The position numbers and the translations under genes are program-made. From an uncultured Thermoanaerobaculia bacterium (GTDB lineage Bacteria > Acidobacteriota > Thermoanaerobaculia > Multivoradales > JAGPDF01), in contig CAYYIK010000007.1 in assembly GCA_964471955.1 (NCBI GenBank), positions 2,729 to 66,728 of the forward strand: a stretch of DNA of 64,000 nt, written 5' to 3'. The first letter of the stretch is position 1. Every line of letters starts with the position of its first letter. The notes beneath the pieces were generated by a model. That model had not been told where the DNA came from, searched no databases, and saw only the letters and a list, made by a program, of their open reading frames with translations. This document shows positions 1 to 64,000 of this stretch, one piece after another.

Positions 1-24
1 CCGTCGGGGCCACTCGGGGAAGGA

Positions 25-60
25 AATTACCTCTGACTGAATTTTCGGGGGAGGGGCGGG
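25..60. repeat. Copy 1 of 36-bp AT-rich intergenic motif (AATTACCTCTGACTGAATTT-N-CGGGG-N-AGGGGCGGG)
   Basis: 20/20-nt exact match (AATTACCTCTGACTGAATTT) plus conserved CGGGG...AGGGGCGGG tail shared with 3291-3327; low-GC island in a ~70% GC background; lies 20-55 bp upstream of the ATG at 80. Confidence 0.55.
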
Positions 61-79
61 ATCCGGGTAACATCGGCGC

Positions 80-874
80 ATGTCCCCGGTGCCGCTCTCT
101 CCGGAGGCTTCCCGCCCGCGTCGCGATCGGACGGCGTGGCGCTGGCCGCTGGTGACGATCCTCCTCGCCGGCCTGTTCGCCGCTGCCTATTTCGTGACGC
201 TGGAGCGCTTCGTCGCCGCGGGCCGTGGCCTGGCGGCCGCTCCGGGGGCGGCAGTCGCCGGCCTCGAGCGGCTCTCGCGCGGCCTGCTGCGCGGTGAGGT
301 GACTCTGCGCTTCCTCTCCTCGGTCCCGGAGGTAGCCGGCTCGCCCGCCGGCCGTCTCGAACTGGCCACCGCCGAGGTCATCGAAACGATCACGCGCACC
401 GACGAGCGCAGCGCCCTCTGGGACCTCGTCCCGCTGGGCACGACGACGGTCGAGATCCGCGTGCCGGTCGTCTATCGCTACCACGTGCCGATGGACGGCG
501 ACTGGCGCGTGACGGTCAGCGGAGACCGCGCCGAGGTCGTCGCGCCGCGCCTCCGGCCCTCCCTGCCGCCGGCACTGCGTACCGACCGGATGGAGCGCCG
601 GGTCGAGAGCGGCTGGCTGCGTTTCGACGGGGCGGTCCGCCTCGCCGAGCTGGAGCGCCAGCTCGTCCCGCTGGTGGTGGCGCGGGCAGGTGATCCCCGC
701 CACCTCGCTCTGGCCCGCGAGAGCGCCCGCCGCTCCCTCGCCGGCTTCGCCCGCGGCTGGCTCCTGGCCGAAGGCGAGGCAGCCGGGGACATTCGCACCC
801 TGATCGTCCGCTTCGCCGACGAAGGGCCGGATACGGGGGCTCACTCTCCCGCTTTCCGCGTCGGCCGGGACTGA
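80..874 (+). CDS. hypothetical protein with one predicted N-terminal transmembrane segment
   Basis: ATG-initiated 264-aa ORF; hydrophobic stretch LVTILLAGLFAAAYFV; ends 7 bp before the patatin gene; no family motif recognised. Confidence 0.4.
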   Translation: MSPVPLSPEASRPRRDRTAWRWPLVTILLAGLFAAAYFVTLERFVAAGRGLAAAPGAAVAGLERLSRGLLRGEVTLRFLSSVPEVAGSPAGRLELATAEVIETITRTDERSALWDLVPLGTTTVEIRVPVVYRYHVPMDGDWRVTVSGDRAEVVAPRLRPSLPPALRTDRMERRVESGWLRFDGAVRLAELERQLVPLVVARAGDPRHLALARESARRSLAGFARGWLLAEGEAAGDIRTLIVRFADEGPDTGAHSPAFRVGRD

Positions 875-880
875 CTCCGA

Positions 881-2077
881 GTGGATCCCGACGCCAGCGC
901 CGCAGCCGCTCCGGTCGACCGCCTGGCCCTCGTGCTCTCGGGCGGCGGCGCCCGCGCCGCTTACCAGGCCGGCGTGCTCGCCGGGCTCGCGAAGCTTCAC
1001 CCCGACCTCGCCCCGGCGATCTACACCGGCGTGTCGGCCGGGGCGATCAACGCGACCTTCCTCGCCGCGCACCCCGGCAGCTTCGTCGAGGCGACCGGGG
1101 ATCTGGTCGGACTCTGGCGCGCGCTGTCGATCGAGCGGGTGCTGCGCACCGACGTCGGGACGATTGCCGCCTCGTTCGCCCGCTGGGGCGGGCGACTGGT
1201 CTCGGGAGGACGCGGACGCGTCTCGCGCAAGGCGCGCGCGCTGGTGGATGGCTCGCCGCTGCGCGAATTCCTCGCCAGTCACCTCCAGGGCAGCGACGGC
1301 GCCATCACCGGCATCTCCCGCAATCTCGACGCCGGGCGGCTGCACGCGGTCGCCATTTCGACCCTGCACTACGGCTCCGGCGACACGTTCAACTGGCTGC
1401 AGGCCCGCGACGTCGAGCCCTGGTTGCGCCCGGGGCGACGGATCGTCCCCGCCCGCCTGGCGGTGGCGCACGTGCTCGCTTCGGCGGCGCTGCCGATCGT
1501 CTTCCCGGCCGTCCGTCTGCACGGGGGATGGCACGGCGACGGCGGCGTGCGGCTGACCGCCCCCTTTTCGCCCGCGATCCACCTCGGCGCGACGCGCATC
1601 CTGGCGGTGTCGACGCGGCGACAGCGCAGCGGTGAGGAGAGCGACCCGCGACGCCAGCGGCGCTACCCGTCGCCGGCGCAGATCGGCGGCCACCTGCTCG
1701 ACGCGGCATTCCTCGACCTGTTCGACGAAGATGCGCGCAGGCTCGAGAAAGTGAACCAGATCTGCCGCGCCCTGCCCGGCGCGAGCGACCTCGGCTTCCG
1801 GGTGATCGACACGCTGGTCGTCCGCCCGTCGCGCGACCTGCGACCGCTCGCGGCGCGCTTCGAGTCGCGGCTGCCGCGGGCGCTGCGCTTTGCCGGACGC
1901 GGACTCGGTGCCGGTGAAGGCGGAGCCGGCTCGATGCTCTCGCTCCTCCTGTTCATTCCGGAGTTTCTCGAATCGCTGATCGAACTCGGTCAGTTGGACG
2001 CCGCGCGCTATGGCGCCGGCGGCCTGCCCGCTCCGCCCGAGGAGTGCCGCAGCTCCCGAATCCCTTCCCCGGGTTGA
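881..2077 (+). CDS. patatin-like phospholipase
   Basis: GTG start; oxyanion motif LSGGGARAAYQAG, nucleophile elbow G-V-S-A-G (GxSxG), DGG catalytic Asp motif (HGDGGV). Confidence 0.8.
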   Translation: MDPDASAAAAPVDRLALVLSGGGARAAYQAGVLAGLAKLHPDLAPAIYTGVSAGAINATFLAAHPGSFVEATGDLVGLWRALSIERVLRTDVGTIAASFARWGGRLVSGGRGRVSRKARALVDGSPLREFLASHLQGSDGAITGISRNLDAGRLHAVAISTLHYGSGDTFNWLQARDVEPWLRPGRRIVPARLAVAHVLASAALPIVFPAVRLHGGWHGDGGVRLTAPFSPAIHLGATRILAVSTRRQRSGEESDPRRQRRYPSPAQIGGHLLDAAFLDLFDEDARRLEKVNQICRALPGASDLGFRVIDTLVVRPSRDLRPLAARFESRLPRALRFAGRGLGAGEGGAGSMLSLLLFIPEFLESLIELGQLDAARYGAGGLPAPPEECRSSRIPSPG

Positions 2078-2102
2078 CCTCCTCCCCGCCGGCGGGAGAT
2101 GA

Positions 2103-2120
2103 TTTGAACCGTGGTTCAAA
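2103..2120. promoter_or_regulatory. perfect palindrome TTTGAACC-GT-GGTTCAAA overlapping the TetR start codon; candidate TetR autoregulatory operator
   Basis: 8-bp inverted arms with 2-nt spacer, seen directly in sequence; TetR operators are typically short palindromes of this kind at their own promoter. Confidence 0.45.
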
Positions 2121-2743
2121 CAGCGTCTCCCCTACGCGCGGAGGCCTCCGGCCCCGCCGCCGACCGGCGGCGGCGCGCGATCCTCGCCGCCGCGTCGCGC
2201 CTCTTCCGCGAGCGCGGCCTGCATGCGACCGGTATGCGCGAGATCGCCGCCGAGCTCGGGATGACGGCCGGAAACCTCTACTACTACTTTCCGTCCAAGC
2301 AGGATCTGCTCGCCTACTGCCAGGAGGCGACGCTCGACGAGCTGCAGGCGCTCGCCGTAGAGGTCGCAGCGAGCCGGGACGCCGCCGGCGAGCAGCTCGC
2401 CCGGCTGCTGCGTGGGCACGTCCGGATCCTCAACGAGTCGACGCCGGGCTCGCTCGCCCACCTCGAGCAGAACGAGGTCCCGGAGGCGCGGCGCGCCTCC
2501 CTGCTCGCCCGGCGCAAGCGATACGAAGAGGTCTTCCGGCGGCTGATCGAGGCGGGGATCCGCACGGGCGAGTTCCGGCCCGTCGATCCCGGCCTCGTCG
2601 CGCTGGCGATGCTGGGAGCGGTCAACTGGACCGTCCGCTGGTTTCAGGCCGAAGGCCGCAAGAGCGCCGACGAGGTGGGGCGGGAGTTCGCCGACCTGCT
2701 GGTCGCCGGCCTGAGGAACCTTCCGACGAGGAGCGACGCGTGA
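2111..2743 (+). CDS. TetR/AcrR family transcriptional regulator
   Basis: N-terminal HTH LFRERGLHATGMREIAAELGMTAGNLYYYFPSKQDLL typical of TetR; stop overlaps the next gene start (GTGA). Confidence 0.85.
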   Translation: MVQTASPLRAEASGPAADRRRRAILAAASRLFRERGLHATGMREIAAELGMTAGNLYYYFPSKQDLLAYCQEATLDELQALAVEVAASRDAAGEQLARLLRGHVRILNESTPGSLAHLEQNEVPEARRASLLARRKRYEEVFRRLIEAGIRTGEFRPVDPGLVALAMLGAVNWTVRWFQAEGRKSADEVGREFADLLVAGLRNLPTRSDA

Positions 2744-3282
2744 GCGCAGACTGCGAGATGGTGGTGCGCCGGCTGAAGGTCAACGGCGAGGAGCGGACGG
2801 TCGCCTTCCCCGTCCATCACACGCTGCTCGAGGTGCTGCGCGAAGAGCTCGGTCTGCCCGGCACCAAGCACGGCTGCGAACTCGGCGAGTGCGGCACCTG
2901 CACGGTACTGGTCGACGGGGCCCCGATCCTCTCCTGCCTCGCCCTGGCCGACGAGATGGAGGGTCGGGAGATCGAGACGGTCGAAGGGTTGGCGCGGGGC
3001 GGCGAGCTGCATCCGCTGCAGCGCACCTTCGCGGACCTCGGCGCCGCGCAGTGCGGCTACTGCACGCCGGGGATCCTGATGACCGCCAGGGCGCTGCTCG
3101 CCGAGAACGCCACACCGACGCGCCCGGAGATCCGCACGGCCCTGGCCGGCAACCTCTGCCGCTGTACGGGCTACCAGAAGATCCTCGAAGCGGTCGAAGG
3201 CGCTGCGGCGCTCGAGCGCGGAGAACCCTGGGAGCCGACCTCCGAGGCACTGCGCGGCTCCCCCGAGCCGGGGGAACAGTGA
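2740..3282 (+). CDS. (2Fe-2S)-binding small subunit of a xanthine dehydrogenase/CO dehydrogenase family molybdenum hydroxylase (CoxS-like)
   Basis: Two Fe-S motifs CELGECGTCTV and CGYCTPG...CRCTGY; GTG at 2740 (alternative ATG at 2758); the longer frame from 2044 is a GC-driven extension overlapping TetR. Confidence 0.9.
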   Translation: MSADCEMVVRRLKVNGEERTVAFPVHHTLLEVLREELGLPGTKHGCELGECGTCTVLVDGAPILSCLALADEMEGREIETVEGLARGGELHPLQRTFADLGAAQCGYCTPGILMTARALLAENATPTRPEIRTALAGNLCRCTGYQKILEAVEGAAALERGEPWEPTSEALRGSPEPGEQ

Positions 3283-3290
3283 CAATTTTA

Positions 3291-3327
3291 ATTACCTCTG
3301 ACTGAATTTACGGGGTCAGGGGCGGGC
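3291..3327. repeat. Copy 2 of 36-bp AT-rich intergenic motif
   Basis: AATTACCTCTGACTGAATTT identical to 25-44, followed by ACGGGGTCAGGGGCGGG (1-nt indel relative to copy 1); sits directly after the coxS-like stop. Confidence 0.55.
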
Positions 3328-3528
3328 GCCGAGGAGGCGGGCGGGCAGGAAGAGGACGGCTTTGAGCAGGGCGAAGACCCCTTCGACGGCGACGCCGAGC
3401 AGGCGGAAGGGGAGCAGCAGCAGCCAGACGATCGGGTAGAGGACGAGCGCCAGCAGGGCGAGCGGCCAGCAGAGGACGAAGAGCAGGAGCCAGAGCAGAA
3501 ACGTGAACATGTGCACCCCCTCCACCAC
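3316..3528 (-). CDS. possible small (70 aa) highly hydrophobic membrane protein encoded antisense in the coxS-coxL spacer
   Basis: ATG start; two predicted TM helices (FTFLLWLLLFVLCWPLALLALVLYPIVWLLLLPF); GC3-rich codon usage consistent with host; occupies an otherwise unexplained 305-bp gap. Confidence 0.3.
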   Translation of the reverse strand: MVEGVHMFTFLLWLLLFVLCWPLALLALVLYPIVWLLLLPFRLLGVAVEGVFALLKAVLFLPARLLGARP

Positions 3529-3587
3529 CTTCTACGCAGCCGCCTCCGCCGGGTTCCAGCCGGCGGGCGGGCGGCGGGAGACCGGCC

Positions 3588-6155
3588 GTGGCTGATCCCG
3601 ATCGCGACGTCCCCGCAGCCGCGCCGAACGCGCGTCCGCTGCGCGTCGTCGGCACCCCCTTCCGCCGGGTCGACGGCTTCGCCAAGGTGACCGGACAGAC
3701 CCGCTACGCCGACGACCTGGACTTTCCGCGCACGGCGCACGTCAAGCTCGTGCGTTCGACGATCCCCCACGGGCGCATCCGCTCCATCGACCTCGAGGAG
3801 GCCGCGAGGCTCCCCGGCGTCCTCGGTTTTCTCACCGGACGCGACCTGCCGACCACCTTCGGCATCCTGCCGGTGTCACAGGACGAGCACCCGCTGGCGC
3901 TCGACCGGGTACGCCACGTCGGCGACCCGGTGGTCGCCGTCGCCGCGACGAGCGAGGACGCCGCCCACGCGGCGGCGCTGGCGGTGAAGGTCGACTACGA
4001 GCCGCTGCCGACCATCGCCACGGTCGAAGAGGCGATCGCGACGCCCGAGCCGCAGCTGCACGAGTACGCCGACCAGGGGAATCTGCACAAGGTCGTGTCG
4101 ATGGAGTTCGGCGACGTCGAGGCCGGCTTCGCCGCCGCCGATCGGGTTTTCGAGGACGTCTTCTTCTACGACGGAAACACCCATCTGCCGCTCGAGCAGC
4201 ACGCCACGGTGGCGCTGCCCGAGGGGGACGACCGGATCACCGTCTGGTCGTCGACCCAGACGCCGCACTACCTGCATCGCGCCCTGACCCGCGTGCTCGG
4301 CCTGCCGGCGTCGCGCATCCGCGTCGTCGCGACCCCCAACGGCGGCGGCTTCGGCGGCAAGAGCGACCCGTTCGGCCACGAGATCGTCTGCGCCGCGATG
4401 GCGCGCAAGCTCGGCCGTCCGGCGCGCATCGCGCTCACCCGCGAGGAGGTCTTCTACTGCCATCGCGGCCGCCACCCGGTGCTGATGCGCCTCAGGACGG
4501 GCGTCTCGAAGGACGGGGCGCTCACCGCGCAGACCCTGCAGACGACCCTCGACGGCGGCGCCTACGGCAGCTACGGCGTCGCGTCGACCTACTACACCGG
4601 GGCGCTCGAGACGGTCACCTACCGGCTGCCGAACTACAAGTTCGAGTCGATCCGCGCCTTCACCAACAAGCCGGCCTGCGGCCCCAAGCGCGGCCACGGC
4701 ACCCCCCAGCCACGCTTCGGCTTCGAGGTGCAGCTCGACAAGATCGCCGTGGCGACCGGGCGCAATCCGGCCGACCTGCGGCTCGCCGTCGTCGAGCAAC
4801 CGGAGACCATCACCGCCAACTGGCTCAAGCTCGGCACCATCGAGCTGGCGCGCTGCATCGAGGCGGTGGTCGCCGGGTCGGGCTACCGCGAGCGCTGGGG
4901 CAGGCTGCCGCGCGGGCGCGGCCTCGGACTCGCCTGCGGCTCCTATCTTTGCGGCGCCGGCCTGCCGATCTACTGGAACCACATGCCGCAGTCGGGCGTG
5001 GCGATCCACGTCGACCGCGGCGGCGGCGTCGCGGTCTTCTGCGGCGAGACCGAGATCGGCCAGGGGTCGGACTCGGTGCTCGCCGCAGTGGTGGCCGAAG
5101 TCCTGGGCGTCGAGATCGCCGACCTGCGGCTCCAGGTCGCCGACACCGCCTTCACCCCGGTCGACCTCGGCAGCTACTCTTCGCGCGTCACCCTGATGAT
5201 GGGGCAGGCGGCGCGCGACGCTGCGGAGAAGGTGCGCGCCACGATCGCCGAGGCGGTCGCGCGGCAGCTCGAGGTCGCCCCCGACCGGCTCGTCTTCGCC
5301 GACCGCCGCGTCTTCGACGCCGCCGATCCCGGGCGCGGCCTCACCTGGGAGGAGGCGGTGATCGCCGCCGAGGCCCGCTTCGGAACGATCGCCACGGCCG
5401 GCAGCTACACCCCTCCCCGCTCGCCCGGCAAGTACCGCGGCGCCGGCGTCGGCCCCTCCCCCACCTACTCCTACTCCGCCGCCGTCGTCGAGGTCGAGGT
5501 CGACGAGCACACCGGCATCTGGCGCCCGCTGCACGTCTGGGTGGCGCACGACATCGGCCGCGCCCTCAACCCGGCACTGGTCATGGGTCAGGTCGAGGGG
5601 GGCGTCTACATGGGTCTCGGCGAAGCGATGATGGAGGAGTCTGCCTTCCGCCGCCTGCCCAGGGCGCGCTCGCAGGCGCTGGTGCACAAGTTCCCCAGCC
5701 TCCTCGAGTACAAGAGCCTGACCTTCGAGGAGATGCCGCCGGTGACCACCTACCTGATCGAAGAGCCCGATCCGGCCGGCCCCTTCGGCGCCAAGGAGGT
5801 CGGCCAGGGGCCGCTGCTCCCCCTGCCGCCCGCCTGCGCCAACGCCATCTTCGACGCCGTCGGCGTGCGCGTCGACCAGGTGCCGATCCACCCGCACATG
5901 GTGCTCAAGGCGCTCGAAGCGAAGGCGAAGGGGAGCGAGCCCCGCTACGGCCCGGCGACCTTCCCCGAGGTCGACTTCGGCTTCACCCTGCAGGTGCCGA
6001 CTCCCTGGGAGGGGGGCGACGGCAGGGCGTCGAACGAAGAGGAGTTCAAAGCGGCCACCGGGCGCAAGTCCCGCGCCGGGACGATGACCGAGCGCAGCGA
6101 AGCGCTGCGCTCGGGAAGCGTCGCAGCCCTGACGACGAAGCTGAAGGAATCGTGA
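3588..6155 (+). CDS. molybdopterin-binding large subunit of xanthine dehydrogenase family enzyme (CoxL-like, form-II-type)
   Basis: 855 aa; N-terminal RVDGFAKVTGQTRYADD aldehyde oxidase/xanthine dehydrogenase a/b hammerhead motif; GKYRGAGVG (5433-5447) resembles the form II AYRGAGR signature rather than form I AYXCSFR. Confidence 0.9.
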   Translation: MADPDRDVPAAAPNARPLRVVGTPFRRVDGFAKVTGQTRYADDLDFPRTAHVKLVRSTIPHGRIRSIDLEEAARLPGVLGFLTGRDLPTTFGILPVSQDEHPLALDRVRHVGDPVVAVAATSEDAAHAAALAVKVDYEPLPTIATVEEAIATPEPQLHEYADQGNLHKVVSMEFGDVEAGFAAADRVFEDVFFYDGNTHLPLEQHATVALPEGDDRITVWSSTQTPHYLHRALTRVLGLPASRIRVVATPNGGGFGGKSDPFGHEIVCAAMARKLGRPARIALTREEVFYCHRGRHPVLMRLRTGVSKDGALTAQTLQTTLDGGAYGSYGVASTYYTGALETVTYRLPNYKFESIRAFTNKPACGPKRGHGTPQPRFGFEVQLDKIAVATGRNPADLRLAVVEQPETITANWLKLGTIELARCIEAVVAGSGYRERWGRLPRGRGLGLACGSYLCGAGLPIYWNHMPQSGVAIHVDRGGGVAVFCGETEIGQGSDSVLAAVVAEVLGVEIADLRLQVADTAFTPVDLGSYSSRVTLMMGQAARDAAEKVRATIAEAVARQLEVAPDRLVFADRRVFDAADPGRGLTWEEAVIAAEARFGTIATAGSYTPPRSPGKYRGAGVGPSPTYSYSAAVVEVEVDEHTGIWRPLHVWVAHDIGRALNPALVMGQVEGGVYMGLGEAMMEESAFRRLPRARSQALVHKFPSLLEYKSLTFEEMPPVTTYLIEEPDPAGPFGAKEVGQGPLLPLPPACANAIFDAVGVRVDQVPIHPHMVLKALEAKAKGSEPRYGPATFPEVDFGFTLQVPTPWEGGDGRASNEEEFKAATGRKSRAGTMTERSEALRSGSVAALTTKLKES

Positions 6156-6560
6156 AGAGATCGTGAAGAGGAAAGAAGCAAAGGCCTTTTTGTTCAAGAC
6201 AAAGGCAAAGGCAGAAGCTTCCATAGAAGGGAAAAGAGGGGACTGGGGCGTGGGCTGGGCGGGTGAGTCGATTGCGGCGGGCCAGAAGCCGGGTGAAGCC
6301 TGGATTCCTTTCTCCGATGCCGAGGGCGAGGGGGCCGGGAAAGTTTCCCGGCAGGGAAGCTCGAAGGCCCCATCACCTGAGCGGTGGGCCGGCACTCCCG
6401 GTTCAGATCGGGGCCTGAGCGCAGGAGCGCACCCGCCGTCGTTGCCGGCACTCGTGCGCGCCGGTTCCCGGCCGGGGAACTTTCCCGGCCCCCTCGCTTC
6501 CACCTCCCGCTGAACGAGGACGAACATGTCCAGAACCAGGAAGTCCGAGAGGAAGCACCG

Positions 6561-7571
6561 ATGCTGAGAATGCCGGGGTTCCGGCTGCTGCGCCCCGAGA
6601 GTCTGGCGGAGGCGGCGGCCATGCTGGCGGGCGAGGGCGAGGGGGCGCGGCTGGTCGCCGGCGGGACCGACCTCTTCCCCAACCTCAAGCGCCGCCACCA
6701 GAAGGCGACGGCCGTCATCTCGCTCGCCCGCGCCGCGCGACGCGATCCGGCCCTCGCCGCGGTGTCGGTCGGGCCCGGTCCCGTCGGCGACTTGCGGCTC
6801 GGTCCGATGGCCCGCCTGTCGGCCATCGAGCGCGATCCGCGCGTGCGGGCCGGCTGGCCGGCGCTCGCCCGGGCGGTGGCGTCGATCTCCTCGCCGGTGC
6901 TGCGCAACATGGGGACGATCGGCGGCAACGTCTGCCTCGACACCCGCTGCACCTACTACAACCAGAACGAGGAGTGGCGGCGGTCGATCTCCTACTGCAT
7001 GAAGGCCGAGGGGAAGGTCTGCTGGGTCGCGCCCTCGTCGCCGCGCTGCTGGGCGGTGCAGAGCGCCGACTCGGTGCCGATGCTCATCGCGCTCGGTGCC
7101 CGCGTCCGTCTTCTCTCGGCCGCCGGCGAGCGCGAAGTGCCACTCGAGGCGCTCTACCGCGACGACGGGATGGACTACCTGACCCTGAGCCCCGGCGAGA
7201 TCGTCACCGGCATCGCGGTCCCCGCCGCATCCGCGGCCTCCCGGCTGCGCACCGCCTTCTTCAAGCTGCGCCGCCGCGGCTCGATCGACTTCGGCGTCCT
7301 GTCGGTCGCCGTCGCGCTGCGGCTCGAGGCGGATGTCGTCGCCGATGCGAAGATCGTCCTCGGCTCGATCGCGTCGTTCCCCTCCCCCGCCGCTGACGCC
7401 GCCGCCGAGCTCGTCGGCAAGCCGCTCACCGAGGAGACGATCCGCGCCGCCGCCGCGAAAACACGCACGGCCGCGACGCCGATGGACAACACCGACCTCG
7501 ACCCGCGCTGGCGCGGCCAGGTGACGCCGGTGTACGTCGAGCGCACCCTGCGCGAGGCGGCCGGTCTCTGA
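6561..7571 (+). CDS. FAD-binding medium subunit of molybdenum hydroxylase (CoxM-like)
   Basis: ATG at 6561 preceded by GAGAGGAAG; LVAGGTDLFPNLKRR FAD-binding motif of CO dehydrogenase flavoprotein family; the upstream part of the 6384 frame is a GC-rich extension. Confidence 0.85.
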   Translation: MLRMPGFRLLRPESLAEAAAMLAGEGEGARLVAGGTDLFPNLKRRHQKATAVISLARAARRDPALAAVSVGPGPVGDLRLGPMARLSAIERDPRVRAGWPALARAVASISSPVLRNMGTIGGNVCLDTRCTYYNQNEEWRRSISYCMKAEGKVCWVAPSSPRCWAVQSADSVPMLIALGARVRLLSAAGEREVPLEALYRDDGMDYLTLSPGEIVTGIAVPAASAASRLRTAFFKLRRRGSIDFGVLSVAVALRLEADVVADAKIVLGSIASFPSPAADAAAELVGKPLTEETIRAAAAKTRTAATPMDNTDLDPRWRGQVTPVYVERTLREAAGL

Positions 7572-7590
7572 CCGGCCGCGCCGCGCGGCC

Positions 7591-9219
7591 TCAATTCGCC
7601 GCCACCTCCGACCAGCGCAGCAGGTCGCCACGCTCGAAGCCGTCGCGGAAGAGACCCAGCGCGTAGAAGACGTTCACGGCGCCGGCGTTCTCGACCGCTC
7701 CGGCGTCCTCGTCCGGCGCGCCGACGGCGAGATCTTCGAACCCGTTGCCGTCGAAGTCGCCGGCGGCGAGGGCGGTGCCGAGCCGGTCCCCCGCCTCGGG
7801 AGTGCCGGGAGCCGTGCCGGCCTGGTTGAGCTCTACGTGGAACAGCGGCGCGCCCGCGGCCCGGCCGGTGAACGCGAAGGCGGAACCGGCGGCGTTCTGC
7901 CCGGCGACGTCGACGCCGTATCCGCCGACGACGAGGTCCGCCGTGGGGCCGGCATCGAATCTCCCGGCCGCCACCGCGGATCCGAAGTGATCGAAGCCGG
8001 CCGGCGAGCTTCCGGTGTCGGTTCGCTGGATCTTCCAGGCGAAGGTCGGCTCGAGGCCGCCGCCGGCGCCGCGCAGGACGTGGACCGATCCGGCGCTCGG
8101 CACGATGGCGGGCGCCTCGATGTCCTCGTAGAGCGAGCCCACCGCGAGGTCGTCCCGGCCGTCGCCGTTGAAATCCGCCGCCACCAGAGAGAAGCCGAAC
8201 CAGTCCTCGGCCTCCACCTCGGCCGGCACCGCCTGGCTCTGGGTGACGAAGCGCGCGCGGCTCGCACTCAGGCCGAGGCCGGTTCCGAAGATCACGGACA
8301 CGGCGCCGGCGTCCTCGAGGACGCCGATGTCCTCGCGCGGCGAAGCCACCGCCAGGTCGTCGTGCCCGTCGCCATCGAAGTCGCCCGCCGCGAGCCGCCA
8401 ACCGAAGCCGTCACCGGCCTCCTCGATCGACAGGTTGAGGTCCGCCTGGACCCAGATCTGGTCCGCCACCGGCGCGAAGTCGGGCGACAGGCCCGACGGC
8501 GACCCGTAGAGGACGTTGACGGCCCCCGAGTCGGCGACCGCACCGACGTCCTCGCCCGGTACGCCGATGGCAAGGTCGACGAAAGCGTCGCCGTTGAAGT
8601 TGCCCGCCGCCAGGGAGCGGCCGAATCCGTCCTCCGACTCGGCGACTCCCGCGACGCCCCCGGCGCCCTGGTGCCAGAGCTGGCTGCCGGCGGCGGTGAT
8701 CCCGGAGAGACCGCCGTGGAGCACCAGCACGGCGCCCCCGCTGTACGCCGTGCCGCCGGAACCGGGGACGTTGCGCCCGGGGATCCCCACCGCGAGGTCG
8801 TCGAAGCCGTCGTCGTCGAAGTCTCCGGCCACCAGCGCCGTGCCGGCCAGGTCCTCCCACTCGCTCGGACCGTGGGCGGTCCAGTCGATCGCCCACGTCT
8901 CCGACCCGCTCGGGTCGAGACCCGAGGCCAGCCCGTAGACGACCGTGACCTGCCCCCCCATCGAAGCCCCGGCCAGGACGGTCTCGCCCGGGGCCGCGAT
9001 CGCCAGGTCGTCGAAGCCGTCGCCGTTGAAGTCTCCGACCGCGAGCTCCCGCCCGAACAGATCGCCGGCCTCCGCGCCGTCCGGAACGCCACCCGCCCCC
9101 TGTTCCAGAATCTGTGCCCCGGCCAGCCCGAGCTGCGCGTGAATCGACGTGGAAAAGGCGAGCGCGCCCGCCAGCGAGAGGACGGCCGCCGGCCGCCCGA
9201 TCGATCGATCGAAACCCAT
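7591..9219 (-). CDS. secreted FG-GAP repeat protein carrying the shared C-terminal tail motif
   Basis: Signal peptide MGFDRSIGRPAAVLSLAGALAFSTSIHAQ; repeated FG-GAP units (GDFNGDGFDDLA, GDFDDDGFDDLAVG, GNFNGDAFVDLAIG, GDFDGDGHDDLAV); ends ...LFRDGFERGDLLRWSEVAAN. Confidence 0.75.
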   Translation of the reverse strand: MGFDRSIGRPAAVLSLAGALAFSTSIHAQLGLAGAQILEQGAGGVPDGAEAGDLFGRELAVGDFNGDGFDDLAIAAPGETVLAGASMGGQVTVVYGLASGLDPSGSETWAIDWTAHGPSEWEDLAGTALVAGDFDDDGFDDLAVGIPGRNVPGSGGTAYSGGAVLVLHGGLSGITAAGSQLWHQGAGGVAGVAESEDGFGRSLAAGNFNGDAFVDLAIGVPGEDVGAVADSGAVNVLYGSPSGLSPDFAPVADQIWVQADLNLSIEEAGDGFGWRLAAGDFDGDGHDDLAVASPREDIGVLEDAGAVSVIFGTGLGLSASRARFVTQSQAVPAEVEAEDWFGFSLVAADFNGDGRDDLAVGSLYEDIEAPAIVPSAGSVHVLRGAGGGLEPTFAWKIQRTDTGSSPAGFDHFGSAVAAGRFDAGPTADLVVGGYGVDVAGQNAAGSAFAFTGRAAGAPLFHVELNQAGTAPGTPEAGDRLGTALAAGDFDGNGFEDLAVGAPDEDAGAVENAGAVNVFYALGLFRDGFERGDLLRWSEVAAN

Positions 9220-9332
9220 GAGTTCCCCCTTTCGCCGCGACGGGTCGTGCCCGTCCCTCGCTTGCATCGCGAAAAGGGGAGAGACTGCGACAGTGCCATT
9301 CGGGGCGGCCTCCACGGCGCCGGACAGAGCGC

Positions 9333-9361
9333 GGGGCGACCCCGCGCCGCGGAGTCGCCCC
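9333..9361 (-). terminator. GC-rich stem-loop (GGGGCGAC / GTCGCCCC, 13-nt loop) downstream of the M16 peptidase gene
   Basis: perfect 8-bp inverted repeat seen in sequence; no U-tract, so function as a terminator is uncertain. Confidence 0.2.
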
Positions 9362-9399
9362 GGGTGAGGCCGTCGACCGGCCGGCAGCCGCCGGCGAAC

Positions 9400-12159
9400 T
9401 CACTCGACGACGTTGCCCTCGTCGTCGAGCACGACGACCTCGCCGAGCTCACGCAGGCCGGCCTCGATCTTCGCCCGGTCGCCGACGACCAGGATCGCCG
9501 CGGCCTCCGGCTTCGCCCAGCGGTCAGCGGCGGCGCGCACCTGGTCGAGGGTGAGGGTCGCCAGCGCGTCGGCGGCCTCCTGCAGCTCACTCATCGGCAG
9601 CCCCTTGACCCACAGGTCGCCCACCTGCTGGGCGACGCGGCCGTACGCCTCGAACTGCTGCGCGTAGCCGCGCTGCTTGCGCTGACGCGCGCCCTCGAAC
9701 TCCTCGGGGCTGATCGGCCTCTCCCCGGCGAGACCGTCGAGCTCGCTGCGGAATTCGACGACCGACTCCTTCGTCTTGTCGGTCTGCACGCCGCCGCCGG
9801 CGTTCCAGAAGCCGCCGTGGCGGTACTGGCCGAGCTGCGAGAAGACGCCGTAGGAGTACCCCTTGTCTTCGCGCAGGTTGAGGTTGAGGCGGGTGCCGAA
9901 GCCGCCGCCGCCCCACACCGCGTCGGCGAGGTCGAGCGCATGGCGATCCTGCGTGCCGACCGGAGGCGCCGGCAGGAACTCGGCGACCACGGACTGCGCC
10001 GAGTCCTGGCGATCGACCAGGTAGATACGGCCGGCCGCCGCCGGCGCCGCCGGCGGGATGGCGATCTCGGGCGCGGCGCCGCCGCTCCAGCCGCCGAACT
10101 CGCGCTCCGCCAGGGCGAGCGCCTCGTCGAGCGAGACGTCGCCGACGAAGACGAGCGCCGAGCTTCCGGGACGCCAGCGCTCGGCGTGGAACGCGGCGAG
10201 GTCGTCGCGCGTGATGCCTTCGACGGTCGACGGAAGCCCCTGGGCCGGCCGGCCGTACGGGTGCCGGCGCCCGAAGGCGAGGATGCCGCGGACCCGGGCG
10301 GCGACGGCGTTGCCGTTTTTCGCCTGCTGGGCGAGCGCATCGAGGTGCCGCTGGCGCTCGCGGTCGAACTCGCTCTGCGGATAGACCGGGTTGCGGATCA
10401 CGTCGGCGACGATTCCGAGGGCCGCCGGCAGGTTGCGTTCGAGCACCTCGAAGGAGAGCGTGGAAGCCTCGCGCCCGGCGGCGCCGGTGAGCGACGTGCC
10501 GAGGTCGCCGAGCTCCTGCTCGATCTCGAGCGCCGTGCGGCTCGTCGTACCGAGGTCGATCATGGTCAGCGCCAGATGAGCGACCCCCTCCCTGCCGGCC
10601 GGGTCGGCGACGACGCCGGCGCGGGTGGTGAAGGTGACGGCGACCTTCGGCAGGTCGGCCCGCTCGACGACGAAGACCTCCAGTCCGTTGGCGAGGCGAC
10701 CCGCCGCGACGTCCGGCGCATCGAACGTCTTGTCCGCGCCGAGGTCGGGGATGATCGAGCGATCGATCGCCCCCGCCTCGGGCCGGCCCGACGTCTCGGG
10801 GTGGAAGCGCAGGGCGAGCCGGCGCGGCGTCGCGAGCCAGCGCGTCGCAGTCTCCCGGATGCTCTCGGGCGTCACCGCGGCGTAGCGCGAAAGATCCCAC
10901 TCGAAGCGGTCCGGATCACCGAGGAAGGTGTTGTACTGGTTGAGCAGGTCGGACTTGCCGCCGAAACCGCCGATCCGCTCGAGCCCCGAGACGAAGTTGA
11001 ACTCGTGCTTGACCCGGGCGCGCTCGAGTTCGGCGGCGGTCGGACCCTCCGCGGCGAGGCGGGCGATCTCGGCGACGATGCCCCCCTCGACCTCGGACAG
11101 CTCCACGCCGGGGCGCGCCGTGCCGATGACGACGAAGGCACCGGCAATCTCCTGCGAGATCTGGAAGGCGGAGACCGACGAGGCGAGCTGTCGGTCGTAA
11201 ACCAGGGCGCGCTGCAGGCGCGAGGAGAGCCCGTCGGCGAGGATTCCGGCGATCAGGTCGAGCTCGGCGTCGCCCGCCTCGTAGAACGGCGGGCTCGGCC
11301 AGGCCAGATAGACGCGCTCCTGCGGCACCCGGTCGGCGACCTCGATCACCTTCTCGCCGGGCAGCTCGGGGATCCAGCGCGCCGGCCGCGCCAGCGCCGG
11401 GCCGGGCGGAATCGGCCCGAAGTACTTCTCGACCAGGCGCTTCGCCTCGGCCGGGTCGAAGTCGCCGGCGATCACCAGCGAGAGGTTGTTGGGCGTGTAA
11501 TAGGTGCGGAAGAACTCCTTGACGTCGTCGAGCGTCGCCGCCGAAAGGTCGGCCATGCTGCCGATCACCGACCAGGAGTACGGGTGGCCGGCCGGGAAGA
11601 GATTCTCGGCGAGCAGCTCGAACCAGCGGCCGTAGGGCTGGTTCTCGAGCCCCTGCCGGCGCTCGTTCTTGACCACATCGCGCTGGTTGTCGAGCTTGGC
11701 GTCGTCGGTGACGTCGAGCAGGGTCGCCAGGCGGTCGGACTCGAGCCAGAGCAGGTTCTCGAGATTCGCCGAGGGGACGGTCGCGAAGTAGTTGGTGCGG
11801 TCAGTGTTCGTGGTGCCGTTGACGCCCCCCTCGAAGAGGTTGGCGCCGGCCCGCTCGACGTAGGCGAAGTACTCCTCCTTCGCGTTGGCCGAGCCCTGGA
11901 ACATCATGTGCTCGAAGAGATGGGCGAAACCGGTGCGGCCGGGCTTCTCGTTCTTCGAGCCGACGTGGAACCACTGGTTGACGTGGACCACCGGCAGCTT
12001 GCGGTCGACGTGCAGGATCACCTGCAGCCCGTTGGGCAGCGCGTACTTCTCGAACTCGATCTTCGGCACGTCGGGGGTCCCGGCAGCCGGGGCGGCCTGG
12101 ACGGCGGCCAGCGGCGCGAGACCGAGGCTCAGGGTGAGGGCGAATGCGGCGGTTCTCAA
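9400..12159 (-). CDS. secreted M16 family zinc peptidase (pitrilysin/insulinase-like, duplicated M16 halves)
   Basis: Signal peptide MRTAAFALTLSLGLAPLAAVQA; inverted zincin motif HLFEHMMFQGS (HxxEH); 919 aa consistent with two M16 domain pairs. Confidence 0.9.
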   Translation of the reverse strand: MRTAAFALTLSLGLAPLAAVQAAPAAGTPDVPKIEFEKYALPNGLQVILHVDRKLPVVHVNQWFHVGSKNEKPGRTGFAHLFEHMMFQGSANAKEEYFAYVERAGANLFEGGVNGTTNTDRTNYFATVPSANLENLLWLESDRLATLLDVTDDAKLDNQRDVVKNERRQGLENQPYGRWFELLAENLFPAGHPYSWSVIGSMADLSAATLDDVKEFFRTYYTPNNLSLVIAGDFDPAEAKRLVEKYFGPIPPGPALARPARWIPELPGEKVIEVADRVPQERVYLAWPSPPFYEAGDAELDLIAGILADGLSSRLQRALVYDRQLASSVSAFQISQEIAGAFVVIGTARPGVELSEVEGGIVAEIARLAAEGPTAAELERARVKHEFNFVSGLERIGGFGGKSDLLNQYNTFLGDPDRFEWDLSRYAAVTPESIRETATRWLATPRRLALRFHPETSGRPEAGAIDRSIIPDLGADKTFDAPDVAAGRLANGLEVFVVERADLPKVAVTFTTRAGVVADPAGREGVAHLALTMIDLGTTSRTALEIEQELGDLGTSLTGAAGREASTLSFEVLERNLPAALGIVADVIRNPVYPQSEFDRERQRHLDALAQQAKNGNAVAARVRGILAFGRRHPYGRPAQGLPSTVEGITRDDLAAFHAERWRPGSSALVFVGDVSLDEALALAEREFGGWSGGAAPEIAIPPAAPAAAGRIYLVDRQDSAQSVVAEFLPAPPVGTQDRHALDLADAVWGGGGFGTRLNLNLREDKGYSYGVFSQLGQYRHGGFWNAGGGVQTDKTKESVVEFRSELDGLAGERPISPEEFEGARQRKQRGYAQQFEAYGRVAQQVGDLWVKGLPMSELQEAADALATLTLDQVRAAADRWAKPEAAAILVVGDRAKIEAGLRELGEVVVLDDEGNVVE

Positions 12160-12286
12160 GGCGGAGTCCTCCCGGGAAGTGGTCCAGCAGAATACGCGGA
12201 AAGGTCGCCCCGGGTTGCGTCGGGAGGGATCTCTCCGAGCACGGGCGCTGCGGATTCCCGCCGCCCGCTGCTATCCTCGTCCGGCC

Positions 12287-14353
12287 TTGCGTCCCCTTCG
12301 CCCCGCTCTCGCCCTGGCGTTGCTGCTCTTCGCCGCGCCGGTCTTCGCCGCGCTCCCGGAGCACGCCGAGCGGGTGGTCGACTACGACATCGAGGTGCGG
12401 CTCGATGCCGAGAAGCACGCGCTGACCGGCACGCAGCGACTGACCTGGCGCAACCCGTCGGACGATGCCGTCCCCGACCTCTGGTTCCATCTCTACCTGA
12501 ACGCCTTCCGCAACAGCGAGAGCACCTTCTTCCGCGAGTCCGGCGGCCAGCTGCGCAGCGATCGGACGGTGCAGGACAACTGGGGGTGGATCGACGTCAC
12601 CGCCCTGCGCCTGGCCAGCGGCGCGGACCTGCTGCCGGCGCTGACTTTCGAGGCACCGGACGACGGCAACCCCGAAGACCGCACGGTGGCGCGCGTCGTG
12701 CTCCCCGAGCCGGTCGCCCCGCGCGGCGAGATCACGCTCGAGATCGAGTTCCACGCCGTGCTGCCGCGCGTCTATGCGCGCACCGGTCACGCCGGCGACT
12801 TCCACATGATCGGCCAGTGGTTCCCCAAACTCGGCGTCTACGAGCCGGCCGGCATGCGCGGGCGCCAGACCGGCGGCTGGAATTGCCATCAATTCCATGC
12901 CCACTCCGAGTTCTACGCCGATTACGGCCGTTTCCGGGTCGCCATGACCGCGCCGGCCGACTTCGTCCACGGCGCCACGGGCCGCCGAATCGAGGTGCGC
13001 GACAATCCGGACGGCACGCGGACCTGGGTGCACGAGCAGGAAGACGTGCACGACTTCGCCTGGACCGTCGATCCGCGCTACGTCGAGGTGGTCGATCGCT
13101 TTGTCGCCGCCTCGGACGTGTCGGCCGCCGACCTCGCCGCAGCCGCCGCGCTGCTCGACCGGCCGGCCGAGGAGCTGCACCTCTCCGACGTCGAGATCCG
13201 CCTGCTGCTGCAGCCCGAGCACCGGGCGCAGGCCGATCGGCACCTGAGGGCGGCGAAGCTCGCCCTGCGCTGGTACGGGCTCGCCTACGGCCGCTACCCC
13301 TACCCGACCCTGACCATCGTCGACCCGCCGGCGCACGCCGGCGGCGCCGCCGGCATGGAGTACCCGACGCTGATCACCGCCGGGACCTCGATCGCGGTCG
13401 GGCGCGGGCCGTTCGCCCGCGTCCGGCTTCCCGAGATCGTCACCGTGCACGAGTTCGGCCACCAGTACTGGTACGGCCTGGTGGGCAGCAACGAGTTCGA
13501 GGAGTCCTGGCTCGACGAAGGGTTCACCACCTATTCGACCGAGCGCGCGCTGGCGGCCGGCTATGGCGAGGCGACCGCCAACGCCGAGCTGCCCGGCGGC
13601 CTGCGCATCGGCGCCTTCGACATGGCGCGCATGCAGAACGGCCCGGACCAGCGCTTCGACCGCATCCGCACGCCGTCCTGGGGCTTCTCGCGCTCGGGCG
13701 CCTACGGTTTCAACTCGTACGGCCGGCCGGCACTCGTCCTGCGCACCCTCGACGGCCTGCTCGGCGAGGCGACGATGGCGCGGGCCCTGCGCACCTACCA
13801 CGAGCGCTGGCGCTTCCGGCACCCGCGCTCGGAGGACTTCTATGCCGTGGTCGAGGAGGTCTCCGGGCGCGATCTCGACGACTTCTTCGCCCAGGTCGTC
13901 GAAGGCCCCGGCGTCTTCGATCCCGCGGTCGACCGGCTGCGGCACGAGATGGTCCGCACGCCGCGCGGCCGGATCGAACGCGGCGGCGTCGTGACGACGG
14001 TCGACGAGGCGATGGCGCGGCTCGAGGACGAGGCGGCGGAGCTCGACGTCCGCTCGATCGTCGAGCTGCGTCACCTCGGCGAGGTGCGCCTGCCGGTCGA
14101 GGTCGAGCTGCGCTACGACGACGACACCACCGAGCGGCGCACCTGGCAGGGTGAGGCGCGCTGGGTGCGCTGGGAAATCGTCGATCCGCGGCGGGTCGTC
14201 GAGGTCGTCCTCGATCCCGACCGCAAGCTGGCGCTCGACGCCAGCCGGCTCAACAACGCGCGACGCGAGGAGCCGGACCGTCGCGCCGCCGCACTCTGGT
14301 CGCTCCGCCTGCTGGCGTGGACACAGCGCCTGATGGGGATGGTCGGCCTGTGA
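12287..14353 (+). CDS. secreted M1 family metallopeptidase (aminopeptidase N-like)
   Basis: HEFGHQYWYG...WLDEGF (HExxH-x18-E) and GAMEN-like GAAGMEYP; start placed at in-frame TTG 12287 giving signal peptide (M)RPLRPALALALLLFAAPVFAA; the exact start is uncertain. Confidence 0.8.
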   Translation: MRPLRPALALALLLFAAPVFAALPEHAERVVDYDIEVRLDAEKHALTGTQRLTWRNPSDDAVPDLWFHLYLNAFRNSESTFFRESGGQLRSDRTVQDNWGWIDVTALRLASGADLLPALTFEAPDDGNPEDRTVARVVLPEPVAPRGEITLEIEFHAVLPRVYARTGHAGDFHMIGQWFPKLGVYEPAGMRGRQTGGWNCHQFHAHSEFYADYGRFRVAMTAPADFVHGATGRRIEVRDNPDGTRTWVHEQEDVHDFAWTVDPRYVEVVDRFVAASDVSAADLAAAAALLDRPAEELHLSDVEIRLLLQPEHRAQADRHLRAAKLALRWYGLAYGRYPYPTLTIVDPPAHAGGAAGMEYPTLITAGTSIAVGRGPFARVRLPEIVTVHEFGHQYWYGLVGSNEFEESWLDEGFTTYSTERALAAGYGEATANAELPGGLRIGAFDMARMQNGPDQRFDRIRTPSWGFSRSGAYGFNSYGRPALVLRTLDGLLGEATMARALRTYHERWRFRHPRSEDFYAVVEEVSGRDLDDFFAQVVEGPGVFDPAVDRLRHEMVRTPRGRIERGGVVTTVDEAMARLEDEAAELDVRSIVELRHLGEVRLPVEVELRYDDDTTERRTWQGEARWVRWEIVDPRRVVEVVLDPDRKLALDASRLNNARREEPDRRAAALWSLRLLAWTQRLMGMVGL

Positions 14354-15237
14354 GGGCGCTCGCCCTGACCCGTCGCGGCCTGCGTCGGGCCGGCCGCGAG
14401 TGGCGCCTGGCGCTGCTGCTCTGGCTCACCCACTTCGTCGTGGCCGCGGTCGCTCTGGCGCCGGTGGCGGCGGCGCTCCTGGCGGCGCTCGGCGCAGCGC
14501 CCGAGGGGGACCTGCTGCTGGAGAGTCCGTCGCTCGCACTTCTCGTCGACCTGCTGCGCCAGGCTCCCGAGCTCGGCGCCCGCCTCGCACCGGCCCTTGT
14601 TGCCGCGACGGCGGTCGCCTGGGCCGGCGGCGCGCTGCTCGCCGGCGGGGTGCTCGAAGTACTGGTCACCGACGACCGGCGCCCGCTCCTCCACCGCTTC
14701 GGCCGCGGCGCCGGCAAGTTCGCCGGCCGCTTCCTGCGCCTCGGCCTCGTCGCCACGCTCGCCGCCCTCATCGCCGCGGCGCTGCTCGCCGGGCCGCTGT
14801 TCGCCCTGCGCGCCTCGCTCGAGTCGACCGGCCCGGAGGGGCTGCGCCTGGCCCTCGGCCCGGCCGGCCTGCTGGTCGCCCTCGCCGCGATGACGGCGGT
14901 GCAGATGGCGCTCGACCTGGCGCGTGTCCGGATCGCGCGCGACGACCGCCATGACACCCTGCGCGCGCTGCTCGGGAGCACCGCCACCCTGCTGCGCCAT
15001 CCGCTGCGGGTGTTCGACATCTGGGGCTGGAACGCGCTGGCGCGCGCCGCCGCCTTCCTGCTGGTCACCCTGGCCGCGCGCCCCTTCGGCGGCGGCTCGG
15101 TGCTCGCCCTCACCGCACTGCTGCTGGTGCAGCAGGCGGGCTTCTTCGTGCGCGCCGGCCTGCGCGTCGCCCTGTGGGAGAGCGAGGTCGCCCTGGCCGA
15201 GTCGCTCGACCGCGGCATCGCCCGGCCCCGCCCCTGA
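14350..15237 (+). CDS. polytopic membrane protein of unknown function, translationally coupled to the M1 peptidase
   Basis: GTG at 14350 overlaps the M1 stop (GTGA); several long hydrophobic segments (LALLLWLTHFVVAAVALAPVAAALLAALGAA etc.). Confidence 0.5.
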   Translation: MRALALTRRGLRRAGREWRLALLLWLTHFVVAAVALAPVAAALLAALGAAPEGDLLLESPSLALLVDLLRQAPELGARLAPALVAATAVAWAGGALLAGGVLEVLVTDDRRPLLHRFGRGAGKFAGRFLRLGLVATLAALIAAALLAGPLFALRASLESTGPEGLRLALGPAGLLVALAAMTAVQMALDLARVRIARDDRHDTLRALLGSTATLLRHPLRVFDIWGWNALARAAAFLLVTLAARPFGGGSVLALTALLLVQQAGFFVRAGLRVALWESEVALAESLDRGIARPRP

Positions 15238-15246
15238 GCAGCTCCC

Positions 15247-15996
15247 TCAGGGAAGCGAGCCCGACCAGTGCGTGGTATCTCCGGTCTCGAAACCGTCGGC
15301 GAAGATGTCCGCCGTGCAGTAGAGAATCCGCACGTCGTCGAGATACCAGCCCATCCGGTTGACCACCGTGGTGGCGTGCAGCCTGAATTCGATGTCGATC
15401 GCAGGCATGCCGGCGAACGCGGAGAGATCCACCAGCTGCAGCTGCCAGTCGGGCGTCGGCGTGGCGTCCGGCACGAAGTACTGGCTCACCCCTTCGACGA
15501 AGACGTCGGCGCGATCGAAGGTCATGAAGACCTCGTACCAGTGGGCCCATTCGAGCGCGATCGGCGCCTGCAACGTGCTGAAGTCGAAGCTCTGCGACAG
15601 CGAGCTGTCCTGGCCGCTGTTCTGGTAGCAGCCGTCGAGATTCGTCCCCATGACGGCCGCGCCGTTGTACACCCCGGAGGGCTCGGGGCGCGGCGTGGTG
15701 TCGCACAGCTCGTAGACGCCCGTCGTCACCCCGCCGCGCTCCCAGTCGCCGAATCCGCTCTCGACCCAGCCCCCTTCGTCGACTTCGAAATCGGCGGCGT
15801 GGAACTCCGCGACACCCGTGCCCGGCGGGCAGACCATCCCCACCCCGTTCGCCAGGGCCGCCGGGGCGGCGGGTGACCGCCGGGCGCGCTGGTCGGCGAT
15901 CATCTCCTCGATCGGTGAGTCGGCGGCCAGAGGGAGCGGCAGCAATGCCGCCAGACAGAGGGGTGCGATCCACTTCGCGTTGCGAAAAGTGACCAT
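15247..15996 (-). CDS. secreted hypothetical protein (jelly-roll/MAM-like) carrying the shared C-terminal tail motif
   Basis: Signal peptide MVTFRNAKWIAPLCLAALLPLPLAA; ends ...DIFADGFETGDTTHWSGSLP. Confidence 0.6.
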   Translation of the reverse strand: MVTFRNAKWIAPLCLAALLPLPLAADSPIEEMIADQRARRSPAAPAALANGVGMVCPPGTGVAEFHAADFEVDEGGWVESGFGDWERGGVTTGVYELCDTTPRPEPSGVYNGAAVMGTNLDGCYQNSGQDSSLSQSFDFSTLQAPIALEWAHWYEVFMTFDRADVFVEGVSQYFVPDATPTPDWQLQLVDLSAFAGMPAIDIEFRLHATTVVNRMGWYLDDVRILYCTADIFADGFETGDTTHWSGSLP

Positions 15997-16164
15997 GCGA
16001 CCTCCTTCCGGGGCCGGGCGCCACCGCCTTGCCTCGCGAGCCGATCGCGACCGGCGCTGTTCGGAACTGCGCCGAATCTAGGCCCTTCTCCTCGCCGCGT
16101 CAAACCGGGCGCGGATGCTACGATCGCGCCGTCCCGGCGGGCCTTCTCCCGCCGCGGAGGGACC

Positions 16165-17841
16165 ATGACCCGAGAGCGCGAAACGCTGGAGATGGACGTC
16201 CTCTTCGTCGGCGCCGGGCCGGCGAGCCTCGCCGGGGCCTGTCACCTGGCCCGGTTGCTCAAAGCCCACAACGCGCACGCCGCGACGCCGGTCGAACTGA
16301 CCCTCGCGGTGCTCGAGAAGGGCGCCGAGGTCGGTGCCCACGGCTTCTCCGGAGCGATCGTCGACCCGCGCGGGTTCCGCGAGCTGTTTCCCGAGAAGTT
16401 CGACCAGATCCCCTTCGAGGCCGAGGTGGGCGCCGAGCACCTCTGGTGGCTCACCGAGAGGCGCGCCCGCTCGCTGCCCGAGCCACCGCCGATGCAGAAC
16501 CACGGCAGCTACGTCGCGTCGCTCGGCCGGCTGGTCAAGTGGATGGCGAAGGAGGCCGAGGCGCTCGGCGTCGACGTCTTCTGCGAGTTTCCGGGCCGCG
16601 AGCTGCTGATGGAAGGCGACCGGGTCGCCGGCGTACGCACCGGGGATCGCGGCGTCGGCAAGGACGGGCGGCCGAAGCCGAACTACGAGCCCGGGGTCGA
16701 CATCCGGGCCGGCATCACCCTGCTCGGTGAGGGGCCGCGCGGCACGCTCGCCAAGCAGCTCGACGCCCGTCTCGACCTGTCGGCGGACGCCAATCCGCAG
16801 GTCTACGCCATCGGCATCAAGGAGGTCTGGGAGCTTCCCAGGGGGCGCTTCGAGGCCGGCGACATCTGGCACACCATGGGCTGGCCGCTGTGGCCCGACC
16901 TGTTCGGCGGCGGCTTCCTCTACGGCATGCAGGACGACCTGCTGATCACCGGCCTGGTCGTCGGGCTCGACGCCGAGAACCCGTGGACCGACCCGCACCT
17001 CGAGTTCCAGCGCTACAAGACCCACCCGGCGATCGCCTCCCTGCTCGAGAACGGGAAGATGGCGTACTACGGCGCCAAGGCCATCCCCGAGGGGGGGTAC
17101 TGGGCGATGCCGCGACTCGGCGGCGACGGCTTCTGCCTGATCGGCGATTCGGGCGGCTTCGTCGACGGCCAGCGGCTCAAGGGGATCCACCTGGCGATCA
17201 AGTCCGGCATGCTGGCCGCCGAGGCGATCTTCGCCGCCGCCGTCTCCGGCCGGCCGCTCGCCTCGGCGGGCACCGACTATCCGGCCCGCTTCGAAGCGAG
17301 CTGGGCGAAGCAGGAGTTGTGGAAGAGCCGCAATTTCCATCAGGGGTTCGAGCGCGGCGGTCTCGACGCGCTGATCAACGCCGGCCTCGGCGTGCTGACC
17401 GGCGGCCGCGGCTGGGGGGTCGTCGACCGCCTGCACTCGGTGGCCGGGCACGAGCGCCTGCTGCGCCTCGACAGCGAGCGCAGCGACCTGCGCCCCGCTC
17501 CGCCGGTGCCGGTCGACGGCGAGCTGACCTTCGACCGCCTGGCCGACGTCTACAACTCCGGAACCGCGCACGAGGAGGACCAGCCGGTGCATCTCCTGGT
17601 GGCCGACCTGTCGATCTGCGTCGACCGCTGCGTGCGCGAGTTCGCCAACCCCTGCACCCGCTTCTGCCCGGCCGCGGTCTACGAGATGGTCGACGATCCG
17701 ACGCAGCCGCGCGGCAAACGGCTGCAGATCAACGCCAGCAACTGCGTCCACTGCAAGACGTGCGACATCGCCGATCCGTACCAGATCATCACCTGGGTGC
17801 CGCCCGAGGGGGGCGGCGGGCCGAACTACGGTCGCATGTAG
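16165..17841 (+). CDS. electron-transfer flavoprotein:ubiquinone oxidoreductase (ETF-QO)
   Basis: FAD motif VLFVGAGPASLAGA; C-terminal 4Fe-4S ferredoxin-like CVHCKTCDIADPYQIITWVPPEGGGGPNY characteristic of ETF-QO. Confidence 0.9.
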   Translation: MTRERETLEMDVLFVGAGPASLAGACHLARLLKAHNAHAATPVELTLAVLEKGAEVGAHGFSGAIVDPRGFRELFPEKFDQIPFEAEVGAEHLWWLTERRARSLPEPPPMQNHGSYVASLGRLVKWMAKEAEALGVDVFCEFPGRELLMEGDRVAGVRTGDRGVGKDGRPKPNYEPGVDIRAGITLLGEGPRGTLAKQLDARLDLSADANPQVYAIGIKEVWELPRGRFEAGDIWHTMGWPLWPDLFGGGFLYGMQDDLLITGLVVGLDAENPWTDPHLEFQRYKTHPAIASLLENGKMAYYGAKAIPEGGYWAMPRLGGDGFCLIGDSGGFVDGQRLKGIHLAIKSGMLAAEAIFAAAVSGRPLASAGTDYPARFEASWAKQELWKSRNFHQGFERGGLDALINAGLGVLTGGRGWGVVDRLHSVAGHERLLRLDSERSDLRPAPPVPVDGELTFDRLADVYNSGTAHEEDQPVHLLVADLSICVDRCVREFANPCTRFCPAAVYEMVDDPTQPRGKRLQINASNCVHCKTCDIADPYQIITWVPPEGGGGPNYGRM

Positions 17842-17873
17842 CCCTCCGCGGCCGGCCAGAAGGGAACGACTTC

Positions 17874-20099
17874 ATGCGCGCGACGACGAAATCACGGTGG
17901 ATACCCGGGATCCTGCTGGCGCTCTGCGCCACGACGCTGCCCCTGCCGGCCGCGGCCGCGACGGGCGAGACGCCGGGTGGCGAAGTCCCGTTCGAGGCGC
18001 TGTTCGATCCGGCCCTGATGCCTCGTCTGACGGGCCTCGCGTGGAATGACGACGGCAGCCGCTTTGCCGGAGTCTGGCGCGACGGCAAGCGGCGGGGAGT
18101 CCGGATCTTCGACGGCGCGACCGGCGCCGATCTGGTGACGGCCTTCGCCGACGAACTGATCGAGGGGCCGCCGGTGCCCGACGCCACGGCGGCGGCCGCC
18201 ACGCTCGGCAAGCTCTCCGGCTTCGCCTTCCGCCCCGGCTCGAACGAGCTGCTGCTGGTCGCCGACGACGACCTCTTCCTCTGGGACCCGGCGGGGCGTA
18301 CGGTCCGCCGCCTCACTCGAGGCCCCGCCGAGGAGGAGGGGGCGACCTTCTCCCCCGACGGCCGTCGCCTCGCCTTCTCGCGCGATGCCGATCTCTGGGT
18401 GCTCGACCTGGCCAGCGGCGGTGAGCGGCGGCTGACCGAGGACGGCCGCCCCGACGAGATCCTCAACGGCACGACCGACTGGGTCTACTGGGAGGAGATC
18501 TGGGGGCGCGACGCGACGGCCCTCTGGTGGTCGCCGGACTCGCGCTCGCTCGCCTACTACCGCTTCGACGAGACCGGCGTGCCGACCCATCCGCTCCTTG
18601 CGGAACGCGAAGTGACAGCGAAGGTGACGCTGCAGCGCTATCCCAAAGCCGGCGATCCGAATCCCGACGTCGCCGTGCGCGTCGTCGAAGTCGACAGCGG
18701 CGCGATCGTCGAGCTGGCGACCGGCGAGGCGCCGGGCGACTACCTGGCGCGCGTGCACTGGGCGAGCGACCCGGGTGCCGTGGCGGTCGAGCGACTCGAT
18801 CGCGACCAGACGCGGCTCGACCTGCTGCACTGCCGGGCCGACAGCGGCAGCTGCGTCGAGCTGGCGAGCCAGCAGGCCACGACCTGGGTCAATCTCTCCA
18901 AGGACTACCGCCCGCTCGACGACGGTGGCTTCCTGTGGAGCCACGAGGGGGGCGGCTGGCGGACGCTGCACCGCCACGACCGGCTCGGACGCAGCCGCGC
19001 CGATCTCCTGCCGTCCGGCTGGGCGCTCGAAGAGGTCGTGCAGGTGCTTTCCGAACGCGGCGAAGTCATCGTCACGGCACACCGCACGTCCGCGCTCGGA
19101 GCGCTCGGCCGCAGCGTGCTGGCGCTCGACCTGACGGGACGCAAGGCGCCTCGCCTGCTGGCCGACGGACCGGGTTGGCATGGCGCACATGTGGCGGCCA
19201 CCGGGACCTGGATCCACAGCTGGAGCGACGCCCATACCCCGACCGAGCTGCGCCTGCGCGACGCCGAGGGCGGGGAACTCGCTCTGCTGCCCGGCGGCGT
19301 CGAACTGCCCGCCGCGCTCGCCGCCCTGCCGCGCTGGGAGGTGACGACGATCCCGGCGGCCTCCGGAGCTGCGCTGCCGGCGCGTTTCATCCCGCCGGCC
19401 GGGGCGCCGGACGAGCGCCACCCGGCGATCACCTACCACTACGGCGGCCCCGCCTCCCAGGTGGTGATCGATCGCTGGGAGGGGCCGCGCGGGCTCTGGC
19501 ACCGCTGGATGGCGAGCCGCGGCTATCTCGTCCTGTCGCTCGACAACGAGGCCTCGCGCTTCTTCGGCAAGCCCGGCGAGGATCGGCTGCACCGCCGCTT
19601 CGGCGAGCTCGAGCTGGCCGGCCAGCTCGACGGCGTGCGCTGGCTCGGCAATCGGTCCGACGTCGACGTGCAGCGCATCGGCCTCTGGGGGTGGTCCGGC
19701 GGCGGATCGAACACGCTCTACTCGGTGCTCCACCGACCCGGTACCTGGAAGGCGGCGGTGGCCGGCGCGCCGGTGACCGACTGGCGCCTCTACGACTCGA
19801 TCTGGACCGAGCGCTACCTCGACACGCCGCAGGACAACCCCGACGGCTACCGCGACTCGTCGCCGATCAGCGCCGCCGAGAGCCTCGCCGACGCGGTGCT
19901 CCTCGTCCACGGAACCGGCGACGACAACGTCCACCCGCAGAACTCGATCGCCCTGATGGCGAAGTGGATCGCCGCCGGCAAGCGCTTCGAGGAGGCGATC
20001 TACCCGGACGAAAAGCACGGCTTCTCACCCGCGGCGGGCCGCCACTTCTATCGCCGGATGACCGACTTCTTCGACCACCAGCTGCAATCGGCGCGCTGA
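17874..20099 (+). CDS. secreted S9 family serine peptidase (dipeptidyl-peptidase IV-like, beta-propeller plus alpha/beta hydrolase)
   Basis: ATG 17874 with signal peptide MRATTKSRWIPGILLALCATTLPLPAAAA; catalytic Ser motif GLWGWSGGGSNTLYS; HGTGDDNVH; upstream part of the 16890 frame overlaps the ETF-QO gene and is rejected. Confidence 0.85.
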   Translation: MRATTKSRWIPGILLALCATTLPLPAAAATGETPGGEVPFEALFDPALMPRLTGLAWNDDGSRFAGVWRDGKRRGVRIFDGATGADLVTAFADELIEGPPVPDATAAAATLGKLSGFAFRPGSNELLLVADDDLFLWDPAGRTVRRLTRGPAEEEGATFSPDGRRLAFSRDADLWVLDLASGGERRLTEDGRPDEILNGTTDWVYWEEIWGRDATALWWSPDSRSLAYYRFDETGVPTHPLLAEREVTAKVTLQRYPKAGDPNPDVAVRVVEVDSGAIVELATGEAPGDYLARVHWASDPGAVAVERLDRDQTRLDLLHCRADSGSCVELASQQATTWVNLSKDYRPLDDGGFLWSHEGGGWRTLHRHDRLGRSRADLLPSGWALEEVVQVLSERGEVIVTAHRTSALGALGRSVLALDLTGRKAPRLLADGPGWHGAHVAATGTWIHSWSDAHTPTELRLRDAEGGELALLPGGVELPAALAALPRWEVTTIPAASGAALPARFIPPAGAPDERHPAITYHYGGPASQVVIDRWEGPRGLWHRWMASRGYLVLSLDNEASRFFGKPGEDRLHRRFGELELAGQLDGVRWLGNRSDVDVQRIGLWGWSGGGSNTLYSVLHRPGTWKAAVAGAPVTDWRLYDSIWTERYLDTPQDNPDGYRDSSPISAAESLADAVLLVHGTGDDNVHPQNSIALMAKWIAAGKRFEEAIYPDEKHGFSPAAGRHFYRRMTDFFDHQLQSAR

Positions 20100-21148
20100 G
20101 CGGCCGGCGTCGCGAGCCAGTCCCGCAGGTCGCCGGCGACTTCGGCCGCGAGGGGTCGCCGGGCGGGGTCGGAGCGCAGGCAGGATCGCACCAGGCGACC
20201 GAATCGGCGGTCGACGAGCTGGCCGGCCGGCGGACGCTCCGCCGCGAGACCCGAGAGGACGAGGGCGAGCGGGCGGCCGGAACGGTTCCACAGTCGGCTT
20301 CCCGTGGCCGCCTCGAAGAGCAGCAGGCCGACGCCGTAGATGTCGGCCGGCGCTCCGACCGGCTGGCCGCGCAGCTGCTCCGGTGCCGCGTAGTCGAGCG
20401 TGAAGACCCACAGGTCGCTGCTCGAAGCGCGATCCCCTCCTTCGGCGATCAGGGCGGCGATGCCGAAGTCGAGCAGGTGCGCCCGTCCGTCCGCCCCGAC
20501 GATCACGTTGGAAGGCTTCACGTCGCGGTGCGCGACACCGTGGCCGTGCGCCCAGGCGAGCGCTTCGCAGACCTCCGCGATCCTCTCGACTCGCGCGTCG
20601 AAGTCCGACTCGGCGCGCGCCATCCAGGTCCGCAGGCTCTCGCCTTCGACCCACTCGGTGACCAGGTAGGGGCGCCCCGTGGGCGTCTCGCCGGCGCCGA
20701 GGAAACTCACGATGCCCGGATGAGAGAGCGACGCGAGAATCCTGCCTTCGCCGAGGAAGCGCCGCGCCAGGGCGCCGCCGGAAAACTCCCGCCGCAACAG
20801 CTTGAGCGCCACGGGCGGCCCCCCGACCCGCGGCTCGGCCCGGAAGACCTCGGCCGCCGCCCCGGCGCCGACCCGCGCGAGCCGGACGTAGCCGGGGACC
20901 TCCGGCGTGGCCCCGGCCGCGCCCGGGTCCGGCGACTCCGATCGCGTCACCAGGGCGAGCAGATTCGCGGCGTCGAGGTCGAGAACGGACCGGTCGGCGC
21001 CGAGCAGCGACGCCAGCCTTTCGGCGAGCGGGCGGTCCGCGGTGGCCAGCTCGGCCAGCCGGCGCCGGCGCGCTGCCGTTTCGAGATCCAGCAGCTCGTC
21101 GAGGAGCGGTTCGATCGCGCTCCAGGGAGGGCCGGGATCCGGGGTCAT
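20048..21148 (-). CDS. Ser/Thr protein kinase (Hanks-type), translationally coupled to the upstream ECF sigma factor
   Basis: ATG overlaps the sigma stop (ATGA); ALKLL lysine, HRDVKPSNV catalytic loop, DFG, APE motifs; 3' end overlaps the convergent S9 peptidase gene by ~52 bp. Confidence 0.8.
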   Translation of the reverse strand: MTPDPGPPWSAIEPLLDELLDLETAARRRRLAELATADRPLAERLASLLGADRSVLDLDAANLLALVTRSESPDPGAAGATPEVPGYVRLARVGAGAAAEVFRAEPRVGGPPVALKLLRREFSGGALARRFLGEGRILASLSHPGIVSFLGAGETPTGRPYLVTEWVEGESLRTWMARAESDFDARVERIAEVCEALAWAHGHGVAHRDVKPSNVIVGADGRAHLLDFGIAALIAEGGDRASSSDLWVFTLDYAAPEQLRGQPVGAPADIYGVGLLLFEAATGSRLWNRSGRPLALVLSGLAAERPPAGQLVDRRFGRLVRSCLRSDPARRPLAAEVAGDLRDWLATPAAQRADCSWWSKKSVIRR

Positions 21149-21723
21149 GCGGGATATCCGAGGCGTTCGAGCTCGAGGCGGAGGAAGGCGCGGGCCTTGC
21201 GCCAGTCGCGGCGAACCGTCCGCTCGCCGCGCCCGATCACCAGCCCGATCTCGCACTCGGTCATGCCGCCGAAGAAGCGCATCTCGACGATGCGCGCCAG
21301 CTCGGGCGCCGCCTTCTCGAGCTCGCCGAGAGCGGCGTCGACCGCCAGCAGCTGCCCCGCCTGCCAGGTCGCCGGATCGGCGATCTCTTCGGGCAGCGGA
21401 ACGTGGTGCGCGTCGCCGCCGCGCTTCCGGCGGTGGAGCCGCTCGGCTTCCGAGAGCAGGACCTGCCGCATGGCGCGCGCCGCCAGGCTGAAGAAGTGCA
21501 CCCGATCGACCGGAGTCAGGCGCGACGTCCCGCTCACCCGCAGGTAGAACTCGTGGACCAGCGCCGTCGTGTCGAGCGACGAACTGCCGCGAATCCGCCG
21601 CAGCTGGGCGCGCGCCAGCCGGGCCAGCTCGCCGTAGACGCGTTCGAAGACGCGGTCGAGGCTGGCACGGTCGCCGCCTCGCGCCGCCGCGAGCAGCAGA
21701 GTGAGATCCTCTTCGGTCTCCAT
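21145..21723 (-). CDS. ECF-type sigma-70 family RNA polymerase sigma factor
   Basis: Region 2 (ALVHEFYLRV) and region 4 HTH (LARIVEMRFFGGMTECEIGLVIGRGERTVRRDW); start at METEEDLTLLLAAARGGD. Confidence 0.8.
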   Translation of the reverse strand: METEEDLTLLLAAARGGDRASLDRVFERVYGELARLARAQLRRIRGSSSLDTTALVHEFYLRVSGTSRLTPVDRVHFFSLAARAMRQVLLSEAERLHRRKRGGDAHHVPLPEEIADPATWQAGQLLAVDAALGELEKAAPELARIVEMRFFGGMTECEIGLVIGRGERTVRRDWRKARAFLRLELERLGYPA

Positions 21724-21782
21724 CGGGTGGGTCGCCGGCGCCCATGTTAGCGCCGGAGCGACCCACCCGCGGATGTCCTGCG

Positions 21783-24599
21783 TCACAGGGCGGTGGCCGA
21801 CCACTCCAGCAGATCGCCGCCTTCGAAGTCGTCCGAGAAGAGCGATGCCGGCAGGACGATCACCTGGAAGGAGACCGCGCCACCGGTGAGATTCGCCACT
21901 ACCAGGCCGAGCCAGTCACCGAGAGCCGCGGGATTGTTCAGGCCCCCCCGCTCGGTCGCGGTCCCGGAGCTGGAACGGTTGCGCGCCAGCACGTACTCGC
22001 TCTTGCGCTTCGTCCAGCTGGCGGAGTTCGCCGGATCGGAGCGGTATCCGTAGATGGCGAGGTCGGCGCTGCCGCTCACCGGGACGACGCGGACACGGCG
22101 ATGGCTCGCCGCCGGAACCCAGACGTCGAAGACCGAGAGGACGTTCGCGGCTGCGTGCGTCACCGGCCCGAGCGTGATCGGTGAGCTGGAGCTTCCGGCT
22201 CCCAGGCCGAGGTTGGTGAACTGCAGATTGTAGCCATCCGTGCCCGCGAACCGGTAGACGCGGTAGTGCTCCTGGGTCGTCGTCCGGTGATTGCCGTCCA
22301 CCGCGACGAAGTCGATGGCGCTGCCGGCGTAGGTCGACGTCTCGTTGACCGTCCGCACGCCGGGGTTGACGAACAGCGAGTGACTGGCGAGCTCGAGGTC
22401 GTGATCCGAGGTTCCCGCCGGACGGATTCCAACGGCGCGCCAGTAGTTGTTCGGCGACCAGTCGGCCGGAAAGACCGCGAGGTGGGTGCCCGTCGGCGCG
22501 GGCACCTGATCGGTATAGCCGACCTCGGGCACGATCCGGTACTCGCCGCGCCACCAGCCGGCGCCGAGCCAGGTGCCGCCCGAGCTCCAGTCGGACGAGA
22601 AGAGCGAGGCGCGGAAGCGGTAGGTCTCCGAGGCTGGAGCGATGAAGTCGATGATCTCGTAGGCGTTGCGGACGCTCGACGAGCAGGTGATCACCGTCGT
22701 GTTGTCGGCGCGATAGGCGCACAGGTCGATGTCGGCCGGCAGCGGGTCCGTGGTGTAGGCCGCGTTGGGGTTGGTCGACCAGGCGATGGCGAAGCGCACC
22801 CGCTCGCCCGCGTAGGCGTACTGCGAGTAGTTGATGGGGAACGTCGTCGTCGAACCGATGGACTGGACCGCCCAGTTGCCGCGCTCGGCCGAGGCCGCCG
22901 CCGCCGCGCCGACGATGCCACCCGCGCCGTCCTTGTCCGAAAGGCGCGTCGCCCCTTCGACGTTGTGGATCGCCGTCGCCATCAGCAGCGCTTTGACCGC
23001 CTCCGGGTCGTTCTCGATCGCCGGGTCGACTTCCATCACGTCGGCGGCGAGCGCCGTGACCATCGGTGCCGAGTAGCTGGTGCCGCTGCCGACGGGGCCG
23101 ATCCAGGGGCTGGAGGTCGTCGTGCTGGTGATCGAGGAGCCGACGCCGGCGATTTCGGGCTTCTCCTGCGTCCCGGTGCCGGCCGAGTTGTTCGGGTTGC
23201 CGAAGCTCGAGCAGTTCGACATCACGTCGCCGGTCCACGTCAGGCTGTCGAGGTCGTCGTAGTTGCCGACCGCCAGGATGTTGTGCCCCTTGGCGGGCGA
23301 GGTGACGTAGGTCGAGAAGTTGCCGCCGCACCCGTTGCCGAAGTTGCCCGCCGCAACGACCACCGTGTCGAAGTGGGAGCGCACGAAATAGTCCATCTGC
23401 CGATCGACACTCCAGAAGTTCGGGTTGTTGGCGCTGTCCCAGTACCAGCTGTTGTTGAGCACGCGGGCGTTGGACGACCCCCACTCCATCGCCGCCGACA
23501 TGACGCCGAAATCGGAGTAGCTGCCGTTGGCGCTGTGCAGGTCGACTTCGTCCGCCAGGCCGTGCTGCGTCGCGTCGGTGCTGCGCACCATGCCGCCCAC
23601 GGCGGTCGGATGGCTGGCGTAGGGCTGTCCGCAGGCGTAGCAGGCGGAGAGGGTGAGGAACGGATTGGCGAACGAGGCGCGCTCCCCCTCGGTGATCGAC
23701 ACCTCGACGCCCGTGCCGTCGTAGCCCACGTTGTTGGGCACCAGCATGTTCTGCGTCGGGCGCGCGTTGGCGAGCAGCGGGCCGCCCTGCCCCGAAGCGT
23801 CGTAGAGCGCGTCGATCTCGGGCCAGAAGGCGAGTTCCTCGAGGACCTCCCGGCGCCCTTCGAGCACGACGAGCGGGGAGAGCTCGCCGGCGAACGTGAT
23901 GTCGAGGTCGAGCGCCGTCACGCGGCCGAGGAAGTCGGCGCGCGCCGGCGCGATGAGCTCGCGGATCAGTCGCTGGCGCTCGGCGTCCTCGGCGCGCAGG
24001 GCCGCCTGGACCGCTTCGCGGTGCGCCTCGCGGCGCGGATCGACGATACGAAGATCGCCCGGCTCACCCTTGGAGAGCTCGGGGGCGGCGTCGGCGCGGG
24101 TCACCGGAGCGTCCGGATCCGGCTCGGCGGCCTCGCCCAGCGCGCTGCCGGCCTCGCGGCCGGTCGGCTTCGGAGCGAGTCGCTCGTCCGGCAGGGCCGA
24201 CAGGTCGACGGCGAGCCAGGCCGTGACGCGCAGGCGATCCGCCGGGCCGAGCTGGTCGAGGTGCCGGCGCAGGTCCGGGGTAACGGCGCCGTGGCGGGCC
24301 CGCCAGGCGTCTCCCGCCCGCCGGATCTCGGCGTAGCGGTCGACCACCCGCTCGCCGTCGAGCGCCACGCCGACGATCTCGCCGGTTGCCCGGTCGATCG
24401 CCTTGACGGTCTCGATCCGGCGGCCGTCGGCCAGCGTGTCGACGGTCGTCTCGATCTTCTCGATCGAGTCGGGATCCAGGCCCAGGGCGGCCGCCAGGCG
24501 ATCGCCGGCATCCTCCGCCCGGACGGGAGCCGCCAGGGGGAGCGCCCCCAGCAGCAATGAGGTGAGCAGTGCGGTTCTGATTCGACCGGAATTTCGCAT
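21783..24599 (-). CDS. secreted S8 family serine peptidase (subtilase) carrying the shared C-terminal tail motif
   Basis: Signal peptide MRNSGRIRTALLTSLLLGALPLAAPVRA; subtilase Ser motif GTSYSAPMVTALAADVM; ends ...SLFSDDFEGGDLLEWSATAL; RBS upstream of the start. Confidence 0.85.
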   Translation of the reverse strand: MRNSGRIRTALLTSLLLGALPLAAPVRAEDAGDRLAAALGLDPDSIEKIETTVDTLADGRRIETVKAIDRATGEIVGVALDGERVVDRYAEIRRAGDAWRARHGAVTPDLRRHLDQLGPADRLRVTAWLAVDLSALPDERLAPKPTGREAGSALGEAAEPDPDAPVTRADAAPELSKGEPGDLRIVDPRREAHREAVQAALRAEDAERQRLIRELIAPARADFLGRVTALDLDITFAGELSPLVVLEGRREVLEELAFWPEIDALYDASGQGGPLLANARPTQNMLVPNNVGYDGTGVEVSITEGERASFANPFLTLSACYACGQPYASHPTAVGGMVRSTDATQHGLADEVDLHSANGSYSDFGVMSAAMEWGSSNARVLNNSWYWDSANNPNFWSVDRQMDYFVRSHFDTVVVAAGNFGNGCGGNFSTYVTSPAKGHNILAVGNYDDLDSLTWTGDVMSNCSSFGNPNNSAGTGTQEKPEIAGVGSSITSTTTSSPWIGPVGSGTSYSAPMVTALAADVMEVDPAIENDPEAVKALLMATAIHNVEGATRLSDKDGAGGIVGAAAAASAERGNWAVQSIGSTTTFPINYSQYAYAGERVRFAIAWSTNPNAAYTTDPLPADIDLCAYRADNTTVITCSSSVRNAYEIIDFIAPASETYRFRASLFSSDWSSGGTWLGAGWWRGEYRIVPEVGYTDQVPAPTGTHLAVFPADWSPNNYWRAVGIRPAGTSDHDLELASHSLFVNPGVRTVNETSTYAGSAIDFVAVDGNHRTTTQEHYRVYRFAGTDGYNLQFTNLGLGAGSSSSPITLGPVTHAAANVLSVFDVWVPAASHRRVRVVPVSGSADLAIYGYRSDPANSASWTKRKSEYVLARNRSSSGTATERGGLNNPAALGDWLGLVVANLTGGAVSFQVIVLPASLFSDDFEGGDLLEWSATAL

Positions 24600-24682
24600 C
24601 GATTCCTCCTCGCGAAAAGGCGTGATTCCATTCAGAGTAACGCCGACGCCGCGGCGAACCGGACACCGGCGCCGGCCCCGGG

Positions 24683-26305
24683 TCAGACCTGGCTCTCGAG
24701 CGGCAGCCTGGCGAGCAGCCAGGCGAGCAGGCGGCGCCAGGTGGAGGCGCGCGGTTCGCGGGTGCGCAGAGGCCGCTCGGGGTCGCCGGTCCAGACGACC
24801 CGCTGGCGCTCGATCGGACCGGCCGACGTGCGCACCCGCTGCGCCTCCAGCTCGACCTTCCAGCTGTAGGCGGGGTCGTACCCCCGCTCCAGCCGGGCGG
24901 CAACCGCCGCGGCGACCGGAGGCGCGTCGACGAAGAGGCCGATCTCCGTGTTGAGCACCACCGAGCGCGGATCGAGGTTCAGCGATCCGACGAAGAGGTG
25001 GCGGCGATCGAAGACCAGGACCTTCGAGTGGAGGCTGGCCCGCGACCGGCGCGACGGGCGGAGAAACCGCCCGTCGTCGTGCCCGCCGGGACGCAGTTCG
25101 TGCAGCTCGACGCCGGCCTCGAGCAGTCGCCGGCGCGTCGAGACGTAGCCCGAATGGGCGGCCACCACGTCGTTGGTGGCCAGGGAGTTGGTCAGGACCC
25201 GCACCCTCACTCCCCGCTCGACCAGCCGCGCGAGCTCGTCCGTCGTCGCCTCCGGCAGAGCCAGGTAGGCCACCTCGACCAGCAACTCCTCGCCGAGCAG
25301 CGCCGTCTCGCCGCGCAGCCGCTCGGCGATGACGCTGGTGACCTGCTCCGCCTCGCCGATCTTTCCGGGGTCATCCACCAGCAGTTCGACCGGCGCCCAG
25401 AACAGCTCCGGCACGATCCGGTCGAAAGCCGCGCCGGCCGTCTCGGGCGTCGGCCGGGAGGCGTACGGAATCCGCTCCTGGCCGGCCTCGAAGCGCTCGA
25501 GCGCCTGCCGGGCGCGCTCGAGCCGGCGGTCACGGGCGTGGGCCAGCTCCTCGATCGGTACCGCCCAGCGGCTGTTCCAGTAGCGGTCGAACGCCGCGCT
25601 CGAGTCGGCCGCCACGGGGCCCGCCGCGAGCAGGTCGAGGTCGCGGAAGTTGAGGTCCTCGGCCAGAAGGAAGTAGTGATCCGCCACGTTGCGGCCGCCG
25701 ACGATCGTCCAGCCGCCGTCGAAGATCCACTGCTTGTTGTGCATGCGTCGGTTGAGGCGGCGGAAGTCGGCGATGAACTCGATGGTGCGTTCGACCCAGG
25801 TGTCGCCCGGGCGGGTGCGAAACGGATTGAACAGGCGGACCTGGAAGTTGGGATGCCGATCGAGAGCGGCGAACATCCGCTCGTTGCGGAAGGTCGCGGT
25901 GTCGTCGAGCAGCACCCGGACGCGCACGCCGCGATCCGCGGCGGCGAGCAGCCGGCCGAGGATCAGGCGTCCCGAATGGTCGAGATCCCAGATGTAGGTC
26001 TGGACGTCGATCGACCTGCCGGCCAGCTCGATCATCGCCAGGCGGGCGTAGAGGGCGTCCTCACCCGTGGCGAGAGAGGCCACCCCGCTGGTGCCCGCCG
26101 GCGCCCCGACCCGCTGCCGGTCGAGCCGCCGGTCGAGCACTGTCCGCTCGCCGAACGGCTGCCGCGAGATCGCGGTCTCTTCGAGGGTGCGCGGGCCGCG
26201 CCAGGAGCTCGCGCAGCCGGGCAGCAGCAGCGCCGCCGTCCAAGGCAGAAGGCGCACCAGGGTGCGGCGGACGCGGATGCCGAGCGAGGGACGCATCGCC
26301 GGCAA
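24683..26305 (-). CDS. phospholipase D family protein (cardiolipin synthase-like), probable lipoprotein
   Basis: Two HKD motifs (HNKQWIFDGGWTIVGGRNVAD and HSKVLVFDRRHLFVGSLNLD); lipobox-like LLLPGCASS after the signal peptide. Confidence 0.8.
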   Translation of the reverse strand: MPAMRPSLGIRVRRTLVRLLPWTAALLLPGCASSWRGPRTLEETAISRQPFGERTVLDRRLDRQRVGAPAGTSGVASLATGEDALYARLAMIELAGRSIDVQTYIWDLDHSGRLILGRLLAAADRGVRVRVLLDDTATFRNERMFAALDRHPNFQVRLFNPFRTRPGDTWVERTIEFIADFRRLNRRMHNKQWIFDGGWTIVGGRNVADHYFLLAEDLNFRDLDLLAAGPVAADSSAAFDRYWNSRWAVPIEELAHARDRRLERARQALERFEAGQERIPYASRPTPETAGAAFDRIVPELFWAPVELLVDDPGKIGEAEQVTSVIAERLRGETALLGEELLVEVAYLALPEATTDELARLVERGVRVRVLTNSLATNDVVAAHSGYVSTRRRLLEAGVELHELRPGGHDDGRFLRPSRRSRASLHSKVLVFDRRHLFVGSLNLDPRSVVLNTEIGLFVDAPPVAAAVAARLERGYDPAYSWKVELEAQRVRTSAGPIERQRVVWTGDPERPLRTREPRASTWRRLLAWLLARLPLESQV

Positions 26306-26366
26306 GCCTAGCCCGGATCCGGGAAGGCCGCGCGGGCGAGAACCGGCTTGTCGGGGGCGCCGCCGT

Positions 26367-27617
26367 TCAGGCGTGCCGGCGCATCAGCAGGGCGCCGTTG
26401 GTGCCGCCGAAACCGAAGGAGTTCGTCAGCGCGACGTCGATCTTCGCCGCGCGGGCCGCGCCGGGGACGAAGTCGAGGTCGCACCCCTCGCCGGGCGTCT
26501 CCAGATTGATCGTCGCCGGCATCACCTGCTCGCGCACCGCCATCGCCAGGATGCCGCACTCGAGGCCGCCGGCGGCGCCGAGCAGGTGTCCGGTCGACGA
26601 CTTGGTCGACGACATCGCCAGCTTCTCGGCGTGGGCGCCGAAGACGTCCCGTACCGCGTGCACTTCCGCGAGGTCGCCCAGCGGGGTCGAGGTGCCGTGG
26701 GCGTTGATGTAGTCGACGGCCTCCGGAGCGAGCTCCGCGTCGGCGAGGGCATTGCGCATCACCGAGGCGGCACCCCTTCCCTCCGGGTGCGGCGCCGCCA
26801 TGTGGTAGGCGTCGCCACTCATGCCGTAGCCGACGATCTCGCAGTAGATCGGAGCGCCGCGGCGGCGCGCCCGCTCGTACTCCTCGAGCACCAGGATGCC
26901 GGCCCCCTCGCCGATGACGAATCCGTCGCGCTCCCGGTCCCACGGGCGGGAGGCGCGCTGCGGATCGTCGTTGCGCGTCGACAGGGCGCGCATCACCGAA
27001 AAGCCGGCGACGGTGATCGGCGTGATCGCCCCTTCCGACCCGCCGGCGATCGCCGCGTCGGCGTAGTCGTGCTGGATCAGGCGAAAGGCGTCGCCGACCG
27101 CGTGCAGCCCCGACGTGCAGGCAGTGCAGGGGGCGGTGTTGGGACCGCGGGCGCCGAAGCGGATGGAGACCTGGCCGGCGGCCAGGTTGACGATGACGCC
27201 CGGAATGAAGAACGGCGAAACGCGCGACGGGCCACGCTCGACCAGGGTGCTGTGCGTCTTCTCGATCATCGGGAAGCCGCCGATCCCCGAGCCGATGACC
27301 ACTCCGACGCGGTCGGCCAGCTCCTCGTCGATCTCGAGACCCGAGTCGTCCATCGCCATCTGGCTCGCCGCCAGCGCGTAGAGGATGAAGAGGTCCATCT
27401 TCTTGACCTCCTTCTTCTCCACCCAGCGCTCGGCTTCGAAGCCGGAGAGTTCTCCGGCGATACGCGTCTCGTAACCGGAGGTGTCGAAACGCGAGATCGC
27501 CCCGACGCCGCTTCGCCCCGCCATCAGACCCTCCCAGGTCTCGCGGGTTCCGATGCCGAGCGGGGACACCAGTCCCACCCCGGTCACGACGACGCGTCGT
27601 CGGTCACTTCTCGCCAT
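26367..27617 (-). CDS. fabF: beta-ketoacyl-ACP synthase II
   Basis: Start MARSDRRRVVVTGVGLVSPLG; active-site Cys (APCTACTSG) and His motifs (NAHGTSTPLGD, STGHLLGAAG) of KAS II. Confidence 0.9.
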   Translation of the reverse strand: MARSDRRRVVVTGVGLVSPLGIGTRETWEGLMAGRSGVGAISRFDTSGYETRIAGELSGFEAERWVEKKEVKKMDLFILYALAASQMAMDDSGLEIDEELADRVGVVIGSGIGGFPMIEKTHSTLVERGPSRVSPFFIPGVIVNLAAGQVSIRFGARGPNTAPCTACTSGLHAVGDAFRLIQHDYADAAIAGGSEGAITPITVAGFSVMRALSTRNDDPQRASRPWDRERDGFVIGEGAGILVLEEYERARRRGAPIYCEIVGYGMSGDAYHMAAPHPEGRGAASVMRNALADAELAPEAVDYINAHGTSTPLGDLAEVHAVRDVFGAHAEKLAMSSTKSSTGHLLGAAGGLECGILAMAVREQVMPATINLETPGEGCDLDFVPGAARAAKIDVALTNSFGFGGTNGALLMRRHA

Positions 27618-27663
27618 GATGTCTCGGTGACTCGTTGCCGCCCGCCCGCCGGCGGGCGCGCAC

Positions 27664-27909
27664 TCAGTTCTTCTGTCCGGCGTGCTGCTCGATGTAGCTG
27701 ACGGCCTCGGAGACGCGGCCGATCTTCTCGGCATCCTCGTCCGGGATCTCGATGCCGAACTCCTCCTCGAAAGCCATCACGAGCTCGACGATGTCGAGGG
27801 AATCGGCTCCGAGATCGTCGGTGAAGCTGGCGTCGGCGGAAACCTCGTCGGCTTCCACGCCCAGCTGCTCGACGATGATGCTCTTGACCTTCTCGGCTAC
27901 GGTCGACAT
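27664..27909 (-). CDS. acpP: acyl carrier protein
   Basis: 81 aa; phosphopantetheine attachment [31 protein letters not shown]. Confidence 0.9.
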
Positions 27910-28018
27910 GTGATGCGTTCCTCCTTGAAGGGGGGCCCGGTCCGGGCCGGGCGATTTTTAGCACACTCCGCGCGGGCGAGTCCAACGCCGCACGGCGGCG
28001 CCGGAAGGGCCGCGAAGC

Positions 28019-28762
28019 TCAGATGTACAGGCCTCCGGAGACGTTGAGCACCTGTCCGGTGACGTAGCCCGCCTCGTCGCTGGCGAGGTAGACCACCGCC
28101 GCCGCGACCTCCTCGGCGGCGCCGAACCGGCGCAGCGCGATGTCCTCGAGCATGGCGGCGCGGGTCGCCTCGGGCAGGGCATCGGTCATCGCCGTCTCGA
28201 CGAAGCCGGGCGCCACGACGTTGGCCGTGATGCCGCGGCTCGCCAGTTCGCGCGCCACCGACTTGGTGAAGCCGATCAGCCCCGCCTTGGCGGCCGCGTA
28301 GTTGGCCTGGCCGGCGTTGCCCATCAGCCCGACCACCGAGGAGATGGTGACGATCCTCCCCCGCCGCCGGCGGAGCATGCCGCGCGAGATCTCCCGGGTG
28401 ACGACGAAGGTCCCGGTCAGATTGACGTCGATCACCGACTGCCACTGCTCCAGCGACATGCGGGCCAGCAGTCCGTCGGCGGTGATGCCGGCGTTGTTGA
28501 CCAGAATGTCGATCTCCGCCCACTCGGCCGGCAGCTCCCGGAGCCGGTCGGCGATCTCGCCGCCCTGCGCCAGGTCGAGGCGCAGCGTCGACGCTTCGCC
28601 GCCGGCTTCGCGGATGCGCGCCGCGAGCACCGCGAGCTTCTCCTCACCGCGGGCCGCCAGCACCACGCGCGCCCCCTGCGCCGCCAGCCGCGTCGCGATC
28701 GTCTCGCCGATGCCCTGCGACGCGCCGGTCACCAGCGCGGTTCTGCCGTCGAGTCGGAACAT
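28019..28762 (-). CDS. fabG: 3-oxoacyl-ACP reductase
   Basis: SDR fold: TGASQGIGETIA NAD(P)-binding, NNAG, YAAAKAG catalytic YxxxK. Confidence 0.9.
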   Translation of the reverse strand: MFRLDGRTALVTGASQGIGETIATRLAAQGARVVLAARGEEKLAVLAARIREAGGEASTLRLDLAQGGEIADRLRELPAEWAEIDILVNNAGITADGLLARMSLEQWQSVIDVNLTGTFVVTREISRGMLRRRRGRIVTISSVVGLMGNAGQANYAAAKAGLIGFTKSVARELASRGITANVVAPGFVETAMTDALPEATRAAMLEDIALRRFGAAEEVAAAVVYLASDEAGYVTGQVLNVSGGLYI

Positions 28763-28776
28763 GTTCGATTCGCTCC

Positions 28777-29703
28777 TCAGGCCAGCTTCGCCAGCCCGTC
28801 GGGCTCGGCGAGCGAGAATGCTTCGGCGTCCGGCACGATGCGGCGCACGAGGCCGGAGAGCACGGCTCCCGGGCCGACCTCGACGAAACGGGTGATGCCG
28901 AACTCCTCGCGCAGACGACGCACGGAATCGATCCAGCGCACCGGACCGTCGATCTGGCGGATCAGGGCGTCACGCGCGGCGGCGCCGGTGGTGACCGGAG
29001 AGGCGTCGATGTTGACCATCACGGGCACGGACGGATCGGCGAACCCGGCCGCCTCGAGGTCGGGCGTCAAGCCGCGGCGCGCCGGTTCCATCAGCGAGCA
29101 GTGGAAGGGCGCCGAGACGGGAAGCGGCAGGGCGCGCCGCGCGCCGCGCTCGCGGCAGAGAGCCATGGCGCGCTCGACCGCCGCGCGGTGGCCGGCGATC
29201 ACCGTCTGCTCCGGCGAGTTGTAGTTGGCCACCGCGCAGACCTCGTCGCCGGCCGCCTCGGCGGCCGCAGCCGCCACGGCCTCGGGCGCCAGGCCGAGTA
29301 TCGCCGCCATCGCGCCGACTCCGACCGGCACCGCCTCCTGCATCAGCTGGCCGCGCCGGCGCACCAGACGCGCCGCGTCGGCCAGGGCGAGGGTGCCGGC
29401 GACCACGTGGGCCGAGTACTCGCCCAGGCTGTGCCCCGCCATCGCATCGGCCGCGACGCCGCGCTCGGCCAGGACGCGGCCGATCGCCACCGAGACGGCG
29501 AGGATCGCCGGCTGCGTGTTGGCGGTCAGCTGCAGCTCCTCCTCCGGGCCGCTGGCGCACAGCTGCGCGAGGTCGAAACCGAGGGCCGCAGAGGCTTCGG
29601 CGAAGGCGGCGCGCGCGGCGGGAAACTCCGCCACCCAGGCGCTGCCCATGCCGACCTTCTGCGAGCCCTGGCCCGGAAAGACGAATGCGGTGCGCGGCGA
29701 CAT
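28777..29703 (-). CDS. fabD: malonyl CoA-ACP transacylase
   Basis: FPGQGSQKVGMG and active-site GHSLGEYSA. Confidence 0.9.
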   Translation of the reverse strand: MSPRTAFVFPGQGSQKVGMGSAWVAEFPAARAAFAEASAALGFDLAQLCASGPEEELQLTANTQPAILAVSVAIGRVLAERGVAADAMAGHSLGEYSAHVVAGTLALADAARLVRRRGQLMQEAVPVGVGAMAAILGLAPEAVAAAAAEAAGDEVCAVANYNSPEQTVIAGHRAAVERAMALCRERGARRALPLPVSAPFHCSLMEPARRGLTPDLEAAGFADPSVPVMVNIDASPVTTGAAARDALIRQIDGPVRWIDSVRRLREEFGITRFVEVGPGAVLSGLVRRIVPDAEAFSLAEPDGLAKLA

Positions 29704-29736
29704 GCCTCTCCCCTCCCTGCGTCCAGCGGTGACGGT

Positions 29737-30762
29737 TCAGGCGCCGGCGTCGGCCGCCAGCGGGCCTCCGGCGGCCGCCAGCTCGGCGAGCTTGGCGCCG
29801 ATGCGGGTCGCCACGTCGGCGCGGCCGAACTCGACGGCGCGGCGCACGGCGTTGCGCACGGCGCGGGCGTTCGAGCGCCCGTGCCCGATGAAGCAGCCGC
29901 CGGCGACCCCGAGCAGCGGCACGGCGCCGTACTCGGCGTAATCGGTGCGGCGGGCGAAATTGGCGAACGCCGGCCGGGCCAGCCAGCCACCGAAGCGAGT
30001 GCGGGAACTGCGCAGCAGCTCTTCGCGCACCATGCCGACCACCAGCTCGGCCATCCCCTCGGTGGCCTTGAGCAGCACGTTGCCGACGAAGCCGTCGCAG
30101 ACCACCACGTCGACGCCGCCCGAGAAGACCTCGCCGCCCTCCACGTTGCCGACGAAGTTGAGCCCGGTGGCGGCGATCGCCGCGTGGGCGTCGCGCACCA
30201 CGTCGTTGCCCTTGACGTGCTCCTCGCCGATCGAAAGCAGGCCGATGCGCGGCCGCGAGGTGCCGATCACCTCGCCGGCGTAGAAGTGTCCCATCACCGC
30301 GAACTGGCGCAGATGCTCGGCCCGGCTGTCGACGTTGGCGCCGACGTCGAGCACGACGGTGCGGCCGCGCCGGTTCGGAAAGACCGCCGCCAGCGCCGGC
30401 CGGTCGACACCCGGTACGGCGCCGATGAGCAGCTTGGCGGCGACCATGGCCGCGCCGCTGTTGCCGGCGGTGACCATCGCATCGGCGCGCCCTTCGCGCA
30501 CCAGCTCGGCGCACATCGCGAGCGAGGAGCGGCGCTTGCGGCGCACCGCGGTGGCGGGCTCGTCCATGCCGACGGTCTCCGGGGCGTGCACGACCTCAAC
30601 GCGCCCGGACGCACCGCCCAGCTTCTCGATCTCGCTCTCGACGATCCCGCGGTCGCCGACGAGCAGAATCGACACGCCCTCCTCGAGCGCGGCCAGGAGA
30701 GCTCCCTGGACCGCGGCGCGCGGGGCGAGATCGCCCCCCATGGCGTCGACGGCGATCCTCAT
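29737..30762 (-). CDS. plsX: phosphate acyltransferase PlsX
   Basis: MRIAVDAMGGDLAPRAAVQGAL...GNVLLKATEG PlsX signature. Confidence 0.9.
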   Translation of the reverse strand: MRIAVDAMGGDLAPRAAVQGALLAALEEGVSILLVGDRGIVESEIEKLGGASGRVEVVHAPETVGMDEPATAVRRKRRSSLAMCAELVREGRADAMVTAGNSGAAMVAAKLLIGAVPGVDRPALAAVFPNRRGRTVVLDVGANVDSRAEHLRQFAVMGHFYAGEVIGTSRPRIGLLSIGEEHVKGNDVVRDAHAAIAATGLNFVGNVEGGEVFSGGVDVVVCDGFVGNVLLKATEGMAELVVGMVREELLRSSRTRFGGWLARPAFANFARRTDYAEYGAVPLLGVAGGCFIGHGRSNARAVRNAVRRAVEFGRADVATRIGAKLAELAAAGGPLAADAGA

Positions 30763-30787
30763 CCCGGCGTGCGGGGCGGGATCCGGA

Positions 30788-30973
30788 TCAGGACTGCGGG
30801 CCGGTCTCGACCACTTCCCGGCCGCGGTAGCTGCCGCAGCTCGGGCAGACGCGGTGCGGCAGCTTGCGCTCGCCGCAGCTCGGGCAGAGCGAGGTGCCCG
30901 GCACGGTCAGCGCATCGTGGGCGCGCCGCTTGTCGCGCCGGTGCTTGGAGTGGCGGTGTTTCGGATTCGGCAT
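30788..30973 (-). CDS. rpmF: 50S ribosomal protein L32
   Basis: [42 protein letters not shown]. Confidence 0.9.
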
Positions 30974-31004
30974 CGTCGGTCCCTCTCGGCTTCCTGCCTG
31001 ACCG

Positions 31005-31541
31005 TCAGTCGCGGTCGTCGTCGTTGCTGCTCCGCAGCGCGGCCAGCGCGGCCCAGCGCGGATCCGGCGGCGGCGCGGCGCAGCCGCACGGCCCCGGGTT
31101 CAGATTCGCTCCGCAGCGCGGGCAGAGCCCGGCGCAGTCGGGTCGGCAGAGCGGATGGGTCGGCAGGTTGAGCTGCACCTGCTCGGCGACCAGGAGCCCG
31201 CTGTCGAGCACGCCGCCGTCCACTTCGACCACCCCCAGCTCCTCCTCCCGCAACTCGCGCTCGCCGGCGACGGGACGCTCGCGCCCCTCGACCACCAGCA
31301 ACTCGAGCGGCAGGACGACCGCCTCTTCGGCCGGCGCCAGGCAACGATCACAGGGCACCGTCTGGCGCCAGGCCAGGCGCGCCGCCAGGACGTAGCCGGT
31401 GTCGATCCGCGTCAGAGTCCCGTCGACGGCGACCAGAGTCAGGACGACCTCCGGCCCCAGCTCGAGGGCTGCGGGTTCGAGAGCGATCTCTTCCTGCCAG
31501 CGAAAGGGCTCGTCGCGCGCGGAATCCAGGTGAATCTTCAT
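31005..31541 (-). CDS. YceD/DUF177 family protein (23S rRNA accumulation protein)
   Basis: Conserved position upstream of rpmF-plsX; C-terminal CxxC...CxxC ([23 protein letters not shown]). Confidence 0.85.
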
Positions 31542-31582
31542 CGGCCGAGCCCTCCGCGGAGAGCCGACGAAGGGTATCGGAT

Positions 31583-32815
31583 TCAGCGGGTTGGGTCAAT
31601 CGCGGCGGCCCCGCCGGCGGGCCGCCCGTGGCACGGGACGAGGCGCACCCAGGCTCCGCCGGGACCCACCGCGAGAGAGGCGCGGCCGCAGCCGCGCAGC
31701 GGTTCGAGCAGTGCCGCCAGACGCTCGAACGGCCGCGCCTCGGCCGCCCCGAAGACGGGCACCTGGCGCAGCGCGCGGGCGATCCCGGCCGCCGCGGGGG
31801 CCATCCGGTCGGGGTCGGCCCCCGCCGCCCGGTCCAGCCCGGCGGCCAGCAGCGCCTCCGCGGCGGCCGCGAAGCGTGCCGCCGGTGCGAGAGCGGTGCG
31901 CTCGAGCGAGCGGATCCGCAGGTCCGCCTCGAACCGTTCCGGCACCTCGCCGCCCACCAGCTCCACGAGCTCCTCGCCCGGCAGGTCGAACTCCGCACCG
32001 CCGCGGGCGAACACGGCGATCCGGGGCAGGCCGAGCCGGTCCGCGCCTCCGGCCTCCACCAGCACTCCGCGCCGCCCTTCCCCCGCCGTCCGCTCGACCC
32101 ACCAGGCATCGGGCAGCTCCCGCCGCAGCCAGAACGGCCCTTCCGGCGCCAGGGGGCCGATCGCCGGAGGGTCGCCGGCGCGCAGTTCGAGGCGAGCCGG
32201 GGTGCCCGCCTCTCGCGGAACCCGGGCCAGCCGGTAGAGGCCGGCCGGCAGCGGCCCCGCGGGGCGGACGAGACGCACGAGGCCGAGCACGGGGCTCTCC
32301 GGCAGGCGGAGCGCCACCGCCGGAGGCGCCCCCGCGGGACCGCGCCGATAGCGCCAGAGCCGACCCTCCCAGCGGACCTCCTCCCCCTCCCCGACGGGGC
32401 CCCCGGCCAGCCAGGGGTTGCCGGCCAGCCGGCCCGCCCAGCGGGCCAGCACGGCCACCGTGGGCAGGAGGCGCGCGGCGGCGCGCACCCCGCCGTCTGC
32501 CGTCGTCACCACCACCAGCTCGCGGGACGGGGGGACGACGAACGGGCCGAAGCCGGGGATCGCCTCACCGGATCTCCCGGCGGGGCCGAGCCGGGCGATC
32601 CAGCGCCGCAGATCGCCGGTGCGCCGCTCGAGCCGGCGCAGATTCTGGTGCGGAAAGGGGAGCCAGACTCCGGCGACCACGTCGGGAGCGGCGAGCTCGG
32701 CCGCCAGAGAGCCCGAGACGGCCGCCCGCTCGCGGCCGCCGTACCAGAAGACGACGTGGCCGGCCGTGGCGGCGAGCAGCAGCAGGCCCAGCGCGATCCG
32801 GCTGCGCCGGCTCAT
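31583..32815 (-). CDS. hypothetical membrane-anchored protein
   Basis: N-terminal anchor MSRRSRIALGLLLLAATAGHVVFWYGG; start overlaps the stop of the upstream GT4 gene (32812-32815); no family recognised. Confidence 0.5.
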   Translation of the reverse strand: MSRRSRIALGLLLLAATAGHVVFWYGGRERAAVSGSLAAELAAPDVVAGVWLPFPHQNLRRLERRTGDLRRWIARLGPAGRSGEAIPGFGPFVVPPSRELVVVTTADGGVRAAARLLPTVAVLARWAGRLAGNPWLAGGPVGEGEEVRWEGRLWRYRRGPAGAPPAVALRLPESPVLGLVRLVRPAGPLPAGLYRLARVPREAGTPARLELRAGDPPAIGPLAPEGPFWLRRELPDAWWVERTAGEGRRGVLVEAGGADRLGLPRIAVFARGGAEFDLPGEELVELVGGEVPERFEADLRIRSLERTALAPAARFAAAAEALLAAGLDRAAGADPDRMAPAAAGIARALRQVPVFGAAEARPFERLAALLEPLRGCGRASLAVGPGGAWVRLVPCHGRPAGGAAAIDPTR

Positions 32816-34185
32816 CGCCCCTCCGGGGCCCAGCCGAGGTCGGCCAGCGTCGCCGCCAGCCCGGGCAGCAGGTCGGGGGCGCTGCGGTCCAGGCCGAGGT
32901 CGGCGAAGTCCGCCGCCAGTCCGGCCGCCAGCGCCACCCGCGGGTCCCCCTCCGCCCCGGCGGCGAGCGGCGCAACGGCGACAGCGGGCGGCGGGGCCGC
33001 GGCCACGCGCGCGAGGGCCTCGCGCCAGCGCCTCGCCGCCGCGGGCAGGGCGTGCTGCCGCTCGACGTGCCGGCGGCCCGCCGCACCGACCGCGGCGCGC
33101 AGTGCCGGATCCGCGGCGAAGGCCTCGAACAGCGCCGCGAGAACCGGCGTCTCGCAGTCGTCGAGCGACACCCGGGCGACCGCGCCGGGCGGCACTTCGG
33201 CGAACGAGCCGGTATGCGAGACGATCGTCGGCACGCCGGCGGCGAGCAGGTGCAGCAGCGCCGCCGAGGTCTCGCCGCCGGTCGGGTGGCGCAGATTGAC
33301 CGCCACGTCGCAGGCCGCCATGGCGCCTTCGAACTCGCCGGCCGGCAGGCGCCCCGTCACCGTCACCCCGTCGGCTCCGTGCGCCGCGAGCAGCGCCGCG
33401 AGATCCTCGCGCGCCGGCACCTCGCCGACGATCAGGAAGCGGGCGTCGGGTCGCGAACGGCGCAGCCGCGCGAAGGCGGCGAGCGCCGGACCCAGCCGCT
33501 TCTGCGGCGTGACGAAGCCGAACGAAGCGAGCACGAAGGCGCCCGTCGGAAGGTCGAGGGCGCGGCGGGCCGCCAACCGCGCCGCGGCATCGACGGGCGC
33601 GACGGCCCCGGTGTCGACGGCGAACGGCACCACCTCGACGCGCGCCGCCGGCCGGCTGGCGAGCACCCGGTCGGCGGCGAAGCGGGAGTGGACGAGTACC
33701 GCGCGACTGCGATCGACCACCCGCTCGAAGAGCGGGAAGGACCAGATGTCGAGCGGATGGTGGGTGTCGAGCAGCCGCCGGGCGGCGCGCCGGCCGGTCT
33801 CCCCCGCCGCGTAGCGCATCTCCTCGACGTAGCCGGCGGGGTCCCCGGCGCCCAGCGTTCGTGCGCGGAAGAGGTGATGGAGCATGAATTCGTGCAGCAC
33901 CACGACTCCCGGCAGCTCGAGCAGCAGATCGAGCATGCCGGCATGGTGCGGCAGGCTGTTGCCGAGGTGGTACAGCAGCACGTCGTAGTCGCCGGCGCGC
34001 GCCGCCAGCTCGCGCACCGGCCGCGCGGCGAAGCGGTCGGCGAGCGCCGGCGGAGGCGGCGTCCGCCCTTCATGGTAGAGATCGATCGCGAGCCCGGTCG
34101 CGGCGAGCCCCGGCGCCAGCGTCGCGGCGTAGTCGGCGATACCCGAATCGAGCGGCGGCAGCGGCGAGACGAAGGCGATGCGCAC
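32812..34185 (-). CDS. glycosyltransferase family 4 (GT-B, group 1)
   Basis: MRIAFVSPLPPLDSGIADY N-terminus and C-terminal GT1 core (VGEVPARED...AACDVAVNLRHPTGGETSAALLHLLAAGVPTIVSH). Confidence 0.8.
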   Translation of the reverse strand: MRIAFVSPLPPLDSGIADYAATLAPGLAATGLAIDLYHEGRTPPPPALADRFAARPVRELAARAGDYDVLLYHLGNSLPHHAGMLDLLLELPGVVVLHEFMLHHLFRARTLGAGDPAGYVEEMRYAAGETGRRAARRLLDTHHPLDIWSFPLFERVVDRSRAVLVHSRFAADRVLASRPAARVEVVPFAVDTGAVAPVDAAARLAARRALDLPTGAFVLASFGFVTPQKRLGPALAAFARLRRSRPDARFLIVGEVPAREDLAALLAAHGADGVTVTGRLPAGEFEGAMAACDVAVNLRHPTGGETSAALLHLLAAGVPTIVSHTGSFAEVPPGAVARVSLDDCETPVLAALFEAFAADPALRAAVGAAGRRHVERQHALPAAARRWREALARVAAAPPPAVAVAPLAAGAEGDPRVALAAGLAADFADLGLDRSAPDLLPGLAATLADLGWAPEGR

Positions 34186-34199
34186 GCGGCCGCTCCCGT

Positions 34200-35246
34200 T
34201 CAGACCGCCGCGAGCAGGCGCTCGACGACGCGGTCCCAGCCGATGGCCGCCACCCGCTCCCGTCCGGCGACGCCGAGCCGGACGGCCTCGTCGCGATCGT
34301 CGAACAGGCGGTCGAGCCGGGAGGCGATCTCGCGCGGCGAATCGGGGGCGCAGACGAACCCGTTGACGCCGTCGGCGACGAACTCGAGCACGCCGCCGGA
34401 GTCCGCGGTGGTGACGACCGGCCGCGCCGAGCGCATCGCCTCGACGGTGACGTAGCCGTAGTCCTCGTCGAACGGGGCATAGAAGACCGCCAGCGCGCCG
34501 GCGTAGAGCTCGATCAGGGTCGCGTCGTCGATCCGCCCCGGCAGCGCCACCCGGTCGCCCACGCCGAGTCCGGCGGCGAGCGCCGCGAGCCGCTCGCGGT
34601 CCGGCCCGTCGCCGGCGATGACCGCGCGCAGCGGCCGCCGGCTGGCGGCGATCGCGCGCACCAGCAGGTCGAAGCGCTTCATCGGGTCGAGGCGGCCGAC
34701 GGTGACCACGCAGTCGCCGGGGGGGTCGGCGCGGTAGCGCTCGCCGAGCGCCGGCGGCGGGTAGAGCACTTCGGCGTCGAGGCCGTTGTGGGCCTTGAGC
34801 CGCTCGGCGGTGTTGCGCGAGATCGAGAAGAGGCCGCGCGCCTCGCCGAGCGCCCGCTGGTCGACCGAGCGGATCATCGCCGCCACCTCCTCGTCACCGC
34901 GCTGGGCGCCGAAGTCGGAGAAGCGGGTTCCGGCCAGGTCGTAGACCTGGCGGAACTGGTGGATGAGCCAGACGACCTTGCGCGGATGGCGGACGACGTA
35001 GGAGGGGAAGCGCGTCGCGATCACCAGGTCGACCCGCTCGCCGGCCGCCTCCCCCAGCTCGACGAGCCGCCAGGCGAGGGCGCTGCGCAGGATCGCCTGG
35101 CGGTTCGACCAGTTGAACGGCAGGGCGACGATCTCGACCCGGTGACCCCGCCGCACCAGCTCGTCGCGCAGCGACTCGTAGAGCACCTCGGCACCGCCGC
35201 GGGTAAAGGGTACCTGGGCGGCGCAGATCGCGATGCGCGCGCTCAC
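34200..35246 (-). CDS. glycosyltransferase family 4
   Basis: GTG start (VSARIAICAAQVPFTRGGAEV); C-terminal EDYGYVTVEAMRSARPVVTTADSGG GT1 motif. Confidence 0.75.
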   Translation of the reverse strand: MSARIAICAAQVPFTRGGAEVLYESLRDELVRRGHRVEIVALPFNWSNRQAILRSALAWRLVELGEAAGERVDLVIATRFPSYVVRHPRKVVWLIHQFRQVYDLAGTRFSDFGAQRGDEEVAAMIRSVDQRALGEARGLFSISRNTAERLKAHNGLDAEVLYPPPALGERYRADPPGDCVVTVGRLDPMKRFDLLVRAIAASRRPLRAVIAGDGPDRERLAALAAGLGVGDRVALPGRIDDATLIELYAGALAVFYAPFDEDYGYVTVEAMRSARPVVTTADSGGVLEFVADGVNGFVCAPDSPREIASRLDRLFDDRDEAVRLGVAGRERVAAIGWDRVVERLLAAV

Positions 35247-35671
35247 GCAGCCGGTCCGGGAGGCTCGGGACGGGGCGCCAGTTCTTCGATCCGGGCGCGC
35301 AGGCGCTCGATCTGGCGCTGCGCTTCGCGCTCCCGTTCGGCCAGCTCGACGATCAGCGCCGCGGCGGCCTGGTTGAACTCGTTCTGCTGTTGCATCACCG
35401 CGCGCGCGTGCCACTTGAATCCGAGGTGGTAGAAGAGTTTGCGGGCCAGGACGAGCAGGCGCCCGATGCCCGGCCGCGGTGAAACCGGCTGCGGCTCCTG
35501 CACGAACTCGCGCTGGCGCAGCTCGGCCAGCCGGGCGGCGAGCCCCTCGCCGCCCGCGCCGAGCGCCGCCAGCTCGCCGCGCCGCAGGCGCACGCCCGCT
35601 TCGAGCGCCGCCAGTGCCGCCGCGGCGGCTTCGCGCCCGGCGTCGCCCCCCTCGTCTCCGCTCGCCTGCAT
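35243..35671 (-). CDS. possible coiled-coil protein (hypothetical)
   Basis: Frame ends 4 nt inside the GT4 start; heptad-like region NEFNQAAAALIVELAEREREAQRQIERLRARIEEL; weak support. Confidence 0.3.
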   Translation of the reverse strand: MQASGDEGGDAGREAAAAALAALEAGVRLRRGELAALGAGGEGLAARLAELRQREFVQEPQPVSPRPGIGRLLVLARKLFYHLGFKWHARAVMQQQNEFNQAAAALIVELAEREREAQRQIERLRARIEELAPRPEPPGPAA

Positions 35672-35814
35672 CGCCGCCAAGTCTACGGGAAGCGGCGCGC
35701 GACGCCGCTCCCACCCCGCCGCGCGCCGGAGCCACCCGGCCGGCCGGTGCCCCGGGGCCACCCGGCGGGTAGCTTGAGCGGGGAGCGCACCGCTCGCTCC
35801 CGAGGAGGAGTGGG

Positions 35815-36285
35815 ATGAGAGTCCGGGAGATTCTTCGCCGCGAAGTCCGGGTCGCCCGGCCCGAGAGCGACCTCGCCACCATCGGCCGCACCATGGACGA
35901 AATCGGCTGCGGCATCGTGCCGATCGTCAACGAGCGCGGCCAGGCGGTCGGTGTGCTGACCGATCGCGATCTCTGCCTGGCCCTGGCGCGCGCCGACCGC
36001 CGGCCCTCCGAGATCAGGGCGCGGGACGTGATGTCGGGCGACCTGTTCACCTGCGGCGCCGGAGATTCGATCGAGGAGGCGCTGGCGCAGATGGCGCTGC
36101 ACCGCGTCCGACGCCTGCCGGTGCTCGACGAGCGCCAGCAGATCATCGGCCTGCTGTCGCTCGACGACGTCGTCCTCTACGCACGCGCCCTGGCCACCGA
36201 AGATTTCACCGGTCCGTTCTACGCCGACATCGCGCGGACCCTGATGGCGATCTGCGAGCACCCGCTGCCCGCCCCGGTCCACTGA
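35815..36285 (+). CDS. CBS domain pair protein
   Basis: Two CBS repeats (IVPIVNERGQAVGVLTDRDL; LPVLDERQQIIGLLSLDDVV). Confidence 0.8.
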   Translation: MRVREILRREVRVARPESDLATIGRTMDEIGCGIVPIVNERGQAVGVLTDRDLCLALARADRRPSEIRARDVMSGDLFTCGAGDSIEEALAQMALHRVRRLPVLDERQQIIGLLSLDDVVLYARALATEDFTGPFYADIARTLMAICEHPLPAPVH

Positions 36286-36455
36286 GCCGGTCCGGGGGCG
36301 GCCCGCCGCGCCGCCGGCGACGATAGACTTGCCGGGTTCCGGCCGGCCGCGAGACGCGCCGGCCGCCGCCCCCGGAGGATCCGATCCCGTCTTCGCGCCG
36401 TCCCCGCATCGCCGTCGACCTGCGCGCCGTCGTCGCCGAGCCGACCGGCATCGGG

Positions 36456-37520
36456 GTGCACACCCTCGAATTGCTCGAACGGCTGGCGCGCGCCGGCGAG
36501 TTCGAGTTCGTCGGCCTCGCCCACCGCGAACCGCGACCCGCCGCCCGCCTGCGCGCCGCCGGCGTCGCGATCGAGTGGCAGCGCGCGCCGCTCGGCGTCG
36601 TCTGGCAGCAGCTCGTGCTGCCGCGCCGGCTCGCGGCGGGTGACCTCGATCTCTTCTGGTCGCCGCTGCAGACGCTCCCCGGACGGCTGCCGATTCCGGC
36701 GATCGCGACGATCCACGACCTCGCGGTGCTGCTCTACCCGGAGACGCTGCCGCTGCGGGTGCGCTGGAGCCAGATCCCCTTCCTCGCCACGACGGTCGAC
36801 CGGGCGACGCGCCTGATCGCGGTGTCGCGCGCGACCGCGGACGACCTGGTCGCCGCCTTCCCCGCCGCCGCCGGCAAGGTCGAGGTCATCGCCAACGGCG
36901 TCGACGCCGCCTGGCGCCCCGGCGAGGCCCCGGCGATCGCCGCCACCCGGGAGGCCCTGGGGGCGCCGGGTGGCTACCTGCTCTCGGTCGGCACGCTGGA
37001 GCCGCGCAAGAACCTCGACCTGCTGCTCGACGCCTGGCTGCTGCTGCGCGACGAGCTCGGCGAGGCGACGCCGCCGTTGCTGCTCTCCGGCTCCCCGGGC
37101 TGGAAGAGCCGCGCCCTCGACGCCCGGCTCGCCGCGCTCGCGCCGCTCGGCGTGCGCCGGCTCGGCCGGCTGCCGCTGGCCGACCTGCGGGCCGCCGTGC
37201 AGGCGGCCACCGTCTTCGTCTACCCGTCGCTCTACGAGGGGTTCGGCCTGCCGGTGCTCGAAGCGATGGCCTGCGCCGTACCGGTCGTCGTCTCGCGCAC
37301 CCCCGCTCTGCTGGAGGTCACGGGAGACGCCGGCTGCGCGATCGAACCGGACGACCCGGCCGGGCTCGCCGCCGAGCTGGCCGCTCTGCTCGCCGATCCG
37401 CGGCGCGCCGCCGCCTTCGGCCAGCGGGGCCGCGAGCGCTCGCTGGACTTGTCCTGGGACGCGGCGGCGCAGCGGCTCGGCGAGCTCTTCCGGGCGGTTC
37501 TCGCGGAGGGCCGGGCGTGA
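36456..37520 (+). CDS. glycosyltransferase family 4; true N-terminus probably lies upstream of the first canonical start
   Basis: GT4-like N-terminal sequence RIAVDLRAVVAEPTGIGVHTLELL is encoded in frame from ~36400, but no ATG/GTG/TTG exists between the in-frame stop at 36324 and the GTG at 36456. Confidence 0.7.
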   Translation: MHTLELLERLARAGEFEFVGLAHREPRPAARLRAAGVAIEWQRAPLGVVWQQLVLPRRLAAGDLDLFWSPLQTLPGRLPIPAIATIHDLAVLLYPETLPLRVRWSQIPFLATTVDRATRLIAVSRATADDLVAAFPAAAGKVEVIANGVDAAWRPGEAPAIAATREALGAPGGYLLSVGTLEPRKNLDLLLDAWLLLRDELGEATPPLLLSGSPGWKSRALDARLAALAPLGVRRLGRLPLADLRAAVQAATVFVYPSLYEGFGLPVLEAMACAVPVVVSRTPALLEVTGDAGCAIEPDDPAGLAAELAALLADPRRAAAFGQRGRERSLDLSWDAAAQRLGELFRAVLAEGRA

Positions 37521-38662
37521 CGACGATCGCCATCGACGCACGCAAGATCGCCGACTTCGGCATCGGCACCTACCTGCGCGGACTGATCGGCGCCCTGGCG
37601 CGCCTCGATCGCGACCACCGCTACCTCCTGCTGGGCGGCGCCGAGGGGGCCTCGGCGCTCCCCCTGCTGCCGGGCAACTTCCGCTGGATCGAGGAGAGGT
37701 CCCCCGGCTACTCCCTGCGCGAGCTGGTCACCGTTTCGCGCGCCGTCCGGCGCGAGCGGGTCGACCTCTTCCACGCGCCCCACTACGTCCTGCCGCTCGC
37801 TCTCCCGTGCCCGGCGGTGGTGACGATCCACGATCTCATCCACCTGCGCTTCCCGGAGCTGCGCAGCCCGCTCGAACGGGTCTACGCGCGCTGGATGATC
37901 GGCCGCGCGGCGCACCGGGCGGCGCGGGTGATCGCCGTCTCGCAAGCCACCGCCGGGGAGCTCGCCGGCCGCTTCGGGGTCGATCCGCAACGGGTCGAAG
38001 TCATCCCGAACGGCGTCGACGAACGGTTCCACCGCGAAGTGCCGGCGGCCGAGGTCGAGGCGACGCTCGCCGCGCTCGATCTCGCGCCCGGTTACCTGCT
38101 CTTCGTCGGCAATCCGAAGCCACACAAGAACCTCGATCGGCTGCTGGCGGCGGTTGCGCGCCTGGCCGGCCGGCCCGGCGGAGCGCCGATGCTGGTTCTG
38201 GCGGGCGACCGGGACGAGGCGTCGCCGCTGCCCCGGCAGATTGCCGCCGCCGGGCTGGTGCCCACCGTCCGCCATCTCGGCCACCTGCCCGACGCCGACC
38301 TGCCGGCGCTCTACCGCGGCGCGGCGCTGCTGGTCCAGCCATCGCTCTGGGAGGGGTTCGGCCTGCCGGTGGCCGAGGCGATGGCGCTCGGCGTGCCGGT
38401 CCTCGCCGCCGACCGCGGGGCCCTCCCCGAAGTGGCCGGCGACGCGGCGCGACTGGTCGACCCGGAGGACGTCGGGGCCATCGCCGCCGCCATCGCCGCC
38501 CTGCTGGACGATCCGGCGGCGCGCGCCGAGCTGTCCCGGCGGGGGCGTCAGCGCGCCGCCGGGCTGCACTGGGAAGCGGCGGCCCGCCGCACGCTGGCCG
38601 TCTACGAGGCGGTGCTCGGCGGCGGGGACGGAGCGCCGGCGCCGCGGGAGGGCGGGCGATGA
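37517..38662 (+). CDS. glycosyltransferase family 4
   Basis: GTG start overlapping the previous stop (GTGA); MTTIAIDARKIADFGIGTYLRGL; EGFGLPVAEAMALGVPVLAADRGALPEV. Confidence 0.85.
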   Translation: MTTIAIDARKIADFGIGTYLRGLIGALARLDRDHRYLLLGGAEGASALPLLPGNFRWIEERSPGYSLRELVTVSRAVRRERVDLFHAPHYVLPLALPCPAVVTIHDLIHLRFPELRSPLERVYARWMIGRAAHRAARVIAVSQATAGELAGRFGVDPQRVEVIPNGVDERFHREVPAAEVEATLAALDLAPGYLLFVGNPKPHKNLDRLLAAVARLAGRPGGAPMLVLAGDRDEASPLPRQIAAAGLVPTVRHLGHLPDADLPALYRGAALLVQPSLWEGFGLPVAEAMALGVPVLAADRGALPEVAGDAARLVDPEDVGAIAAAIAALLDDPAARAELSRRGRQRAAGLHWEAAARRTLAVYEAVLGGGDGAPAPREGGR

Positions 38663-39765
38663 GGGCTCCCGTCGGGCTCGTCCACGACTGGCTGACCGGC
38701 CAGCGCGGCGGCGAGAACGTCCTGGTCGAGATCGCCCGCCTCTTCCCGCGGGCGCCGATCCACACGCTCTTCCACTTCCCGGGCAGCGTTTCGCCGGAGA
38801 TCGAGGCGCACCCGATCGTCACCAGCTTCCTGCAGCGCGCGCCCGGGCTCGATCCCGGCTATCGCTGGTTCCTGCCGCTCTTTCCGTTCGCCATCGAGGA
38901 CCTGCCGACCACCGACCACCGGCTGCTCGTCTCTTCGAGTCACTGCGTCGCCAAAGGGGCGCGGCGCGGCCCCGGCGCCTTTCACCTCTGCTACTGCCAC
39001 ACGCCGGTGCGCTACGCCTGGGACCAGCAGGAGGCCTACTTCGGCGGCCGCGGCGCTCTGCGCCTCGCCCAGCGGCTGGTGCTCGCCGGCCTCCGGCGCT
39101 GGGACGTCGCCACCGCCGGCCGGGTCGATCACTACGTCGCCAACTCCCGGTTCGTCGCCGAACGGATTCGGCGCTACTACGGCCGCCGGGCGGACGTTCT
39201 GGCACCGCCGGTCGACACGGAGTGGTACCAGCCCGGCGGCGAAGGTCGGCGCGAGCACGTCCTGGTCGTCGCCGCCCTGGCCCCCTACAAAAGGGTGGAT
39301 CTGGCGATTCAGGCCTGTGAAAGGGCGGGACTCCCCCTGGTGGTGGTCGGCGAAGGCCCCGAGCGGGGCCGCCTCGAGAGGATGGCGGGGGGCCGGACCC
39401 GCTTCGCCGGCCGGGTCGATCCCGACCGGCTGCGCGAGCTCTACCGGGGGGCGATCTGCTTCCTGCAGACGGGCATCGAGGACTTCGGCATCGCCGCGGC
39501 CGAGGCCCTGGCCTGCGGCACTCCGGTGGTCGCCGCCGGCGCCGGCGGGGTGCTCGATATCGTGGTCGACGGCGAGCACGGACGGCTCTACGATCCGGAG
39601 GCCCCCGGGGCGGTGGATGCCGCGATTGACAATTGTCTCCGGATGGAGTTCAATTTCGTGAACCTACGGAGGCGGGCGGAGACGTTCTCCGCCGGGCATT
39701 TCGCCCAAGGGCTCAGGGAGATGCTCATCTCCCGCTGGCCGGACGCGGAGGGGATCCCGGTTTGA
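38659..39765 (+). CDS. glycosyltransferase family 4
   Basis: ATG overlapping the previous stop (ATGA); VHDWLTGQRGGENV; EDFGIAAAEALACGTPVVAAGAGG. Confidence 0.85.
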   Translation: MRAPVGLVHDWLTGQRGGENVLVEIARLFPRAPIHTLFHFPGSVSPEIEAHPIVTSFLQRAPGLDPGYRWFLPLFPFAIEDLPTTDHRLLVSSSHCVAKGARRGPGAFHLCYCHTPVRYAWDQQEAYFGGRGALRLAQRLVLAGLRRWDVATAGRVDHYVANSRFVAERIRRYYGRRADVLAPPVDTEWYQPGGEGRREHVLVVAALAPYKRVDLAIQACERAGLPLVVVGEGPERGRLERMAGGRTRFAGRVDPDRLRELYRGAICFLQTGIEDFGIAAAEALACGTPVVAAGAGGVLDIVVDGEHGRLYDPEAPGAVDAAIDNCLRMEFNFVNLRRRAETFSAGHFAQGLREMLISRWPDAEGIPV

Positions 39766-41189
39766 TCCAGCAGCGCCACCGCATCACCGCGGCGGTCCTC
39801 TTCGCGGGGGACGTCGTCGCAACGCTGGCCGCCTTCTTCGGCGCCTGGCTCCTCCGTTTCGAAGTCGAACTCGTTCCGCTGACCAAGAGCACGCCGGAGC
39901 TCGGCCGCTACGTCGAGCTGCTGCCGATCATCCTGCTGCTCTTCCCGCTGGTCTTCTACTTCCTCGGCCTCTACCGGCCGCGGCCGAGCGCCAGCCGGGT
40001 CGAGGAGGCGGTGGCCGTCCTCTCGGCGGTGCTGCTGGCGACCATCCTGCTGTCGGGCGTCGTCTCCTGGTACCGGCCGGCGCTGCGCCCCGGCAGCATC
40101 GAGTACTTCACCTACAGCCGCGCCTTCCTCGCCCTCTTCGCGGTGGTCCAGGTGGCGATGGTGGTGCTCGGCCGGGCCGCGGTGCGCTGGTTGCTGCACA
40201 GCGCCAGCGTCCACGCCGGCAGCGCGCAGCGCATCCTGGTGGTCGGCGCCGGCAAGCTCGGCCTCGAGATCACCTCCAAGCTGCTCGCCCACCGCGACCA
40301 CGGCCTCGAGGTCGTCGGCTTCCTCGACGACGACCCCAACAAGCTCGGCCGGCAGATTCTCGGCCGACCGGTGCTCGGCATGACGCGCGACGTCGAACGC
40401 GTCCTCGCCGAGCAGAAGATCGACCAGCTCTTCGTCGCCCTCCCCCTCGAAGCCCACAAGAAGATGATGCGCCTGCTGCAGGCGGTGGGCAGCGAGTGCG
40501 TCGAAGTCAAGCTCGTCCCCGACATCCTGCAGTACGCGACGATCAAGGCGACGCTCGAGGAGATCGACGGCACGCCGGTGATCAACCTCTCGCAGCTGCC
40601 GCTGCAGGGCTGGAACAGCCTGGTCAAGCGGCTGCTCGACGTCGTCCTGTCGGCCGCCGGCCTGGTGGTGCTGCTCCCGTTCTTCCCGCTGCTGGCGCTG
40701 ATCATCTGGCTCGACGACCGCGGCCCGATCTTCTACCGCCAGGAGCGCATGGGCCTCGACGGCCGCCCCTTCTGGATCTGGAAGTTCCGCTCGATGCGAG
40801 TCAACGCCGAGGCCTCCACCGGGCCGATCTGGGCCATCCAGGGGGATCCGCGGCGCACCGTCGTCGGCGGCGTGCTGCGCCGCTGGTCGATCGACGAGCT
40901 GCCGCAGCTGTGGAATGTGCTGCGCGGCGACATGTCGCTGGTCGGTCCCCGCCCCGAGCGCCCGACCTTCGTCCAGGAGTTCAAGCAGCGCCTGCCGCAG
41001 TACATGCTGCGTCACAAGGTCAAGGCCGGAATCACCGGCTGGGCCCAGGTGCACGGCTGGCGCGGCAACACCTCGATCCGCAAGCGGCTCGAGTACGACC
41101 TCTACTACATCGAGAACTGGTCGCTGGGGCTGGATCTGAAGATCCTCTGGATGACGCTCCGGCACGGCCTGCGCCACAACGCCCACTGA
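39762..41189 (+). CDS. undecaprenyl-phosphate sugar phosphotransferase (WbaP/EpsB-type priming glycosyltransferase)
   Basis: TTG overlapping the previous stop (TTGA); N-terminal TM helices; C-terminal bacterial sugar transferase domain GPIFYRQERMGLDGRPFWIWKFRSM...DELPQLWNVLRGDMSLVGPRP. Confidence 0.85.
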   Translation: MIQQRHRITAAVLFAGDVVATLAAFFGAWLLRFEVELVPLTKSTPELGRYVELLPIILLLFPLVFYFLGLYRPRPSASRVEEAVAVLSAVLLATILLSGVVSWYRPALRPGSIEYFTYSRAFLALFAVVQVAMVVLGRAAVRWLLHSASVHAGSAQRILVVGAGKLGLEITSKLLAHRDHGLEVVGFLDDDPNKLGRQILGRPVLGMTRDVERVLAEQKIDQLFVALPLEAHKKMMRLLQAVGSECVEVKLVPDILQYATIKATLEEIDGTPVINLSQLPLQGWNSLVKRLLDVVLSAAGLVVLLPFFPLLALIIWLDDRGPIFYRQERMGLDGRPFWIWKFRSMRVNAEASTGPIWAIQGDPRRTVVGGVLRRWSIDELPQLWNVLRGDMSLVGPRPERPTFVQEFKQRLPQYMLRHKVKAGITGWAQVHGWRGNTSIRKRLEYDLYYIENWSLGLDLKILWMTLRHGLRHNAH

Positions 41190-42694
41190 TGACCGACCAT
41201 CGCTTCGAGCCGCGGGCGCCCGCCGCCCGCCCGGCCATCGCCTCGTTCGCCGTCTTCGCCCTGGCCATGCTCGCCGCCGCCGGATGCCGCCGGCCCGAGG
41301 CTCCGGCCGCGGCCTCCACCGCCGCGACCCCGACGACGCCGCCGAACATCCTGCTGATCACCGTCGACACGCTGCGCGCCGACCATCTGTCGGCCTGGGG
41401 CTATCCCCGTCCCACCTCGCCGCGCCTCGACCAGCTCGCCGCCGAAGGGGCGCGCTTCGCGGCCGCCCAGGTACAGTGGCCCAAGACGGGGCCCTCCTTC
41501 GCCTCCATGTTCACCTCGACCTACCCGAAGGACAACGGCAACGTCCGCCAGGTCGGCATCCCGCTCCCCTGCGAGTTCACCACCCTCGCGGAACGCCTGC
41601 AGCGGGCCGGCTGGGCGACGCGCGCCGTGGTGGCCAACGGCGCGCTGGCGCGCGAGTTCAACTTCGACCAGGGGTTCGACGCCTACGTCGAGGCGTGGCA
41701 GAACCCGCACCCCGGGGGCGGCGATCCGATTCGCGCCGAGAACGTCACCCGCCTGGCGCTCGAGAACGCGGCCGAGTTGCCCGCCGACCGTCCATGGTTT
41801 CTCTGGGTGCACTACATCGATCCACACTTCCCCTATCGCGCCCCGGACGCCTGGCGCGACCGGTTCCAGGGGGACGAGCACTTCCGCGACGAGCCGCGCA
41901 TTCGGGTGCTCGACAAGTATTCGCAACAGCTGGCCGGCATCGGCAAGCGGCAGACCCTCGACGGCGAGGATCGCCTCGCCTTCTACGTGGCGCGCTACGA
42001 CGCCGAGATCGCCTACGCCGACGAACAGATCGGCGTCCTGCTCGACCGCCTGCGCGAGACGGGGCGAATGGCCGACACGGTGACCGCCTTCACTTCCGAC
42101 CACGGCGAGTCGCTCGGCGACCACGAGTACTACTTCGATCACGGCCGATTCGCCTTCCAGACCTGCCTGCACGTGCCCCTCGTTCTGCACTGGCCGGGGC
42201 GGATCGCGCCGGTGGTGCGCGAGGAACCGGTCGCCCTGCTCGACCTGGCGCCGACGCTGCTCGCCGCCGCCGGGCTGCTCCCCGAGACGGGTGCCTGGGC
42301 GCAGGGAGAGAGTCTCTGGCCGGCGCTGCGCGGCGGCGAGCCGGGGCGCCCGATCGTCTTCGCGGAAGGGGGCACCGCGACGAAGCGCCAGTGGATCAAG
42401 ACGGCGCGCGACGGCCGCTTCAAGCTGCAGCACACCAATCAGGCGGGCGAGCAGCGCTGGATCGCCGGCAAGGGGGTCGACTACGCCCTCTTCGACCTCT
42501 CCGCCGATCCCGGCGAGACGCGCAACGTCGCCGCCGAGCACCCCGAGGAGCTGGCGCGCCTGCAGCGCGCCCTCGCCGAGTGGTGGCGGCAGCCGCCGTT
42601 CGACGTTCGCACCGACGAACGGACCGACTGCGCCGCCGGCCGCGCCGTCGAGGCCGGCACGACCGAGCAGCTCGAGGCTCTCGGCTATCTCTGA
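41189..42694 (+). CDS. sulfatase-family (alkaline phosphatase superfamily) lipoprotein, probably not a canonical formylglycine sulfatase
   Basis: ATG overlapping the WbaP stop (ATGA); lipobox AMLAAAGC; ILLITVDTLRADHLSAWGY; the canonical C/S-x-P-x-R position reads T-G-P-S-F. Confidence 0.8.
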   Translation: MTDHRFEPRAPAARPAIASFAVFALAMLAAAGCRRPEAPAAASTAATPTTPPNILLITVDTLRADHLSAWGYPRPTSPRLDQLAAEGARFAAAQVQWPKTGPSFASMFTSTYPKDNGNVRQVGIPLPCEFTTLAERLQRAGWATRAVVANGALAREFNFDQGFDAYVEAWQNPHPGGGDPIRAENVTRLALENAAELPADRPWFLWVHYIDPHFPYRAPDAWRDRFQGDEHFRDEPRIRVLDKYSQQLAGIGKRQTLDGEDRLAFYVARYDAEIAYADEQIGVLLDRLRETGRMADTVTAFTSDHGESLGDHEYYFDHGRFAFQTCLHVPLVLHWPGRIAPVVREEPVALLDLAPTLLAAAGLLPETGAWAQGESLWPALRGGEPGRPIVFAEGGTATKRQWIKTARDGRFKLQHTNQAGEQRWIAGKGVDYALFDLSADPGETRNVAAEHPEELARLQRALAEWWRQPPFDVRTDERTDCAAGRAVEAGTTEQLEALGYL

Positions 42695-42720
42695 GCCGGC
42701 GTCCTCTCCTTGGGTCTTCA

Positions 42721-43069
42721 CCGGTTCGAGTGGGTGATCCCTTGTCGGGGCGGGACGGCTGGGCGGAACGACGCGTCCGGTTCAAGAGTGCGGACACAAG
42801 CTTCCAAAGAATGGAATGACGGCTCCCGGTGGAGTCTGGATCGGGCGTGGCGGGCTCGAAGCGACCGGAGTCCACCCCCGCCGTCTGGCCCCACCGGTCG
42901 CTGGCCGACCCCTACTCTGGCTTTTCCCCTATCTGGAAGCTTGTGTCCCCGGGCGTACACCTTGCGTCGGCATCGACCAGTTCGAGTTTCGGTGCCTGTC
43001 CCCGAGATAGGAGTCTTGGTGCCTGTCCCCGAAATACCGCCTCGCGGTGGCGCCACCCACTCGAACCGG
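42721..43069. mobile_element. 349-bp MITE-like structured intergenic element bounded by perfect 16-bp terminal inverted repeats
   Basis: CCGGTTCGAGTGGGTG (42721-42736) and its exact reverse complement (43054-43069); nested inverted repeat GGACACAAGCTTCC (42792-42805 / 42935-42948); tandem GGTGCCTGTCCCCGA(G/A)ATA at ~42990-43034; no plausible ORF. Confidence 0.4.
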
Positions 43070-43085
43070 GGAAGCGTCCTCTCCT

Positions 43086-44762
43086 TCAGCTTTCGACGAG
43101 AGATACAGCCGGCTCGGACCCGCGACCCCGGCGCAGCGCCAGGACGGCGAGCAGCGCCGCCAGGCCGAGCAGCACGGCGGCCGAGAGGCCATTCCAGAAC
43201 CCGACCTCGCCGAGGGCGGCGCCGAGGTTCGCCCACGCCAGCGTGGCGAGCGCCCAGATGGTGATCGTGGCTACGAAGAGCAGCGGCAGCAGGGTGAACA
43301 GATAGGGGCGGCGCCGGCGGCGCAGCCAGATGGTGAGCACCAGCAGGGTGAGCGCCGCCAGCAGCTGGTTGCTGGCGCCGAACAGGGTCCAGAACTTCGT
43401 CCAGGCCCCCTGCCCGCCGGCGAGCACGAACCAGACCGCCGGCGCCACCGTGGCCAGGGTGGCGATCGCCGCGCCGGTCCTGCCGCGCCAGCCCGACAGC
43501 TCCTGCAGCAGATAGCGGCCGAGCCGCGTCGAGACGTCGAGGGTGTCGAAGACGAACGTCGAGAAGGCCATGGCCCCGAACGTCACCGCGAAGGCGAGGT
43601 GCTGCTCCCCCACGACGAGGGCGAGGAAGCGCCCGATGCCGTTGCCGTAGATCGTCCCGGGCGACAGTCCGGCGATCGCCTCGGGGGGCGCGATCATGAT
43701 CGTCACCAGGGCGATCAGCGCGACGAACCCTTCCGCCAGCATGGCGCCGAAGCCCACCGGCTGACAGTCGCTCTCGCGCGCGATCTGCTTCGAGGTCGTC
43801 CCCGAACAGACCAGGCCGTGAAAGCCCGAGCAGGCACCGCACGCGATGGTGACGAAGAGGAAGGGAAAGAGTCCCCCCGTCACGCCGCCGGCGTTCCAGG
43901 CACGGAAGAAGGGCTGCTCGATCGACCAGCCGCCCAGCAGCACGCCGATCACGCCGGTGGCGAGCGCGGTGTAGAGGACGAAGCCACCCAGGTAGCCGCG
44001 CGGCTGCAGCAGCGCCCAGACCGGCACGACCGAGCCGAGGGCGCAGTAGACGAGGATCAGCACCGCCCAGGTCGCGTGATCGAACTGCAGCCAGGTCGAC
44101 ATCCGGGTGCCGGCCCAGCAGGCGGCGAAGGTGGCGGGGACGAAGATCGCGGTGACCAGCCAGAGCGGCGGCGCCAGGAAACGCTGCACCAGGCCGAGCA
44201 GCAGCGACAGCCCGAGGTAGAGCACCGCCGCCGCGGCCACCGCGCCGCCGGCGTGGAAGCTCGTTCCGCCCTCGCGCAGCTCTTCGGTGCCGGCGACGAA
44301 GCTGCCCGCCGTGATGTCGGCGAAGGCGACGATCACGTAGACGAGGGCGATCCAGATGAACAGCATCATCGCCCGCCCGGCGAGCGGTCCGAGCTCGTGG
44401 CGGGTGATCTCGGCGATCGAGTCGCCGCCGTGGCGCACCGAGACGGCGAGCGCCGAGAAGTCGTGCACCGCGCCGATGAAGACGACGCCGAATGCGATCC
44501 AGGCGAGGCAGGGGCCCCAGCCGAACGCCTGGCAGGCGAGGATCGGCCCGGCGATCGGTCCGGCCGCGGCGATCGCCGAGAAGTGCTGCCCGAACAGGTA
44601 GAAGCGACGGGTGGGAACGAAGTCGACGCCGTCGCGTCGCGACACCGCGGGCGTGGCGCGGCCGTCGTCGAGGCGGAACTGGCGTGCCACCCAGCCGCCG
44701 TAGAAGTGGTAGGCGGCGGCCAGCAGGCCGAGCAGCGCGACGCTGAGCAGTGTGAGGGACAC
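43086..44762 (-). CDS. cstA: carbon starvation protein A family transporter
   Basis: N-terminus MSLTLLSVALLGLLAAAYHFYGGWVARQF and polytopic membrane profile typical of CstA. Confidence 0.85.
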   Translation of the reverse strand: MSLTLLSVALLGLLAAAYHFYGGWVARQFRLDDGRATPAVSRRDGVDFVPTRRFYLFGQHFSAIAAAGPIAGPILACQAFGWGPCLAWIAFGVVFIGAVHDFSALAVSVRHGGDSIAEITRHELGPLAGRAMMLFIWIALVYVIVAFADITAGSFVAGTEELREGGTSFHAGGAVAAAAVLYLGLSLLLGLVQRFLAPPLWLVTAIFVPATFAACWAGTRMSTWLQFDHATWAVLILVYCALGSVVPVWALLQPRGYLGGFVLYTALATGVIGVLLGGWSIEQPFFRAWNAGGVTGGLFPFLFVTIACGACSGFHGLVCSGTTSKQIARESDCQPVGFGAMLAEGFVALIALVTIMIAPPEAIAGLSPGTIYGNGIGRFLALVVGEQHLAFAVTFGAMAFSTFVFDTLDVSTRLGRYLLQELSGWRGRTGAAIATLATVAPAVWFVLAGGQGAWTKFWTLFGASNQLLAALTLLVLTIWLRRRRRPYLFTLLPLLFVATITIWALATLAWANLGAALGEVGFWNGLSAAVLLGLAALLAVLALRRGRGSEPAVSLVES

Positions 44763-44836
44763 TCGGGCGCGGATCCTACGCCGAGTCGGCGCGCGCTGGG
44801 GCGCCGGCCGCGTGCTAGCATCCGCGGACTTCGCCG

Positions 44837-46327
44837 ATGAGCCGAGAGAAGAAGCCCCCCGGGCTGGGTCAGGCGCTGATCCCCGTCCTCGTCCTGATCG
44901 CCCTGCTGGCGTCGTCCGTGCGCCTGTTCGGCGACGGCTCGTCGAGCGGCCCGAACCAGATCGCCCTCATCCTCGCCGCCGGCGTGGCCAGCCTGATCGG
45001 CATGCGGCTCGGCTTCTCCTGGCGCGAACTCGAAAGCGGCATCGTGCACGGCATCTCGCTGTCGATGGGTGCCGTGCTCATCCTCTTCGTGGTCGGCTCG
45101 CTGATCGGCACCTGGATCCTCGCCGGCATCGTGCCGACGATGATCTATTACGGTCTCCTGCTGCTCAGCCCGGGGATCTTCTACGCCGCGAGCTGCGTCA
45201 TCTGCGCCCTGGTTTCACTGGCCACGGGCTCGTCGTGGACGACCGCCTCGACGATCGGCATCGCCCTCATCGGCGTCGCCACGGCGCAGGATCTCCACCT
45301 CGGCCTGACCGCCGGGGCGATCATCTCGGGTGCCTACTTCGGCGACAAGATGTCGCCCCTGTCCGACACCACCAATCTCGCCCCGGCGATGGCGGGGACC
45401 GACCTGTTCACCCACATCCGGCACATGGTCTGGACGACGGCTCCGAGCATCGTGATCGCGGTGATCGGATTCGCCGTCGCCGGATGGCTGGGCACCACGC
45501 CGGACGAAGCGCGCAATCTCGAGGAGATCCTCGCCGCCCTGCGCTCGACCTTCGAGATCGGGCCGCACCTCCTGCTGCCGGCCGCGCTGGTGATCTTCCT
45601 GGTGGTCAGGCGGGTGTCGGCCTTCCCGGCGCTGCTGATCGGCGCCCTGGTGGGCGGCGTCTTCGCGATGATCTTCCAGCCGCGCGCCGTCCTCACCTTC
45701 GTCGGCGAGACCGACCTGCCCGCCGGAGTGGCGCTGCTCAAGGGATTCTGGATGGCCCTGTTCGACGGATTCCGGCTCGAGTCGGGGCACGAGACGCTCG
45801 ATGCCCTGCTGACCCGTGGCGGCATGTCGAGCATGCTCAACACCATCTGGCTGATCCTCTCGGCGATGATGTTCGGCGCGGTGATGGAGAAGACCGGCAT
45901 GCTCGCCGAGATCGCGCGCAGCATTCTCGCGCTGGTGCGCGGCACCGGCTCGCTGATCGCCGCGACGCTCGGCACGTCGATCGGCATGAACGTCCTCGCC
46001 TCGGACCAGTACATCGCCATCGTCCTGCCGGGCCGGATGTTCCGTGCCGAGTTCACGCGGCGGGGCCTGCACCCGAAGAACCTGTCGCGCGCCCTGGAGG
46101 ACGCCGGCACCCTGACCTCGCCGCTGGTGCCGTGGAACACCTGCGGCGCGTTCATGGCGCAGACGCTCGGCGTGGCGACCCTGACCTACCTGCCGTTCTG
46201 CTTCTTCAACCTGCTCAATCCGCTGATCTCGGCGGGCTACGGCTTCACCGGCTTCACCATCGAGCGGCTCCCCGCCGGCGAAGAATCGCTGTCGGCTCCG
46301 GAGACCGCGCCCGCCGGTCCCGCCTGA
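44837..46327 (+). CDS. nhaC: Na+/H+ antiporter NhaC family protein
   Basis: 496 aa polytopic; NhaC-like segments (GIVHGISLSMGAVLILFVVGSLIGTW; SSWTTASTIGIALIGVA). Confidence 0.8.
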   Translation: MSREKKPPGLGQALIPVLVLIALLASSVRLFGDGSSSGPNQIALILAAGVASLIGMRLGFSWRELESGIVHGISLSMGAVLILFVVGSLIGTWILAGIVPTMIYYGLLLLSPGIFYAASCVICALVSLATGSSWTTASTIGIALIGVATAQDLHLGLTAGAIISGAYFGDKMSPLSDTTNLAPAMAGTDLFTHIRHMVWTTAPSIVIAVIGFAVAGWLGTTPDEARNLEEILAALRSTFEIGPHLLLPAALVIFLVVRRVSAFPALLIGALVGGVFAMIFQPRAVLTFVGETDLPAGVALLKGFWMALFDGFRLESGHETLDALLTRGGMSSMLNTIWLILSAMMFGAVMEKTGMLAEIARSILALVRGTGSLIAATLGTSIGMNVLASDQYIAIVLPGRMFRAEFTRRGLHPKNLSRALEDAGTLTSPLVPWNTCGAFMAQTLGVATLTYLPFCFFNLLNPLISAGYGFTGFTIERLPAGEESLSAPETAPAGPA

Positions 46328-46328
46328 G

Positions 46329-47543
46329 TCAGGACTTGCTCTCGCGCGAGCGGGGGAAGAAGTCGCCGAGGGCACCGAAGCCGCCGGGAGCAGGGGTCGC
46401 GCCGGCGGACTCGCCGGCCGCCCCCTCCTCACCGCCGCGCGCCAGCGCCAGGGAGATGCGACGCGTCTCGGGCGAAATCGAGAGCACGGTCACCTCGACC
46501 TGCTGGCCGGCCTTCAGCACGTCGCGGGCGTGACGGATCTCCCGCTTGCCGAGCTCGGCGAGCTCGGAGACGTGCAGCAGGCCGTCGACCCCCGGCGCCA
46601 GCTCGACGAACGCGCCGAAGCTCTCGAGCCGCGCCACCCGCCCGCTGCGCCGCGCGCCCGGCTCCAGCTTCGCCGCCTCGCCGAGCCACGGATCGGGCGT
46701 CAGGGCGCGGCGCGACAGCGAGATCCGCTCCCGCCCCCGCGCGTCGGGCGGCGCGATGGCGAGGATCTGCACTTCGACCTCGTCGCCGATTCGCAGCACC
46801 TCCTGCGGATGCTCGATCCGCCCGTGGCCGAGCTCGGAGACGTGCAGCAGCCCCTCGAGGCCGCCGAGGTCGACGAAGGCGCCGTAGGAGGCGAGCGAGG
46901 TGACGGTGCCGCGCACCGTCTTGCCGACCTCGATGCGCGCCCGCGCCGCCTCGGCCTTCGCCTTCGCCTCCTCCTCGAGCAGCGCGCGGCGCGAGAGGAC
47001 GAGGTTCATGCCGCGGCCGCGCCCCTCTTCGAGACGGGTGATGCGGAAGTCGAGCCGCTGGCCGACCCAGGTCGACGGATCCTCGACGTAGCGGCTGTCG
47101 AGCTGCGAGATCGGACAGAAGGCGCGCTGTCCGGAGACCGAAACCTCGACGCCCCCCTTGACCACCGCCTGGACGACACCGGCCACCGGCAGGCCATGCT
47201 CGTACGCCTGCTGCAGCTCGGCGGGCGCCGCCGGGCCGCGTCCGGCGCGCACCCTCAGGACGGCCACGTCGTCCTCGATCGACGCCACCACCCCCTCGAC
47301 GACGTCACCCACCGCGACGGTGACGATGCCTTCGTCGTCGGTGAGCTGGGTGAGTGGAATCACCCCCTCGGCCTTGCCCCCCAGGTCGACGAAGACCGAC
47401 TCCTCCCCCACGCCGACGACGCGGGCGCTCACCCGCTCGCCCACCGCCGGCGGCGCCTTGCGGGTCTCGGCCTGCCGACTCTCGAACGCTGCGAGGATGG
47501 CGGCGAATTCGCCGTCTCCGGAATCTCCAACGCGACGCTTCAT
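46329..47543 (-). CDS. S1 RNA-binding domain protein (four S1 repeats, ribosomal protein S1-like)
   Basis: Start MKRRVGDSGDGEFAAILAAFE; four G-x-V-x-G-x-V S1 repeats each ending ...HVSEL/ISQL. Confidence 0.8.
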   Translation of the reverse strand: MKRRVGDSGDGEFAAILAAFESRQAETRKAPPAVGERVSARVVGVGEESVFVDLGGKAEGVIPLTQLTDDEGIVTVAVGDVVEGVVASIEDDVAVLRVRAGRGPAAPAELQQAYEHGLPVAGVVQAVVKGGVEVSVSGQRAFCPISQLDSRYVEDPSTWVGQRLDFRITRLEEGRGRGMNLVLSRRALLEEEAKAKAEAARARIEVGKTVRGTVTSLASYGAFVDLGGLEGLLHVSELGHGRIEHPQEVLRIGDEVEVQILAIAPPDARGRERISLSRRALTPDPWLGEAAKLEPGARRSGRVARLESFGAFVELAPGVDGLLHVSELAELGKREIRHARDVLKAGQQVEVTVLSISPETRRISLALARGGEEGAAGESAGATPAPGGFGALGDFFPRSRESKS

Positions 47544-47652
47544 GGGGAACTCCCGCCCGGCGGCCGCAGCACCGGACCGCGGTGCGCGATCGGGGGAGCC
47601 GCCGGTAGCGCCATTGTAGCGGCGGGCGCGTGTCGGCAAGTAGGATCGGCAG

Positions 47653-47961
47653 GTGGAAGCCGCCGACTTTCTCCCGCTGCTCGGTAGCCGGTTCCAGGTC
47701 GACCGCTCCGGCCCTACGATCCACCTCGAACTCGTCGAGGTACGACGCTCGCCGCCGGGCAGCGAGGCCGAGGCGCGGCACCGTGCCGCCGCCGGCATCC
47801 GGGAAGAACCGTTCACCCTGCTCTTTCGCGGCCCGCGCGACACTCCCCTCGACCAGCGGATCCATCGCCTCGAGCAGGACCGGCTGGGGACGCTCGAGAT
47901 CTTTCTGGTACCCGTGCGGCCCGACGACCGGGGGCCTCTTTACGAGGCGGTCTTCAACTGA
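47653..47961 (+). CDS. small hypothetical protein (102 aa)
   Basis: Protein-like composition (MEAADFLPLLGSRFQVDRSGPTIHLELVEV...); divergent from the S1-domain gene; no family assigned. Confidence 0.45.
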   Translation: MEAADFLPLLGSRFQVDRSGPTIHLELVEVRRSPPGSEAEARHRAAAGIREEPFTLLFRGPRDTPLDQRIHRLEQDRLGTLEIFLVPVRPDDRGPLYEAVFN

Positions 47962-48454
47962 CCGGACGCCATTCGAGGAGCCGGTAGACCTCGCCCGCCG
48001 CGCCGATCTCGCGGAAGCCGAGTCGGTCGTACAGGGCGCGCGCCGGATTGAAGCGCTCGACGTGGATGGTCAGAGGAACCCCGACGGCTCCGGCCTCGCG
48101 TTGAAGGTCTCCGATCAGGCGGGTTCCGGCGCCGAGCCGGCGGAACCCGGGGAGCAGCGCGATGTCGACCAGCCGGATCTCTGCCGGCCGTCGATCGACA
48201 TAGAGGCGCCCCGCGGCATGGCCGTCGATTTCGACGACCTGGAAGCTGCACCCGGGATACTGCAGCCGCCACCAGCGATCCTGCGCCTCGAACTGCTGGC
48301 GCAGAAACGCCTCTTTCTGCGCCGCCGTCCACGCGACCGGCGCGAGTTCCTCGGCTCGGGTAGAGGCGTAGACGCCGAAGAGGAACTCCCGATCCGCAGC
48401 CGTCACCGGCCGCAGCGCCAGCGACGCCTTCGGCTCAGGCCTCGTCGCCGACAC
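47954..48454 (-). CDS. GNAT family N-acetyltransferase
   Basis: 166 aa; acetyl-CoA binding motif A (VDIALLPGFRRLGAGTRLIGDL); C-terminal YDRLGF. Confidence 0.8.
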   Translation of the reverse strand: MSATRPEPKASLALRPVTAADREFLFGVYASTRAEELAPVAWTAAQKEAFLRQQFEAQDRWWRLQYPGCSFQVVEIDGHAAGRLYVDRRPAEIRLVDIALLPGFRRLGAGTRLIGDLQREAGAVGVPLTIHVERFNPARALYDRLGFREIGAAGEVYRLLEWRPVS

Positions 48455-49220
48455 TCTCGACAGTCATCACCAGCGAGGCGAGCGCCGCGGGAAATGGCTC
48501 CTCCTCCCCTGGCAGGTACCGCTCCAGGTCCCAGGCCCCCTCGGTGAGGCCGAGGAAGTAGACGCCGGCCTGGAGTCGTGGCACGCCACCTTCCTTGCCC
48601 AGAGTGAGCCTGGCCCGGCGCCGGACTCCCGAGTCCGGGATCGCCGTTCGATCGGTCGGCCGCCGGTCGCCGGCCGCCCCGTCAACGCGCACTTCGAGCA
48701 CCAGCGGGTCGTACTCGTCGAGCCAGCTGCGGAACCGGATCGGCGACGACGCACCAGAGGCTCTCCGGTAGCTCCAGGCGTGGAACGGGAGCTGTCGCCC
48801 CAGCTCGTCACGCACCAGGACGTCGAGATCGATCTCCCGCGGCGGTGTCACGCCGCGCTCCGGACCCGCGAGGAGGCCCTGGACGCGGATCCGGACGCTC
48901 CCTGCGGCGAGTCGCGGGTCGCCTGCCGGCAGCGAGAAGGCGGGCACGACGATCGACTCGGCCGCGAACGGCCGCTCCTCGTCCGCCTCGAGCGGCACCG
49001 ATACGGGCCACCGCGGTGTCGCGAGTGCGTCGCTGCCCAGCAGGTAGCCGACGGAGAGGGCCGCAGCGGCAGCCGTTTCTCTCTTCGTCGTGGCGGCCAG
49101 CGCCCAGCCGGGCGACAGCGCCAGTGCCCCTCCGGCGACCAGCAGCTCGCGCCGGCCGAACGGCGTCGAAACCCACGCCGGTTCGTGTGAAGACTTCGCC
49201 CTGCGTTCCTCGTGGCTCAA
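48435..49220 (-). CDS. hypothetical protein with probable Tat signal peptide
   Basis: TTG start overlapping the methyltransferase stop (TTGA); (M)SHEERRAKSSHEPAWVSTPFGRRELLVAGGALALSPGWALAA has twin-arginine plus hydrophobic core. Confidence 0.5.
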   Translation of the reverse strand: MSHEERRAKSSHEPAWVSTPFGRRELLVAGGALALSPGWALAATTKRETAAAAALSVGYLLGSDALATPRWPVSVPLEADEERPFAAESIVVPAFSLPAGDPRLAAGSVRIRVQGLLAGPERGVTPPREIDLDVLVRDELGRQLPFHAWSYRRASGASSPIRFRSWLDEYDPLVLEVRVDGAAGDRRPTDRTAIPDSGVRRRARLTLGKEGGVPRLQAGVYFLGLTEGAWDLERYLPGEEEPFPAALASLVMTVESVGDEA

Positions 49221-49786
49221 GATCCACTCCTCGGCGGCGAGGCCGCCTCCGGCTCCGGCGGCGCCCCGACCCGCCAGAGCCGGATCGTCCGCGGCGTCCC
49301 GTCGCCGTCGACGAAGCGCTCGGTGCGCGCCGGCTCCGGGGACTTCAGAGCGAAGCTGTGGGAGACGATGCGCGTCCCCGCCGGCAGCTCCGCGATCAAC
49401 CGATTGCCGATCCGTTCGGTCGACCACTCGACCAGGTAGAGAGTGATGACCGTCGCCTCGCGCGGAACCAGGTCGCTGGCGTCGCGGACCTCGAAACGGG
49501 TGCTCGCCGCGACGCCGGCCCGCTCGGCCTCCTCGCGGGCCCGCTCGACCCAGAACGGCTCGACGTCGTAGCCGATTCCGCGCGCGCCCCGGCGCGCCGC
49601 CGCGATCACGATCCGGCCGTCGCCGCAGCCGAGATCGCAGACGACGTCGTCCGCGCCGACCTCGGCCAGGTCGAGCATCCGTTCCACGACCTCGGGCGGC
49701 GTCGGCACGTACGGAGCCAGCACGTAGCGTGGAGCGACCGGTCCGTTGTCCGGTGTGATCGAGTCTGCGACGGCGGCGATCGTCAT
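49217..49786 (-). CDS. class I SAM-dependent methyltransferase (small, ~190 aa)
   Basis: Motif I VCDLGCGDGRIVIAAARRG; motif post-I/II (GYDVEPFWV...ATVITLYL). Confidence 0.75.
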   Translation of the reverse strand: MTIAAVADSITPDNGPVAPRYVLAPYVPTPPEVVERMLDLAEVGADDVVCDLGCGDGRIVIAAARRGARGIGYDVEPFWVERAREEAERAGVAASTRFEVRDASDLVPREATVITLYLVEWSTERIGNRLIAELPAGTRIVSHSFALKSPEPARTERFVDGDGTPRTIRLWRVGAPPEPEAASPPRSGS

Positions 49787-49787
49787 C

Positions 49788-50309
49788 TCAGGTCCGCGGC
49801 GGGAAGACGCCCTGCAAGGCGATCGCGAAGTAGCACGTCAGGTACGGCTGCATGTTGTTGTGCGGCTGGTCGCCGCCGCCAGGAGCCAGGGCCTGGTCCG
49901 ACGCGCTCGCGTTCGGAGACGCCTGATACAGAGCTCCTCCGCCGGAGAGTGCGAAGGACGCAGAGGCGCTCGCAACATTGGTGTCGGCCAGGTCGACGAC
50001 GTTGGCGCGCAGAGTGTGGGAATGCGCGGGAATCTCCGATTGAAGGAGCGAAACCGTCTCGCTGCCTCCCGTCTCCCCCAGGTCGTGCAGGGACAATCCC
50101 GGGCCTTGTCCCGGCTGCATCGGTGCGCGACCCTGAAGGTCCGGCAGTGCGAAGTTGCTCTTGCCGTTGCCTCCGTATGTCGTGCCGAGCAGCGAAAAGA
50201 GCGCCGTATTCTGCGACAGGGGAAGAAGCTGCCCGTCGCACCACGCCCAGCCCTTCGGGGCGAAGTTGAACGGGAAGATCCGGATCTCAGCGACGAAGGG
50301 ATCTGCCAT
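49788..50309 (-). CDS. phage tail collar domain protein (MdpB-like), paralog 1
   Basis: MADPFVAEIRIFPFNFAPKGWAWCDGQLLPLSQNTALFSLLGTTYGGNGKSNFALPDLQGRAP matches the tail-collar family signature. Confidence 0.85.
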   Translation of the reverse strand: MADPFVAEIRIFPFNFAPKGWAWCDGQLLPLSQNTALFSLLGTTYGGNGKSNFALPDLQGRAPMQPGQGPGLSLHDLGETGGSETVSLLQSEIPAHSHTLRANVVDLADTNVASASASFALSGGGALYQASPNASASDQALAPGGGDQPHNNMQPYLTCYFAIALQGVFPPRT

Positions 50310-50321
50310 GACGTCTCACTC

Positions 50322-50825
50322 TCAGGCCGGGCTCGGGAAGATTCCGAACAACGAAATGATGAAATTGACGCAGAGATAGGGCTGGAAGTTCGTGTGCGGC
50401 TGGCTGCCGCCCGTCGACCCGATCGCCGCAGCATTCATGTTTCCGCTCGGAGCGTCGTTGATGTACGGGGTGACGTTGAAGGAGTTCGCCGGGAGATTGC
50501 CCGAAGCGTTGATCTGGTCCCCGGTAACTCCGGCGGCGAGCAGCGGATGGCCGTGCGCCGGAATCTGCTGAATCGTGAGCGTGATCTCCTCCGCGCCTCC
50601 GGTCTCCGCGAGGATGAATCCGCTCCCCTGATGAATCGGAATCCGCCCGCGCAGGTCGGGCAGCGCGAAGGTGGACTGCCCGTCGCCTCCGTAGGTGGTG
50701 CCGATCAACTGGAACAACGTCTCGTTCTCCGAGATCGGCAGCAGCTGACCCTCGCACAGCATCCAGCCTGCCGGCGCGAAGTTTCCGCCGAACATCCGGA
50801 TCTCTCCAACGTAAGGTTGCGCCAC
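50322..50825 (-). CDS. phage tail collar domain protein, paralog 2
   Basis: MAQPYVGEIRMFGGNFAPAGWMLCEGQLLPISENETLFQLIGTTYGGDGQSTFALPDLRGRIP. Confidence 0.85.
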   Translation of the reverse strand: MAQPYVGEIRMFGGNFAPAGWMLCEGQLLPISENETLFQLIGTTYGGDGQSTFALPDLRGRIPIHQGSGFILAETGGAEEITLTIQQIPAHGHPLLAAGVTGDQINASGNLPANSFNVTPYINDAPSGNMNAAAIGSTGGSQPHTNFQPYLCVNFIISLFGIFPSPA

Positions 50826-50835
50826 GACGGCCTCC

Positions 50836-51336
50836 TCAGTTCGGGCTCGGGAAAATGCCCTGGAGGGCGATACAGAAGCTGATCGTGAGGAACGGCTGCA
50901 TGTTCAGATGCGCCTGGCTTCCTCCGACGGCGGTCACGGTGGCGGAGCTCATGGCGACCAGGGATGCCGGCGCGTGGTAAGCGTTGTTGGCCCCTCCGAG
51001 GACCCTTCCCGCCGGATTCACGTTGCCGCCGGTCGAGGCCGAGGAGACCGCCAGCACATGCACGTGTTGCGGCATCTCCGCGATCGACAAGGTGTGGGCC
51101 TGCTCTCCCCCGCGCTCACCGAGCGTGTGCGCCGATCCGACGTGAATCGGGGCGCGCCCGCGCAGGTCGGGCAGCGCGAAATTGACGCGGCCGTCGCCGC
51201 CGAAGGTCGTTCCCAGGAGAGAAAACAGGGCCTGGTTCTGATTGATCGGCAACAGCTGGCCGTTGCAGAGGGCCCAACCCTTGGGAGCGAACTGGAAGCT
51301 GAACAGTCGAACTTCGCTCAGGAACGGTTCGGCCAT
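50836..51336 (-). CDS. phage tail collar domain protein, paralog 3
   Basis: MAEPFLSEVRLFSFQFAPKGWALCNGQLLPINQNQALFSLLGTTFGGDGRVNFALPDLRGRAP; RBS GAGAGGAAG upstream. Confidence 0.85.
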   Translation of the reverse strand: MAEPFLSEVRLFSFQFAPKGWALCNGQLLPINQNQALFSLLGTTFGGDGRVNFALPDLRGRAPIHVGSAHTLGERGGEQAHTLSIAEMPQHVHVLAVSSASTGGNVNPAGRVLGGANNAYHAPASLVAMSSATVTAVGGSQAHLNMQPFLTISFCIALQGIFPSPN

Positions 51337-51372
51337 GGTCTTCCTCTCATCCGCGACTCGTGCACCAGCGCG

Positions 51373-54300
51373 TCACGGCAGCGGGCAGGCAGCGCCGCCC
51401 GGGGTATTGACGAAACCGCCGCCCGTAGGCACGGTATTCGACGCGATCGCCGAGGGCACTCCGTCTCCCGAGTTCCGCGCGATCAGGTAGTTCTGGACCG
51501 CGGTGTTGTCGTTGTTGGCGCCCGCGTATCCGCGCAGCGCAACGGTCGTCGCCTGCCGCTGGCGGAGTCGGATGTCTTCGCCTCCCGCCGGAATGTCGCT
51601 GGGCGCGCCCGCGGTCGAAACCGAGTTCTGGAGAGCCCCGGCTCCGCCCGCGTCGAGGCAGATCTGGTAGGTGTCTCCGGGCACTGTGCCGGCGTTCAGG
51701 TGAATCCCGTTCTTCGGGATCGAAGCGGTGGCCGGATTGGTACCCGGAAGCGTGATCAGATTGCCCGTGATCGTGGCGTTCAGGGCGCCGGGCTGCGCCG
51801 TCGCCCCGCCGCCAGTCAGCAGCTCGATGCCGAAGTTGTTGTACCAGCGGATCGTGTTGCCGCTGATCAGCGCGTCGATCGCCCCCTGGCCGACGCTCTG
51901 GATTTTGAGCGCCGATCCCTCCAGCGATCCGGAGTTGGGCGTCGCGGCCGCGCCGATCGTATTTCCCTGGAACGTCAGATCGAGGCTGCCCACGCCGGTC
52001 GGCTTGACGATCAACACCGCCGGCCCGACCGCGTCGCGGAAGCTGTTGTTCTGAACGACGAACGTGTCCGAGCTCGTGGCGCCGGCGAAGAAGGAAACTC
52101 CACCGCCGCCCGTCGCGATTCCGCCGTGGTTGTTGCTCAGCGTATTGCCCGTGAAGGCGAAGGTGAAGGCGCCGTTCGAGTTGTTGTTGACCTGGATCAG
52201 GTCGCCACGGGCGGACGTGAAGGCTCCATTCTGGACGGTGACGTTCATCGTCGCGCCAGCCGAACCGAGAGTCTCGAAGTAGGCCCCGTCGTTGCCGTCG
52301 GACAGGCTGTTGGCGCCGATCGTGACCCCGGAGAGAGTCACCGTGAGCGCTCCAGCGGTGTTGACGATCCTGAGATTGTCTTCGAAACCGCCGCTCACGT
52401 TGCAGTTCGTGAAGGTCGCCGTACCGGTCAGCTCGCTGAACCGGATACTCCCCTCGTCCGCCGCGGCGCTGTTGCCGTTGACGCCGTTGACGACGCTGTT
52501 GTCGAGGTTGAAACCCGTGACGGAAGCGCCGCGAATCGCGAAGTCGCCGAAGTCGTCGAGCTGCATCCAGGAGAACGACGGGTTCAGCGTGCTGGTGAGC
52601 GAGATACCGGTGCTCGTCGCGTTCCGAATCGTGCCGCCGGTCGCGGCCGAGCCCGTTCCGGAGACGATGAGCCTGCCTGCACCTCCCGTCGCATTGAGGA
52701 TCAGGCCGTTGGCCGGATCAGCAGCGGCCGTCGCATTTCCCGAGCTGATCGACCGGAAGCTCAGGTTCGAGGTCCCGATCGGCGTGCTGGTCACCCGCAA
52801 TGCGGTCGCGCTGACCGAGTCGATGGTGTTGATTCCGGTGATGTTCAAACCGAGCGCGTTGGTGTTGCTGGTCGCCGCGAAGCCCTCGCCGGTGGTGGTG
52901 TCGATGTCGAGTCCGCCGCTGAAGGTGATCGCCCGGCTGCCGGCGTTGCCGTTGAGCAGGATGCCGGCGCCGTTCTCGTCGACGGCGCCCGAGAGCAGCA
53001 AGTCGTCGCTCGCGTCGTCTCCGGCCCAGGTCGTGATCGAGACGGCTCGCGCCGTCGCCGAGTTGTTGGTGATCGTCCCGGCGTAGTTGATGCGGCCGTT
53101 GCCACCGCTGACGTTGAAAGCGGGTCCGGCCGCTCCCGCCGCGGTCGTGATCGTGCTGCCGGCGCCGGCGGTGAACTGGGCGTCGAAAGCCGGATTGATC
53201 GCGTCGAGCACCGTCGCCAGCGAGACGCCCGTCGTCGTCGTGTTCGTGCTCCGAATCGTGGTCAGCGGCAGCGAGGCGGTCAGGTTGGAAAGGTCGACCG
53301 CCGGACCGCCCGTCGCTTCCGCCATCCCCACGCCCGCGCCCACCGACACGCGCGTACCCGTTCCCGCACCGACGTTCACGGCGCCGGTGCCGCTGACGCG
53401 GATCGCGGCGCCGTTGTCGGCGAAGACGTCGAGGTCGGTGAAGGCGAGGTCGCCCGAGACGTTGGTCAGAACCAGACCGCTCGCGCCGACGCCGTTGCCC
53501 GGCGCGCCGACCACCGTGGCGCCGCCCGCGACCTGCTGATAGGCGCCTCCCGGCGTGGCGTCGAGCGTCAACGGACCCGTGAGCACCAGGCCCGAGCCGC
53601 CGGTGTTGCCGGAGACCACGTTGTCGTCGAAGGCCGTGACCTGAACGGTGCCGTTGGTCCTCGCCACGTCGAGGCCGGTGCCGCCGGCGGTGATGCTGTT
53701 GTCGTGGATCGAGAGCGTCAGCGTCCCGGTGCCGCCGGCGTTGACGTCGATCCCCTCGGCACCGGAGGCACGCACGGTGTTGTTCGCGATCGTCAAAGCG
53801 CCCGACCCGCCGAAGGCGCCGGTGAGCGTGACGTCGACGGCGTTCGCGTTGCCGGCCAGATTCAGGCCGACGATCTCGGTCGGGATCAGATCGGTGGCCA
53901 TCACCGCGCTGCCGCCGACCGTGGTGTTGTCGAGCATCGGCCGGGTACCCGGTGCGATCAGCACGACGGGCGAGGCACCGCCGTTCAGCACGACCGGGAT
54001 CGAGAGCCCCGCCCCTTCGCCCACCAGATGCTGACCCGCCTTGAGCGTGATGCCGGCGTTCTGCCCGGTGGTGGCGCCGTCGCCGTTGTAGACGAAGATC
54101 CAGTCGTTGGCACCCGAGGCGGTCTGCGCTTCGACCAGGGTGTCGAATGGATCGATCGAACGTCCGAGACCGCCGGCGGTCGCGTCGTTGCGGACGTACC
54201 AGACCCGCTGGAGGAACGAAATCGTCACCGTGCCCTGGACGCTCACGTCGCCGTCGGAGACGTTGTACGTGAAGCTGTCGTCGACCGTTCGCCCGGCCGG

Positions 54301-56514
54301 CGACGTGTAGCTGAACGTGCCGTCCGAGGCGACCGCGACCACCGCGCCGGCGGTCGCCGTACCGAGCGACGTGGTCAACGCCGCCGGGCCGTCCGGATCG
54401 CTGTCGTTGGCGAGCAGGTTCCCCGCCGCGAAGACGTAGGGACCGTTCGCGTCCGGCCCGGGATCGATTGCCGCGACCCGCAGCCGGGTGTTCGAAATCG
54501 TCTGGAACGACTCGCCGGTGATCACCGGAGGATCGTTGACCGGCGTAACGGTGACGCTCTTCGACGCCGTGTTGCTCGGATCGGCGCCGTCGTTCGCGAC
54601 GAAGGTGACGAGGCGGTCCGGCAGGGCCGTCGGGCTCTGGGAAGCGTTGGCGTAGAGGACCGAGCGCAGGCAGCCCTGGTAGACCGCGACCGTCGCCGTT
54701 CCCGAGATCGCCAGCGCGTGGCCCGGCGCGGAGACGACGAGGCCCGGGCAGGTTGTGCCCGGCGCAGCGACCGAGAGCGCCTCCTGGCCGCCGTTCTGCG
54801 GATTCGTCAGCGACACGATCGCCGAGACGAGATCCGCGTCGTCGGCGTCGGTGACGTTCAGCGCACCGTCGACCACCACCGCGCCGGCGTCTTCGACGAA
54901 CGAGGTCGCGCCGCCGCTGGTTGTGACCACCGGTACATCGTTGACCGCGGTGATCTCGACCGTCGACGTCGCGGCGGCGCTCGACTCGACGCCGTCGCTC
55001 GCGCTCCAGGTTACCGTGCGGTCGGACGGGTCGGGATCCTCCGAGCTGTTCTCGTAGGCGACCGAGCGCAGCGCCGCCTGCCAGGCAGCGACGGTATCGA
55101 GTCCGTTCAGGGCGAGGGTGCCGGTCGCCGGCGCGAAGACGCCGGTGATGCTGGGCGTGTTCGTGAACGACAGGACGTCTTCCCCGCTCTGGAAGTTGCC
55201 GGTGATCTGCACCGTCGCCGAGACCAGATTGGCGCTGTCGACGTCGCTGACCGTGAGCGCGGCGTCGACCGCGGTCGGCGGATCGTTCTCGGTGTAGGCG
55301 AGCGTGCCGCCGGCGACGACGACCGGCGGCGCGCGGTCGATCACGATCCGGGCGCGGGCCGTGGCCGGGCCGATCGGCGCGCCCGAGGCGTCCACCGTCG
55401 GGTCTCCCGCCGCCGCGGCGATCGTGTAGGCGAAGTCGTCGACGCCGTTGAAGCCGGCCGGCGGCGTGTAGACGAAGTGCCCGTCGGCGGCGACGTCGAC
55501 GCTGCCCCCCTGGCTGGTTGCCTGCCCCGCCGCCGGCACCGCGGCGAGCGAGTCGCCGTCCGGATCGGTGTCGTTGCCGAGCAGCGCGGGCAGCGCCGCC
55601 GTCGAGCTGTCGATCGGCTGGTCGGTGACCGTCCGGTAGACGTCGGGTCGTGCCAGCGGCGTCGTGCGCACCGAACCGGCGACCAGCGCCAGATTGGAGT
55701 CGAGGATGTCCGCGAGCTCGACGCCCGTGGCGCCGCCACCGGCGTTCGAGATCGTGATCCGGTAGCGAATGGTGTCTCCCGGCACGACCGCGCCGGGAAT
55801 CGGATCCCCGGCCGGCGTGCGGTCGACCTTGAGCGCCGCGAGTTCGGGAGCCGCCGTGCGCAGCTCCGAGAGCATCAGCGCCGGCGTCGCTTCCCCCGAC
55901 TCGACGCGAAGGACGATCGCGCCCACCGCGGAGAGATCCGCCGGCGTCGCCGCGCCGGGCGCCTGCGCCAGGCTCGAGAAGTCGACGAAGATGTCGACGG
56001 GAGCCGCGATCGCCGGCAGGACCAGGGCGCCGCGCGACACCGAATCGGCGTCCTCGTAGATCTCGAGCACCAGGGAGGTGCCCGCCGCCGCCGCGTCGAT
56101 GGTGAAACGGAAGGCGCCCGCGCCGCCGGCGGTCAGGTCGACGCCGCCCAGCCCGGCCGGGTCGATCGCGTCGGGGTCGCTGTCGCCGTCCCAGATCACG
56201 AAGACCGCACCGCGCGAGTCGGGCGTGGTCGCGGTGACGCCGACGTCCAGCGCGCCGCCCGCCACGCCGGCGGTGACCGGCCCCGCTCCGGCGAAGCGTT
56301 GCACCCGCAGTCCGCGGTTCTGACCGAGGATGTCGGCGCCGCCGGTGACCGCGTTGCTGGCGCCGCCGGGCGGATCCGAGATCACGGTCTGGTTGGTCGT
56401 GAACTGATCGACGACGACCTGGCCGGCGACCGGTGCGGCGGCCAGGACCAGTCCGGCGACGAGTGCGGCGAGCGCGGCGGGCCGTCGCGGCGAGGGTCTC
56501 ATGGCGCCTCTCAT
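51373..56514 (-). CDS. giant (1713 aa) secreted protein: N-terminal DUF11-like and cadherin-like/VCBS-type domains followed by extensive right-handed parallel beta-helix repeats
   Basis: ATG overlapping the upstream DUF11 gene stop (ATGA); signal peptide MRGAMRPSPRRPAALAALVAGLVLAAAPVAG; repeated ...VNDVPVV/VNDPPVI... cadherin-like boundaries; long G/T/N/A-rich beta-helix region. Confidence 0.8.
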   Translation of the reverse strand: MRGAMRPSPRRPAALAALVAGLVLAAAPVAGQVVVDQFTTNQTVISDPPGGASNAVTGGADILGQNRGLRVQRFAGAGPVTAGVAGGALDVGVTATTPDSRGAVFVIWDGDSDPDAIDPAGLGGVDLTAGGAGAFRFTIDAAAAGTSLVLEIYEDADSVSRGALVLPAIAAPVDIFVDFSSLAQAPGAATPADLSAVGAIVLRVESGEATPALMLSELRTAAPELAALKVDRTPAGDPIPGAVVPGDTIRYRITISNAGGGATGVELADILDSNLALVAGSVRTTPLARPDVYRTVTDQPIDSSTAALPALLGNDTDPDGDSLAAVPAAGQATSQGGSVDVAADGHFVYTPPAGFNGVDDFAYTIAAAAGDPTVDASGAPIGPATARARIVIDRAPPVVVAGGTLAYTENDPPTAVDAALTVSDVDSANLVSATVQITGNFQSGEDVLSFTNTPSITGVFAPATGTLALNGLDTVAAWQAALRSVAYENSSEDPDPSDRTVTWSASDGVESSAAATSTVEITAVNDVPVVTTSGGATSFVEDAGAVVVDGALNVTDADDADLVSAIVSLTNPQNGGQEALSVAAPGTTCPGLVVSAPGHALAISGTATVAVYQGCLRSVLYANASQSPTALPDRLVTFVANDGADPSNTASKSVTVTPVNDPPVITGESFQTISNTRLRVAAIDPGPDANGPYVFAAGNLLANDSDPDGPAALTTSLGTATAGAVVAVASDGTFSYTSPAGRTVDDSFTYNVSDGDVSVQGTVTISFLQRVWYVRNDATAGGLGRSIDPFDTLVEAQTASGANDWIFVYNGDGATTGQNAGITLKAGQHLVGEGAGLSIPVVLNGGASPVVLIAPGTRPMLDNTTVGGSAVMATDLIPTEIVGLNLAGNANAVDVTLTGAFGGSGALTIANNTVRASGAEGIDVNAGGTGTLTLSIHDNSITAGGTGLDVARTNGTVQVTAFDDNVVSGNTGGSGLVLTGPLTLDATPGGAYQQVAGGATVVGAPGNGVGASGLVLTNVSGDLAFTDLDVFADNGAAIRVSGTGAVNVGAGTGTRVSVGAGVGMAEATGGPAVDLSNLTASLPLTTIRSTNTTTTGVSLATVLDAINPAFDAQFTAGAGSTITTAAGAAGPAFNVSGGNGRINYAGTITNNSATARAVSITTWAGDDASDDLLLSGAVDENGAGILLNGNAGSRAITFSGGLDIDTTTGEGFAATSNTNALGLNITGINTIDSVSATALRVTSTPIGTSNLSFRSISSGNATAAADPANGLILNATGGAGRLIVSGTGSAATGGTIRNATSTGISLTSTLNPSFSWMQLDDFGDFAIRGASVTGFNLDNSVVNGVNGNSAAADEGSIRFSELTGTATFTNCNVSGGFEDNLRIVNTAGALTVTLSGVTIGANSLSDGNDGAYFETLGSAGATMNVTVQNGAFTSARGDLIQVNNNSNGAFTFAFTGNTLSNNHGGIATGGGGVSFFAGATSSDTFVVQNNSFRDAVGPAVLIVKPTGVGSLDLTFQGNTIGAAATPNSGSLEGSALKIQSVGQGAIDALISGNTIRWYNNFGIELLTGGGATAQPGALNATITGNLITLPGTNPATASIPKNGIHLNAGTVPGDTYQICLDAGGAGALQNSVSTAGAPSDIPAGGEDIRLRQRQATTVALRGYAGANNDNTAVQNYLIARNSGDGVPSAIASNTVPTGGGFVNTPGGAACPLP

Positions 56515-59468
56515 GGCACGACGGCGCTCCAGCGCGAGGTATCGCCCGTCTCGAATCCGTCATTGAACAGCAGCGGCGAGGGCCGCACGTAGAGCTGATC
56601 GAAGTGCGCGGTAAACAGGGCGTCCGTGGTTGTCCTGGCCTCGATCGTCCAGCGAGCCGAGGCGGTGCCGGCGGGCGCCCGCTGCGGGTCGACCAGTTCG
56701 AGCCAGGCTCCGGCCGAGTCGAAGAACGGCTGGGCGACTTCGACCGAACCCGCCGTTCCCGTGCAGCCGGCGCCGGTGAAGTACTCGACGCGTCGCGCCA
56801 CGGTCACCGGCGTGCCGGCGCTGGCGGCGATCCGCACGCGGGTCACCAGCTCATAGTCGGCGGCGACCAGCGGCGTGCACTGGGCGACGGAGAATTCCGA
56901 CGGACCCTGCGGCGGGCCGAGCAGCGGATCGATCCGCAGCGCCCCCGAGACCGGCGCGTCGTCGAGGTCGACGGCCGGATCGTGGATCACGTCGCCGGTG
57001 CCCTCGGGCGTCGCCTGCCAGGCCCGCAGGTCGCAGTCGAAGTGGCCGTTGAGCAGGCGATTGCCCGCATCGATCCGGAATCCGAGCTCGTGCTCGTCGT
57101 CGCCCGAGGGGGTCGAATCGCCGTCGAGCGGGTTGCCCGCGACGTCCTCGAGCGTCGGGCAGACCAGCAGCCGGTAGGGGCGGTCGCCGAGCGCTTCGCC
57201 GAAGGTCACGGTCGCGACCGACGGAGAAGCCTGATAGACGACTGCGGTGGCGTCGATCGCCACGTCGTCGCCGGCCGGTGGCCCGCACAGCGCGGTCGAG
57301 AACGCGCCGTCGGGACCGGTCGCGAACAGCCGGTAGTTGTCCGGGTTGGTGACGTCCTCGGGGTCGGCGTCGCCGGCCGGATCGGCCATCTCCTCGCTGA
57401 ATTCGAGCGCGAGCGCGGTCGGCGTGGCGAGCACCGTGTCGCACTCCGCGATCTCGCCGTCGGGGCTCGCGGGGACCGAGTCGACGATCACGATCGTCGG
57501 TGCGGTGAGGTCGAGCGCCACCGTCTCGCAGTCGTCGTTGTCGCCCGGGACCGGGTCGGGCCCGTTCGAGCCGTCGTCGGCGATCGAAGCGCAGTTGTCG
57601 ATCTCGGTCGTGCCCGGCGGCAGCGGGTCGTCGAGCTCGACGGCGAAGACGGCGATGCCCGCGCCGCCACCGCCATCGAGAGATCCGATCGCCAGATCAC
57701 AGGCGGTGCCGGCGGGTGCACCGTCGGCGCACGACCAGCCGGCGGTCGAGGCCGCGGCGTCGAAGGTGGTGTCGACCGGCACCGTCTCGGACAGGACGAC
57801 GCCGACAGCCGTCTGGTTGCCGGCGTTCGAATAGGCGAGATCGAAGGCGATCGTGTCACCCGGGAACGGCACGCCGCCCGAATAGCTCTTGACAATCGCC
57901 AGGTCCGGCGCGGCTTCGATCGGCGTGGAGTCCTCGGCGCCGTTGTCGCCCGGGTTCGGGTCGGCACCGTTGGCGCCGTCGTCGGCCACGCTGGCGACGT
58001 TGACCACCTCGCTGACGCCGGCGGGCAGCGGCGTCTCGACTTCGACGGCGAACGTCGTCGAGCCGCTCCCCCCGCCCGCCACCGCACCTACCGCGTACGT
58101 GCAGGCGGTGCCCTCGGGCGAGCCGTCCGGGCACGACCAGCCGGGCGTCGAAGCCGCGGCGTCGAAGACCGTGAACGGCGGCACGAGCTCCGACAGTACG
58201 ACGCCGGTCGCCCCCTGGTTGCCGCCGTTCGACCAACCAAGCGCGTACGGGATCGTGGAACCAGGAGTCGACGTGATCCCGCCGTCACTCTTGGTCAGCG
58301 CGAGGTCCGGCTGGGCGTCGACAGGCGTGGTGTCCGAGGCCGAGTTGTCGCCGGGATTCGGATCGGCGCCGTTGACGCCGTCGTCGGCGATCGAGGCCGT
58401 GTTGGCGATCTCGGTGACGCCGGCGGGGACCGGATTCGCGACGGTAACCGCGAAGGTCGCCGAGCCCGAGGCGCCGCCGCCGACGAGCGAACCGACCGCG
58501 AGCGTGCAGACCGCGCCCGGATTGCCGTCGGGGACGCACAGCCAGCCGGCCGTCGACGCGCCCGGGGCGAAGACCGCGTTGGCCGGAACGGTCTCGCTGA
58601 GCGTCACGCCGGTCGCCTCCTGATTGCCGTCGTTGGCGTAGGAGAGGACGTAGGCGACGGTCGCGCCCGGGACCGCCGAGATTCCGCCGTCGCTCTTGGC
58701 CAGGGTCAGGTCGGGCGCGGCGTCGACCGGAGTGGTGTCGGTCGAGCTGTTGTCGGCCGGCGTCGGGTCGGCGCCGTTGGCACCGTCGTCGGCGATCGTC
58801 GCCGTGTTCGAGATCTCGTCGAGCCCCGCCGGCACCGGCGAGTCCACAGTGACCGCGAAGGTCGCCGAACCCGCAGCGCCGCCGCCGGCGAGCCCGCCGA
58901 CCGTCAAGTTGCAGACCGACCCCGGGTTGGCGTCCGGAACGCAGATCCAGCCCGCGGTCGAGGCGCCGGCGTCGAAGGTGGTGCTCGCGGGCACCACTTC
59001 GCTCAGCGTCACGCCGCTCGCCGCCTGGTCGCCGTCGTTGGCGTAGGCGAGCAGGTAGGCGACGGTTCCGCCCGGAACGACCGAAACGCCGCCGTCGCTC
59101 TTGGCCAGGCTGAGATCCGGCTGGGCAACGACCGGTGTGAGGGTCGGGTCCTGGGCGCCCGGCTCGCCGGGATCGTCCGTGAGCAGCGTGGCGGCGTTGG
59201 TCGCCTGGATGGTCGCCTGATTGGTCACCTCGACGACTCCGGCCGGCAGCGGCGTGTCGACGGTCACCAGGAACTCGATGGTGACCGCGCTGCCTGCCGG
59301 CAGGATGCCGATCGACGTGTCCTGCGCCCACGCGGTCGCGGCGGCGCCGAAGGCCGCGCCTGCGATCAGCCATCTGCGAAGCCACGCGTGCCGCGAAACC
59401 AACCGCTCGCTCCTTCCGTCGACGACGGGATGCGGACGCAGCATAGAGACTCCGCAGGCGCGATACAA
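56511..59468 (-). CDS. secreted DUF11 (conserved repeat domain) protein with C-terminal jelly-roll/CBM4_9-like domain and the shared C-terminal tail motif
   Basis: At least four tandem ~125-aa repeats each beginning PDL(S/T/A)L(A/T/V)KSDGG...; C-terminal domain LLNGHFDCDLRAW...; ends ...LLFNDGFETGDTSRWSAVVP. Confidence 0.8.
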   Translation of the reverse strand: MYRACGVSMLRPHPVVDGRSERLVSRHAWLRRWLIAGAAFGAAATAWAQDTSIGILPAGSAVTIEFLVTVDTPLPAGVVEVTNQATIQATNAATLLTDDPGEPGAQDPTLTPVVAQPDLSLAKSDGGVSVVPGGTVAYLLAYANDGDQAASGVTLSEVVPASTTFDAGASTAGWICVPDANPGSVCNLTVGGLAGGGAAGSATFAVTVDSPVPAGLDEISNTATIADDGANGADPTPADNSSTDTTPVDAAPDLTLAKSDGGISAVPGATVAYVLSYANDGNQEATGVTLSETVPANAVFAPGASTAGWLCVPDGNPGAVCTLAVGSLVGGGASGSATFAVTVANPVPAGVTEIANTASIADDGVNGADPNPGDNSASDTTPVDAQPDLALTKSDGGITSTPGSTIPYALGWSNGGNQGATGVVLSELVPPFTVFDAAASTPGWSCPDGSPEGTACTYAVGAVAGGGSGSTTFAVEVETPLPAGVSEVVNVASVADDGANGADPNPGDNGAEDSTPIEAAPDLAIVKSYSGGVPFPGDTIAFDLAYSNAGNQTAVGVVLSETVPVDTTFDAAASTAGWSCADGAPAGTACDLAIGSLDGGGGAGIAVFAVELDDPLPPGTTEIDNCASIADDGSNGPDPVPGDNDDCETVALDLTAPTIVIVDSVPASPDGEIAECDTVLATPTALALEFSEEMADPAGDADPEDVTNPDNYRLFATGPDGAFSTALCGPPAGDDVAIDATAVVYQASPSVATVTFGEALGDRPYRLLVCPTLEDVAGNPLDGDSTPSGDDEHELGFRIDAGNRLLNGHFDCDLRAWQATPEGTGDVIHDPAVDLDDAPVSGALRIDPLLGPPQGPSEFSVAQCTPLVAADYELVTRVRIAASAGTPVTVARRVEYFTGAGCTGTAGSVEVAQPFFDSAGAWLELVDPQRAPAGTASARWTIEARTTTDALFTAHFDQLYVRPSPLLFNDGFETGDTSRWSAVVP
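57520..59170. repeat. intragenic tandem repeats (~375-bp period) encoding the DUF11 repeat units
   Basis: Protein-level repeats AQPDLSLAKSDGG / AAPDLTLAKSDGG / AQPDLALTKSDGG / AAPDLAIVKSYSGG each followed by ...PG.T..Y.L...N.G.Q.A.GV.LSE.VP; boundaries approximate. Confidence 0.55.
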
Positions 59469-59572
59469 GCGTCACGCGACGGTTTCGTCGTGGCGCGCGC
59501 GGCTTGACGTGCGGAGAGCGACGCCGTACGGTTGCCGCCGCCGCTGGGCGCGGCAACGCTGTGGAAGGGAGC

Positions 59573-60208
59573 ATGATGCCTACCGGAAGAGTCCTCAGTC
59601 TCCTCGTCGCCGGGCTGCTCGCCGCCGGGCAGCTGCGCGCCGCCGAGCTGCTGCCCAACGGTCGATTCGACGACCCGGGAACGGGAACCGCCGGCTGGGT
59701 GGCAGTCGATCCGTTCTCGAACCTCGCCTGGGACGGTAGCCGCGACGCCGATGGTTGCGCCGGCTCCGGCTCCGCCGCCCTGACCAACAGCGCCACTACT
59801 TCCGATGCCGGGGCGCGCTTCGCCAGCTGCGCCGCCGCGGTCCCCGGCGCCACGGATTACGGCTTCGGCGCCTCGATCCTCTTCCCGATGCAGGAGCGCG
59901 AGGGCTCGGCCTCCGTCGCCGTCCACTGGATCGAGGGTACGGGGTGTGCCGGCGCCGTGCTCGGCACTTCGAACACCCCCCCCGCGCTGTCGTCGATCGA
60001 AGAGGTGTGGATCTCCCTCGCCGGCACGGCGACGGCGCCGGCGGCGACCGGCAGCGCGCTGATCGTGGTAACCCTGACCAAGAAGGTCGGCGGCTCCGAA
60101 CTCACGGCGCGGCTCGACGAGGTGGCGCTGCGGCCGCCCGGCGAGATCTTCGGCGAGGGCTTCGAGGTTGGCGCCGTCTGTCGCTGGACCGCCGCTGCGA
60201 CCGACTGA
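59573..60208 (+). CDS. small secreted protein: stand-alone copy of the jelly-roll/CBM4_9-like domain found at the C-terminus of the adjacent DUF11 protein, with a divergent tail motif
   Basis: ATG 59573 with RBS GGAAGGGAG; signal peptide MMPTGRVLSLLVAGLLAAGQLRAA; LLPNGRFDDPGTGTAGW, DYGFGASILF, WIEGTGCAG and ...ARLDEVALRP align with the C-terminal region of the 56511-59468 product; ends ...EIFGEGFEVGAVCRWTAAATD. Confidence 0.55.
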   Translation: MMPTGRVLSLLVAGLLAAGQLRAAELLPNGRFDDPGTGTAGWVAVDPFSNLAWDGSRDADGCAGSGSAALTNSATTSDAGARFASCAAAVPGATDYGFGASILFPMQEREGSASVAVHWIEGTGCAGAVLGTSNTPPALSSIEEVWISLAGTATAPAATGSALIVVTLTKKVGGSELTARLDEVALRPPGEIFGEGFEVGAVCRWTAAATD

Positions 60209-60259
60209 GCCCACACCGGGCTTCCCCCGACTCGACACCCCGCCGTGCGCCGCCCGGGG

Positions 60260-63109
60260 TCAGCGCGGCAGGCGGGCCAGCAGCGGATCGTGGTCGCTGG
60301 CGCGCTCGGCGTCGGGGCAGTCGGAGTCGAGGTGCACCGCTTCGATGCGTGCTCCGCGCGCCAGCGACGGCGACACGAGGAGATGATCGATCGCCGCCGA
60401 GCCCCCTTCGAAGGAGAAGGTGTAGCGCTCCTCGGGCGCCAGGCGCAGGACCAGGTTCTCGAGCGGCGGCCGGCCGATCTCGCGCATCGGTTCGCTGCCC
60501 GCGACATCGTTGAAGTCGCCGATGACGATCAGCCGCGCCGTCGGATCGGCGGCGAGACGCGACATCGCGAAAGCGCGTACCTCGCGCGCCTGGGCGAGGC
60601 GGCGCGCCGCGGTCGGCCGGCGTGGCGGCTGGACAGCGCCGAAGGCGCGGTCGTCCTCGTACTTCGAGGACCAGTGGTTGACCACGACGACGACCGGCCG
60701 CCAGCGACGGAAAAAGCGGCGCCCGGTCGGCACCTCGACCTCCACCACCAGAGAGCGACGCACCCCCTCACCGTCGGCCCCAGAAGGCGCGAATGCGGCC
60801 GATGCCGGCGCGAGCCGGGCCGGGTTGACCTCCAGCCGTCCGTCGGCGCCGAAGCGCGCCTCGGTCCTCGCATCGGGCTGGCCGCGCGGTGCGAAGCGGA
60901 CGCGCGCCGGATCGAGCAGCAGAGCGACCCGGATGTTGCCCCCCGGCTGCCCCCCCTCGCGGTCGGCTTCGGGGTCGATCTGCACGGCCCGATAGGTCGG
61001 CCCGCCGGCCCGCTCGATCGCCGCTACGAGCTTCGCCAGCGTCCCTTCGGCGGAGACGACAGCGTCGCCGCCGCGCGGACCGGAGTCGTCCTGAACCTCC
61101 TGCAGCGCCACCAGCTCGGGCGCTCCGAGGCCGCGCACGATCCGCGCCGCGAGGCGCTCGAAGCGGTCCTCGTCGTCGGCCGCCGAGAGGTTGTAGAGGT
61201 TGTACGACGCGATGGCGAAGCGCCCCGGCTCGTTCTCCGAGCGCGCCGGGCGCGAGCAGGGGGCGCCCGACGGGAGAATCTCCGGCGGCGCGAGCGGCTG
61301 CAGGCGGTAGTTGGAGAAGGCGTAGTCGACGATTCCGGTAAGCGGTCCGGCCACCCGGTCGCCCACCGCGGCGCGCGGCATGCCGCCCGCCAGGCGTCCG
61401 GAGACGAAGACGCGCGCCAGCGGGCCGCCGCCATCGCGCAGCGCCAGGGCCCCCCCGGCCGCCGACGCACCACTCGACGGCACCCCTTCGGGCAGGACGA
61501 CGATCTCGCCGAACGAGCGGGTGGCGCCGGCCACCACGCTCTCGGGCAGCGTGGCGCGCATCCCCTCGAGGCTCTCCCAGAAATCGATCGCGTCTTCGCC
61601 CGGCTGAAAGAGCGCCAGCGCGTCGTCGTCGACCTGCGGCGGGATCTCGAGCTCATACCAGAGCAGCGGCGGCTCGGGCAGCGCCGCGCCCGCCGGCACG
61701 AATTCGAACGCCGCCAGCTCGAGCGTCGTCACGCTCAGCTGGTCGCGCCCGGGGACCCGCTCGAGGAGCCGGCCGCCGACCCGCACTGTCGCGCCGACCG
61801 CGACGCCGTCCAGCCGCGCGGCCGCGACGAAGAGCCCCTCGGAGGTCCGCGGGTCGCCGTCCGGCCGCGTCGACTCGATCCAGAAGCCGCGATCGCGCGG
61901 GCGATCGACCCGCGCGGTCACCGTCCCCTCGATTCCCGTCACCCAGCGTCCGGCCAGCGGCGAATGGTGACCGGCGCCCTGCAGGTCGGCGATCGTCAAC
62001 GGCGAGAAGTCGACCGCGAAGGCGAGGACCTGGGTCACCTGCTCGGCGGGCGAGAAGTTGTCGTCCGACACGACGACCAGCGAGCTGCGGCCGTCCGGCA
62101 GCCGAGGTCCGAAAGCGATCCCTTCGAGGTTGTCCAACCGCAGGCCGAGGCCGGCGAAGTCGAGCAGCAGGAGTTTGCCGGCGGCGCGCGGCGGCGGCTC
62201 GGGCAGGCGGTCGAAGTCGGCCACCGGCGCGGCGCCGGCGAGGTCGACGAGGAAGAGCCTCGCTTCGACCCCCACCCCTTCGACGTACTGCCGCTCGAGC
62301 GCCAGCAGACGGCTGGGCGAGAGCGCCAGCAGATCGACCAGGCCGTTGACCCGGAAGGCCCCCTCGCCCGGCGGCGTGCCGCGGATCGGCTCGACCGCGA
62401 GGACGAACTCTTCCGGCGGCGCCTCCGGTGCGGTGAGGTTCCAGCGCAGCAGGCGCGCCGAGGCGGCGACCCCGAAGTCGGCCTCCGGTCCGTCCTGGGC
62501 CAGCGCCGACTCGGTGGCCCCGAACAGGAATCGGCCGTCGGGCGAGCGCGCCAGACTCTCGAAACCGAGGTTCTCGCGCACGCCGCGACTCCCCCGGTCG
62601 TCGGGCAGGAAGCGGTCGCGCAGGGGCAGATCGCGACGCCAGCGACCGCCGCGATCGAACTCGGCGACGAACGGCGCCAGGCCGACCTTGGCCTCCCCCT
62701 CCGAGCCGACGAAGAGGGCGTCCGGCGCGAGGGCGAAGCCCTCCGGATCGAGGCTTCGGGGGGGGAACGGCCGGCCCAGCCGGTCGGCGAGGGGGATCTG
62801 GCCGACGACCGACACCCCATCCGGAGGGAGCCGGCCGGAGGTCAGGTCGACGCGCAGCCGCATCACCCGCGCCGGACCGTGGACGCTGCGGTCGTCGCTC
62901 ATCGCCAGGAACTCGCCGCTCGCCGGATCGAACGAGAGCGAGGAGAGACCGCCCACCGGAACCCCGTCGAACGTCGTGCCGCGCGGCAGCTCCGCGGCGC
63001 CGATCCACTCGAACGAAGTCGGGACGGCGATTTCGGCGGCGGCGGCTGCGGCGGCGAAGAGAGAGAGGATCGCCGCGAGGGCGAAGCGCGGCGGCGGGCG
63101 ATCGGGCAT
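60260..63109 (-). CDS. secreted two-module protein: N-terminal phytase-like esterase domain and C-terminal endonuclease/exonuclease/phosphatase (EEP) domain (ExeM/NucH-like extracellular nuclease)
   Basis: Signal peptide MPDRPPPRFALAAILSLFAAAAAAA; EEP motifs (FAIASYNLYNL, LVALQEVQDD, VNHWSSK, IGDFND, SDHDPLLARL). Confidence 0.75.
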   Translation of the reverse strand: MPDRPPPRFALAAILSLFAAAAAAAEIAVPTSFEWIGAAELPRGTTFDGVPVGGLSSLSFDPASGEFLAMSDDRSVHGPARVMRLRVDLTSGRLPPDGVSVVGQIPLADRLGRPFPPRSLDPEGFALAPDALFVGSEGEAKVGLAPFVAEFDRGGRWRRDLPLRDRFLPDDRGSRGVRENLGFESLARSPDGRFLFGATESALAQDGPEADFGVAASARLLRWNLTAPEAPPEEFVLAVEPIRGTPPGEGAFRVNGLVDLLALSPSRLLALERQYVEGVGVEARLFLVDLAGAAPVADFDRLPEPPPRAAGKLLLLDFAGLGLRLDNLEGIAFGPRLPDGRSSLVVVSDDNFSPAEQVTQVLAFAVDFSPLTIADLQGAGHHSPLAGRWVTGIEGTVTARVDRPRDRGFWIESTRPDGDPRTSEGLFVAAARLDGVAVGATVRVGGRLLERVPGRDQLSVTTLELAAFEFVPAGAALPEPPLLWYELEIPPQVDDDALALFQPGEDAIDFWESLEGMRATLPESVVAGATRSFGEIVVLPEGVPSSGASAAGGALALRDGGGPLARVFVSGRLAGGMPRAAVGDRVAGPLTGIVDYAFSNYRLQPLAPPEILPSGAPCSRPARSENEPGRFAIASYNLYNLSAADDEDRFERLAARIVRGLGAPELVALQEVQDDSGPRGGDAVVSAEGTLAKLVAAIERAGGPTYRAVQIDPEADREGGQPGGNIRVALLLDPARVRFAPRGQPDARTEARFGADGRLEVNPARLAPASAAFAPSGADGEGVRRSLVVEVEVPTGRRFFRRWRPVVVVVNHWSSKYEDDRAFGAVQPPRRPTAARRLAQAREVRAFAMSRLAADPTARLIVIGDFNDVAGSEPMREIGRPPLENLVLRLAPEERYTFSFEGGSAAIDHLLVSPSLARGARIEAVHLDSDCPDAERASDHDPLLARLPR

Positions 63110-63193
63110 CGGGCTCGGGCTCCTGGGCGGTGACGGGCGAGTTTATCCGAGGGCCGGGCAACCCGCCCCCCCGCTCGCCCGTAAAATGTCGCA

Positions 63194-64000
63194 GTGAGTC
63201 ACTCGAAGCGCCGCCGCAGCGCCCGCCGCCCCGACCTGCTCCGGCGCTCGAAAGAGGCGCTGTCGCGCTACGCCGAGGGGTTCGATCCGTCGACGCTCGG
63301 GCGCTACGTCGAGCGCGACGCGCCGCGCGTCTACTCGGTGCTGCTGCGCGAGCGCGCCGGCGAGGCCGAGGGGCGCAAGGGCGCCGACCGGTTCTTCCTC
63401 GTCGTCCGCCTCCTCTTCCAGTCGATCTCCGAGAAGCTCTCACCGCCGCGGCGGCTGATCTTCCTGCTCTCCCTCGCGGCCGCGGCGCTGGCGATGATCG
63501 ACATCCGCTTCACCTGGAACGAAGCGAACTTCGAGTTCTCGCCCGGGTCGACCCTCTACGTGGTCGCGATCGCCGGCCTGCTCTACCTGCTGGCCGGCGA
63601 GCTGGTCGAACGCGTGCTGGTGCGCGACGAGCTGCAGGTGGCGCGACAGATTCAGCAGGAGCTGCTGCCGCGCACGCCGCCGATCCTCACCGGCTGGGCG
63701 GTGGCCCACTCCTGGCGCACCGCGGCGGAGATCGGTGGCGACTATCATCACTTCCAGACCCTGCCCGATGGCCGCCTGGCGATCGTCGTCGCCGACGCCT
63801 CCGGCCACGGCATGGCGGCCGGCCTGCTGATGGCGATCGCCGACACGACGCTGCGCATCGGCCTCGAGCAGGATCCGACGCCGGCGACGGTCGCCGATCT
63901 GCTCCACCGCGCCCTGCACCGGGCCGGCAACCGGCGCAGCTTCCTCACCCTCTTCTACGGCCGGCTCGACCCGGCCAGCGGGGAGCTCGACTACGTCTGC
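63194..64000 (+). CDS. PP2C-type (SpoIIE/RsbU-like) serine phosphatase, 3'-truncated by the window end
   Basis: GTG 63194; N-terminal TM segments then QIQQELLP...GGDYHHF...VVADASGHGMAAGLLMA phosphatase motifs; no stop before position 64000. Confidence 0.7.
   Translation, partial: MSHSKRRRSARRPDLLRRSKEALSRYAEGFDPSTLGRYVERDAPRVYSVLLRERAGEAEGRKGADRFFLVVRLLFQSISEKLSPPRRLIFLLSLAAAALAMIDIRFTWNEANFEFSPGSTLYVVAIAGLLYLLAGELVERVLVRDELQVARQIQQELLPRTPPILTGWAVAHSWRTAAEIGGDYHHFQTLPDGRLAIVVADASGHGMAAGLLMAIADTTLRIGLEQDPTPATVADLLHRALHRAGNRRSFLTLFYGRLDPASGELDYVC

What the first reader, a model, noticed from the sequence alone, without database searches (positions are those of the whole stretch)
7591..60208. 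Shared extreme C-terminal tail (F-x-D-G-F-E-x-G-D-x-x-x-W-S + 3-5 aa) on five otherwise unrelated secreted proteins: candidate novel sorting/secretion tag
Read directly from the translations. The last ~18 residues of five Sec-signal-bearing proteins are near-identical in pattern although the mature domains are unrelated:
- FG-GAP protein (tail at ~7591-7653): LFRDGFERGDLLRWSEVAAN
- 249-aa jelly-roll protein (15247-15300): IFADGFETGDTTHWSGSLP
- S8 subtilase (21783-21840): LFSDDFEGGDLLEWSATAL
- DUF11 protein (56511-56573): LFNDGFETGDTSRWSAVVP
- small CBM-like protein, degenerate version (60130-60208): IFGEGFEVGAVCRWTAAATD
The tail is acidic, contains no hydrophobic helix and has no basic end, so it is unlike PEP-CTERM, LPXTG, GlyGly-CTERM and other sortase/exosortase/rhombosortase signals. 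It is far shorter than a T9SS CTD. The proteins also have N-terminal signal peptides, which argues against a T1SS signal.
The motif resembles the first beta-strand of CBM4_9/laminin-G-like jelly-roll domains (N-G-x-F-E-x-G-x-x-x-W), so it may be a donated or complementing strand or a recognition tag for a dedicated processing or anchoring partner.
Five hits in 64 kb suggest a genome-wide family.
Basis: partly seen in the sequence, partly recalled or inferred. Interest (0 to 1): 0.85.

Follow-up and report, generated by a model that had tools for sequence, protein, structure and literature searches.

The report
Orphan beta-strand tag on secreted proteins
Five unrelated secreted proteins in this window end in the same 19-residue tail, which is the detached first beta-strand of a polysaccharide-lyase-fold domain; the rest of that domain is made as a separate secreted protein elsewhere in related genomes, so the tail most likely works as a snap-on docking tag of a kind not described before.

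Summary
All five tails are real, lie at the extreme C-terminus and cannot be chance (expected about 1e-7 terminal matches, 5 seen). The same tail, consensus [LIV]F-x-DGFESGDTSAWS-x-x-VP-stop, ends more than 100 unrelated Sec-exported proteins, mostly in Acidobacteriota (Thermoanaerobaculia, Holophagae). No Pfam or NCBIfam model covers it as a tag.

Homologues of the cargo proteins carry PEP-CTERM or IPTL-like anchors, or belong to families named for other dependent anchors, at the same position.

By profile comparison the tail equals columns 1-20 of a roughly 200-residue jelly-roll domain (Pfam PF14099 Polysacc_lyase fold). A large family of about 215-residue secreted proteins, some named Thermoanaerobaculia, equals columns 20-202 and lacks the first strand. 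The two halves are exactly complementary.

In about half of the acceptor loci, a tail-bearing gene lies directly upstream or within 10 kb. In three loci an anti-sigma-type protein's periplasmic end carries the strand motif.

Best explanation (0.6): a naturally split domain in which the tail docks by beta-strand complementation into the acceptor, which sits in exopolysaccharide-type gene clusters. Binding, location and function are inferred. No acceptor lies in this window.

The parts
7594..7653 (-). Strand tag (tail) LFRDGFERGDLLRWSEVAAN, followed by TGA at 7591-7593
   Evidence: matches positions 1-17 of the complete-domain HMM family (for the other window tails)
7591..9219 (-). Cargo 1: FG-GAP repeat protein. 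Signal peptide MGFDRSIGRPAAVLSLAGALAFSTSIHA. The start at 9219 is inferred; the longest ORF reaches 9315.
   Evidence: Pfam FG-GAP 1.1e-53
15250..15306 (-). Strand tag IFADGFETGDTTHWSGSLP, stop at 15247-15249
   Evidence: HMM positions 1-17, E 2.4e-4. In the AF2 model the tail (231-249) is unstructured, pLDDT about 50, while the core is 83-96.
15247..15996 (-). Cargo 2: 249-aa secreted MAM-like jelly-roll protein
   Evidence: (InhA-like_MAM, E 0.0077). Homologues carry this tail, IPTL-like, PEP-CTERM or TM+RRR anchors at the same place.
21786..21842 (-). Strand tag LFSDDFEGGDLLEWSATAL, stop at 21783-21785
21783..24599 (-). Cargo 3: 938-aa secreted S8 subtilase
   Evidence: Peptidase_S8 3.2e-18
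56514..56570 (-). Strand tag LFNDGFETGDTSRWSAVVP, stop at 56511-56513
   Evidence: HMM positions 1-17, E 6.8e-5
56511..59444 (-). Cargo 4: DUF11-repeat protein with a C-terminal jelly roll (start at 59444 inferred). Its end overlaps the start of the 1713-aa Big_9/cadherin-like gene (51373-56514).
60146..60205 (+). Degenerate strand tag IFGEGFEVGAVCRWTAAATD, stop at 60206-60208
59573..60208 (+). Cargo 5: small secreted jelly-roll-like protein with no family hit (start at 59573 inferred)

Best explanation
The tail is one half of a naturally split protein domain.

**The three forms.** A complete domain of about 200 residues (a jelly roll of the polysaccharide-lyase fold, Pfam PF14099-like) starts with the strand-and-loop I-F-x-D-G-F-E-S-G-D-x-x-x-W-S. 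In Thermoanaerobaculia and relatives, dozens of unrelated Sec-exported proteins (proteases, FG-GAP and BNR propellers, DUF11 and beta-helix adhesin-like proteins) end in just these 19 residues. A separate secreted protein of about 215 residues supplies the remaining strands and lacks this one.

**Proposed mechanism (inferred).** After export, the flexible tail inserts as the missing first strand into the acceptor. Its Trp would pack into the core and its C-terminus would end where the acceptor's mature N-terminus begins. This would dock many cargos non-covalently to one acceptor.

**Proposed role (weaker inference).** The acceptor is encoded in loci for polysaccharide synthesis or modification (sulfatase-family, ALGX, MBOAT, methyltransferase, GT2 genes). 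The reconstituted domain may therefore tether the cargo to an exopolysaccharide or the cell envelope, which is the role that PEP-CTERM or IPTL-type anchors play in homologues.

**Proposed regulation (inferred).** Some ECF sigma/anti-sigma pairs place the same strand on the periplasmic end of the anti-sigma factor, next to the acceptor gene. This suggests a circuit that senses free acceptor.

**Shown:** the motif, its position, its spread, the exact complementarity of the two halves, and the gene linkage. **Inferred:** binding, stoichiometry, cellular location and function.
For: 1. The tail is real, terminal and far beyond chance.
Of these, 107 lie within 10 residues of a stop and 76 have exactly 5 residues after W. 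The 80 record titles printed are mostly Acidobacteriota.
3. Cargos are diverse and mostly carry signal peptides. They include families defined by alternative C-terminal anchors: choice_anch_Q 6/62, choice_anch_B 2/62, and rhombosortase-, myxosortase- and T9SS-dependent M36 families.
4. Homologues of the window's own 249-aa protein carry this tail, IPTL-like, PEP-CTERM or TM+RRR anchors at the same site.
5. Internal occurrences of the motif always begin a complete domain of about 190 residues. In 92 multidomain proteins, 153 of 201 domain copies have the motif directly upstream by a strict regex, and most misses are near-matches. Only 1 of 78 stand-alone proteins has it.
6. Profile-profile alignment: complete-domain columns 20-202 align to acceptor columns 24-218 (probability 100%, E 3e-55). 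Complete-domain columns 1-20 align to the last 20 tail columns (97.3%, E 2.4e-11).
8. Linkage: the gene directly upstream of the acceptor ends in the tail in L054, L129, L131, L133, L136, L137 and L145, and in a tail-like motif in L144. Canonical tail genes lie 7-8 kb from the acceptor in L126/L151, L158 and L159.
9. Anti-sigma-type proteins have a periplasmic part that carries the motif, next to or near acceptor genes, in L138/L139 and L162 (both zf-HC2) and L163 (a small single-pass protein).
10. Acceptors are named Thermoanaerobaculia by NCBI, the same class as most tail genes and as the closest homologues of window proteins.
11. In the AF2 model of the window's 249-aa protein the tail is not docked in cis.
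Against: - No physical evidence of binding, and no complex model could be computed with these tools.
- The acceptor models confidently on its own, so it may not need a donated strand.
- The position of the first strand in the sheet (edge or centre) was not determined.
- No acceptor gene lies in the 64-kb window. The window's genome is not in the searchable collections, so co-occurrence in this organism is unproven.
- About half of the acceptor loci have no tail gene within the sequence available.
- Only one acceptor homologue turned up in about 950 kb of tail-centred loci.
- Most adjacent pairs come from lower-GC metagenome contigs of unknown taxonomy.
- The AF2 result for the tail rests on an alignment with only three tail-bearing rows.
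- The polysaccharide-anchoring role rests on gene neighbourhood alone.
Confidence: 0.6

Rival explanations
1. The tail is a classical many-to-one sorting signal. A dedicated peptidase or transporter recognises it and cleaves it or uses it for outer-membrane translocation, as sortase, exosortase, rhombosortase or T9SS do. The resemblance to a jelly-roll first strand would then be only its evolutionary origin.
For: - It occupies the position where homologues carry PEP-CTERM, IPTL-like, MYXO-CTERM, GlyGly-CTERM or T9SS signals.
- The distance to the free C-terminus is fixed: 76 of 107 have exactly 5 residues after W, which suggests recognition of the terminus.
- Tail genes cluster: 23 of 99 loci hold two or more, and this window holds five.
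Against: - There is no hydrophobic helix, basic cluster, Cys or glycine-rich motif.
- No known sorting-signal model matches.
- No protease or transporter family recurs next to tail genes. The only recurrent neighbours are an ECF sigma factor and a Ser/Thr kinase.
- This reading does not explain the exactly complementary acceptor family or its operon linkage.
Confidence: 0.17
2. The tail acts in cis or has no present function. It could be a leftover of a lost C-terminal lyase-like domain, or a short strand or Ca-binding cap that packs onto the cargo's own last domain.
For: - Fused versions exist in the order cargo, strand, remainder (L066, L071, L076), so truncation is a plausible origin.
- Several cargos end in their own jelly roll just before the tail.
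Against: - Over 100 unrelated proteins keep the same 19 residues with the stop at the same offset and a conserved x-x-V-P end. A decaying remnant would not do this.
- The domains preceding the tail include propellers, proteases and beta-helices that could not share one docking site.
- AF2 leaves the tail undocked on the 249-aa protein.
Confidence: 0.08
3. The tail is mainly a regulatory or quality-control signal. The acceptor would be a periplasmic sensor that samples exported proteins' C-termini and relays load to an ECF sigma factor, analogous to DegS sensing of outer-membrane-protein C-termini. No anchoring role would be involved.
For: - Three loci pair anti-sigma-type proteins carrying the motif with acceptor genes.
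- ECF sigma genes recur near tail genes, including in the window at 21148-21750.
Against: - Most acceptor genes sit in polysaccharide-type loci without sigma/anti-sigma genes.
- Homologues of the cargos use true anchors at this position.
- The ECF/kinase pairs near tail genes are a very abundant acidobacterial family and lack the motif.
Confidence: 0.1

Closest known systems
Donor-strand complementation in chaperone-usher pili, type V pili, archaeal threads and jelly-roll cannulae/AbpX (abstracts found: 10.1101/2024.12.30.630787, 10.64898/2026.01.04.697558, 10.1101/2022.04.26.489512)
   Same: One polypeptide supplies a beta-strand that completes an incomplete beta-sandwich in another polypeptide. 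The donor is a short terminal extension. In cannulae and AbpX the fold is also a jelly roll.
   Different: Those systems polymerise copies of one subunit family into filaments. Here a single acceptor family would receive the strand from dozens of unrelated enzymes and adhesin-like proteins. The fold is polysaccharide-lyase-like, the donor is C-terminal, and no usher or chaperone is evident. Complementation here is inferred, not demonstrated.
C-terminal sorting signals with dedicated enzymes: PEP-CTERM/exosortase, IPTL-CTERM, LPXTG/sortase, GlyGly-CTERM/rhombosortase, MYXO-CTERM/myxosortase (PMC3237569; 10.1101/2023.06.07.544157)
   Same: A short extreme C-terminal tag on many unrelated Sec-exported proteins, with many-to-one logic. 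Homologous cargos swap this tail for those signals.
   Different: The tail has no signature-motif/TM-helix/basic-cluster architecture and no intramembrane or transpeptidase partner was found. It is acidic and amphipathic, and it is homologous to a structural strand of a globular domain.
Cohesin-dockerin docking of secreted enzymes (own knowledge)
   Same: A small C-terminal module on many different secreted enzymes docks non-covalently to a common receptor module.
   Different: Dockerin is an autonomous Ca-binding domain of 60-70 residues that binds the surface of a complete cohesin. Here the tag is 19 residues and would become part of the receptor's fold.
Pfam PF14099 Polysacc_lyase / CAZy PL13 heparin lyase I and PL20 glucuronan lyase fold
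   Different: Sequence identity is about 10%. There is no PDB relative by sequence, and stand-alone acceptors fall below the Pfam and NCBIfam thresholds. Lyase activity is untested, and no split form of these lyases is known to me.
T9SS C-terminal domain (PMC5445135, PMC12618676)
   Same: A C-terminal element on Sec-exported proteins that is bound by shuttle or acceptor proteins after export.
   Different: The T9SS CTD is a folded beta-sandwich of 70-100 residues found in Bacteroidota and is removed by PorU. The tail is 19 residues, cannot fold alone, and no T9SS model matches it.
SpyTag/SpyCatcher, the engineered split CnaB2 domain (own knowledge)
   Same: A short peptide strand tag reconstitutes a beta-sandwich with a strand-less partner.
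   Different: It is man-made and locks through an isopeptide bond. Here the split is natural and nothing suggests covalent bonding.

Membership tests
PEP-CTERM / IPTL-CTERM (exosortase-type) sorting signals | Signature motif (PEP or IPTL) followed by a hydrophobic transmembrane helix and a basic cluster at the C-terminus | tested here: not met
   The tails have no hydrophobic stretch and no Arg/Lys cluster. There is no PF07589 or NCBIfam hit on 106 tails at E<=10. Homologues P0297-P0299 and P0269-P0271 do carry such signals.
LPXTG / GlyGly-CTERM / MYXO-CTERM and related sortase, rhombosortase and myxosortase signals | Tripartite signal with LPXTG, a Gly-Gly motif or an invariant Cys, then a TM helix and basic residues | tested here: not met
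   Sequence reading. No model hits the tail positions. The rhom_dep_M36, MtsC and MXAN_5453 matches are single-member hits named for cargo families; which residues they cover was not shown.
T9SS C-terminal domain | A folded beta-sandwich CTD of 70-100 residues (TIGR04183/PF18962 type) in T9SS-bearing Bacteroidota | tested here: not met
   The conserved part is 19 residues, the upstream sequence is unrelated between proteins, and no model hit was found.
T1SS C-terminal secretion signal | No N-terminal Sec signal; uncleaved C-terminal signal, usually preceded by RTX repeats | tested here: not met
   All five window proteins, and at least 59 of 81 complete relatives by a crude rule (more by eye), have Sec-type signal peptides.
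Outer-membrane-protein beta-signal | C-terminal strand ending in an aromatic residue (F/W/Y) on a beta-barrel protein | tested here: not met
   The tails end in P, N, L or D, with the modal ending x-x-V-P. The cargos are soluble-domain proteins.
Pfam PF14099 Polysacc_lyase domain (tail as its N-terminal fragment) | Sequence match to the domain profile | tested here: inconclusive
   The complete-domain protein P0029 scores 51.2 bits against a cut-off of 29.9, with profile position 1 at the motif. The tails align to columns 1-20 of the complete-domain profile (97.3%, E 2.4e-11). The tail alone cannot reach the Pfam threshold, and L049 is sub-threshold.
Pfam PF14099 Polysacc_lyase domain | Jelly-roll fold of PL13/PL20 lyases | tested here: met
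Pfam PF14099 Polysacc_lyase domain | Lyase catalytic residues and activity | not tested
   No catalytic-site mapping or assay was possible with the outputs available.
Donor-strand complementation systems | An acceptor domain that lacks one strand of its fold | tested here: met
   Acceptors align to complete-domain columns 20-202 only. Of 78 stand-alone proteins, 77 lack the motif, whereas 153 of 201 fused copies have it.
Donor-strand complementation systems | The missing strand is encoded on a different polypeptide that is genetically linked to the acceptor | tested here: met
   A tail-bearing gene lies directly upstream in L054, L129, L131, L133, L136, L137 and L145 (a tail-like motif in L144), and within 8 kb in L126/L151, L158 and L159.
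Donor-strand complementation systems | Physical insertion of the donor strand into the acceptor sheet | not testable with these tools
No complex could be modelled.
Cohesin-dockerin | A dockerin of about 65 residues with duplicated Ca-binding loop-helix motifs | tested here: not met
   The tail is 19 residues with no duplicated EF-hand-like segment, and no Pfam Dockerin hit was found.

The most novel reading that the evidence does not exclude
This is a natural many-to-one 'strand tag' system. Dozens of exoproteins per genome carry the 19-residue first strand of a polysaccharide-lyase-fold domain. A single secreted acceptor, encoded in exopolysaccharide loci, completes its fold with that strand and so couples the exoproteome to the polysaccharide matrix or cell surface. 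ECF anti-sigma factors display the same strand as a decoy to measure free acceptor. This would be a new class of protein anchoring or sorting in diderm bacteria and a natural counterpart of split-protein tags.
Probability: 0.45. Interest if true: 0.9.

Novelty: categorically new. Interest (0 to 1): 0.82.

Why it matters
How Acidobacteriota, which are abundant but poorly studied soil and sediment bacteria, display or retain their large complement of secreted hydrolases and adhesin-like proteins is largely unknown.

A 19-residue tag with no membrane anchor, paired with a strand-less acceptor, would add a new principle to the short list of bacterial protein-anchoring mechanisms: non-covalent docking by completing a split domain.

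It would allow the surface or matrix proteome of these uncultured lineages to be predicted from sequence. It would explain a large set of 'hypothetical' secreted proteins of about 215 residues (3,275 cluster representatives at E<=1e-3). It would also offer a natural short peptide and partner pair for protein engineering.

The idea can be tested directly with a synthetic peptide and one recombinant protein.

Tried and rejected
- **Exact look-up of the window's 249-aa protein in public assemblies:** not on record, so the source genome could not be examined for an acceptor.
- **Literature searches** for the motif string and for related concepts: nothing describes this tail. Only analogies were found.
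- **Known sorting-signal models:** none match. The weak NTTRR-F1 hits (positions 5-22 of 155) are another jelly-roll N-terminus, not a tag model.
- **Stop-codon recoding or readthrough:** rejected. Stops are TGA, TAG and TAA in related loci, and the downstream DNA encodes other genes.
- **A dedicated protease next to tail genes:** neighbour clustering over 119 loci found only ECF sigma and Ser/Thr kinase pairs and common housekeeping families. The M16 and M1 peptidases beside the FG-GAP gene in the window did not show up among the recurrent neighbour clusters.
- **Acceptor in the window:** none found with sensitive HMM settings.
- **Solved structures related by sequence to the complete domain:** none.
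- **First** failed because of wrong coordinates (frame with stops) and was repeated.
- **Kinase ORF at 20048-21766:** only the kinase domain (about 20174-20941) is homologous to the long kinase/AAA/TPR proteins of other loci. The gene structure of 17.9-20.0 kb remains unresolved.
Full report
**1. The observation**

A six-frame regex scan finds F-x-[DE]-[GD]-F-E-x-G...W[ST] at only five places in the window. Each lies 4-5 residues before a stop codon. The composition-based expectation is about 3e-6 for the motif anywhere and about 1e-7 for the terminal form, and 200 Markov-shuffled windows gave none.

All five proteins have N-terminal signal peptides by eye. Their mature parts are unrelated: FG-GAP, a weak MAM-like jelly roll, Peptidase_S8, DUF11, and one with no family.

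The window is a 72% G+C chromosomal stretch with housekeeping genes: plsX-fabD-fabG-fabF, yceD, ETF-QO, xanthine-dehydrogenase-type subunits, ribosomal protein S1 and a GT4 cluster. The closest homologues of one window protein are labelled Thermoanaerobaculia by NCBI. The source genome itself is not in the searchable collection.

**2. Spread**

I scanned one genome per species with the DNA pattern TTC NNN GAC GGN TTC GAG NNN GGN GAY N9 TGG, which contains no stop codon. The 80 record titles printed are overwhelmingly Acidobacteriota MAGs (Thermoanaerobaculia, Holophagae, Multivoradales, Sulfomarinibacteraceae).

Of 128 matches, 107 have a stop within 10 residues after the Trp, and 76 have exactly five residues. 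The consensus is [LIV]F-x-DGFESGDTSAWS-x-x-VP-stop. Stop codons are TGA 56, TAG 43 and TAA 8, so recoding is excluded.

About a quarter of the 8-kb loci hold two or more tail genes, which matches the five in this window.

**3. Not a described signal**

Neither the five proteins nor 106 tail segments hit any Pfam or NCBIfam (release 20, June 2026) model for a C-terminal signal, even at E<=10. The only recurrent weak hit, NTTRR-F1 positions 5-22 of 155, is the N-terminus of another jelly-roll domain. Full-text searches found no paper with the motif or the concept.

**4. The tail sits where anchors sit**

- Sixty-two complete tail-bearing proteins hit 41 Pfam families at E<=1e-4: propellers, beta-helices, S8, M14, trypsin-like and others.
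- They include families that NCBI defines by alternative C-terminal anchors: choice-of-anchor Q (6), choice-of-anchor B (2, E 9e-153), and M36 peptidases that depend on rhombosortase, myxosortase or T9SS.
- Homologues of the window's own 249-aa protein end, at the same point after the conserved ...NRMGWYLDD-x-x-I strand, in one of several ways. They carry this tail (P0267, P0268), a DUF11 module plus an IPTL-like signal (P0269-P0271, P0273; P0269 and P0270 labelled Thermoanaerobaculia), PEP-CTERM (P0297-P0299), or a TM helix plus RRR.
- This is comparative evidence that the tail substitutes for an anchoring signal.

**5. What the tail is**

The minority of internal matches (Actinomycetes, Limnocylindrales, Haloarcula, Vicinamibacteria, Acanthopleuribacter, one Thermoanaerobaculia) all place the motif at the start of a complete domain of about 190 residues. 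An HMM of that domain matches every tail over its positions 1-17.

A profile of the rest of the domain finds 3,275 cluster representatives at E<=1e-3. Among the best 150 hits plus the earlier hits:
- 92 multidomain proteins hold 218 copies, and 153 of 201 scorable copies have the motif immediately upstream by a strict regex. Most misses are near-matches.
- Of 78 stand-alone proteins of 196-261 residues (77 of them signal peptide plus domain), only one has the motif anywhere.

One complete-domain protein passes the Pfam PF14099 Polysacc_lyase threshold, with the profile starting at the motif. No PDB relative exists by sequence.

**6. Two exactly complementary halves**

Profile-profile alignment gives the following:
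- Complete-domain columns 20-202 align to acceptor columns 24-218, that is, from just after the signal peptide (probability 100%, E 3e-55).
- Complete-domain columns 1-20 align to the last 20 columns of the tail alignment (97.3%, E 2.4e-11).

The tail therefore ends within a residue or two of where the acceptor's mature N-terminus (A-N-[ST]-L-x-V) begins.

In the AF2 model of the window's 249-aa protein, the jelly-roll core is confident (pLDDT 83-96) and the tail is unstructured (about 50). This fits a free tail, but the evidence is weak because few alignment rows carry the tail.

**7. Genomic linkage**

The first acceptor was found 214 nt downstream of a tail-bearing cytochrome-c-like gene in a Polyangiaceae MAG (L054).

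Among 28 further acceptor loci from metagenomes and 10 from look-ups:
- The gene directly upstream ends in the tail in L129, L131, L133, L136, L137 and L145, a conserved family of about 250 residues ending ...IFFDNFGTGD-x-x-RWS-x-x-GS (L133 ends ...LFFDGFEDGAINRWSAD). L144 carries a tail-like motif.
- Canonical tail genes lie 7-8 kb from the acceptor in high-G+C contigs L126/L151-L156 (FG-GAP protein and a 603-residue protein with an N-terminal membrane segment), L158 and L159 (reprolysin-like protease).
- The L126 acceptor is identical to a protein that NCBI labels Thermoanaerobaculia. So are two other acceptors.

Fused forms in the order cargo, strand, remainder occur in L066, L071 and L076. 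This is the classic fusion-versus-split argument for interaction.

Acceptor genes sit in a recurring neighbourhood of sulfatase-family, ALGX, MBOAT, methyltransferase and GT2 genes. This is the make-up of a polysaccharide synthesis or modification locus.

In three loci an anti-sigma-type protein's periplasmic end carries the strand motif:
- L138/L139: ECF sigma, then a zf-HC2 anti-sigma factor ending ...LFMDGFESGKPDSWNGEDL..., then the acceptor.
- L163 (Thermoanaerobaculia): ECF sigma, then a 106-residue single-pass protein ending ...IFLDGFEPGDLSRWNVVIQPSTGLEDS, then the acceptor.
- L162: a zf-HC2 anti-sigma factor ending ...LLFATGFEDMSGWTRVV..., 9 kb from an acceptor.

**8. Mechanism, with levels of support**

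- *Shown:* the tag, its terminal position, its taxonomic spread, its identity with the first strand of a PF14099-like jelly roll, a large family of secreted strand-less partners, and their gene linkage.
- *Inferred, confidence about 0.6:* after Sec export the tail inserts as the missing strand into the acceptor and docks many cargos to one acceptor.
- *Weaker inference, about 0.3:* the completed lyase-fold domain binds or acts on an exopolysaccharide and so tethers cargos to the matrix or envelope. The anti-sigma decoys measure free acceptor.

**9. Rivals**

- A cleaved sorting signal with an unknown enzyme or transporter (0.17). This is not excluded. It would need a partner that neighbour analysis did not reveal, and it leaves the complementary family unexplained.
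- A cis-acting or vestigial strand (0.08). The conserved stop offset across more than 100 unrelated cargos argues against it.
- A purely regulatory role (0.1). It fits the anti-sigma cassettes but not the polysaccharide loci or the anchor swaps.

**10. Limits**

- No complex could be modelled, no coordinates were available to place the first strand in the sheet, and no binding data exist.
- No acceptor lies in the window, and the source genome could not be searched.
- Roughly half of the acceptor loci show no tail gene in the sequence available.
- The genome scan was truncated, so the taxonomic range is a lower bound.

**11. Novelty**

The tag fails every tested defining feature of the known C-terminal signals. 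Its proposed mode of action resembles donor-strand complementation in pili and archaeal jelly-roll filaments, and resembles cohesin-dockerin in logic. It differs from both in fold, in partner architecture and in many-to-one use. I found no description of it in Pfam, NCBIfam or the literature library.

Noticed in passing
window 20048-21766 (-) and 21148-21750 (-): An ECF sigma factor (PF07638, 3e-39) and a Ser/Thr protein kinase lie directly downstream of the S8 tail gene on the same strand. The kinase domain maps to about 20174-20941. The same sigma/kinase pair recurs next to tail genes in about 10 of 119 related loci. This may be regulation of tail-bearing genes, or it may only reflect how abundant this pair is in Acidobacteriota.
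   Followed up: partly
window 17892-20048: The gene structure is unresolved. Long ORFs on both strands (17892-20018 on the minus strand, 18527-21547 on the plus strand) have atypical codon-position G+C or no family hit. The kinase ORF stops after the kinase domain and lacks the AAA/TPR part seen in relatives.
   Followed up: partly
window 49788-51336 (-): Three tandem paralogues of 166-173 residues share the N-terminus M-A-x-P-F-[VL]-x-E-[IV]-R-x-F and the C-terminus ...QP[YF]L...GI/VFPS. They lie just downstream of the 1713-aa Big_9/cadherin-like gene. They look like phage-tail-collar or MdpB-type proteins, but that is from memory and was not scanned.
   Followed up: no
window 51373-56514 (-) and 56511-59444 (-): The DUF11 tail gene's stop codon lies within a few bases of the start of the 1713-aa Big_9/cadherin-like secreted protein's longest ORF, so the two are probably one operon. 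The large protein has a signal peptide but no tail; it ends ...GGAACPLP.
   Followed up: partly
window 56511-59444 (-) and 59573-60208 (+): Both proteins have, before the tail, their own jelly-roll domain. Its first strand is a looser version of the same pattern (LLNGHFDCDLRAWQA; LLPNGRFDDPGTGTAGWVA). The tail is therefore a second first-strand-like element after a complete domain.
   Followed up: no
L126 4126-6807, 6833-9535, 12557-13135; also L120, L132, L134: The sulfatase-family proteins that flank acceptor genes end in a second conserved extreme C-terminal motif, L-[RK]-[AS]-L-G-Y-[LIVN] (for example ...LTARLKALGYLQ, ...QQLRALGYN, ...ELRALGYI). Its meaning is unknown.
   Followed up: no
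L138 63-2186; L163 5970-7935; L162 19114-20380: These are three-gene cassettes of ECF sigma, an anti-sigma-type protein and the acceptor, in which the anti-sigma-type protein's short periplasmic part carries the strand motif. This suggests a partner-switch sensor built from the same split domain.
   Followed up: partly
P0264 (402 aa): One protein combines a signal peptide, the complete domain (strand plus remainder), a DUF11 module and an IPTL-like C-terminal sorting signal (VPTLAGGGALLLGGLLAGVALRKLRRRG). It is a covalently anchored version of the domain.
   Followed up: no
L133 547-1029 (+): A second short ORF lies between the tail gene and the acceptor and also ends in a tail-like sequence (...MLFFDSVETGGNDRWSPNN). 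It may be a small tail-only peptide or a chance frame.
   Followed up: no
window 9400-12159 (-) and 11885-14353 (+): A secreted double M16 peptidase lies directly upstream of the FG-GAP tail gene on the same strand, with an M1 peptidase ORF next to it. The two longest ORFs overlap at their 5' ends, so the starts are over-called. These peptidases did not appear among the recurrent neighbour clusters of the related loci.
   Followed up: partly

Follow-up and report, generated by a model that had tools for sequence, protein, structure and literature searches.

A small inserted element lies between a sulfatase-family gene and cstA in the 64-kb stretch of DNA analysed here, which is referred to below as the window. 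It spans positions 42712-43073, that is, 362 bp between duplicated 13-mers. The most probable explanation, to which we assign a probability of about 0.75, is that it is a non-autonomous, MITE-like transposon with terminal inverted repeats (TIRs). Comparison with relatives shows that the insertion took place in a recent ancestor of the strain, at a point where 16 bp separated the stop codon of cstA from that of the sulfatase gene. The element encodes nothing. It is ordinary mobile-DNA debris: no coding sequence was changed, and nothing points to a new mechanism. It does, however, provide a clean, dated case of a small TIR element in a 16-bp gap between convergent genes, in an uncultured lineage of Acidobacteriota.

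The element, its borders and its immediate neighbours are listed here in order along the window, with contigs from relatives designated by L numbers.

41189-42694, plus strand: sulfatase-family gene (Pfam PF00884), with its 3' end toward the element; also called as a gene in L012
42699-42711, no strand: left copy of the target-site duplication, GCGTCCTCTCCTT, a perfect direct repeat beginning 4 nt past the sulfatase stop codon
42712-43073, no strand: inserted element, non-coding, 65.5% GC; absent from L001-L005, L173 and L174, present in L012 and L013
42717-42736, plus strand: left TIR, TTCACCGGTTCGAGTGGGTG, with a perfect 16-nt core at 42721-42736
43054-43073, minus strand: right TIR, reading CACCCACTCGAACCGGGGAA on the plus strand and abutting the right duplication copy
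43074-43086, no strand: right copy of the target-site duplication, GCGTCCTCTCCTT, which shares its final base with the cstA stop codon (the first base of TCA on the plus strand)
43086-44762, minus strand: cstA, encoding carbon starvation protein A (Pfam PF02554, E = 9e-124), with its 3' end toward the element

The 13-bp direct repeat, located with a repeat finder, is perfect and sits directly outside the element on both sides. A first-pass annotation of this DNA had missed it and had drawn the element as 349 bp long; the true boundaries are 42712 and 43073. The perfect 16-bp TIR described in that annotation was accurately placed, as the core CCGGTTCGAGTGGGTG (42721-42736) is exactly complementary to positions 43054-43069. 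Extending the repeat to 20 nt (42717-42736 and 43054-43073) brings in a single mismatch, leaving 19 of 20 positions matched, and extending it to 38 nt gives 76% complementarity in the repeat finder. Five unmatched nucleotides, GGGTC (42712-42716), lie outside the left TIR. A duplication shorter than 13 bp would need several bases at the element's ends to match the target by coincidence. The repeats of the element stand out from background. Perfect inverted repeats of at least 16 bp, spaced by no more than 600 bp, occur just twice in the 64-kb window: one is the TIR of the element, the other an unrelated pair at 6326 and 6478.

That unrelated pair belongs to a gap of about 400 bp (6156-6562) between the genes for a xanthine-dehydrogenase-like molybdenum subunit and a FAD-binding subunit. 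The gap holds an A/G-rich stretch of low GC (6156-6260) and an inverted repeat (6326-6358 and 6465-6497) of 33 nt with 94% complementarity, 20 bp of it perfect, around a 106-nt loop. It has no Rfam match at the gathering score. A 15-bp direct repeat, CGAGGGCGAGGGGGC, occurs at 6321 and again at 6632, where the second copy falls within a coding region. The structure could be a leader or other regulatory structure, or another small insertion.

Both reading frames that flank the element are intact despite the insertion, with the cstA stop codon appearing as TCA on the plus strand (43086-43088). The first-pass placement between the 3' ends of a sulfatase-like gene and cstA was therefore sound, since the two genes are convergent and carry PF00884 and PF02554, respectively. 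By its CstA homologues, the organism belongs with uncultured Acidobacteriota; its closest named relatives are Thermoanaerobaculia and Holophagales MAGs at 74-75% identity. The domains of the roughly 45 open reading frames in the window are ordinary chromosomal ones, including fatty-acid synthesis, ETF-QO, xanthine-dehydrogenase-like subunits, glycosyltransferases, and peptidases, and no transposase or integrase domains were found among them.

Elsewhere in the window, three tandem paralogous genes of 166-173 aa lie on the minus strand at 49788-51336, as read from L012 (3439-4987). A phage tail-collar domain (PF07484) is present in each of the three. Immediately upstream is a gene for a 1713-aa protein with cadherin-like/Big_9 repeats (51373-56514, minus strand), and genes for a methyltransferase and an acetyltransferase come after them.

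The history of the site can be read from other contigs that encode close relatives of CstA, whose junctions were compared with that of the window. Both empty and filled alleles are represented.

L001 (Logan SRR24881069), 98.8% nucleotide identity on both flanks: 16-bp gap, element absent
L002 (JGI), 93.5-94.9% nucleotide identity: 70-bp spacer, homologous to the L003 spacer, element absent
L003-L005 (Logan), 91.7-93.2% nucleotide identity: 76-bp spacer, element absent
L173 (JGI), 80% CstA identity: 47-bp gap after cstA, element absent
L174 (ENA), 78% CstA identity: 12-bp gap after cstA, element absent
L012 (Logan SRR18230991), 99.77% nucleotide identity over 21.7 kb: site occupied by the element, which differs by one SNP and has both 13-mers beside it
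L013 (Logan SRR14117730), 99.2% nucleotide identity: element at the same site, the contig stopping inside the element

A search for an empty site had been proposed in the first-pass annotation, and a clean one is present in L001. Its junction reads cstA-TGA-AGGAGCGGACGC-CGGC-TCA-sulfatase, with nothing else between the stop codons. This contig holds a single copy of the 13-mer, GCGTCCGCTCCTT, which differs by one base from that of the window. The presence of a single copy in the absence of the element indicates that the element is a derived insertion with a 13-bp target-site duplication, and, on the strength of this alignment, the direct repeat is that duplication. A region conserved in synteny for a regulatory role, the case that would have told against insertion, is contradicted by the absence of the element from all seven contigs L001-L005, L173, and L174. 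Public metagenome assemblies include the site in both states, filled and empty, so that it is usable as a strain marker.

The junction at the 3' end of cstA varies across the lineage, with spacers of 16, 70, 76, 47, and 12 bp in L001, L002, L003, L173, and L174, respectively; in L174, cstA and the sulfatase gene are separated by a methyltransferase gene. The spacers of L002 and L003 were considered as footprints or solo ends of the element and rejected, as their best local alignments (Smith-Waterman) miss the element's ends. The score of the L002 spacer against the element is at the level of shuffled sequence, and that of the L003 spacer is only weakly above it; 6 and 37 of 500 shuffles reached these scores. 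A TIR-like string, GTTCGAGGTGGGCG, is seen in L002.

Two further observations concern the filled contigs. The end of L013 corresponds to window position 42951, just before an arm of the internal inverted repeat, and may result from low coverage or from a graph break at a repeat. Over 21.7 kb, the window and L012 differ in 51 alignment columns (45 mismatches and 4 gaps by blastn), 48 of which fall in three patches at 42592-42688, 44747-44797, and 53281-53425. Two of these patches bracket the block formed by the element and cstA, and the remaining three differences are isolated, one of them within the element (42884). In the patch at 42592-42688, L012 resembles the 92-95% relatives L002 and L003, while L001 agrees with the window. 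This pattern suggests short recombination tracts or a strain-mixture consensus in metagenome assemblies.

The clustering of differences near the element points to local recombination, and it is one of three observations that would suit an insertion made without any transposase. A foreign or ectopic fragment might have been captured through template switching during replication, through end joining, or by site-specific recombination with a 13-bp core, its TIR being incidental; the element is an orphan in all searches, and 13 bp is an unusual length for a duplication. We give this account very little credence. A perfect 16-bp inverted repeat (19/20 when extended) at the ends of the segment, beside a duplication, is the signature of a transposase and is very unlikely to arise by chance. 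Its end motif also recurs inside the segment, and no integrase or recombinase gene lies nearby among the approximately 45 open reading frames of the window.

The interior of the element contains several repeats.

42777-42786, plus strand: CCGGTTCAAG, a repeat of the TIR core motif inside the element, 56 nt inward of the left TIR core
42792-42816, no strand: internal inverted repeat, left arm (25 nt at 84%, including 14 bp that match perfectly)
42924-42948, no strand: internal inverted repeat, right arm
42977-42986, plus strand: CCAGTTCGAG, another occurrence of the TIR core motif inside the element, in direct orientation and forming an 11-nt inverted repeat with the right TIR
42984-43036, no strand: subterminal tandem repeat of two 26-nt units, with a period of 27 and 88% identity

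Most of these repeats had been noticed in the first-pass annotation, with some differences in extent. The internal inverted repeat is perfect over 14 bp (42792-42805 and 42935-42948) as described, but the outward extension proposed for it is unconvincing, and the pairing instead runs inward to 25 nt. The distal GACGC/GCGTC pair offered as part of that extension does exist (42770-42774 and 42964-42968), yet it is parted from the arms by 17 and 15 unpaired nucleotides. A further inverted repeat, GCGACCGG (42861-42868) and CCGGTCGC (42894-42901), is present too, but at 8 bp it is meaningless alone. The partial third TIR copy near 42977 was recovered by the repeat finder, and the tandem repeat was likewise found where it had been reported. 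This tandem repeat is enclosed by the 11-nt inverted repeat that the TIR motif copy at 42977-42986 forms with the right TIR. Each of its units carries GGTGCCTGTCCCCGA, and the tandem repeat has a degenerate inverted counterpart near the left end of the element (42742-42753). Six occurrences of the end motif CCRGTTCRAG are present in the 64-kb window, four of them in the element, against an expectation of 0.93; this count is descriptive because the motif was derived from the element.

Several other descriptions of this architecture were tried and set aside. The element is not a palindrome or foldback over its whole length, as its self-complementarity beyond the TIR and the one internal repeat scores 24, against 10 +/- 18 for shuffles. 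A nested MITE bounded by the internal repeat was rejected on inspection, which showed no flanking duplication there. An ISL3-like or Tn3-like left end (GGGTCTTC) was dismissed because the right end has no mirror copy of it.

Compositionally, the element stands apart from its surroundings. Its GC content of 65.5%, compared with 72.1% for the window, falls at the 4th percentile among 362-bp segments, in agreement with the lower GC noted at first pass. Codon-position GC is flat, at 0.62-0.68 in all six frames, whereas the flanking genes have GC3 values of 0.92-0.94. Although the region 42700-43085 is fully open in two of the six frames, a Pfam search of six frames at E<=10 gave no match, and no genes were called on the copy of the element in L012. 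The same results uphold the earlier statement that there is no credible open reading frame. A ybdD-like small gene downstream of cstA, or indeed any open reading frame, was rejected as a candidate for want of coding-like GC3, a Pfam match, or a homologue.

Tests for RNA features were also negative. Rfam 15 gave no match in the window at the gathering score, and the element remained empty at E<=10 when 42500-43300 was searched. ARAGORN detected no tRNA or tmRNA in the element, no sigma-70-like promoter was found in the element region, and there were no terminator-like sites (a stem with a U-tract) on either strand of 42400-43400. Folding is nevertheless more stable than in shuffled sequence, with z = -2.6 and -3.3 for RNA on the two strands and z = -3.7 with DNA parameters. 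Because the excess is similar on both strands and largest with DNA parameters, it fits repeats acting at the DNA level rather than a strand-specific RNA.

These results bear on the proposal that the element functions primarily as a structured RNA, or as a barrier to transcription in both directions, acquired as a cassette, in which the inverted repeats serve RNA folding. Long-range helices are predicted on both strands, and the element is placed exactly between two convergent stop codons with only 16 bp between them when it is missing. Even so, this proposal seems highly improbable. The symmetry of the fold excess and its preference for DNA parameters, the lack of any Rfam match at E<=10 or U-tract stem, and the lack of homologues in which covariation could be sought all weigh against it. 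Moreover, close relatives do with spacers of 12-76 bp, and the proposal leaves the 13-bp flanking duplication unexplained. The first-pass annotation had named a structured sRNA and a bidirectional terminator as its alternatives to a MITE; the former has no Rfam family and no strand preference in fold stability, and the latter has no U-tract terminator.

Searches were made for further copies of the element and for a parent transposase. No second copy was found in the 64-kb window by blastn, and blastn of the element against plasmids and phages gave no match. Among 185,579 GTDB species genomes, a set that evidently lacks the source genome, the 20-mer TTCNCCGGTTCGAGTGGGTG has six single matches in unrelated taxa and contexts. 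These fit chance, because chance was estimated to give a handful. In JGI metagenomes, the 16-mer was found at no fewer than 120 loci (at least 120), with one exact match each; among the matches listed, none has extended similarity to the element, and apparent inverted pairs about 350 bp apart (L024/L058 and L029) lie inside long open reading frames. In IMG/VR, the 16-mer has 39 matches, about the number estimated for chance, each a single exact match with no extended similarity. The best of these, L168, lies inside a long open reading frame with repeated peptide motifs, which is taken to be a phage tape-measure-type gene.

Translated searches were similarly unproductive. Six stretches of the element, searched as degenerate 8-residue patterns and by tblastn in IMG/VR and JGI metagenomes, yielded no confirmed relative. 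A concatenated six-frame pseudo-protein, compared with 5.8 billion predicted proteins for spurious open reading frames on other copies, found none. In all, searches with exact ends of GTDB genomes, JGI metagenomes (among the matches listed), and IMG/VR revealed no cognate transposase and no related element bounded by these TIRs; the TIR scans were for exact matches, which diverged TIRs would escape. Two independent assemblies, the contig of the window and L012, span the element in contigs of 30-69 kb, and such read-through argues against many near-identical copies in the genome.

One of the six 20-mer matches lies on a contig of a Gemmatimonadaceae MAG (CAZWXD010000001.1, L009, positions 6033-6065), where it forms a compact hairpin, CCGGTTCGAGT-GGGTGATCAGCG-ACTCGAACC. 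The hairpin adjoins an apparent gene start, with a CAT triplet lying some 10 nt ahead of the match, and has a 9-bp stem as in the ends of the element. With no further similarity between the two sequences, the likeness is probably a coincidence.

The apparent single copy raises the question of whether the 362-bp unit was ever mobile in its own right. An autonomous insertion sequence could have inserted with a 13-bp duplication and then lost its transposase gene to an internal deletion, in which case no MITE family would exist. The TIR, the duplication, and the empty site fit this history equally, and it accounts for the failure to find sister copies. We nonetheless think it quite unlikely. No trace of a transposase frame survives, either in Pfam at E<=10 over six frames or in the flat codon-position GC, and no full-length relative with these ends appears in GTDB genomes or among the metagenome matches listed. 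The interior also has organised repeats of its own, unlike a random deletion junction. A non-autonomous TIR transposon remains our preferred reading. As for the original interpretation of the element as a MITE, transposon insertion is borne out by the 13-bp duplication and the empty site in L001, whereas membership of a family is not, as neither a second copy nor a transposase was found.

If the element is a non-autonomous transposon, its insertion would have depended on a transposase supplied in trans and able to recognise the inverted ends. Extra binding sites for it would then probably lie in the subterminal 27-bp tandem repeat and in both internal copies of the end motif. The target would have been cut with a stagger of 13 nt, gap repair generating the 13-bp duplication. 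Since then, the element appears to have become fixed in a sub-lineage and to have been inherited vertically, as suggested by its occurrence at the same site in three samples with one SNP.

The insertion may also have altered the space in which the two genes converge. In the empty allele, there are 16 bp and no hairpin between the genes; with the element in place, either transcript would gain a structured loop of 320 nt closed by a 16-20-bp stem. Pairing of the ends and of the internal repeat would give any transcript that reads in from either side a long hairpin, and 3'-end stability or read-through could change as a result. Such a putative effect on convergent transcription is conceivable as a side effect, and not as the element's reason for existing. 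The two alleles constitute a natural experiment on how a 362-bp hairpin-forming spacer affects convergent transcription.

Named MITEs include Correia/NEMIS of Neisseria, RUP of Streptococcus, and Nezha of cyanobacteria. As a group, prokaryotic MITEs are 50-800 bp long, have TIRs of at least 10-15 bp, lack a transposase, and usually generate target duplications of 2-10 bp (PMC11602168). The element resembles them in its length of 362 bp, its TIR (16 bp perfect, 19/20), and its lack of coding capacity (PMC11602168). It also shares with them an intergenic site, a flanking target-site duplication recognisable against an empty site, and presence/absence polymorphism between close strains. In contrast, its duplication of 13 bp exceeds the usual 2-10 bp (PMC11602168), which suggests that MITE definitions bounded at 2-10 bp would overlook such elements. 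A further difference is that MITEs are, in practice, repeated families, whereas this element was found with neither a second copy nor a cognate insertion sequence.

The ends of IS231 are known to mobilise transposase-less cassettes in trans (MIC231, in the IS231 subgroup). Within the IS4 family, the IS4 subgroup makes duplications of 10-13 bp, or about one helical turn, and is the only group to do so in Table 1 of PMC2266710; the 13-bp duplication of the element falls within this range. The family has a DDE transposase with a YREK motif, and the end signatures are -AATR--------WTW- for the IS4 subgroup and CAT... for IS231 and ISH8 (PMC2266710). These signatures are missing from the element, whose ends begin GGGTCTTCACCGG... 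and TTCCCCGG... Since the terminal sequences GGGTCTTCACCGGTTCGAGT and TTCCCCGGTTCGAGTGGGTG fail the -AATR--------WTW- signature of the IS4 subgroup, the element is not assigned to the IS4 family. A more speculative extension, which we regard as possible but unlikely, is that no earlier non-autonomous member has been seen of the transposon lineage to which it belongs, one as yet undescribed in Acidobacteriota (Thermoanaerobaculia/Holophagae-like), with a 13-nt stagger and ends unlike those of the IS4 group. Were this true, the combination of stagger and ends could explain why nothing similar has been catalogued.

Other systems resemble the element in single respects. IS21, Tn7, and Mu have multiple subterminal transposase-binding repeats and make duplications of 4-8 bp or 5 bp. 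The element is like them in that its terminal motif recurs internally (42777 and 42977) and a tandem repeat adjoins one end, but it differs in having no sequence resemblance to them and no associated genes. Casposons, which are driven by Cas1, combine TIRs with duplications of 14-15 bp, and the element similarly pairs TIRs with an unusually long target duplication. However, that duplication is 13 bp rather than 14-15 bp, neither cas1 nor polB was seen in the window, and we know of no miniature casposon derivative. Together with IS481, the casposons are the other long-duplication systems that offer leads.

Follow-up and report, generated by a model that had tools for sequence, protein, structure and literature searches.

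Collar proteins in known systems

Three consecutive collar proteins of the virophage DSLV2 co-purify as a 1:1:1 heterotrimer that binds Synechococcus cells, with lipopolysaccharide as the receptor inferred from docking (PMC12724248). The trimer has a conserved collar and a variable head. Its genes are viral, with capsid genes as neighbours, and the trimer's proposed location is on the capsid (PMC12724248). The locus described here is found in a 64,000-nucleotide stretch of DNA from an uncultured Thermoanaerobaculia bacterium (the window). Compared by description, it resembles DSLV2 in its row of three small collar-domain genes, each with orthologues specific to its position. In contrast to DSLV2, the window triplet is cellular, is located beside a giant exported protein together with a GNAT acetyltransferase and a DUF6916 protein, and is far more conserved across hosts. 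The first-pass annotation of the window considered collar proteins to have no established function, a view that needs qualification in light of the cell-binding DSLV2 heterotrimer (PMC12724248).

The collar domain is also common to the T4 short fibre gp12 (PDB 1OCY), the T4 long fibre gp37 and the minor tail proteins of actinophages, such as gp43 of Microbacterium phage Quhwah. These tips also have in common with the window proteins an HxH metal motif and a C-terminal QPxL-type strand, with 37-39% identity over about 150 residues. They are however homotrimers that usually cap a long shaft and are encoded in tail modules, whereas the window set consists of three shaftless paralogues with no virion gene in the vicinity.

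Outside prophages, the same Pfam family and the same COG (COG4675, "microcystin-dependent protein") include RhiB of the Rhizobium rhiABC genes and MrpB of Microcystis. RhiB differs in being a single gene in the quorum-sensing-controlled rhiABC(D) operon; neither an rhiABC(D) context nor a luxI/luxR-type gene recurs around the triplets. In tailocins and in the trimeric fibre adhesins of Bdellovibrio, phage receptor-binding modules were recruited by cells for surface recognition. A PilV-collar fusion in a conjugative pilus shufflon is another re-use of this kind (PMC9881135). Each of these modules has a defined carrier to which it is fused or on which it is assembled: a pilin, a contractile tail or a trimeric shaft. 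The window tip, by contrast, stands alone as a three-paralogue set, and its linked neighbours are a monomeric giant protein with a beta-helix and an acetyltransferase. No description of this cassette was found in the literature.

Organization of the locus

Eight consecutive genes on the minus strand (47954-59468) are joined by short overlaps or gaps, and a ninth gene converges on them:

56511-59468, minus strand: DUF11-repeat exported protein (CLIPPER), 985 aa, TTG start; ATGA overlap with the next gene at 56511-56514
51373-56514, minus strand: giant protein, 1713 aa; 36-nt gap to COL1
50836-51336, minus strand: collar protein COL1, 166 aa; 10-nt gap to COL2
50322-50825, minus strand: collar protein COL2, 167 aa; 12-nt gap to COL3
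49788-50309, minus strand: collar protein COL3, 173 aa; 1-nt gap to the methyltransferase gene
49217-49786, minus strand: methyltransferase, 189 aa; TTGA overlap with the next gene at 49217-49220
48435-49220, minus strand: Tat-signal protein, 261 aa, TTG start; 20-nt overlap with the GNAT gene at 48435-48454
47954-48454, minus strand: GNAT acetyltransferase, 166 aa
47653-47961, plus strand: DUF6916 protein, 102 aa; 8-nt overlap with the GNAT gene

On one side the predicted operon meets the convergent DUF6916 gene, on the other a divergent plus-strand ORF (about 59504/59573 to 60208). The same genes were called independently on identical public contigs, except that the DUF11 start differs by 8 codons (ATG at 59444, giving 977 aa). 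A longest ORF of 330 aa (48435-49427) was rejected as a gene; the calls in relatives correspond to the 261-aa version starting in the TTGA overlap. A consensus scan of the operon found no internal promoter or terminator, although such a scan says little at 72% GC. As the first-pass annotation had it, the eight genes, with all their overlaps and gaps, match the ORF layout, and Pfam confirmed every one of its domain calls. Its unit was correct for the minus strand but missed the conserved DUF6916 partner on the plus strand.

The collar triplet

Each of the three proteins contains a Collar domain (PF07484) with E values of 1e-27 to 1e-29 (COL1, 4.4e-28; COL2, 2.4e-29; COL3, 3e-27), and two of them have weak matches to Gp10_C (COL3, E = 4.4e-6). 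COL1 consists of the collar domain followed by a head region with the HxH motif; COL2 and COL3 are about 50% and 52% identical to it. Residues 8-156 of COL1 account for the 37-39% identity to actinophage minor tail proteins, and COL1 matches phage tail families in PHROGs. Structure matches of the collar proteins include 1ocy and the solved long tail fibre 8kec, with whose HxH the collar HxH aligns. Each protein is a complete minimal phage tail-fibre tip, composed of a collar domain, an HxH, a variable head and a conserved C-terminal strand. No signal peptide was found in COL1, COL2 or COL3.

The three proteins are under strong constraint. COL1 has more than 8000 homologues, and the 120 that were listed, from several phyla, share 78-97% identity. 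Among related loci, median identity to the window copies is 74.7% for COL1, 74.0% for COL2 and 76.0% for COL3; since the 80 loci were picked as closest to COL1 the first value is inflated, but the other two are not in the same way. The same measure gives 49% for GNAT, 39% for DUF6916 and 36% for the giant protein. The sequence constraint on the collar proteins is far stronger than on their neighbours, and this extreme conservation, about 75% identity to the window copies, had been overlooked in the first reading of the locus. Conservation is mostly 80-95% or better over residues 1-93 and again over roughly the last 30. The HxH does not vary in any of the three paralogues, and each protein has about 40 residues (approximately 94-137) that are hypervariable. 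A collar protein is present in the exoproteome of Ruegeria pomeroyi (PMC4949626), and COG4675 proteins were detected in a soil metaproteome (PMC5579227).

Spread and linkage of the cassette

A relative of COL1 is encoded in at least 569 species genomes. In the best 80 of these it is 69-82% identical to the window copy, the hosts being Acidobacteriota, Verrucomicrobiota, Actinomycetota, Chloroflexota, Bacteroidota, Gemmatimonadota, Alpha-, Beta- and Gammaproteobacteria and one "delta proteobacterium". Cultured strains that carry it include Aminobacter aminovorans KCTC 2477, Mesorhizobium sp. WSM4083 and Dyadobacter sp. LHD-138. The neighbourhood check proposed in the first-pass annotation gave a positive result: in the genome scan, the triplet, the giant exported protein and GNAT are conserved together in at least 8 phyla. 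The methyltransferase occurs only in near-identical relatives. Plasmids of Deinococcota raise the count for triplet plus giant to at least 9 phyla; the Deinococcus version (62% identity) is without GNAT or DUF6916.

Linkage was assessed in those 44 related loci whose flanks extend for at least 5 kb on either side. All 44 contain the triplet in the fixed order COL1-COL2-COL3, and in all 44 an ORF of more than 1,600 aa adjoins it. This ORF is a homologue of the window's giant in 33; the remaining 11 have a different one. GNAT is present in 42 of the 44 and DUF6916 in 41. The giant lies directly upstream of the triplet, on the same strand and within 300 bp, in 36 loci. In one locus (L046) giant and triplet are duplicated as a unit, with a single GNAT/DUF6916 pair shared between the two copies, and in another (L044) a giant precedes two of the three triplets.

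Partner proteins

The giant protein begins with a Sec-type signal (residues 1-32) and a variable domain, followed at about 230-770 by DUF11/Big_9/cadherin-like repeats (Big_9, Cadherin_4 and Cadherin_5, E = 1e-17 to 1e-19). Its C-terminal part is a right-handed beta-helix of about 900 aa ending in a conserved cap with two invariant cysteines. Homologues carry RTX or SLH domains. The signal peptide, these RTX/SLH homologues and the cap cysteines are the reasons for taking the giant as extracellular.

GNAT (Acetyltransf_1, E = 8e-11, with a weak RimI-like match in NCBIfam) and DUF6916 (Pfam, E = 1.5e-26), a small beta-barrel, are conserved members of the cassette. Their genes are adjacent almost everywhere in the related loci and are naturally fused in one case (P0343). 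Neither GNAT nor the short DUF6916 has a detected signal peptide. In at least 31 of 80 loci the cassette includes a protein with a canonical twin-arginine signal. The 261-aa version in the window, which has no match in Pfam, NCBIfam, PADLOC or PHROGs, has homologues only in Acidobacteriota-type loci, all with an RR motif followed by a hydrophobic stretch. It occupies the operon position held in other phyla by a Tat-signal long DUF6916 form, to which it has no detectable kinship (hhalign probability below 1%).

Two proteins of the locus, the methyltransferase and the DUF11 protein, are local additions. The former belongs to class I families (Methyltransf_31/25/11) and is most like archaeal SAM-dependent protein-lysine methyltransferases, its match to NF041081 (E = 8.5e-23) being under the curated cut-off. 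It is confined to the near-identical relatives (L005-L007, L088-L090) and absent from all 80 scan loci; it is a lineage-specific insertion and not, as had been thought, part of the conserved system. The DUF11 protein, with four repeats (E = 2.5e-46) and an N-terminus, RRWLIAGAAFGAAATAWA, that resembles a signal peptide, had likewise been counted as a member. DUF11-type giants occur only in some related loci, making it an occasional neighbour and a lineage-level accessory outside the conserved core.

A proposed surface binding module and its alternatives

Judged from sequence, there is about an even chance that the triplet is a domesticated phage receptor-binding tip and that it forms, together with the exported Ig-repeat/beta-helix giant, a module for binding at the cell surface. 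The tie to a surface protein, as first suggested, is the most economical reading. By analogy with DSLV2 and the T4 fibres, COL1, COL2 and COL3 probably form a 1:1:1 metal-stapled heterotrimer. Its symmetry would be pseudo-threefold, with six histidines, one HxH per chain, holding an axial metal ion as in gp12 and gp37. The hypervariable loops would form the distal ligand-binding face, the ligand probably being a glycan, and the invariant collar face would dock on a conserved partner, for which the disulfide-capped C-terminal end of the giant is the best candidate. Trimer and giant would then act outside the cell in adhesion or recognition, and GNAT and the short DUF6916 would be accessories that jointly act on some component of it in the cytoplasm. 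That the collar proteins or the giant are post-translationally modified is pure conjecture.

The weakest step is export. Because the collar proteins have no signal peptides, the folded trimer may leave the cell riding on a Tat-signal partner; in the window this would be the 261-aa protein, and in other phyla the long DUF6916 form. No such partner was seen in the majority of loci, so Tat hitch-hiking cannot be general. Gene adjacency alone is no proof of physical interaction, nor is any case known in which a monomeric beta-helix docks with a trimeric knob; both points count against the preferred reading, as does the lack of GNAT and DUF6916 in the Deinococcus version. Receptor-binding tips usually evolve fast; about 75% identity across phyla means that a conserved structural or enzymatic role fits at least as well as receptor binding.

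A cytoplasmic system has some chance, if a low one. The collar trimer, GNAT and short DUF6916 would then work intracellularly: as a sensor or decoy, say, or by acting on the giant pre-protein as its chaperone or in its quality control. The giant gene would be linked only by co-regulation. For proteins lacking signal peptides this is the simplest reading of the sequences, and it accommodates the GNAT-DUF6916 fusion, an extreme conservation atypical of exposed receptor-binding proteins and the lack of a Tat partner at most loci. However, the collar fold family is known solely from extracellular fibre tips, the loops vary in the manner typical of ligand-binding tips, exported partners recur (the giant always, the Tat-signal protein as counted above), one collar protein was found in an exoproteome, and no match to PADLOC defence models was obtained.

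Doubtful too, and slightly less probable, is a secreted polysaccharide-processing pair, in which the giant beta-helix would be a glycan lyase or hydrolase resembling a tailspike depolymerase and the collar trimer its targeting lectin, used in polymer foraging or biofilm-matrix remodelling and not in adhesion. Giant homologues carry the beta-helix family PF13229, and structures close to the giant's C-terminal model include phage tailspikes, polygalacturonases, and alginate and pectate lyases. Phages themselves employ tailspikes alongside collar-type fibres.

Three independent homotrimers, each paralogue forming its own tip with an alternative binding specificity, are improbable. Collar-type phage fibres, including T4 gp12, whose structure is among the matches, are homotrimers, and the paralogues share only about 50% identity with one another. 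Against this, all 44 full-flank loci keep the three genes in one order, the paralogues are equally and strongly conserved, whereas divergence or loss would be expected of alternative tips, and the virophage triplet was recovered experimentally as a heterotrimer (PMC12724248).

A tail-module remnant of a prophage or tailocin lying by chance beside a surface-protein gene, suggested by the phage tail matches and the actinophage identity of the collar proteins, is effectively refuted, in agreement with the initial view that this is not a prophage tail module: no other gene at the locus matches a phage family in PHROGs, phage genes do not recur among the 80 related loci, the flanks are housekeeping (rpsA, cstA, a Na+/H+ antiporter and a phytase-like gene), and the same cassette is retained across phyla under strong purifying selection.

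In the preferred explanation, which taken as a whole stands at roughly even chances, the window locus would be one copy of a horizontally spread chromosomal gene cassette.

Organization of the putative collar operon

The three phage tail collar paralogs (COL1, COL2 and COL3, the triplet) lie in a run of eight minus-strand genes that meets a plus-strand gene for a DUF6916 protein.

Genes of the operon and the adjoining plus-strand gene
56511-59468, minus strand, DUF11-repeat protein, 985 aa
51373-56514, minus strand, giant protein, 1713 aa
50836-51336, minus strand, COL1, 166 aa
50322-50825, minus strand, COL2, 167 aa
49788-50309, minus strand, COL3, 173 aa
49217-49786, minus strand, methyltransferase, 189 aa
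48435-49220, minus strand, Tat-signal protein, 261 aa
47954-48454, minus strand, GNAT, 166 aa
47653-47961, plus strand, DUF6916 protein, 102 aa (Pfam E = 1.5e-26)

The eight minus-strand ORFs have exactly the coordinates proposed in the first-pass annotation, and its junctions hold: an ATGA overlap at 56511-56514, gaps of 36, 10, 12 and 1 nt, a TTGA overlap at 49217-49220 and a 20-nt overlap at 48435-48454. Independent gene calls on identical public contigs contain the same genes, and Pfam upheld the assigned domains (DUF11, Big_9/Cadherin_4/Cadherin_5, three Collar, a class I methyltransferase and a GNAT). The DUF6916 gene, absent from the earlier gene list, is convergent with the GNAT gene and overlaps it by 8 nt; the operon therefore stops at GNAT. 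Upstream, it is bounded by an ORF of the plus strand, divergent from it, that runs from about 59504/59573 to 60208. A consensus scan of the operon for internal promoters and terminators found none above shuffled controls, a result that carries little weight because the GC content of the window is as high as 72%.

The longest rpsA ORF (46329-47843, minus strand, 504 aa) overlaps the DUF6916 gene. In the gene calls of identical and related contigs rpsA is 404 aa long, and its true start therefore lies near 47543 rather than 47843. With this start, rpsA and the DUF6916 gene are divergent and about 110 bp apart.

Conservation and spread of the cassette

COL1 has more than 8000 homologs; the 120 listed are 78-97% identical to it, and the named ones come from unrelated phyla. 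One genome was scanned for each species, and at least 569 species had a COL1 relative. The best 80 loci were analyzed by searching their six-frame ORFs with the window proteins.

Taxonomic distribution of the best 80 loci
Acidobacteriota, 27
Gammaproteobacteria, 12
Actinomycetota, 9
Verrucomicrobiota, 8
Alphaproteobacteria, 8
Bacteroidota, 6
Chloroflexota, 5
Betaproteobacteria, 2
Gemmatimonadota, 1
"Delta proteobacterium", 1
unclassified Pseudomonadota, 1

The first-pass annotation had asked for a test of whether the triplet, the methyltransferase, the GNAT and the giant protein form a conserved neighborhood. In the 44 loci flanked by 5 kb or more on each side, this was true of the triplet (44/44), the GNAT (42/44) and the giant homolog (33/44, with a different ORF of 1,600-3,300 aa beside the triplet in the other 11), and DUF6916 joined them in 41. 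It was not true of the methyltransferase, which was seen only in near-identical relatives (loci L005-L007 and L088-L090) and is not a member of the system. DUF11 proteins are occasional neighbors of the triplet in related loci. The order COL1-COL2-COL3 is invariable. The giant gene lies directly upstream of the triplet, on the same strand and within 300 bp, in 36 loci, and downstream in about 10. The cassette is found on chromosomes or megaplasmids. Together, these loci define a conserved non-prophage cassette in which the collar triplet is under exceptional constraint.

The constraint is evident from the median identities to the window copies: 74.7% for COL1, 74.0% for COL2 and 76.0% for COL3, with 49% for the neighboring GNAT, 39% for DUF6916 and 36% for the giant. 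Identities within and between phyla are equal (75.8 vs 74.5% for COL1, 46.8 vs 45.8% for GNAT), hence the history of the cassette departs from the species tree. This pattern points to horizontal spread under strong purifying selection. The three paralogs are about 50% identical to one another, and the triplication is therefore older than the spread. In the window, the GC3 of COL1-3, the 261-aa Tat-signal gene, GNAT and DUF6916 is 0.80-0.84, that of the methyltransferase, DUF11 protein and giant about 0.90, and that of the housekeeping neighbors 0.92-0.94. The lower GC3 of the core genes (47653-51336) hints mildly at a foreign origin or at special codon constraints.

The cassette also occurs in cultured bacteria. 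Plasmid pAA01 of Aminobacter aminovorans KCTC 2477 encodes a giant of 4158 aa, three "tail fiber protein" genes, a 494-aa hypothetical, a GNAT, a 91-aa hypothetical and SapC. Further carriers are Mesorhizobium spp., Dyadobacter sp. LHD-138, Comamonas antarctica, Tritonibacter and Ruegeria sp. TM1040. "Tail fiber protein" and "hypothetical protein" are the RefSeq names of the cassette genes. Deinococcus spp. have the giant and triplet only (62% identity), and this version, which has no GNAT or DUF6916, argues that giant plus triplet may be the older core of the cassette. On a plasmid of Deinococcus sp. KNUC1210 (L096, 6426-11561), a 1168-aa hypothetical protein accompanies the triplet, with no GNAT or DUF6916 gene nearby.

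Several variants were seen. In the alphaproteobacterial versions, COL3 and GNAT are separated by a 413-494-aa protein in which "DGR(V/I/L)..F" units are repeated, and a SapC-family gene comes after the cassette (Mesorhizobium sp. RCC_202, L063, 11406-12839 and 13811-14611; A. aminovorans pAA01, L095, 13602-15086 and 16092-16889). The sole match of the repeat protein is a sub-threshold FG-GAP-like one; it may be a β-propeller. A Gemmatimonadales locus (L044, 3538-13303) has three complete collar triplets in tandem, with a giant before two of them, and in Chiayiivirga (L046, 2-12362) one GNAT/DUF6916 pair is common to two giant-plus-triplet units. In a Thermoanaerobaculia genome (L001, 5184-6005), the genes for a 1665-aa DUF11/CARDB/GEVED protein and the β-helix giant flank one for a 273-aa protein whose IPTL-CTERM sorting motif is borderline.

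The collar triplet

COL1-3 match the Collar family (PF07484) with scores of 95-101 bits against a Pfam cut-off of 24. Each paralog has an HxH motif that is invariant among its approximately 70-85 orthologs and aligns with an HxH of a solved long tail fiber (8kec). The three share one conservation profile: residues 1-93 (collar plus HxH) and the last ~30 residues are mostly at least 80-95% conserved, and the ~40 residues after the HxH form a hypervariable stretch in all three. Actinophage minor tail proteins share 37-39% identity with the collar module. At the level of annotation, most of the close COL1 homologs among the matches listed carry the JGI name COG4675 ("microcystin-dependent protein").

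In T4 gp12 and gp37, the HxH motifs of three chains hold Zn or Fe on the fiber axis. By analogy, one HxH per paralog would create a six-histidine metal site in a heterotrimer.

Three database proteins (P0016, P0082 and P0015) contain COL1 and COL2 in one chain, by short-linker read-through or as a chimera at the common APAGW motif. These may be assembly or frameshift artifacts, or rare natural fusions.

The giant protein

The giant consists of a Sec-type signal peptide, a variable N-terminal domain, DUF11/Big_9/cadherin-like repeats and, in the window copy, ~900 residues with no Pfam match. Its homologs contain the right-handed β-helix family PF13229, and RTX repeats or an SLH domain occur in some; they are therefore extracellular, via several export or anchoring routes. 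Residues 1200-1700 are the region common to most loci. An AF2 model of the last 150 residues matches β-helix proteins. By sequence, the giant matched no enzyme family. The last ~70 residues contain a cross-phylum motif, RxRQR...LPGY.G...D..AV...F/Y...GGGF/Y...C-P, with two invariant cysteines, consistent with a disulfide in an exported domain.

The GNAT, DUF6916 and Tat-signal proteins

The GNAT is not close to characterized enzymes; its RimI-like and AAC(3)-like matches are weak, the former at 31 bits against a cut-off of 86. That a RimI-like GNAT might acetylate the collar proteins at their invariant Met-Ala N-termini is pure speculation. DUF6916 is a large family (at least 9033 clusters at 50% identity) whose best 150 representatives are nearly all standalone proteins of ~100 aa. 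It is modeled (pLDDT 90) as a small split β-barrel that has generic structural neighbors only. One JGI metagenome protein (P0343; L094, 434-1225) is a 263-aa GNAT-DUF6916 fusion, 47% identical to the window GNAT over its GNAT part; it supports a functional pairing of the two, with the proviso that it comes from a single 1.2-kb contig in which a sequencing error is possible. A GNAT toxin-antitoxin pair of the TacT/AtaT type was ruled out because the partner is a split β-barrel rather than a DNA-binding fold and the two genes are convergent in most loci.

DUF6916 proteins of the cassette fall into two classes, a short one with no signal and a long one (140-195 aa) that carries a canonical twin-arginine signal, [ST]RRxFL. 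A further protein (P0302, 237 aa) has two DUF6916 domains in tandem behind a Tat-like signal. The 261-aa protein of the window reads FGRRELLVAGGALALSPGWALA at its N-terminus, a twin-arginine motif followed by a hydrophobic stretch. Its homologs are confined to Acidobacteriota-type loci and all keep the RR and the hydrophobic run. It was considered as a divergent DUF6916, but hhalign gave a probability below 1%, and it is therefore treated as a DUF6916 analog by position only. When the long DUF6916 and the 261-aa family are counted together, at least 31 of the 80 loci have a Tat-signal protein in their cassette.

Genomic context

The first-pass annotation had argued that this is not a prophage, and this was borne out. 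COL1-3 are the only operon proteins that match phage families, the flanks have no phage genes, no further phage family recurs in the 80 loci, and the triplet is not encoded within a virion tail gene module; a prophage remnant is thus ruled out. The flanking genes are rpsA, cstA, a Na+/H+ antiporter, a phytase-like/EEP protein and a SpoIIE phosphatase. Clustering of every ORF up to 10 kb from the 80 triplets revealed no recurrent extra family or secretion system. PADLOC matched no defense system, except for the lineage-specific methyltransferase, which hit methyltransferase models, and the window has no match to an Rfam RNA family.

Just upstream of the cassette, 60260-63109 (minus strand) encodes a 949-aa protein with phytase-like esterase and endonuclease/exonuclease/phosphatase domains, and its synteny is kept in close relatives. 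Polysaccharide-synthesis genes lie at 35773-41189, 7-12 kb from the cassette; they encode a glycosyltransferase (GT4) and a priming sugar transferase (Bac_transf), and a related contig has a sulfatase gene in addition. The segment 32001-34000 has the peak GC of the window (78%), a strong AT skew (+0.245) and no ORF passing the codon-position filter.

Comparison with known collar systems

The closest described systems are a virophage triplet, phage fiber tips, RhiB/MrpB and other bacterial re-uses of fiber modules. In virophage DSLV2, three consecutive collar proteins co-purify as a 1:1:1 heterotrimer of ~55 kDa, which is fiber-like (~16 nm) and binds Synechococcus cells; docking pointed to lipopolysaccharide as the receptor (PMC12724248). 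The cassette resembles it in having three consecutive collar genes with position-specific orthology, each position in the related loci being 74-76% identical to the window copy. The virophage genes however adjoin capsid genes in a viral genome, whereas the triplet is chromosomal or on a megaplasmid. With the T4 gp12-type tip COL1-3 share the collar domain, the HxH after it and a conserved C-terminal strand, but the triplet lies outside a tail gene module. RhiB and MrpB are, like most of the close COL1 homologs listed, COG4675 by annotation. RhiB however belongs to a rhiABC operon with luxI/luxR-type regulators; such neighbors are absent from the window, and the 80 loci have no recurrent family of this kind. 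The literature searched contained no description of the cassette, and we regard it as a domesticated phage receptor-binding module that is new to that literature.

A possible mechanism

A mechanism can be proposed in six steps, given here in falling confidence. First, COL1-3 would assemble into a heterotrimer, a metal-stapled tip whose binding face is variable. Second, the triplet would be functionally coupled to the giant exported protein. Third, tip and giant would act extracellularly, in adhesion or recognition. Fourth, the collar trimer might dock on the conserved C-terminus of the giant. Fifth, the folded, signal-less collar complex might be exported by riding on the Tat-signal partner, a route suggested by the frequency of Tat-signal proteins in the cassettes (at least 31/80). 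Sixth, GNAT and DUF6916 might act on a component of the system.

A cytoplasmic role is the chief rival to the extracellular one, since five of the cassette proteins have no signals. A soil metaproteome (PMC5579227) and an exoproteome (PMC4949626) provide family-level evidence that collar proteins are real and abundant; it bears on the family as a whole and not on where this clade acts.

A bolder form of the extracellular reading is a long shot. It would be a cross-phylum apparatus, so far unrecognized, in which a phage-derived, metal-stapled heterotrimer, exported folded (with the Tat partner where present), anchors or targets giant β-helix/Ig adhesins and binds a surface glycan, with GNAT and DUF6916 controlling assembly. 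The glycan would be the producer's own or that of a neighboring cell. If this is true, giant surface proteins would be displayed independently of sortase, type I, type V and type IX secretion signals. There is a modest chance that the cassette is a distinct new surface-display system.

Significance

Non-prophage collar proteins (COG4675, RhiB, MrpB) have been without a function for ~30 years. The cassette can be recognized in any genome by a giant exported protein, an ordered collar triplet, a GNAT and a DUF6916, and its cultured carriers in Aminobacter, Mesorhizobium, Dyadobacter, Comamonas and Ruegeria/Tritonibacter should permit genetics. The constraint, together with the single hypervariable patch, turns the label "tail fiber protein" into testable hypotheses on heterotrimer assembly, metal binding, the partner protein and the route of export. 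Should the cassette prove to be a surface-display or recognition device, it would bear on adhesion biology in soil and the rhizosphere and would be a clean case of bacterial domestication of a phage receptor-binding module.
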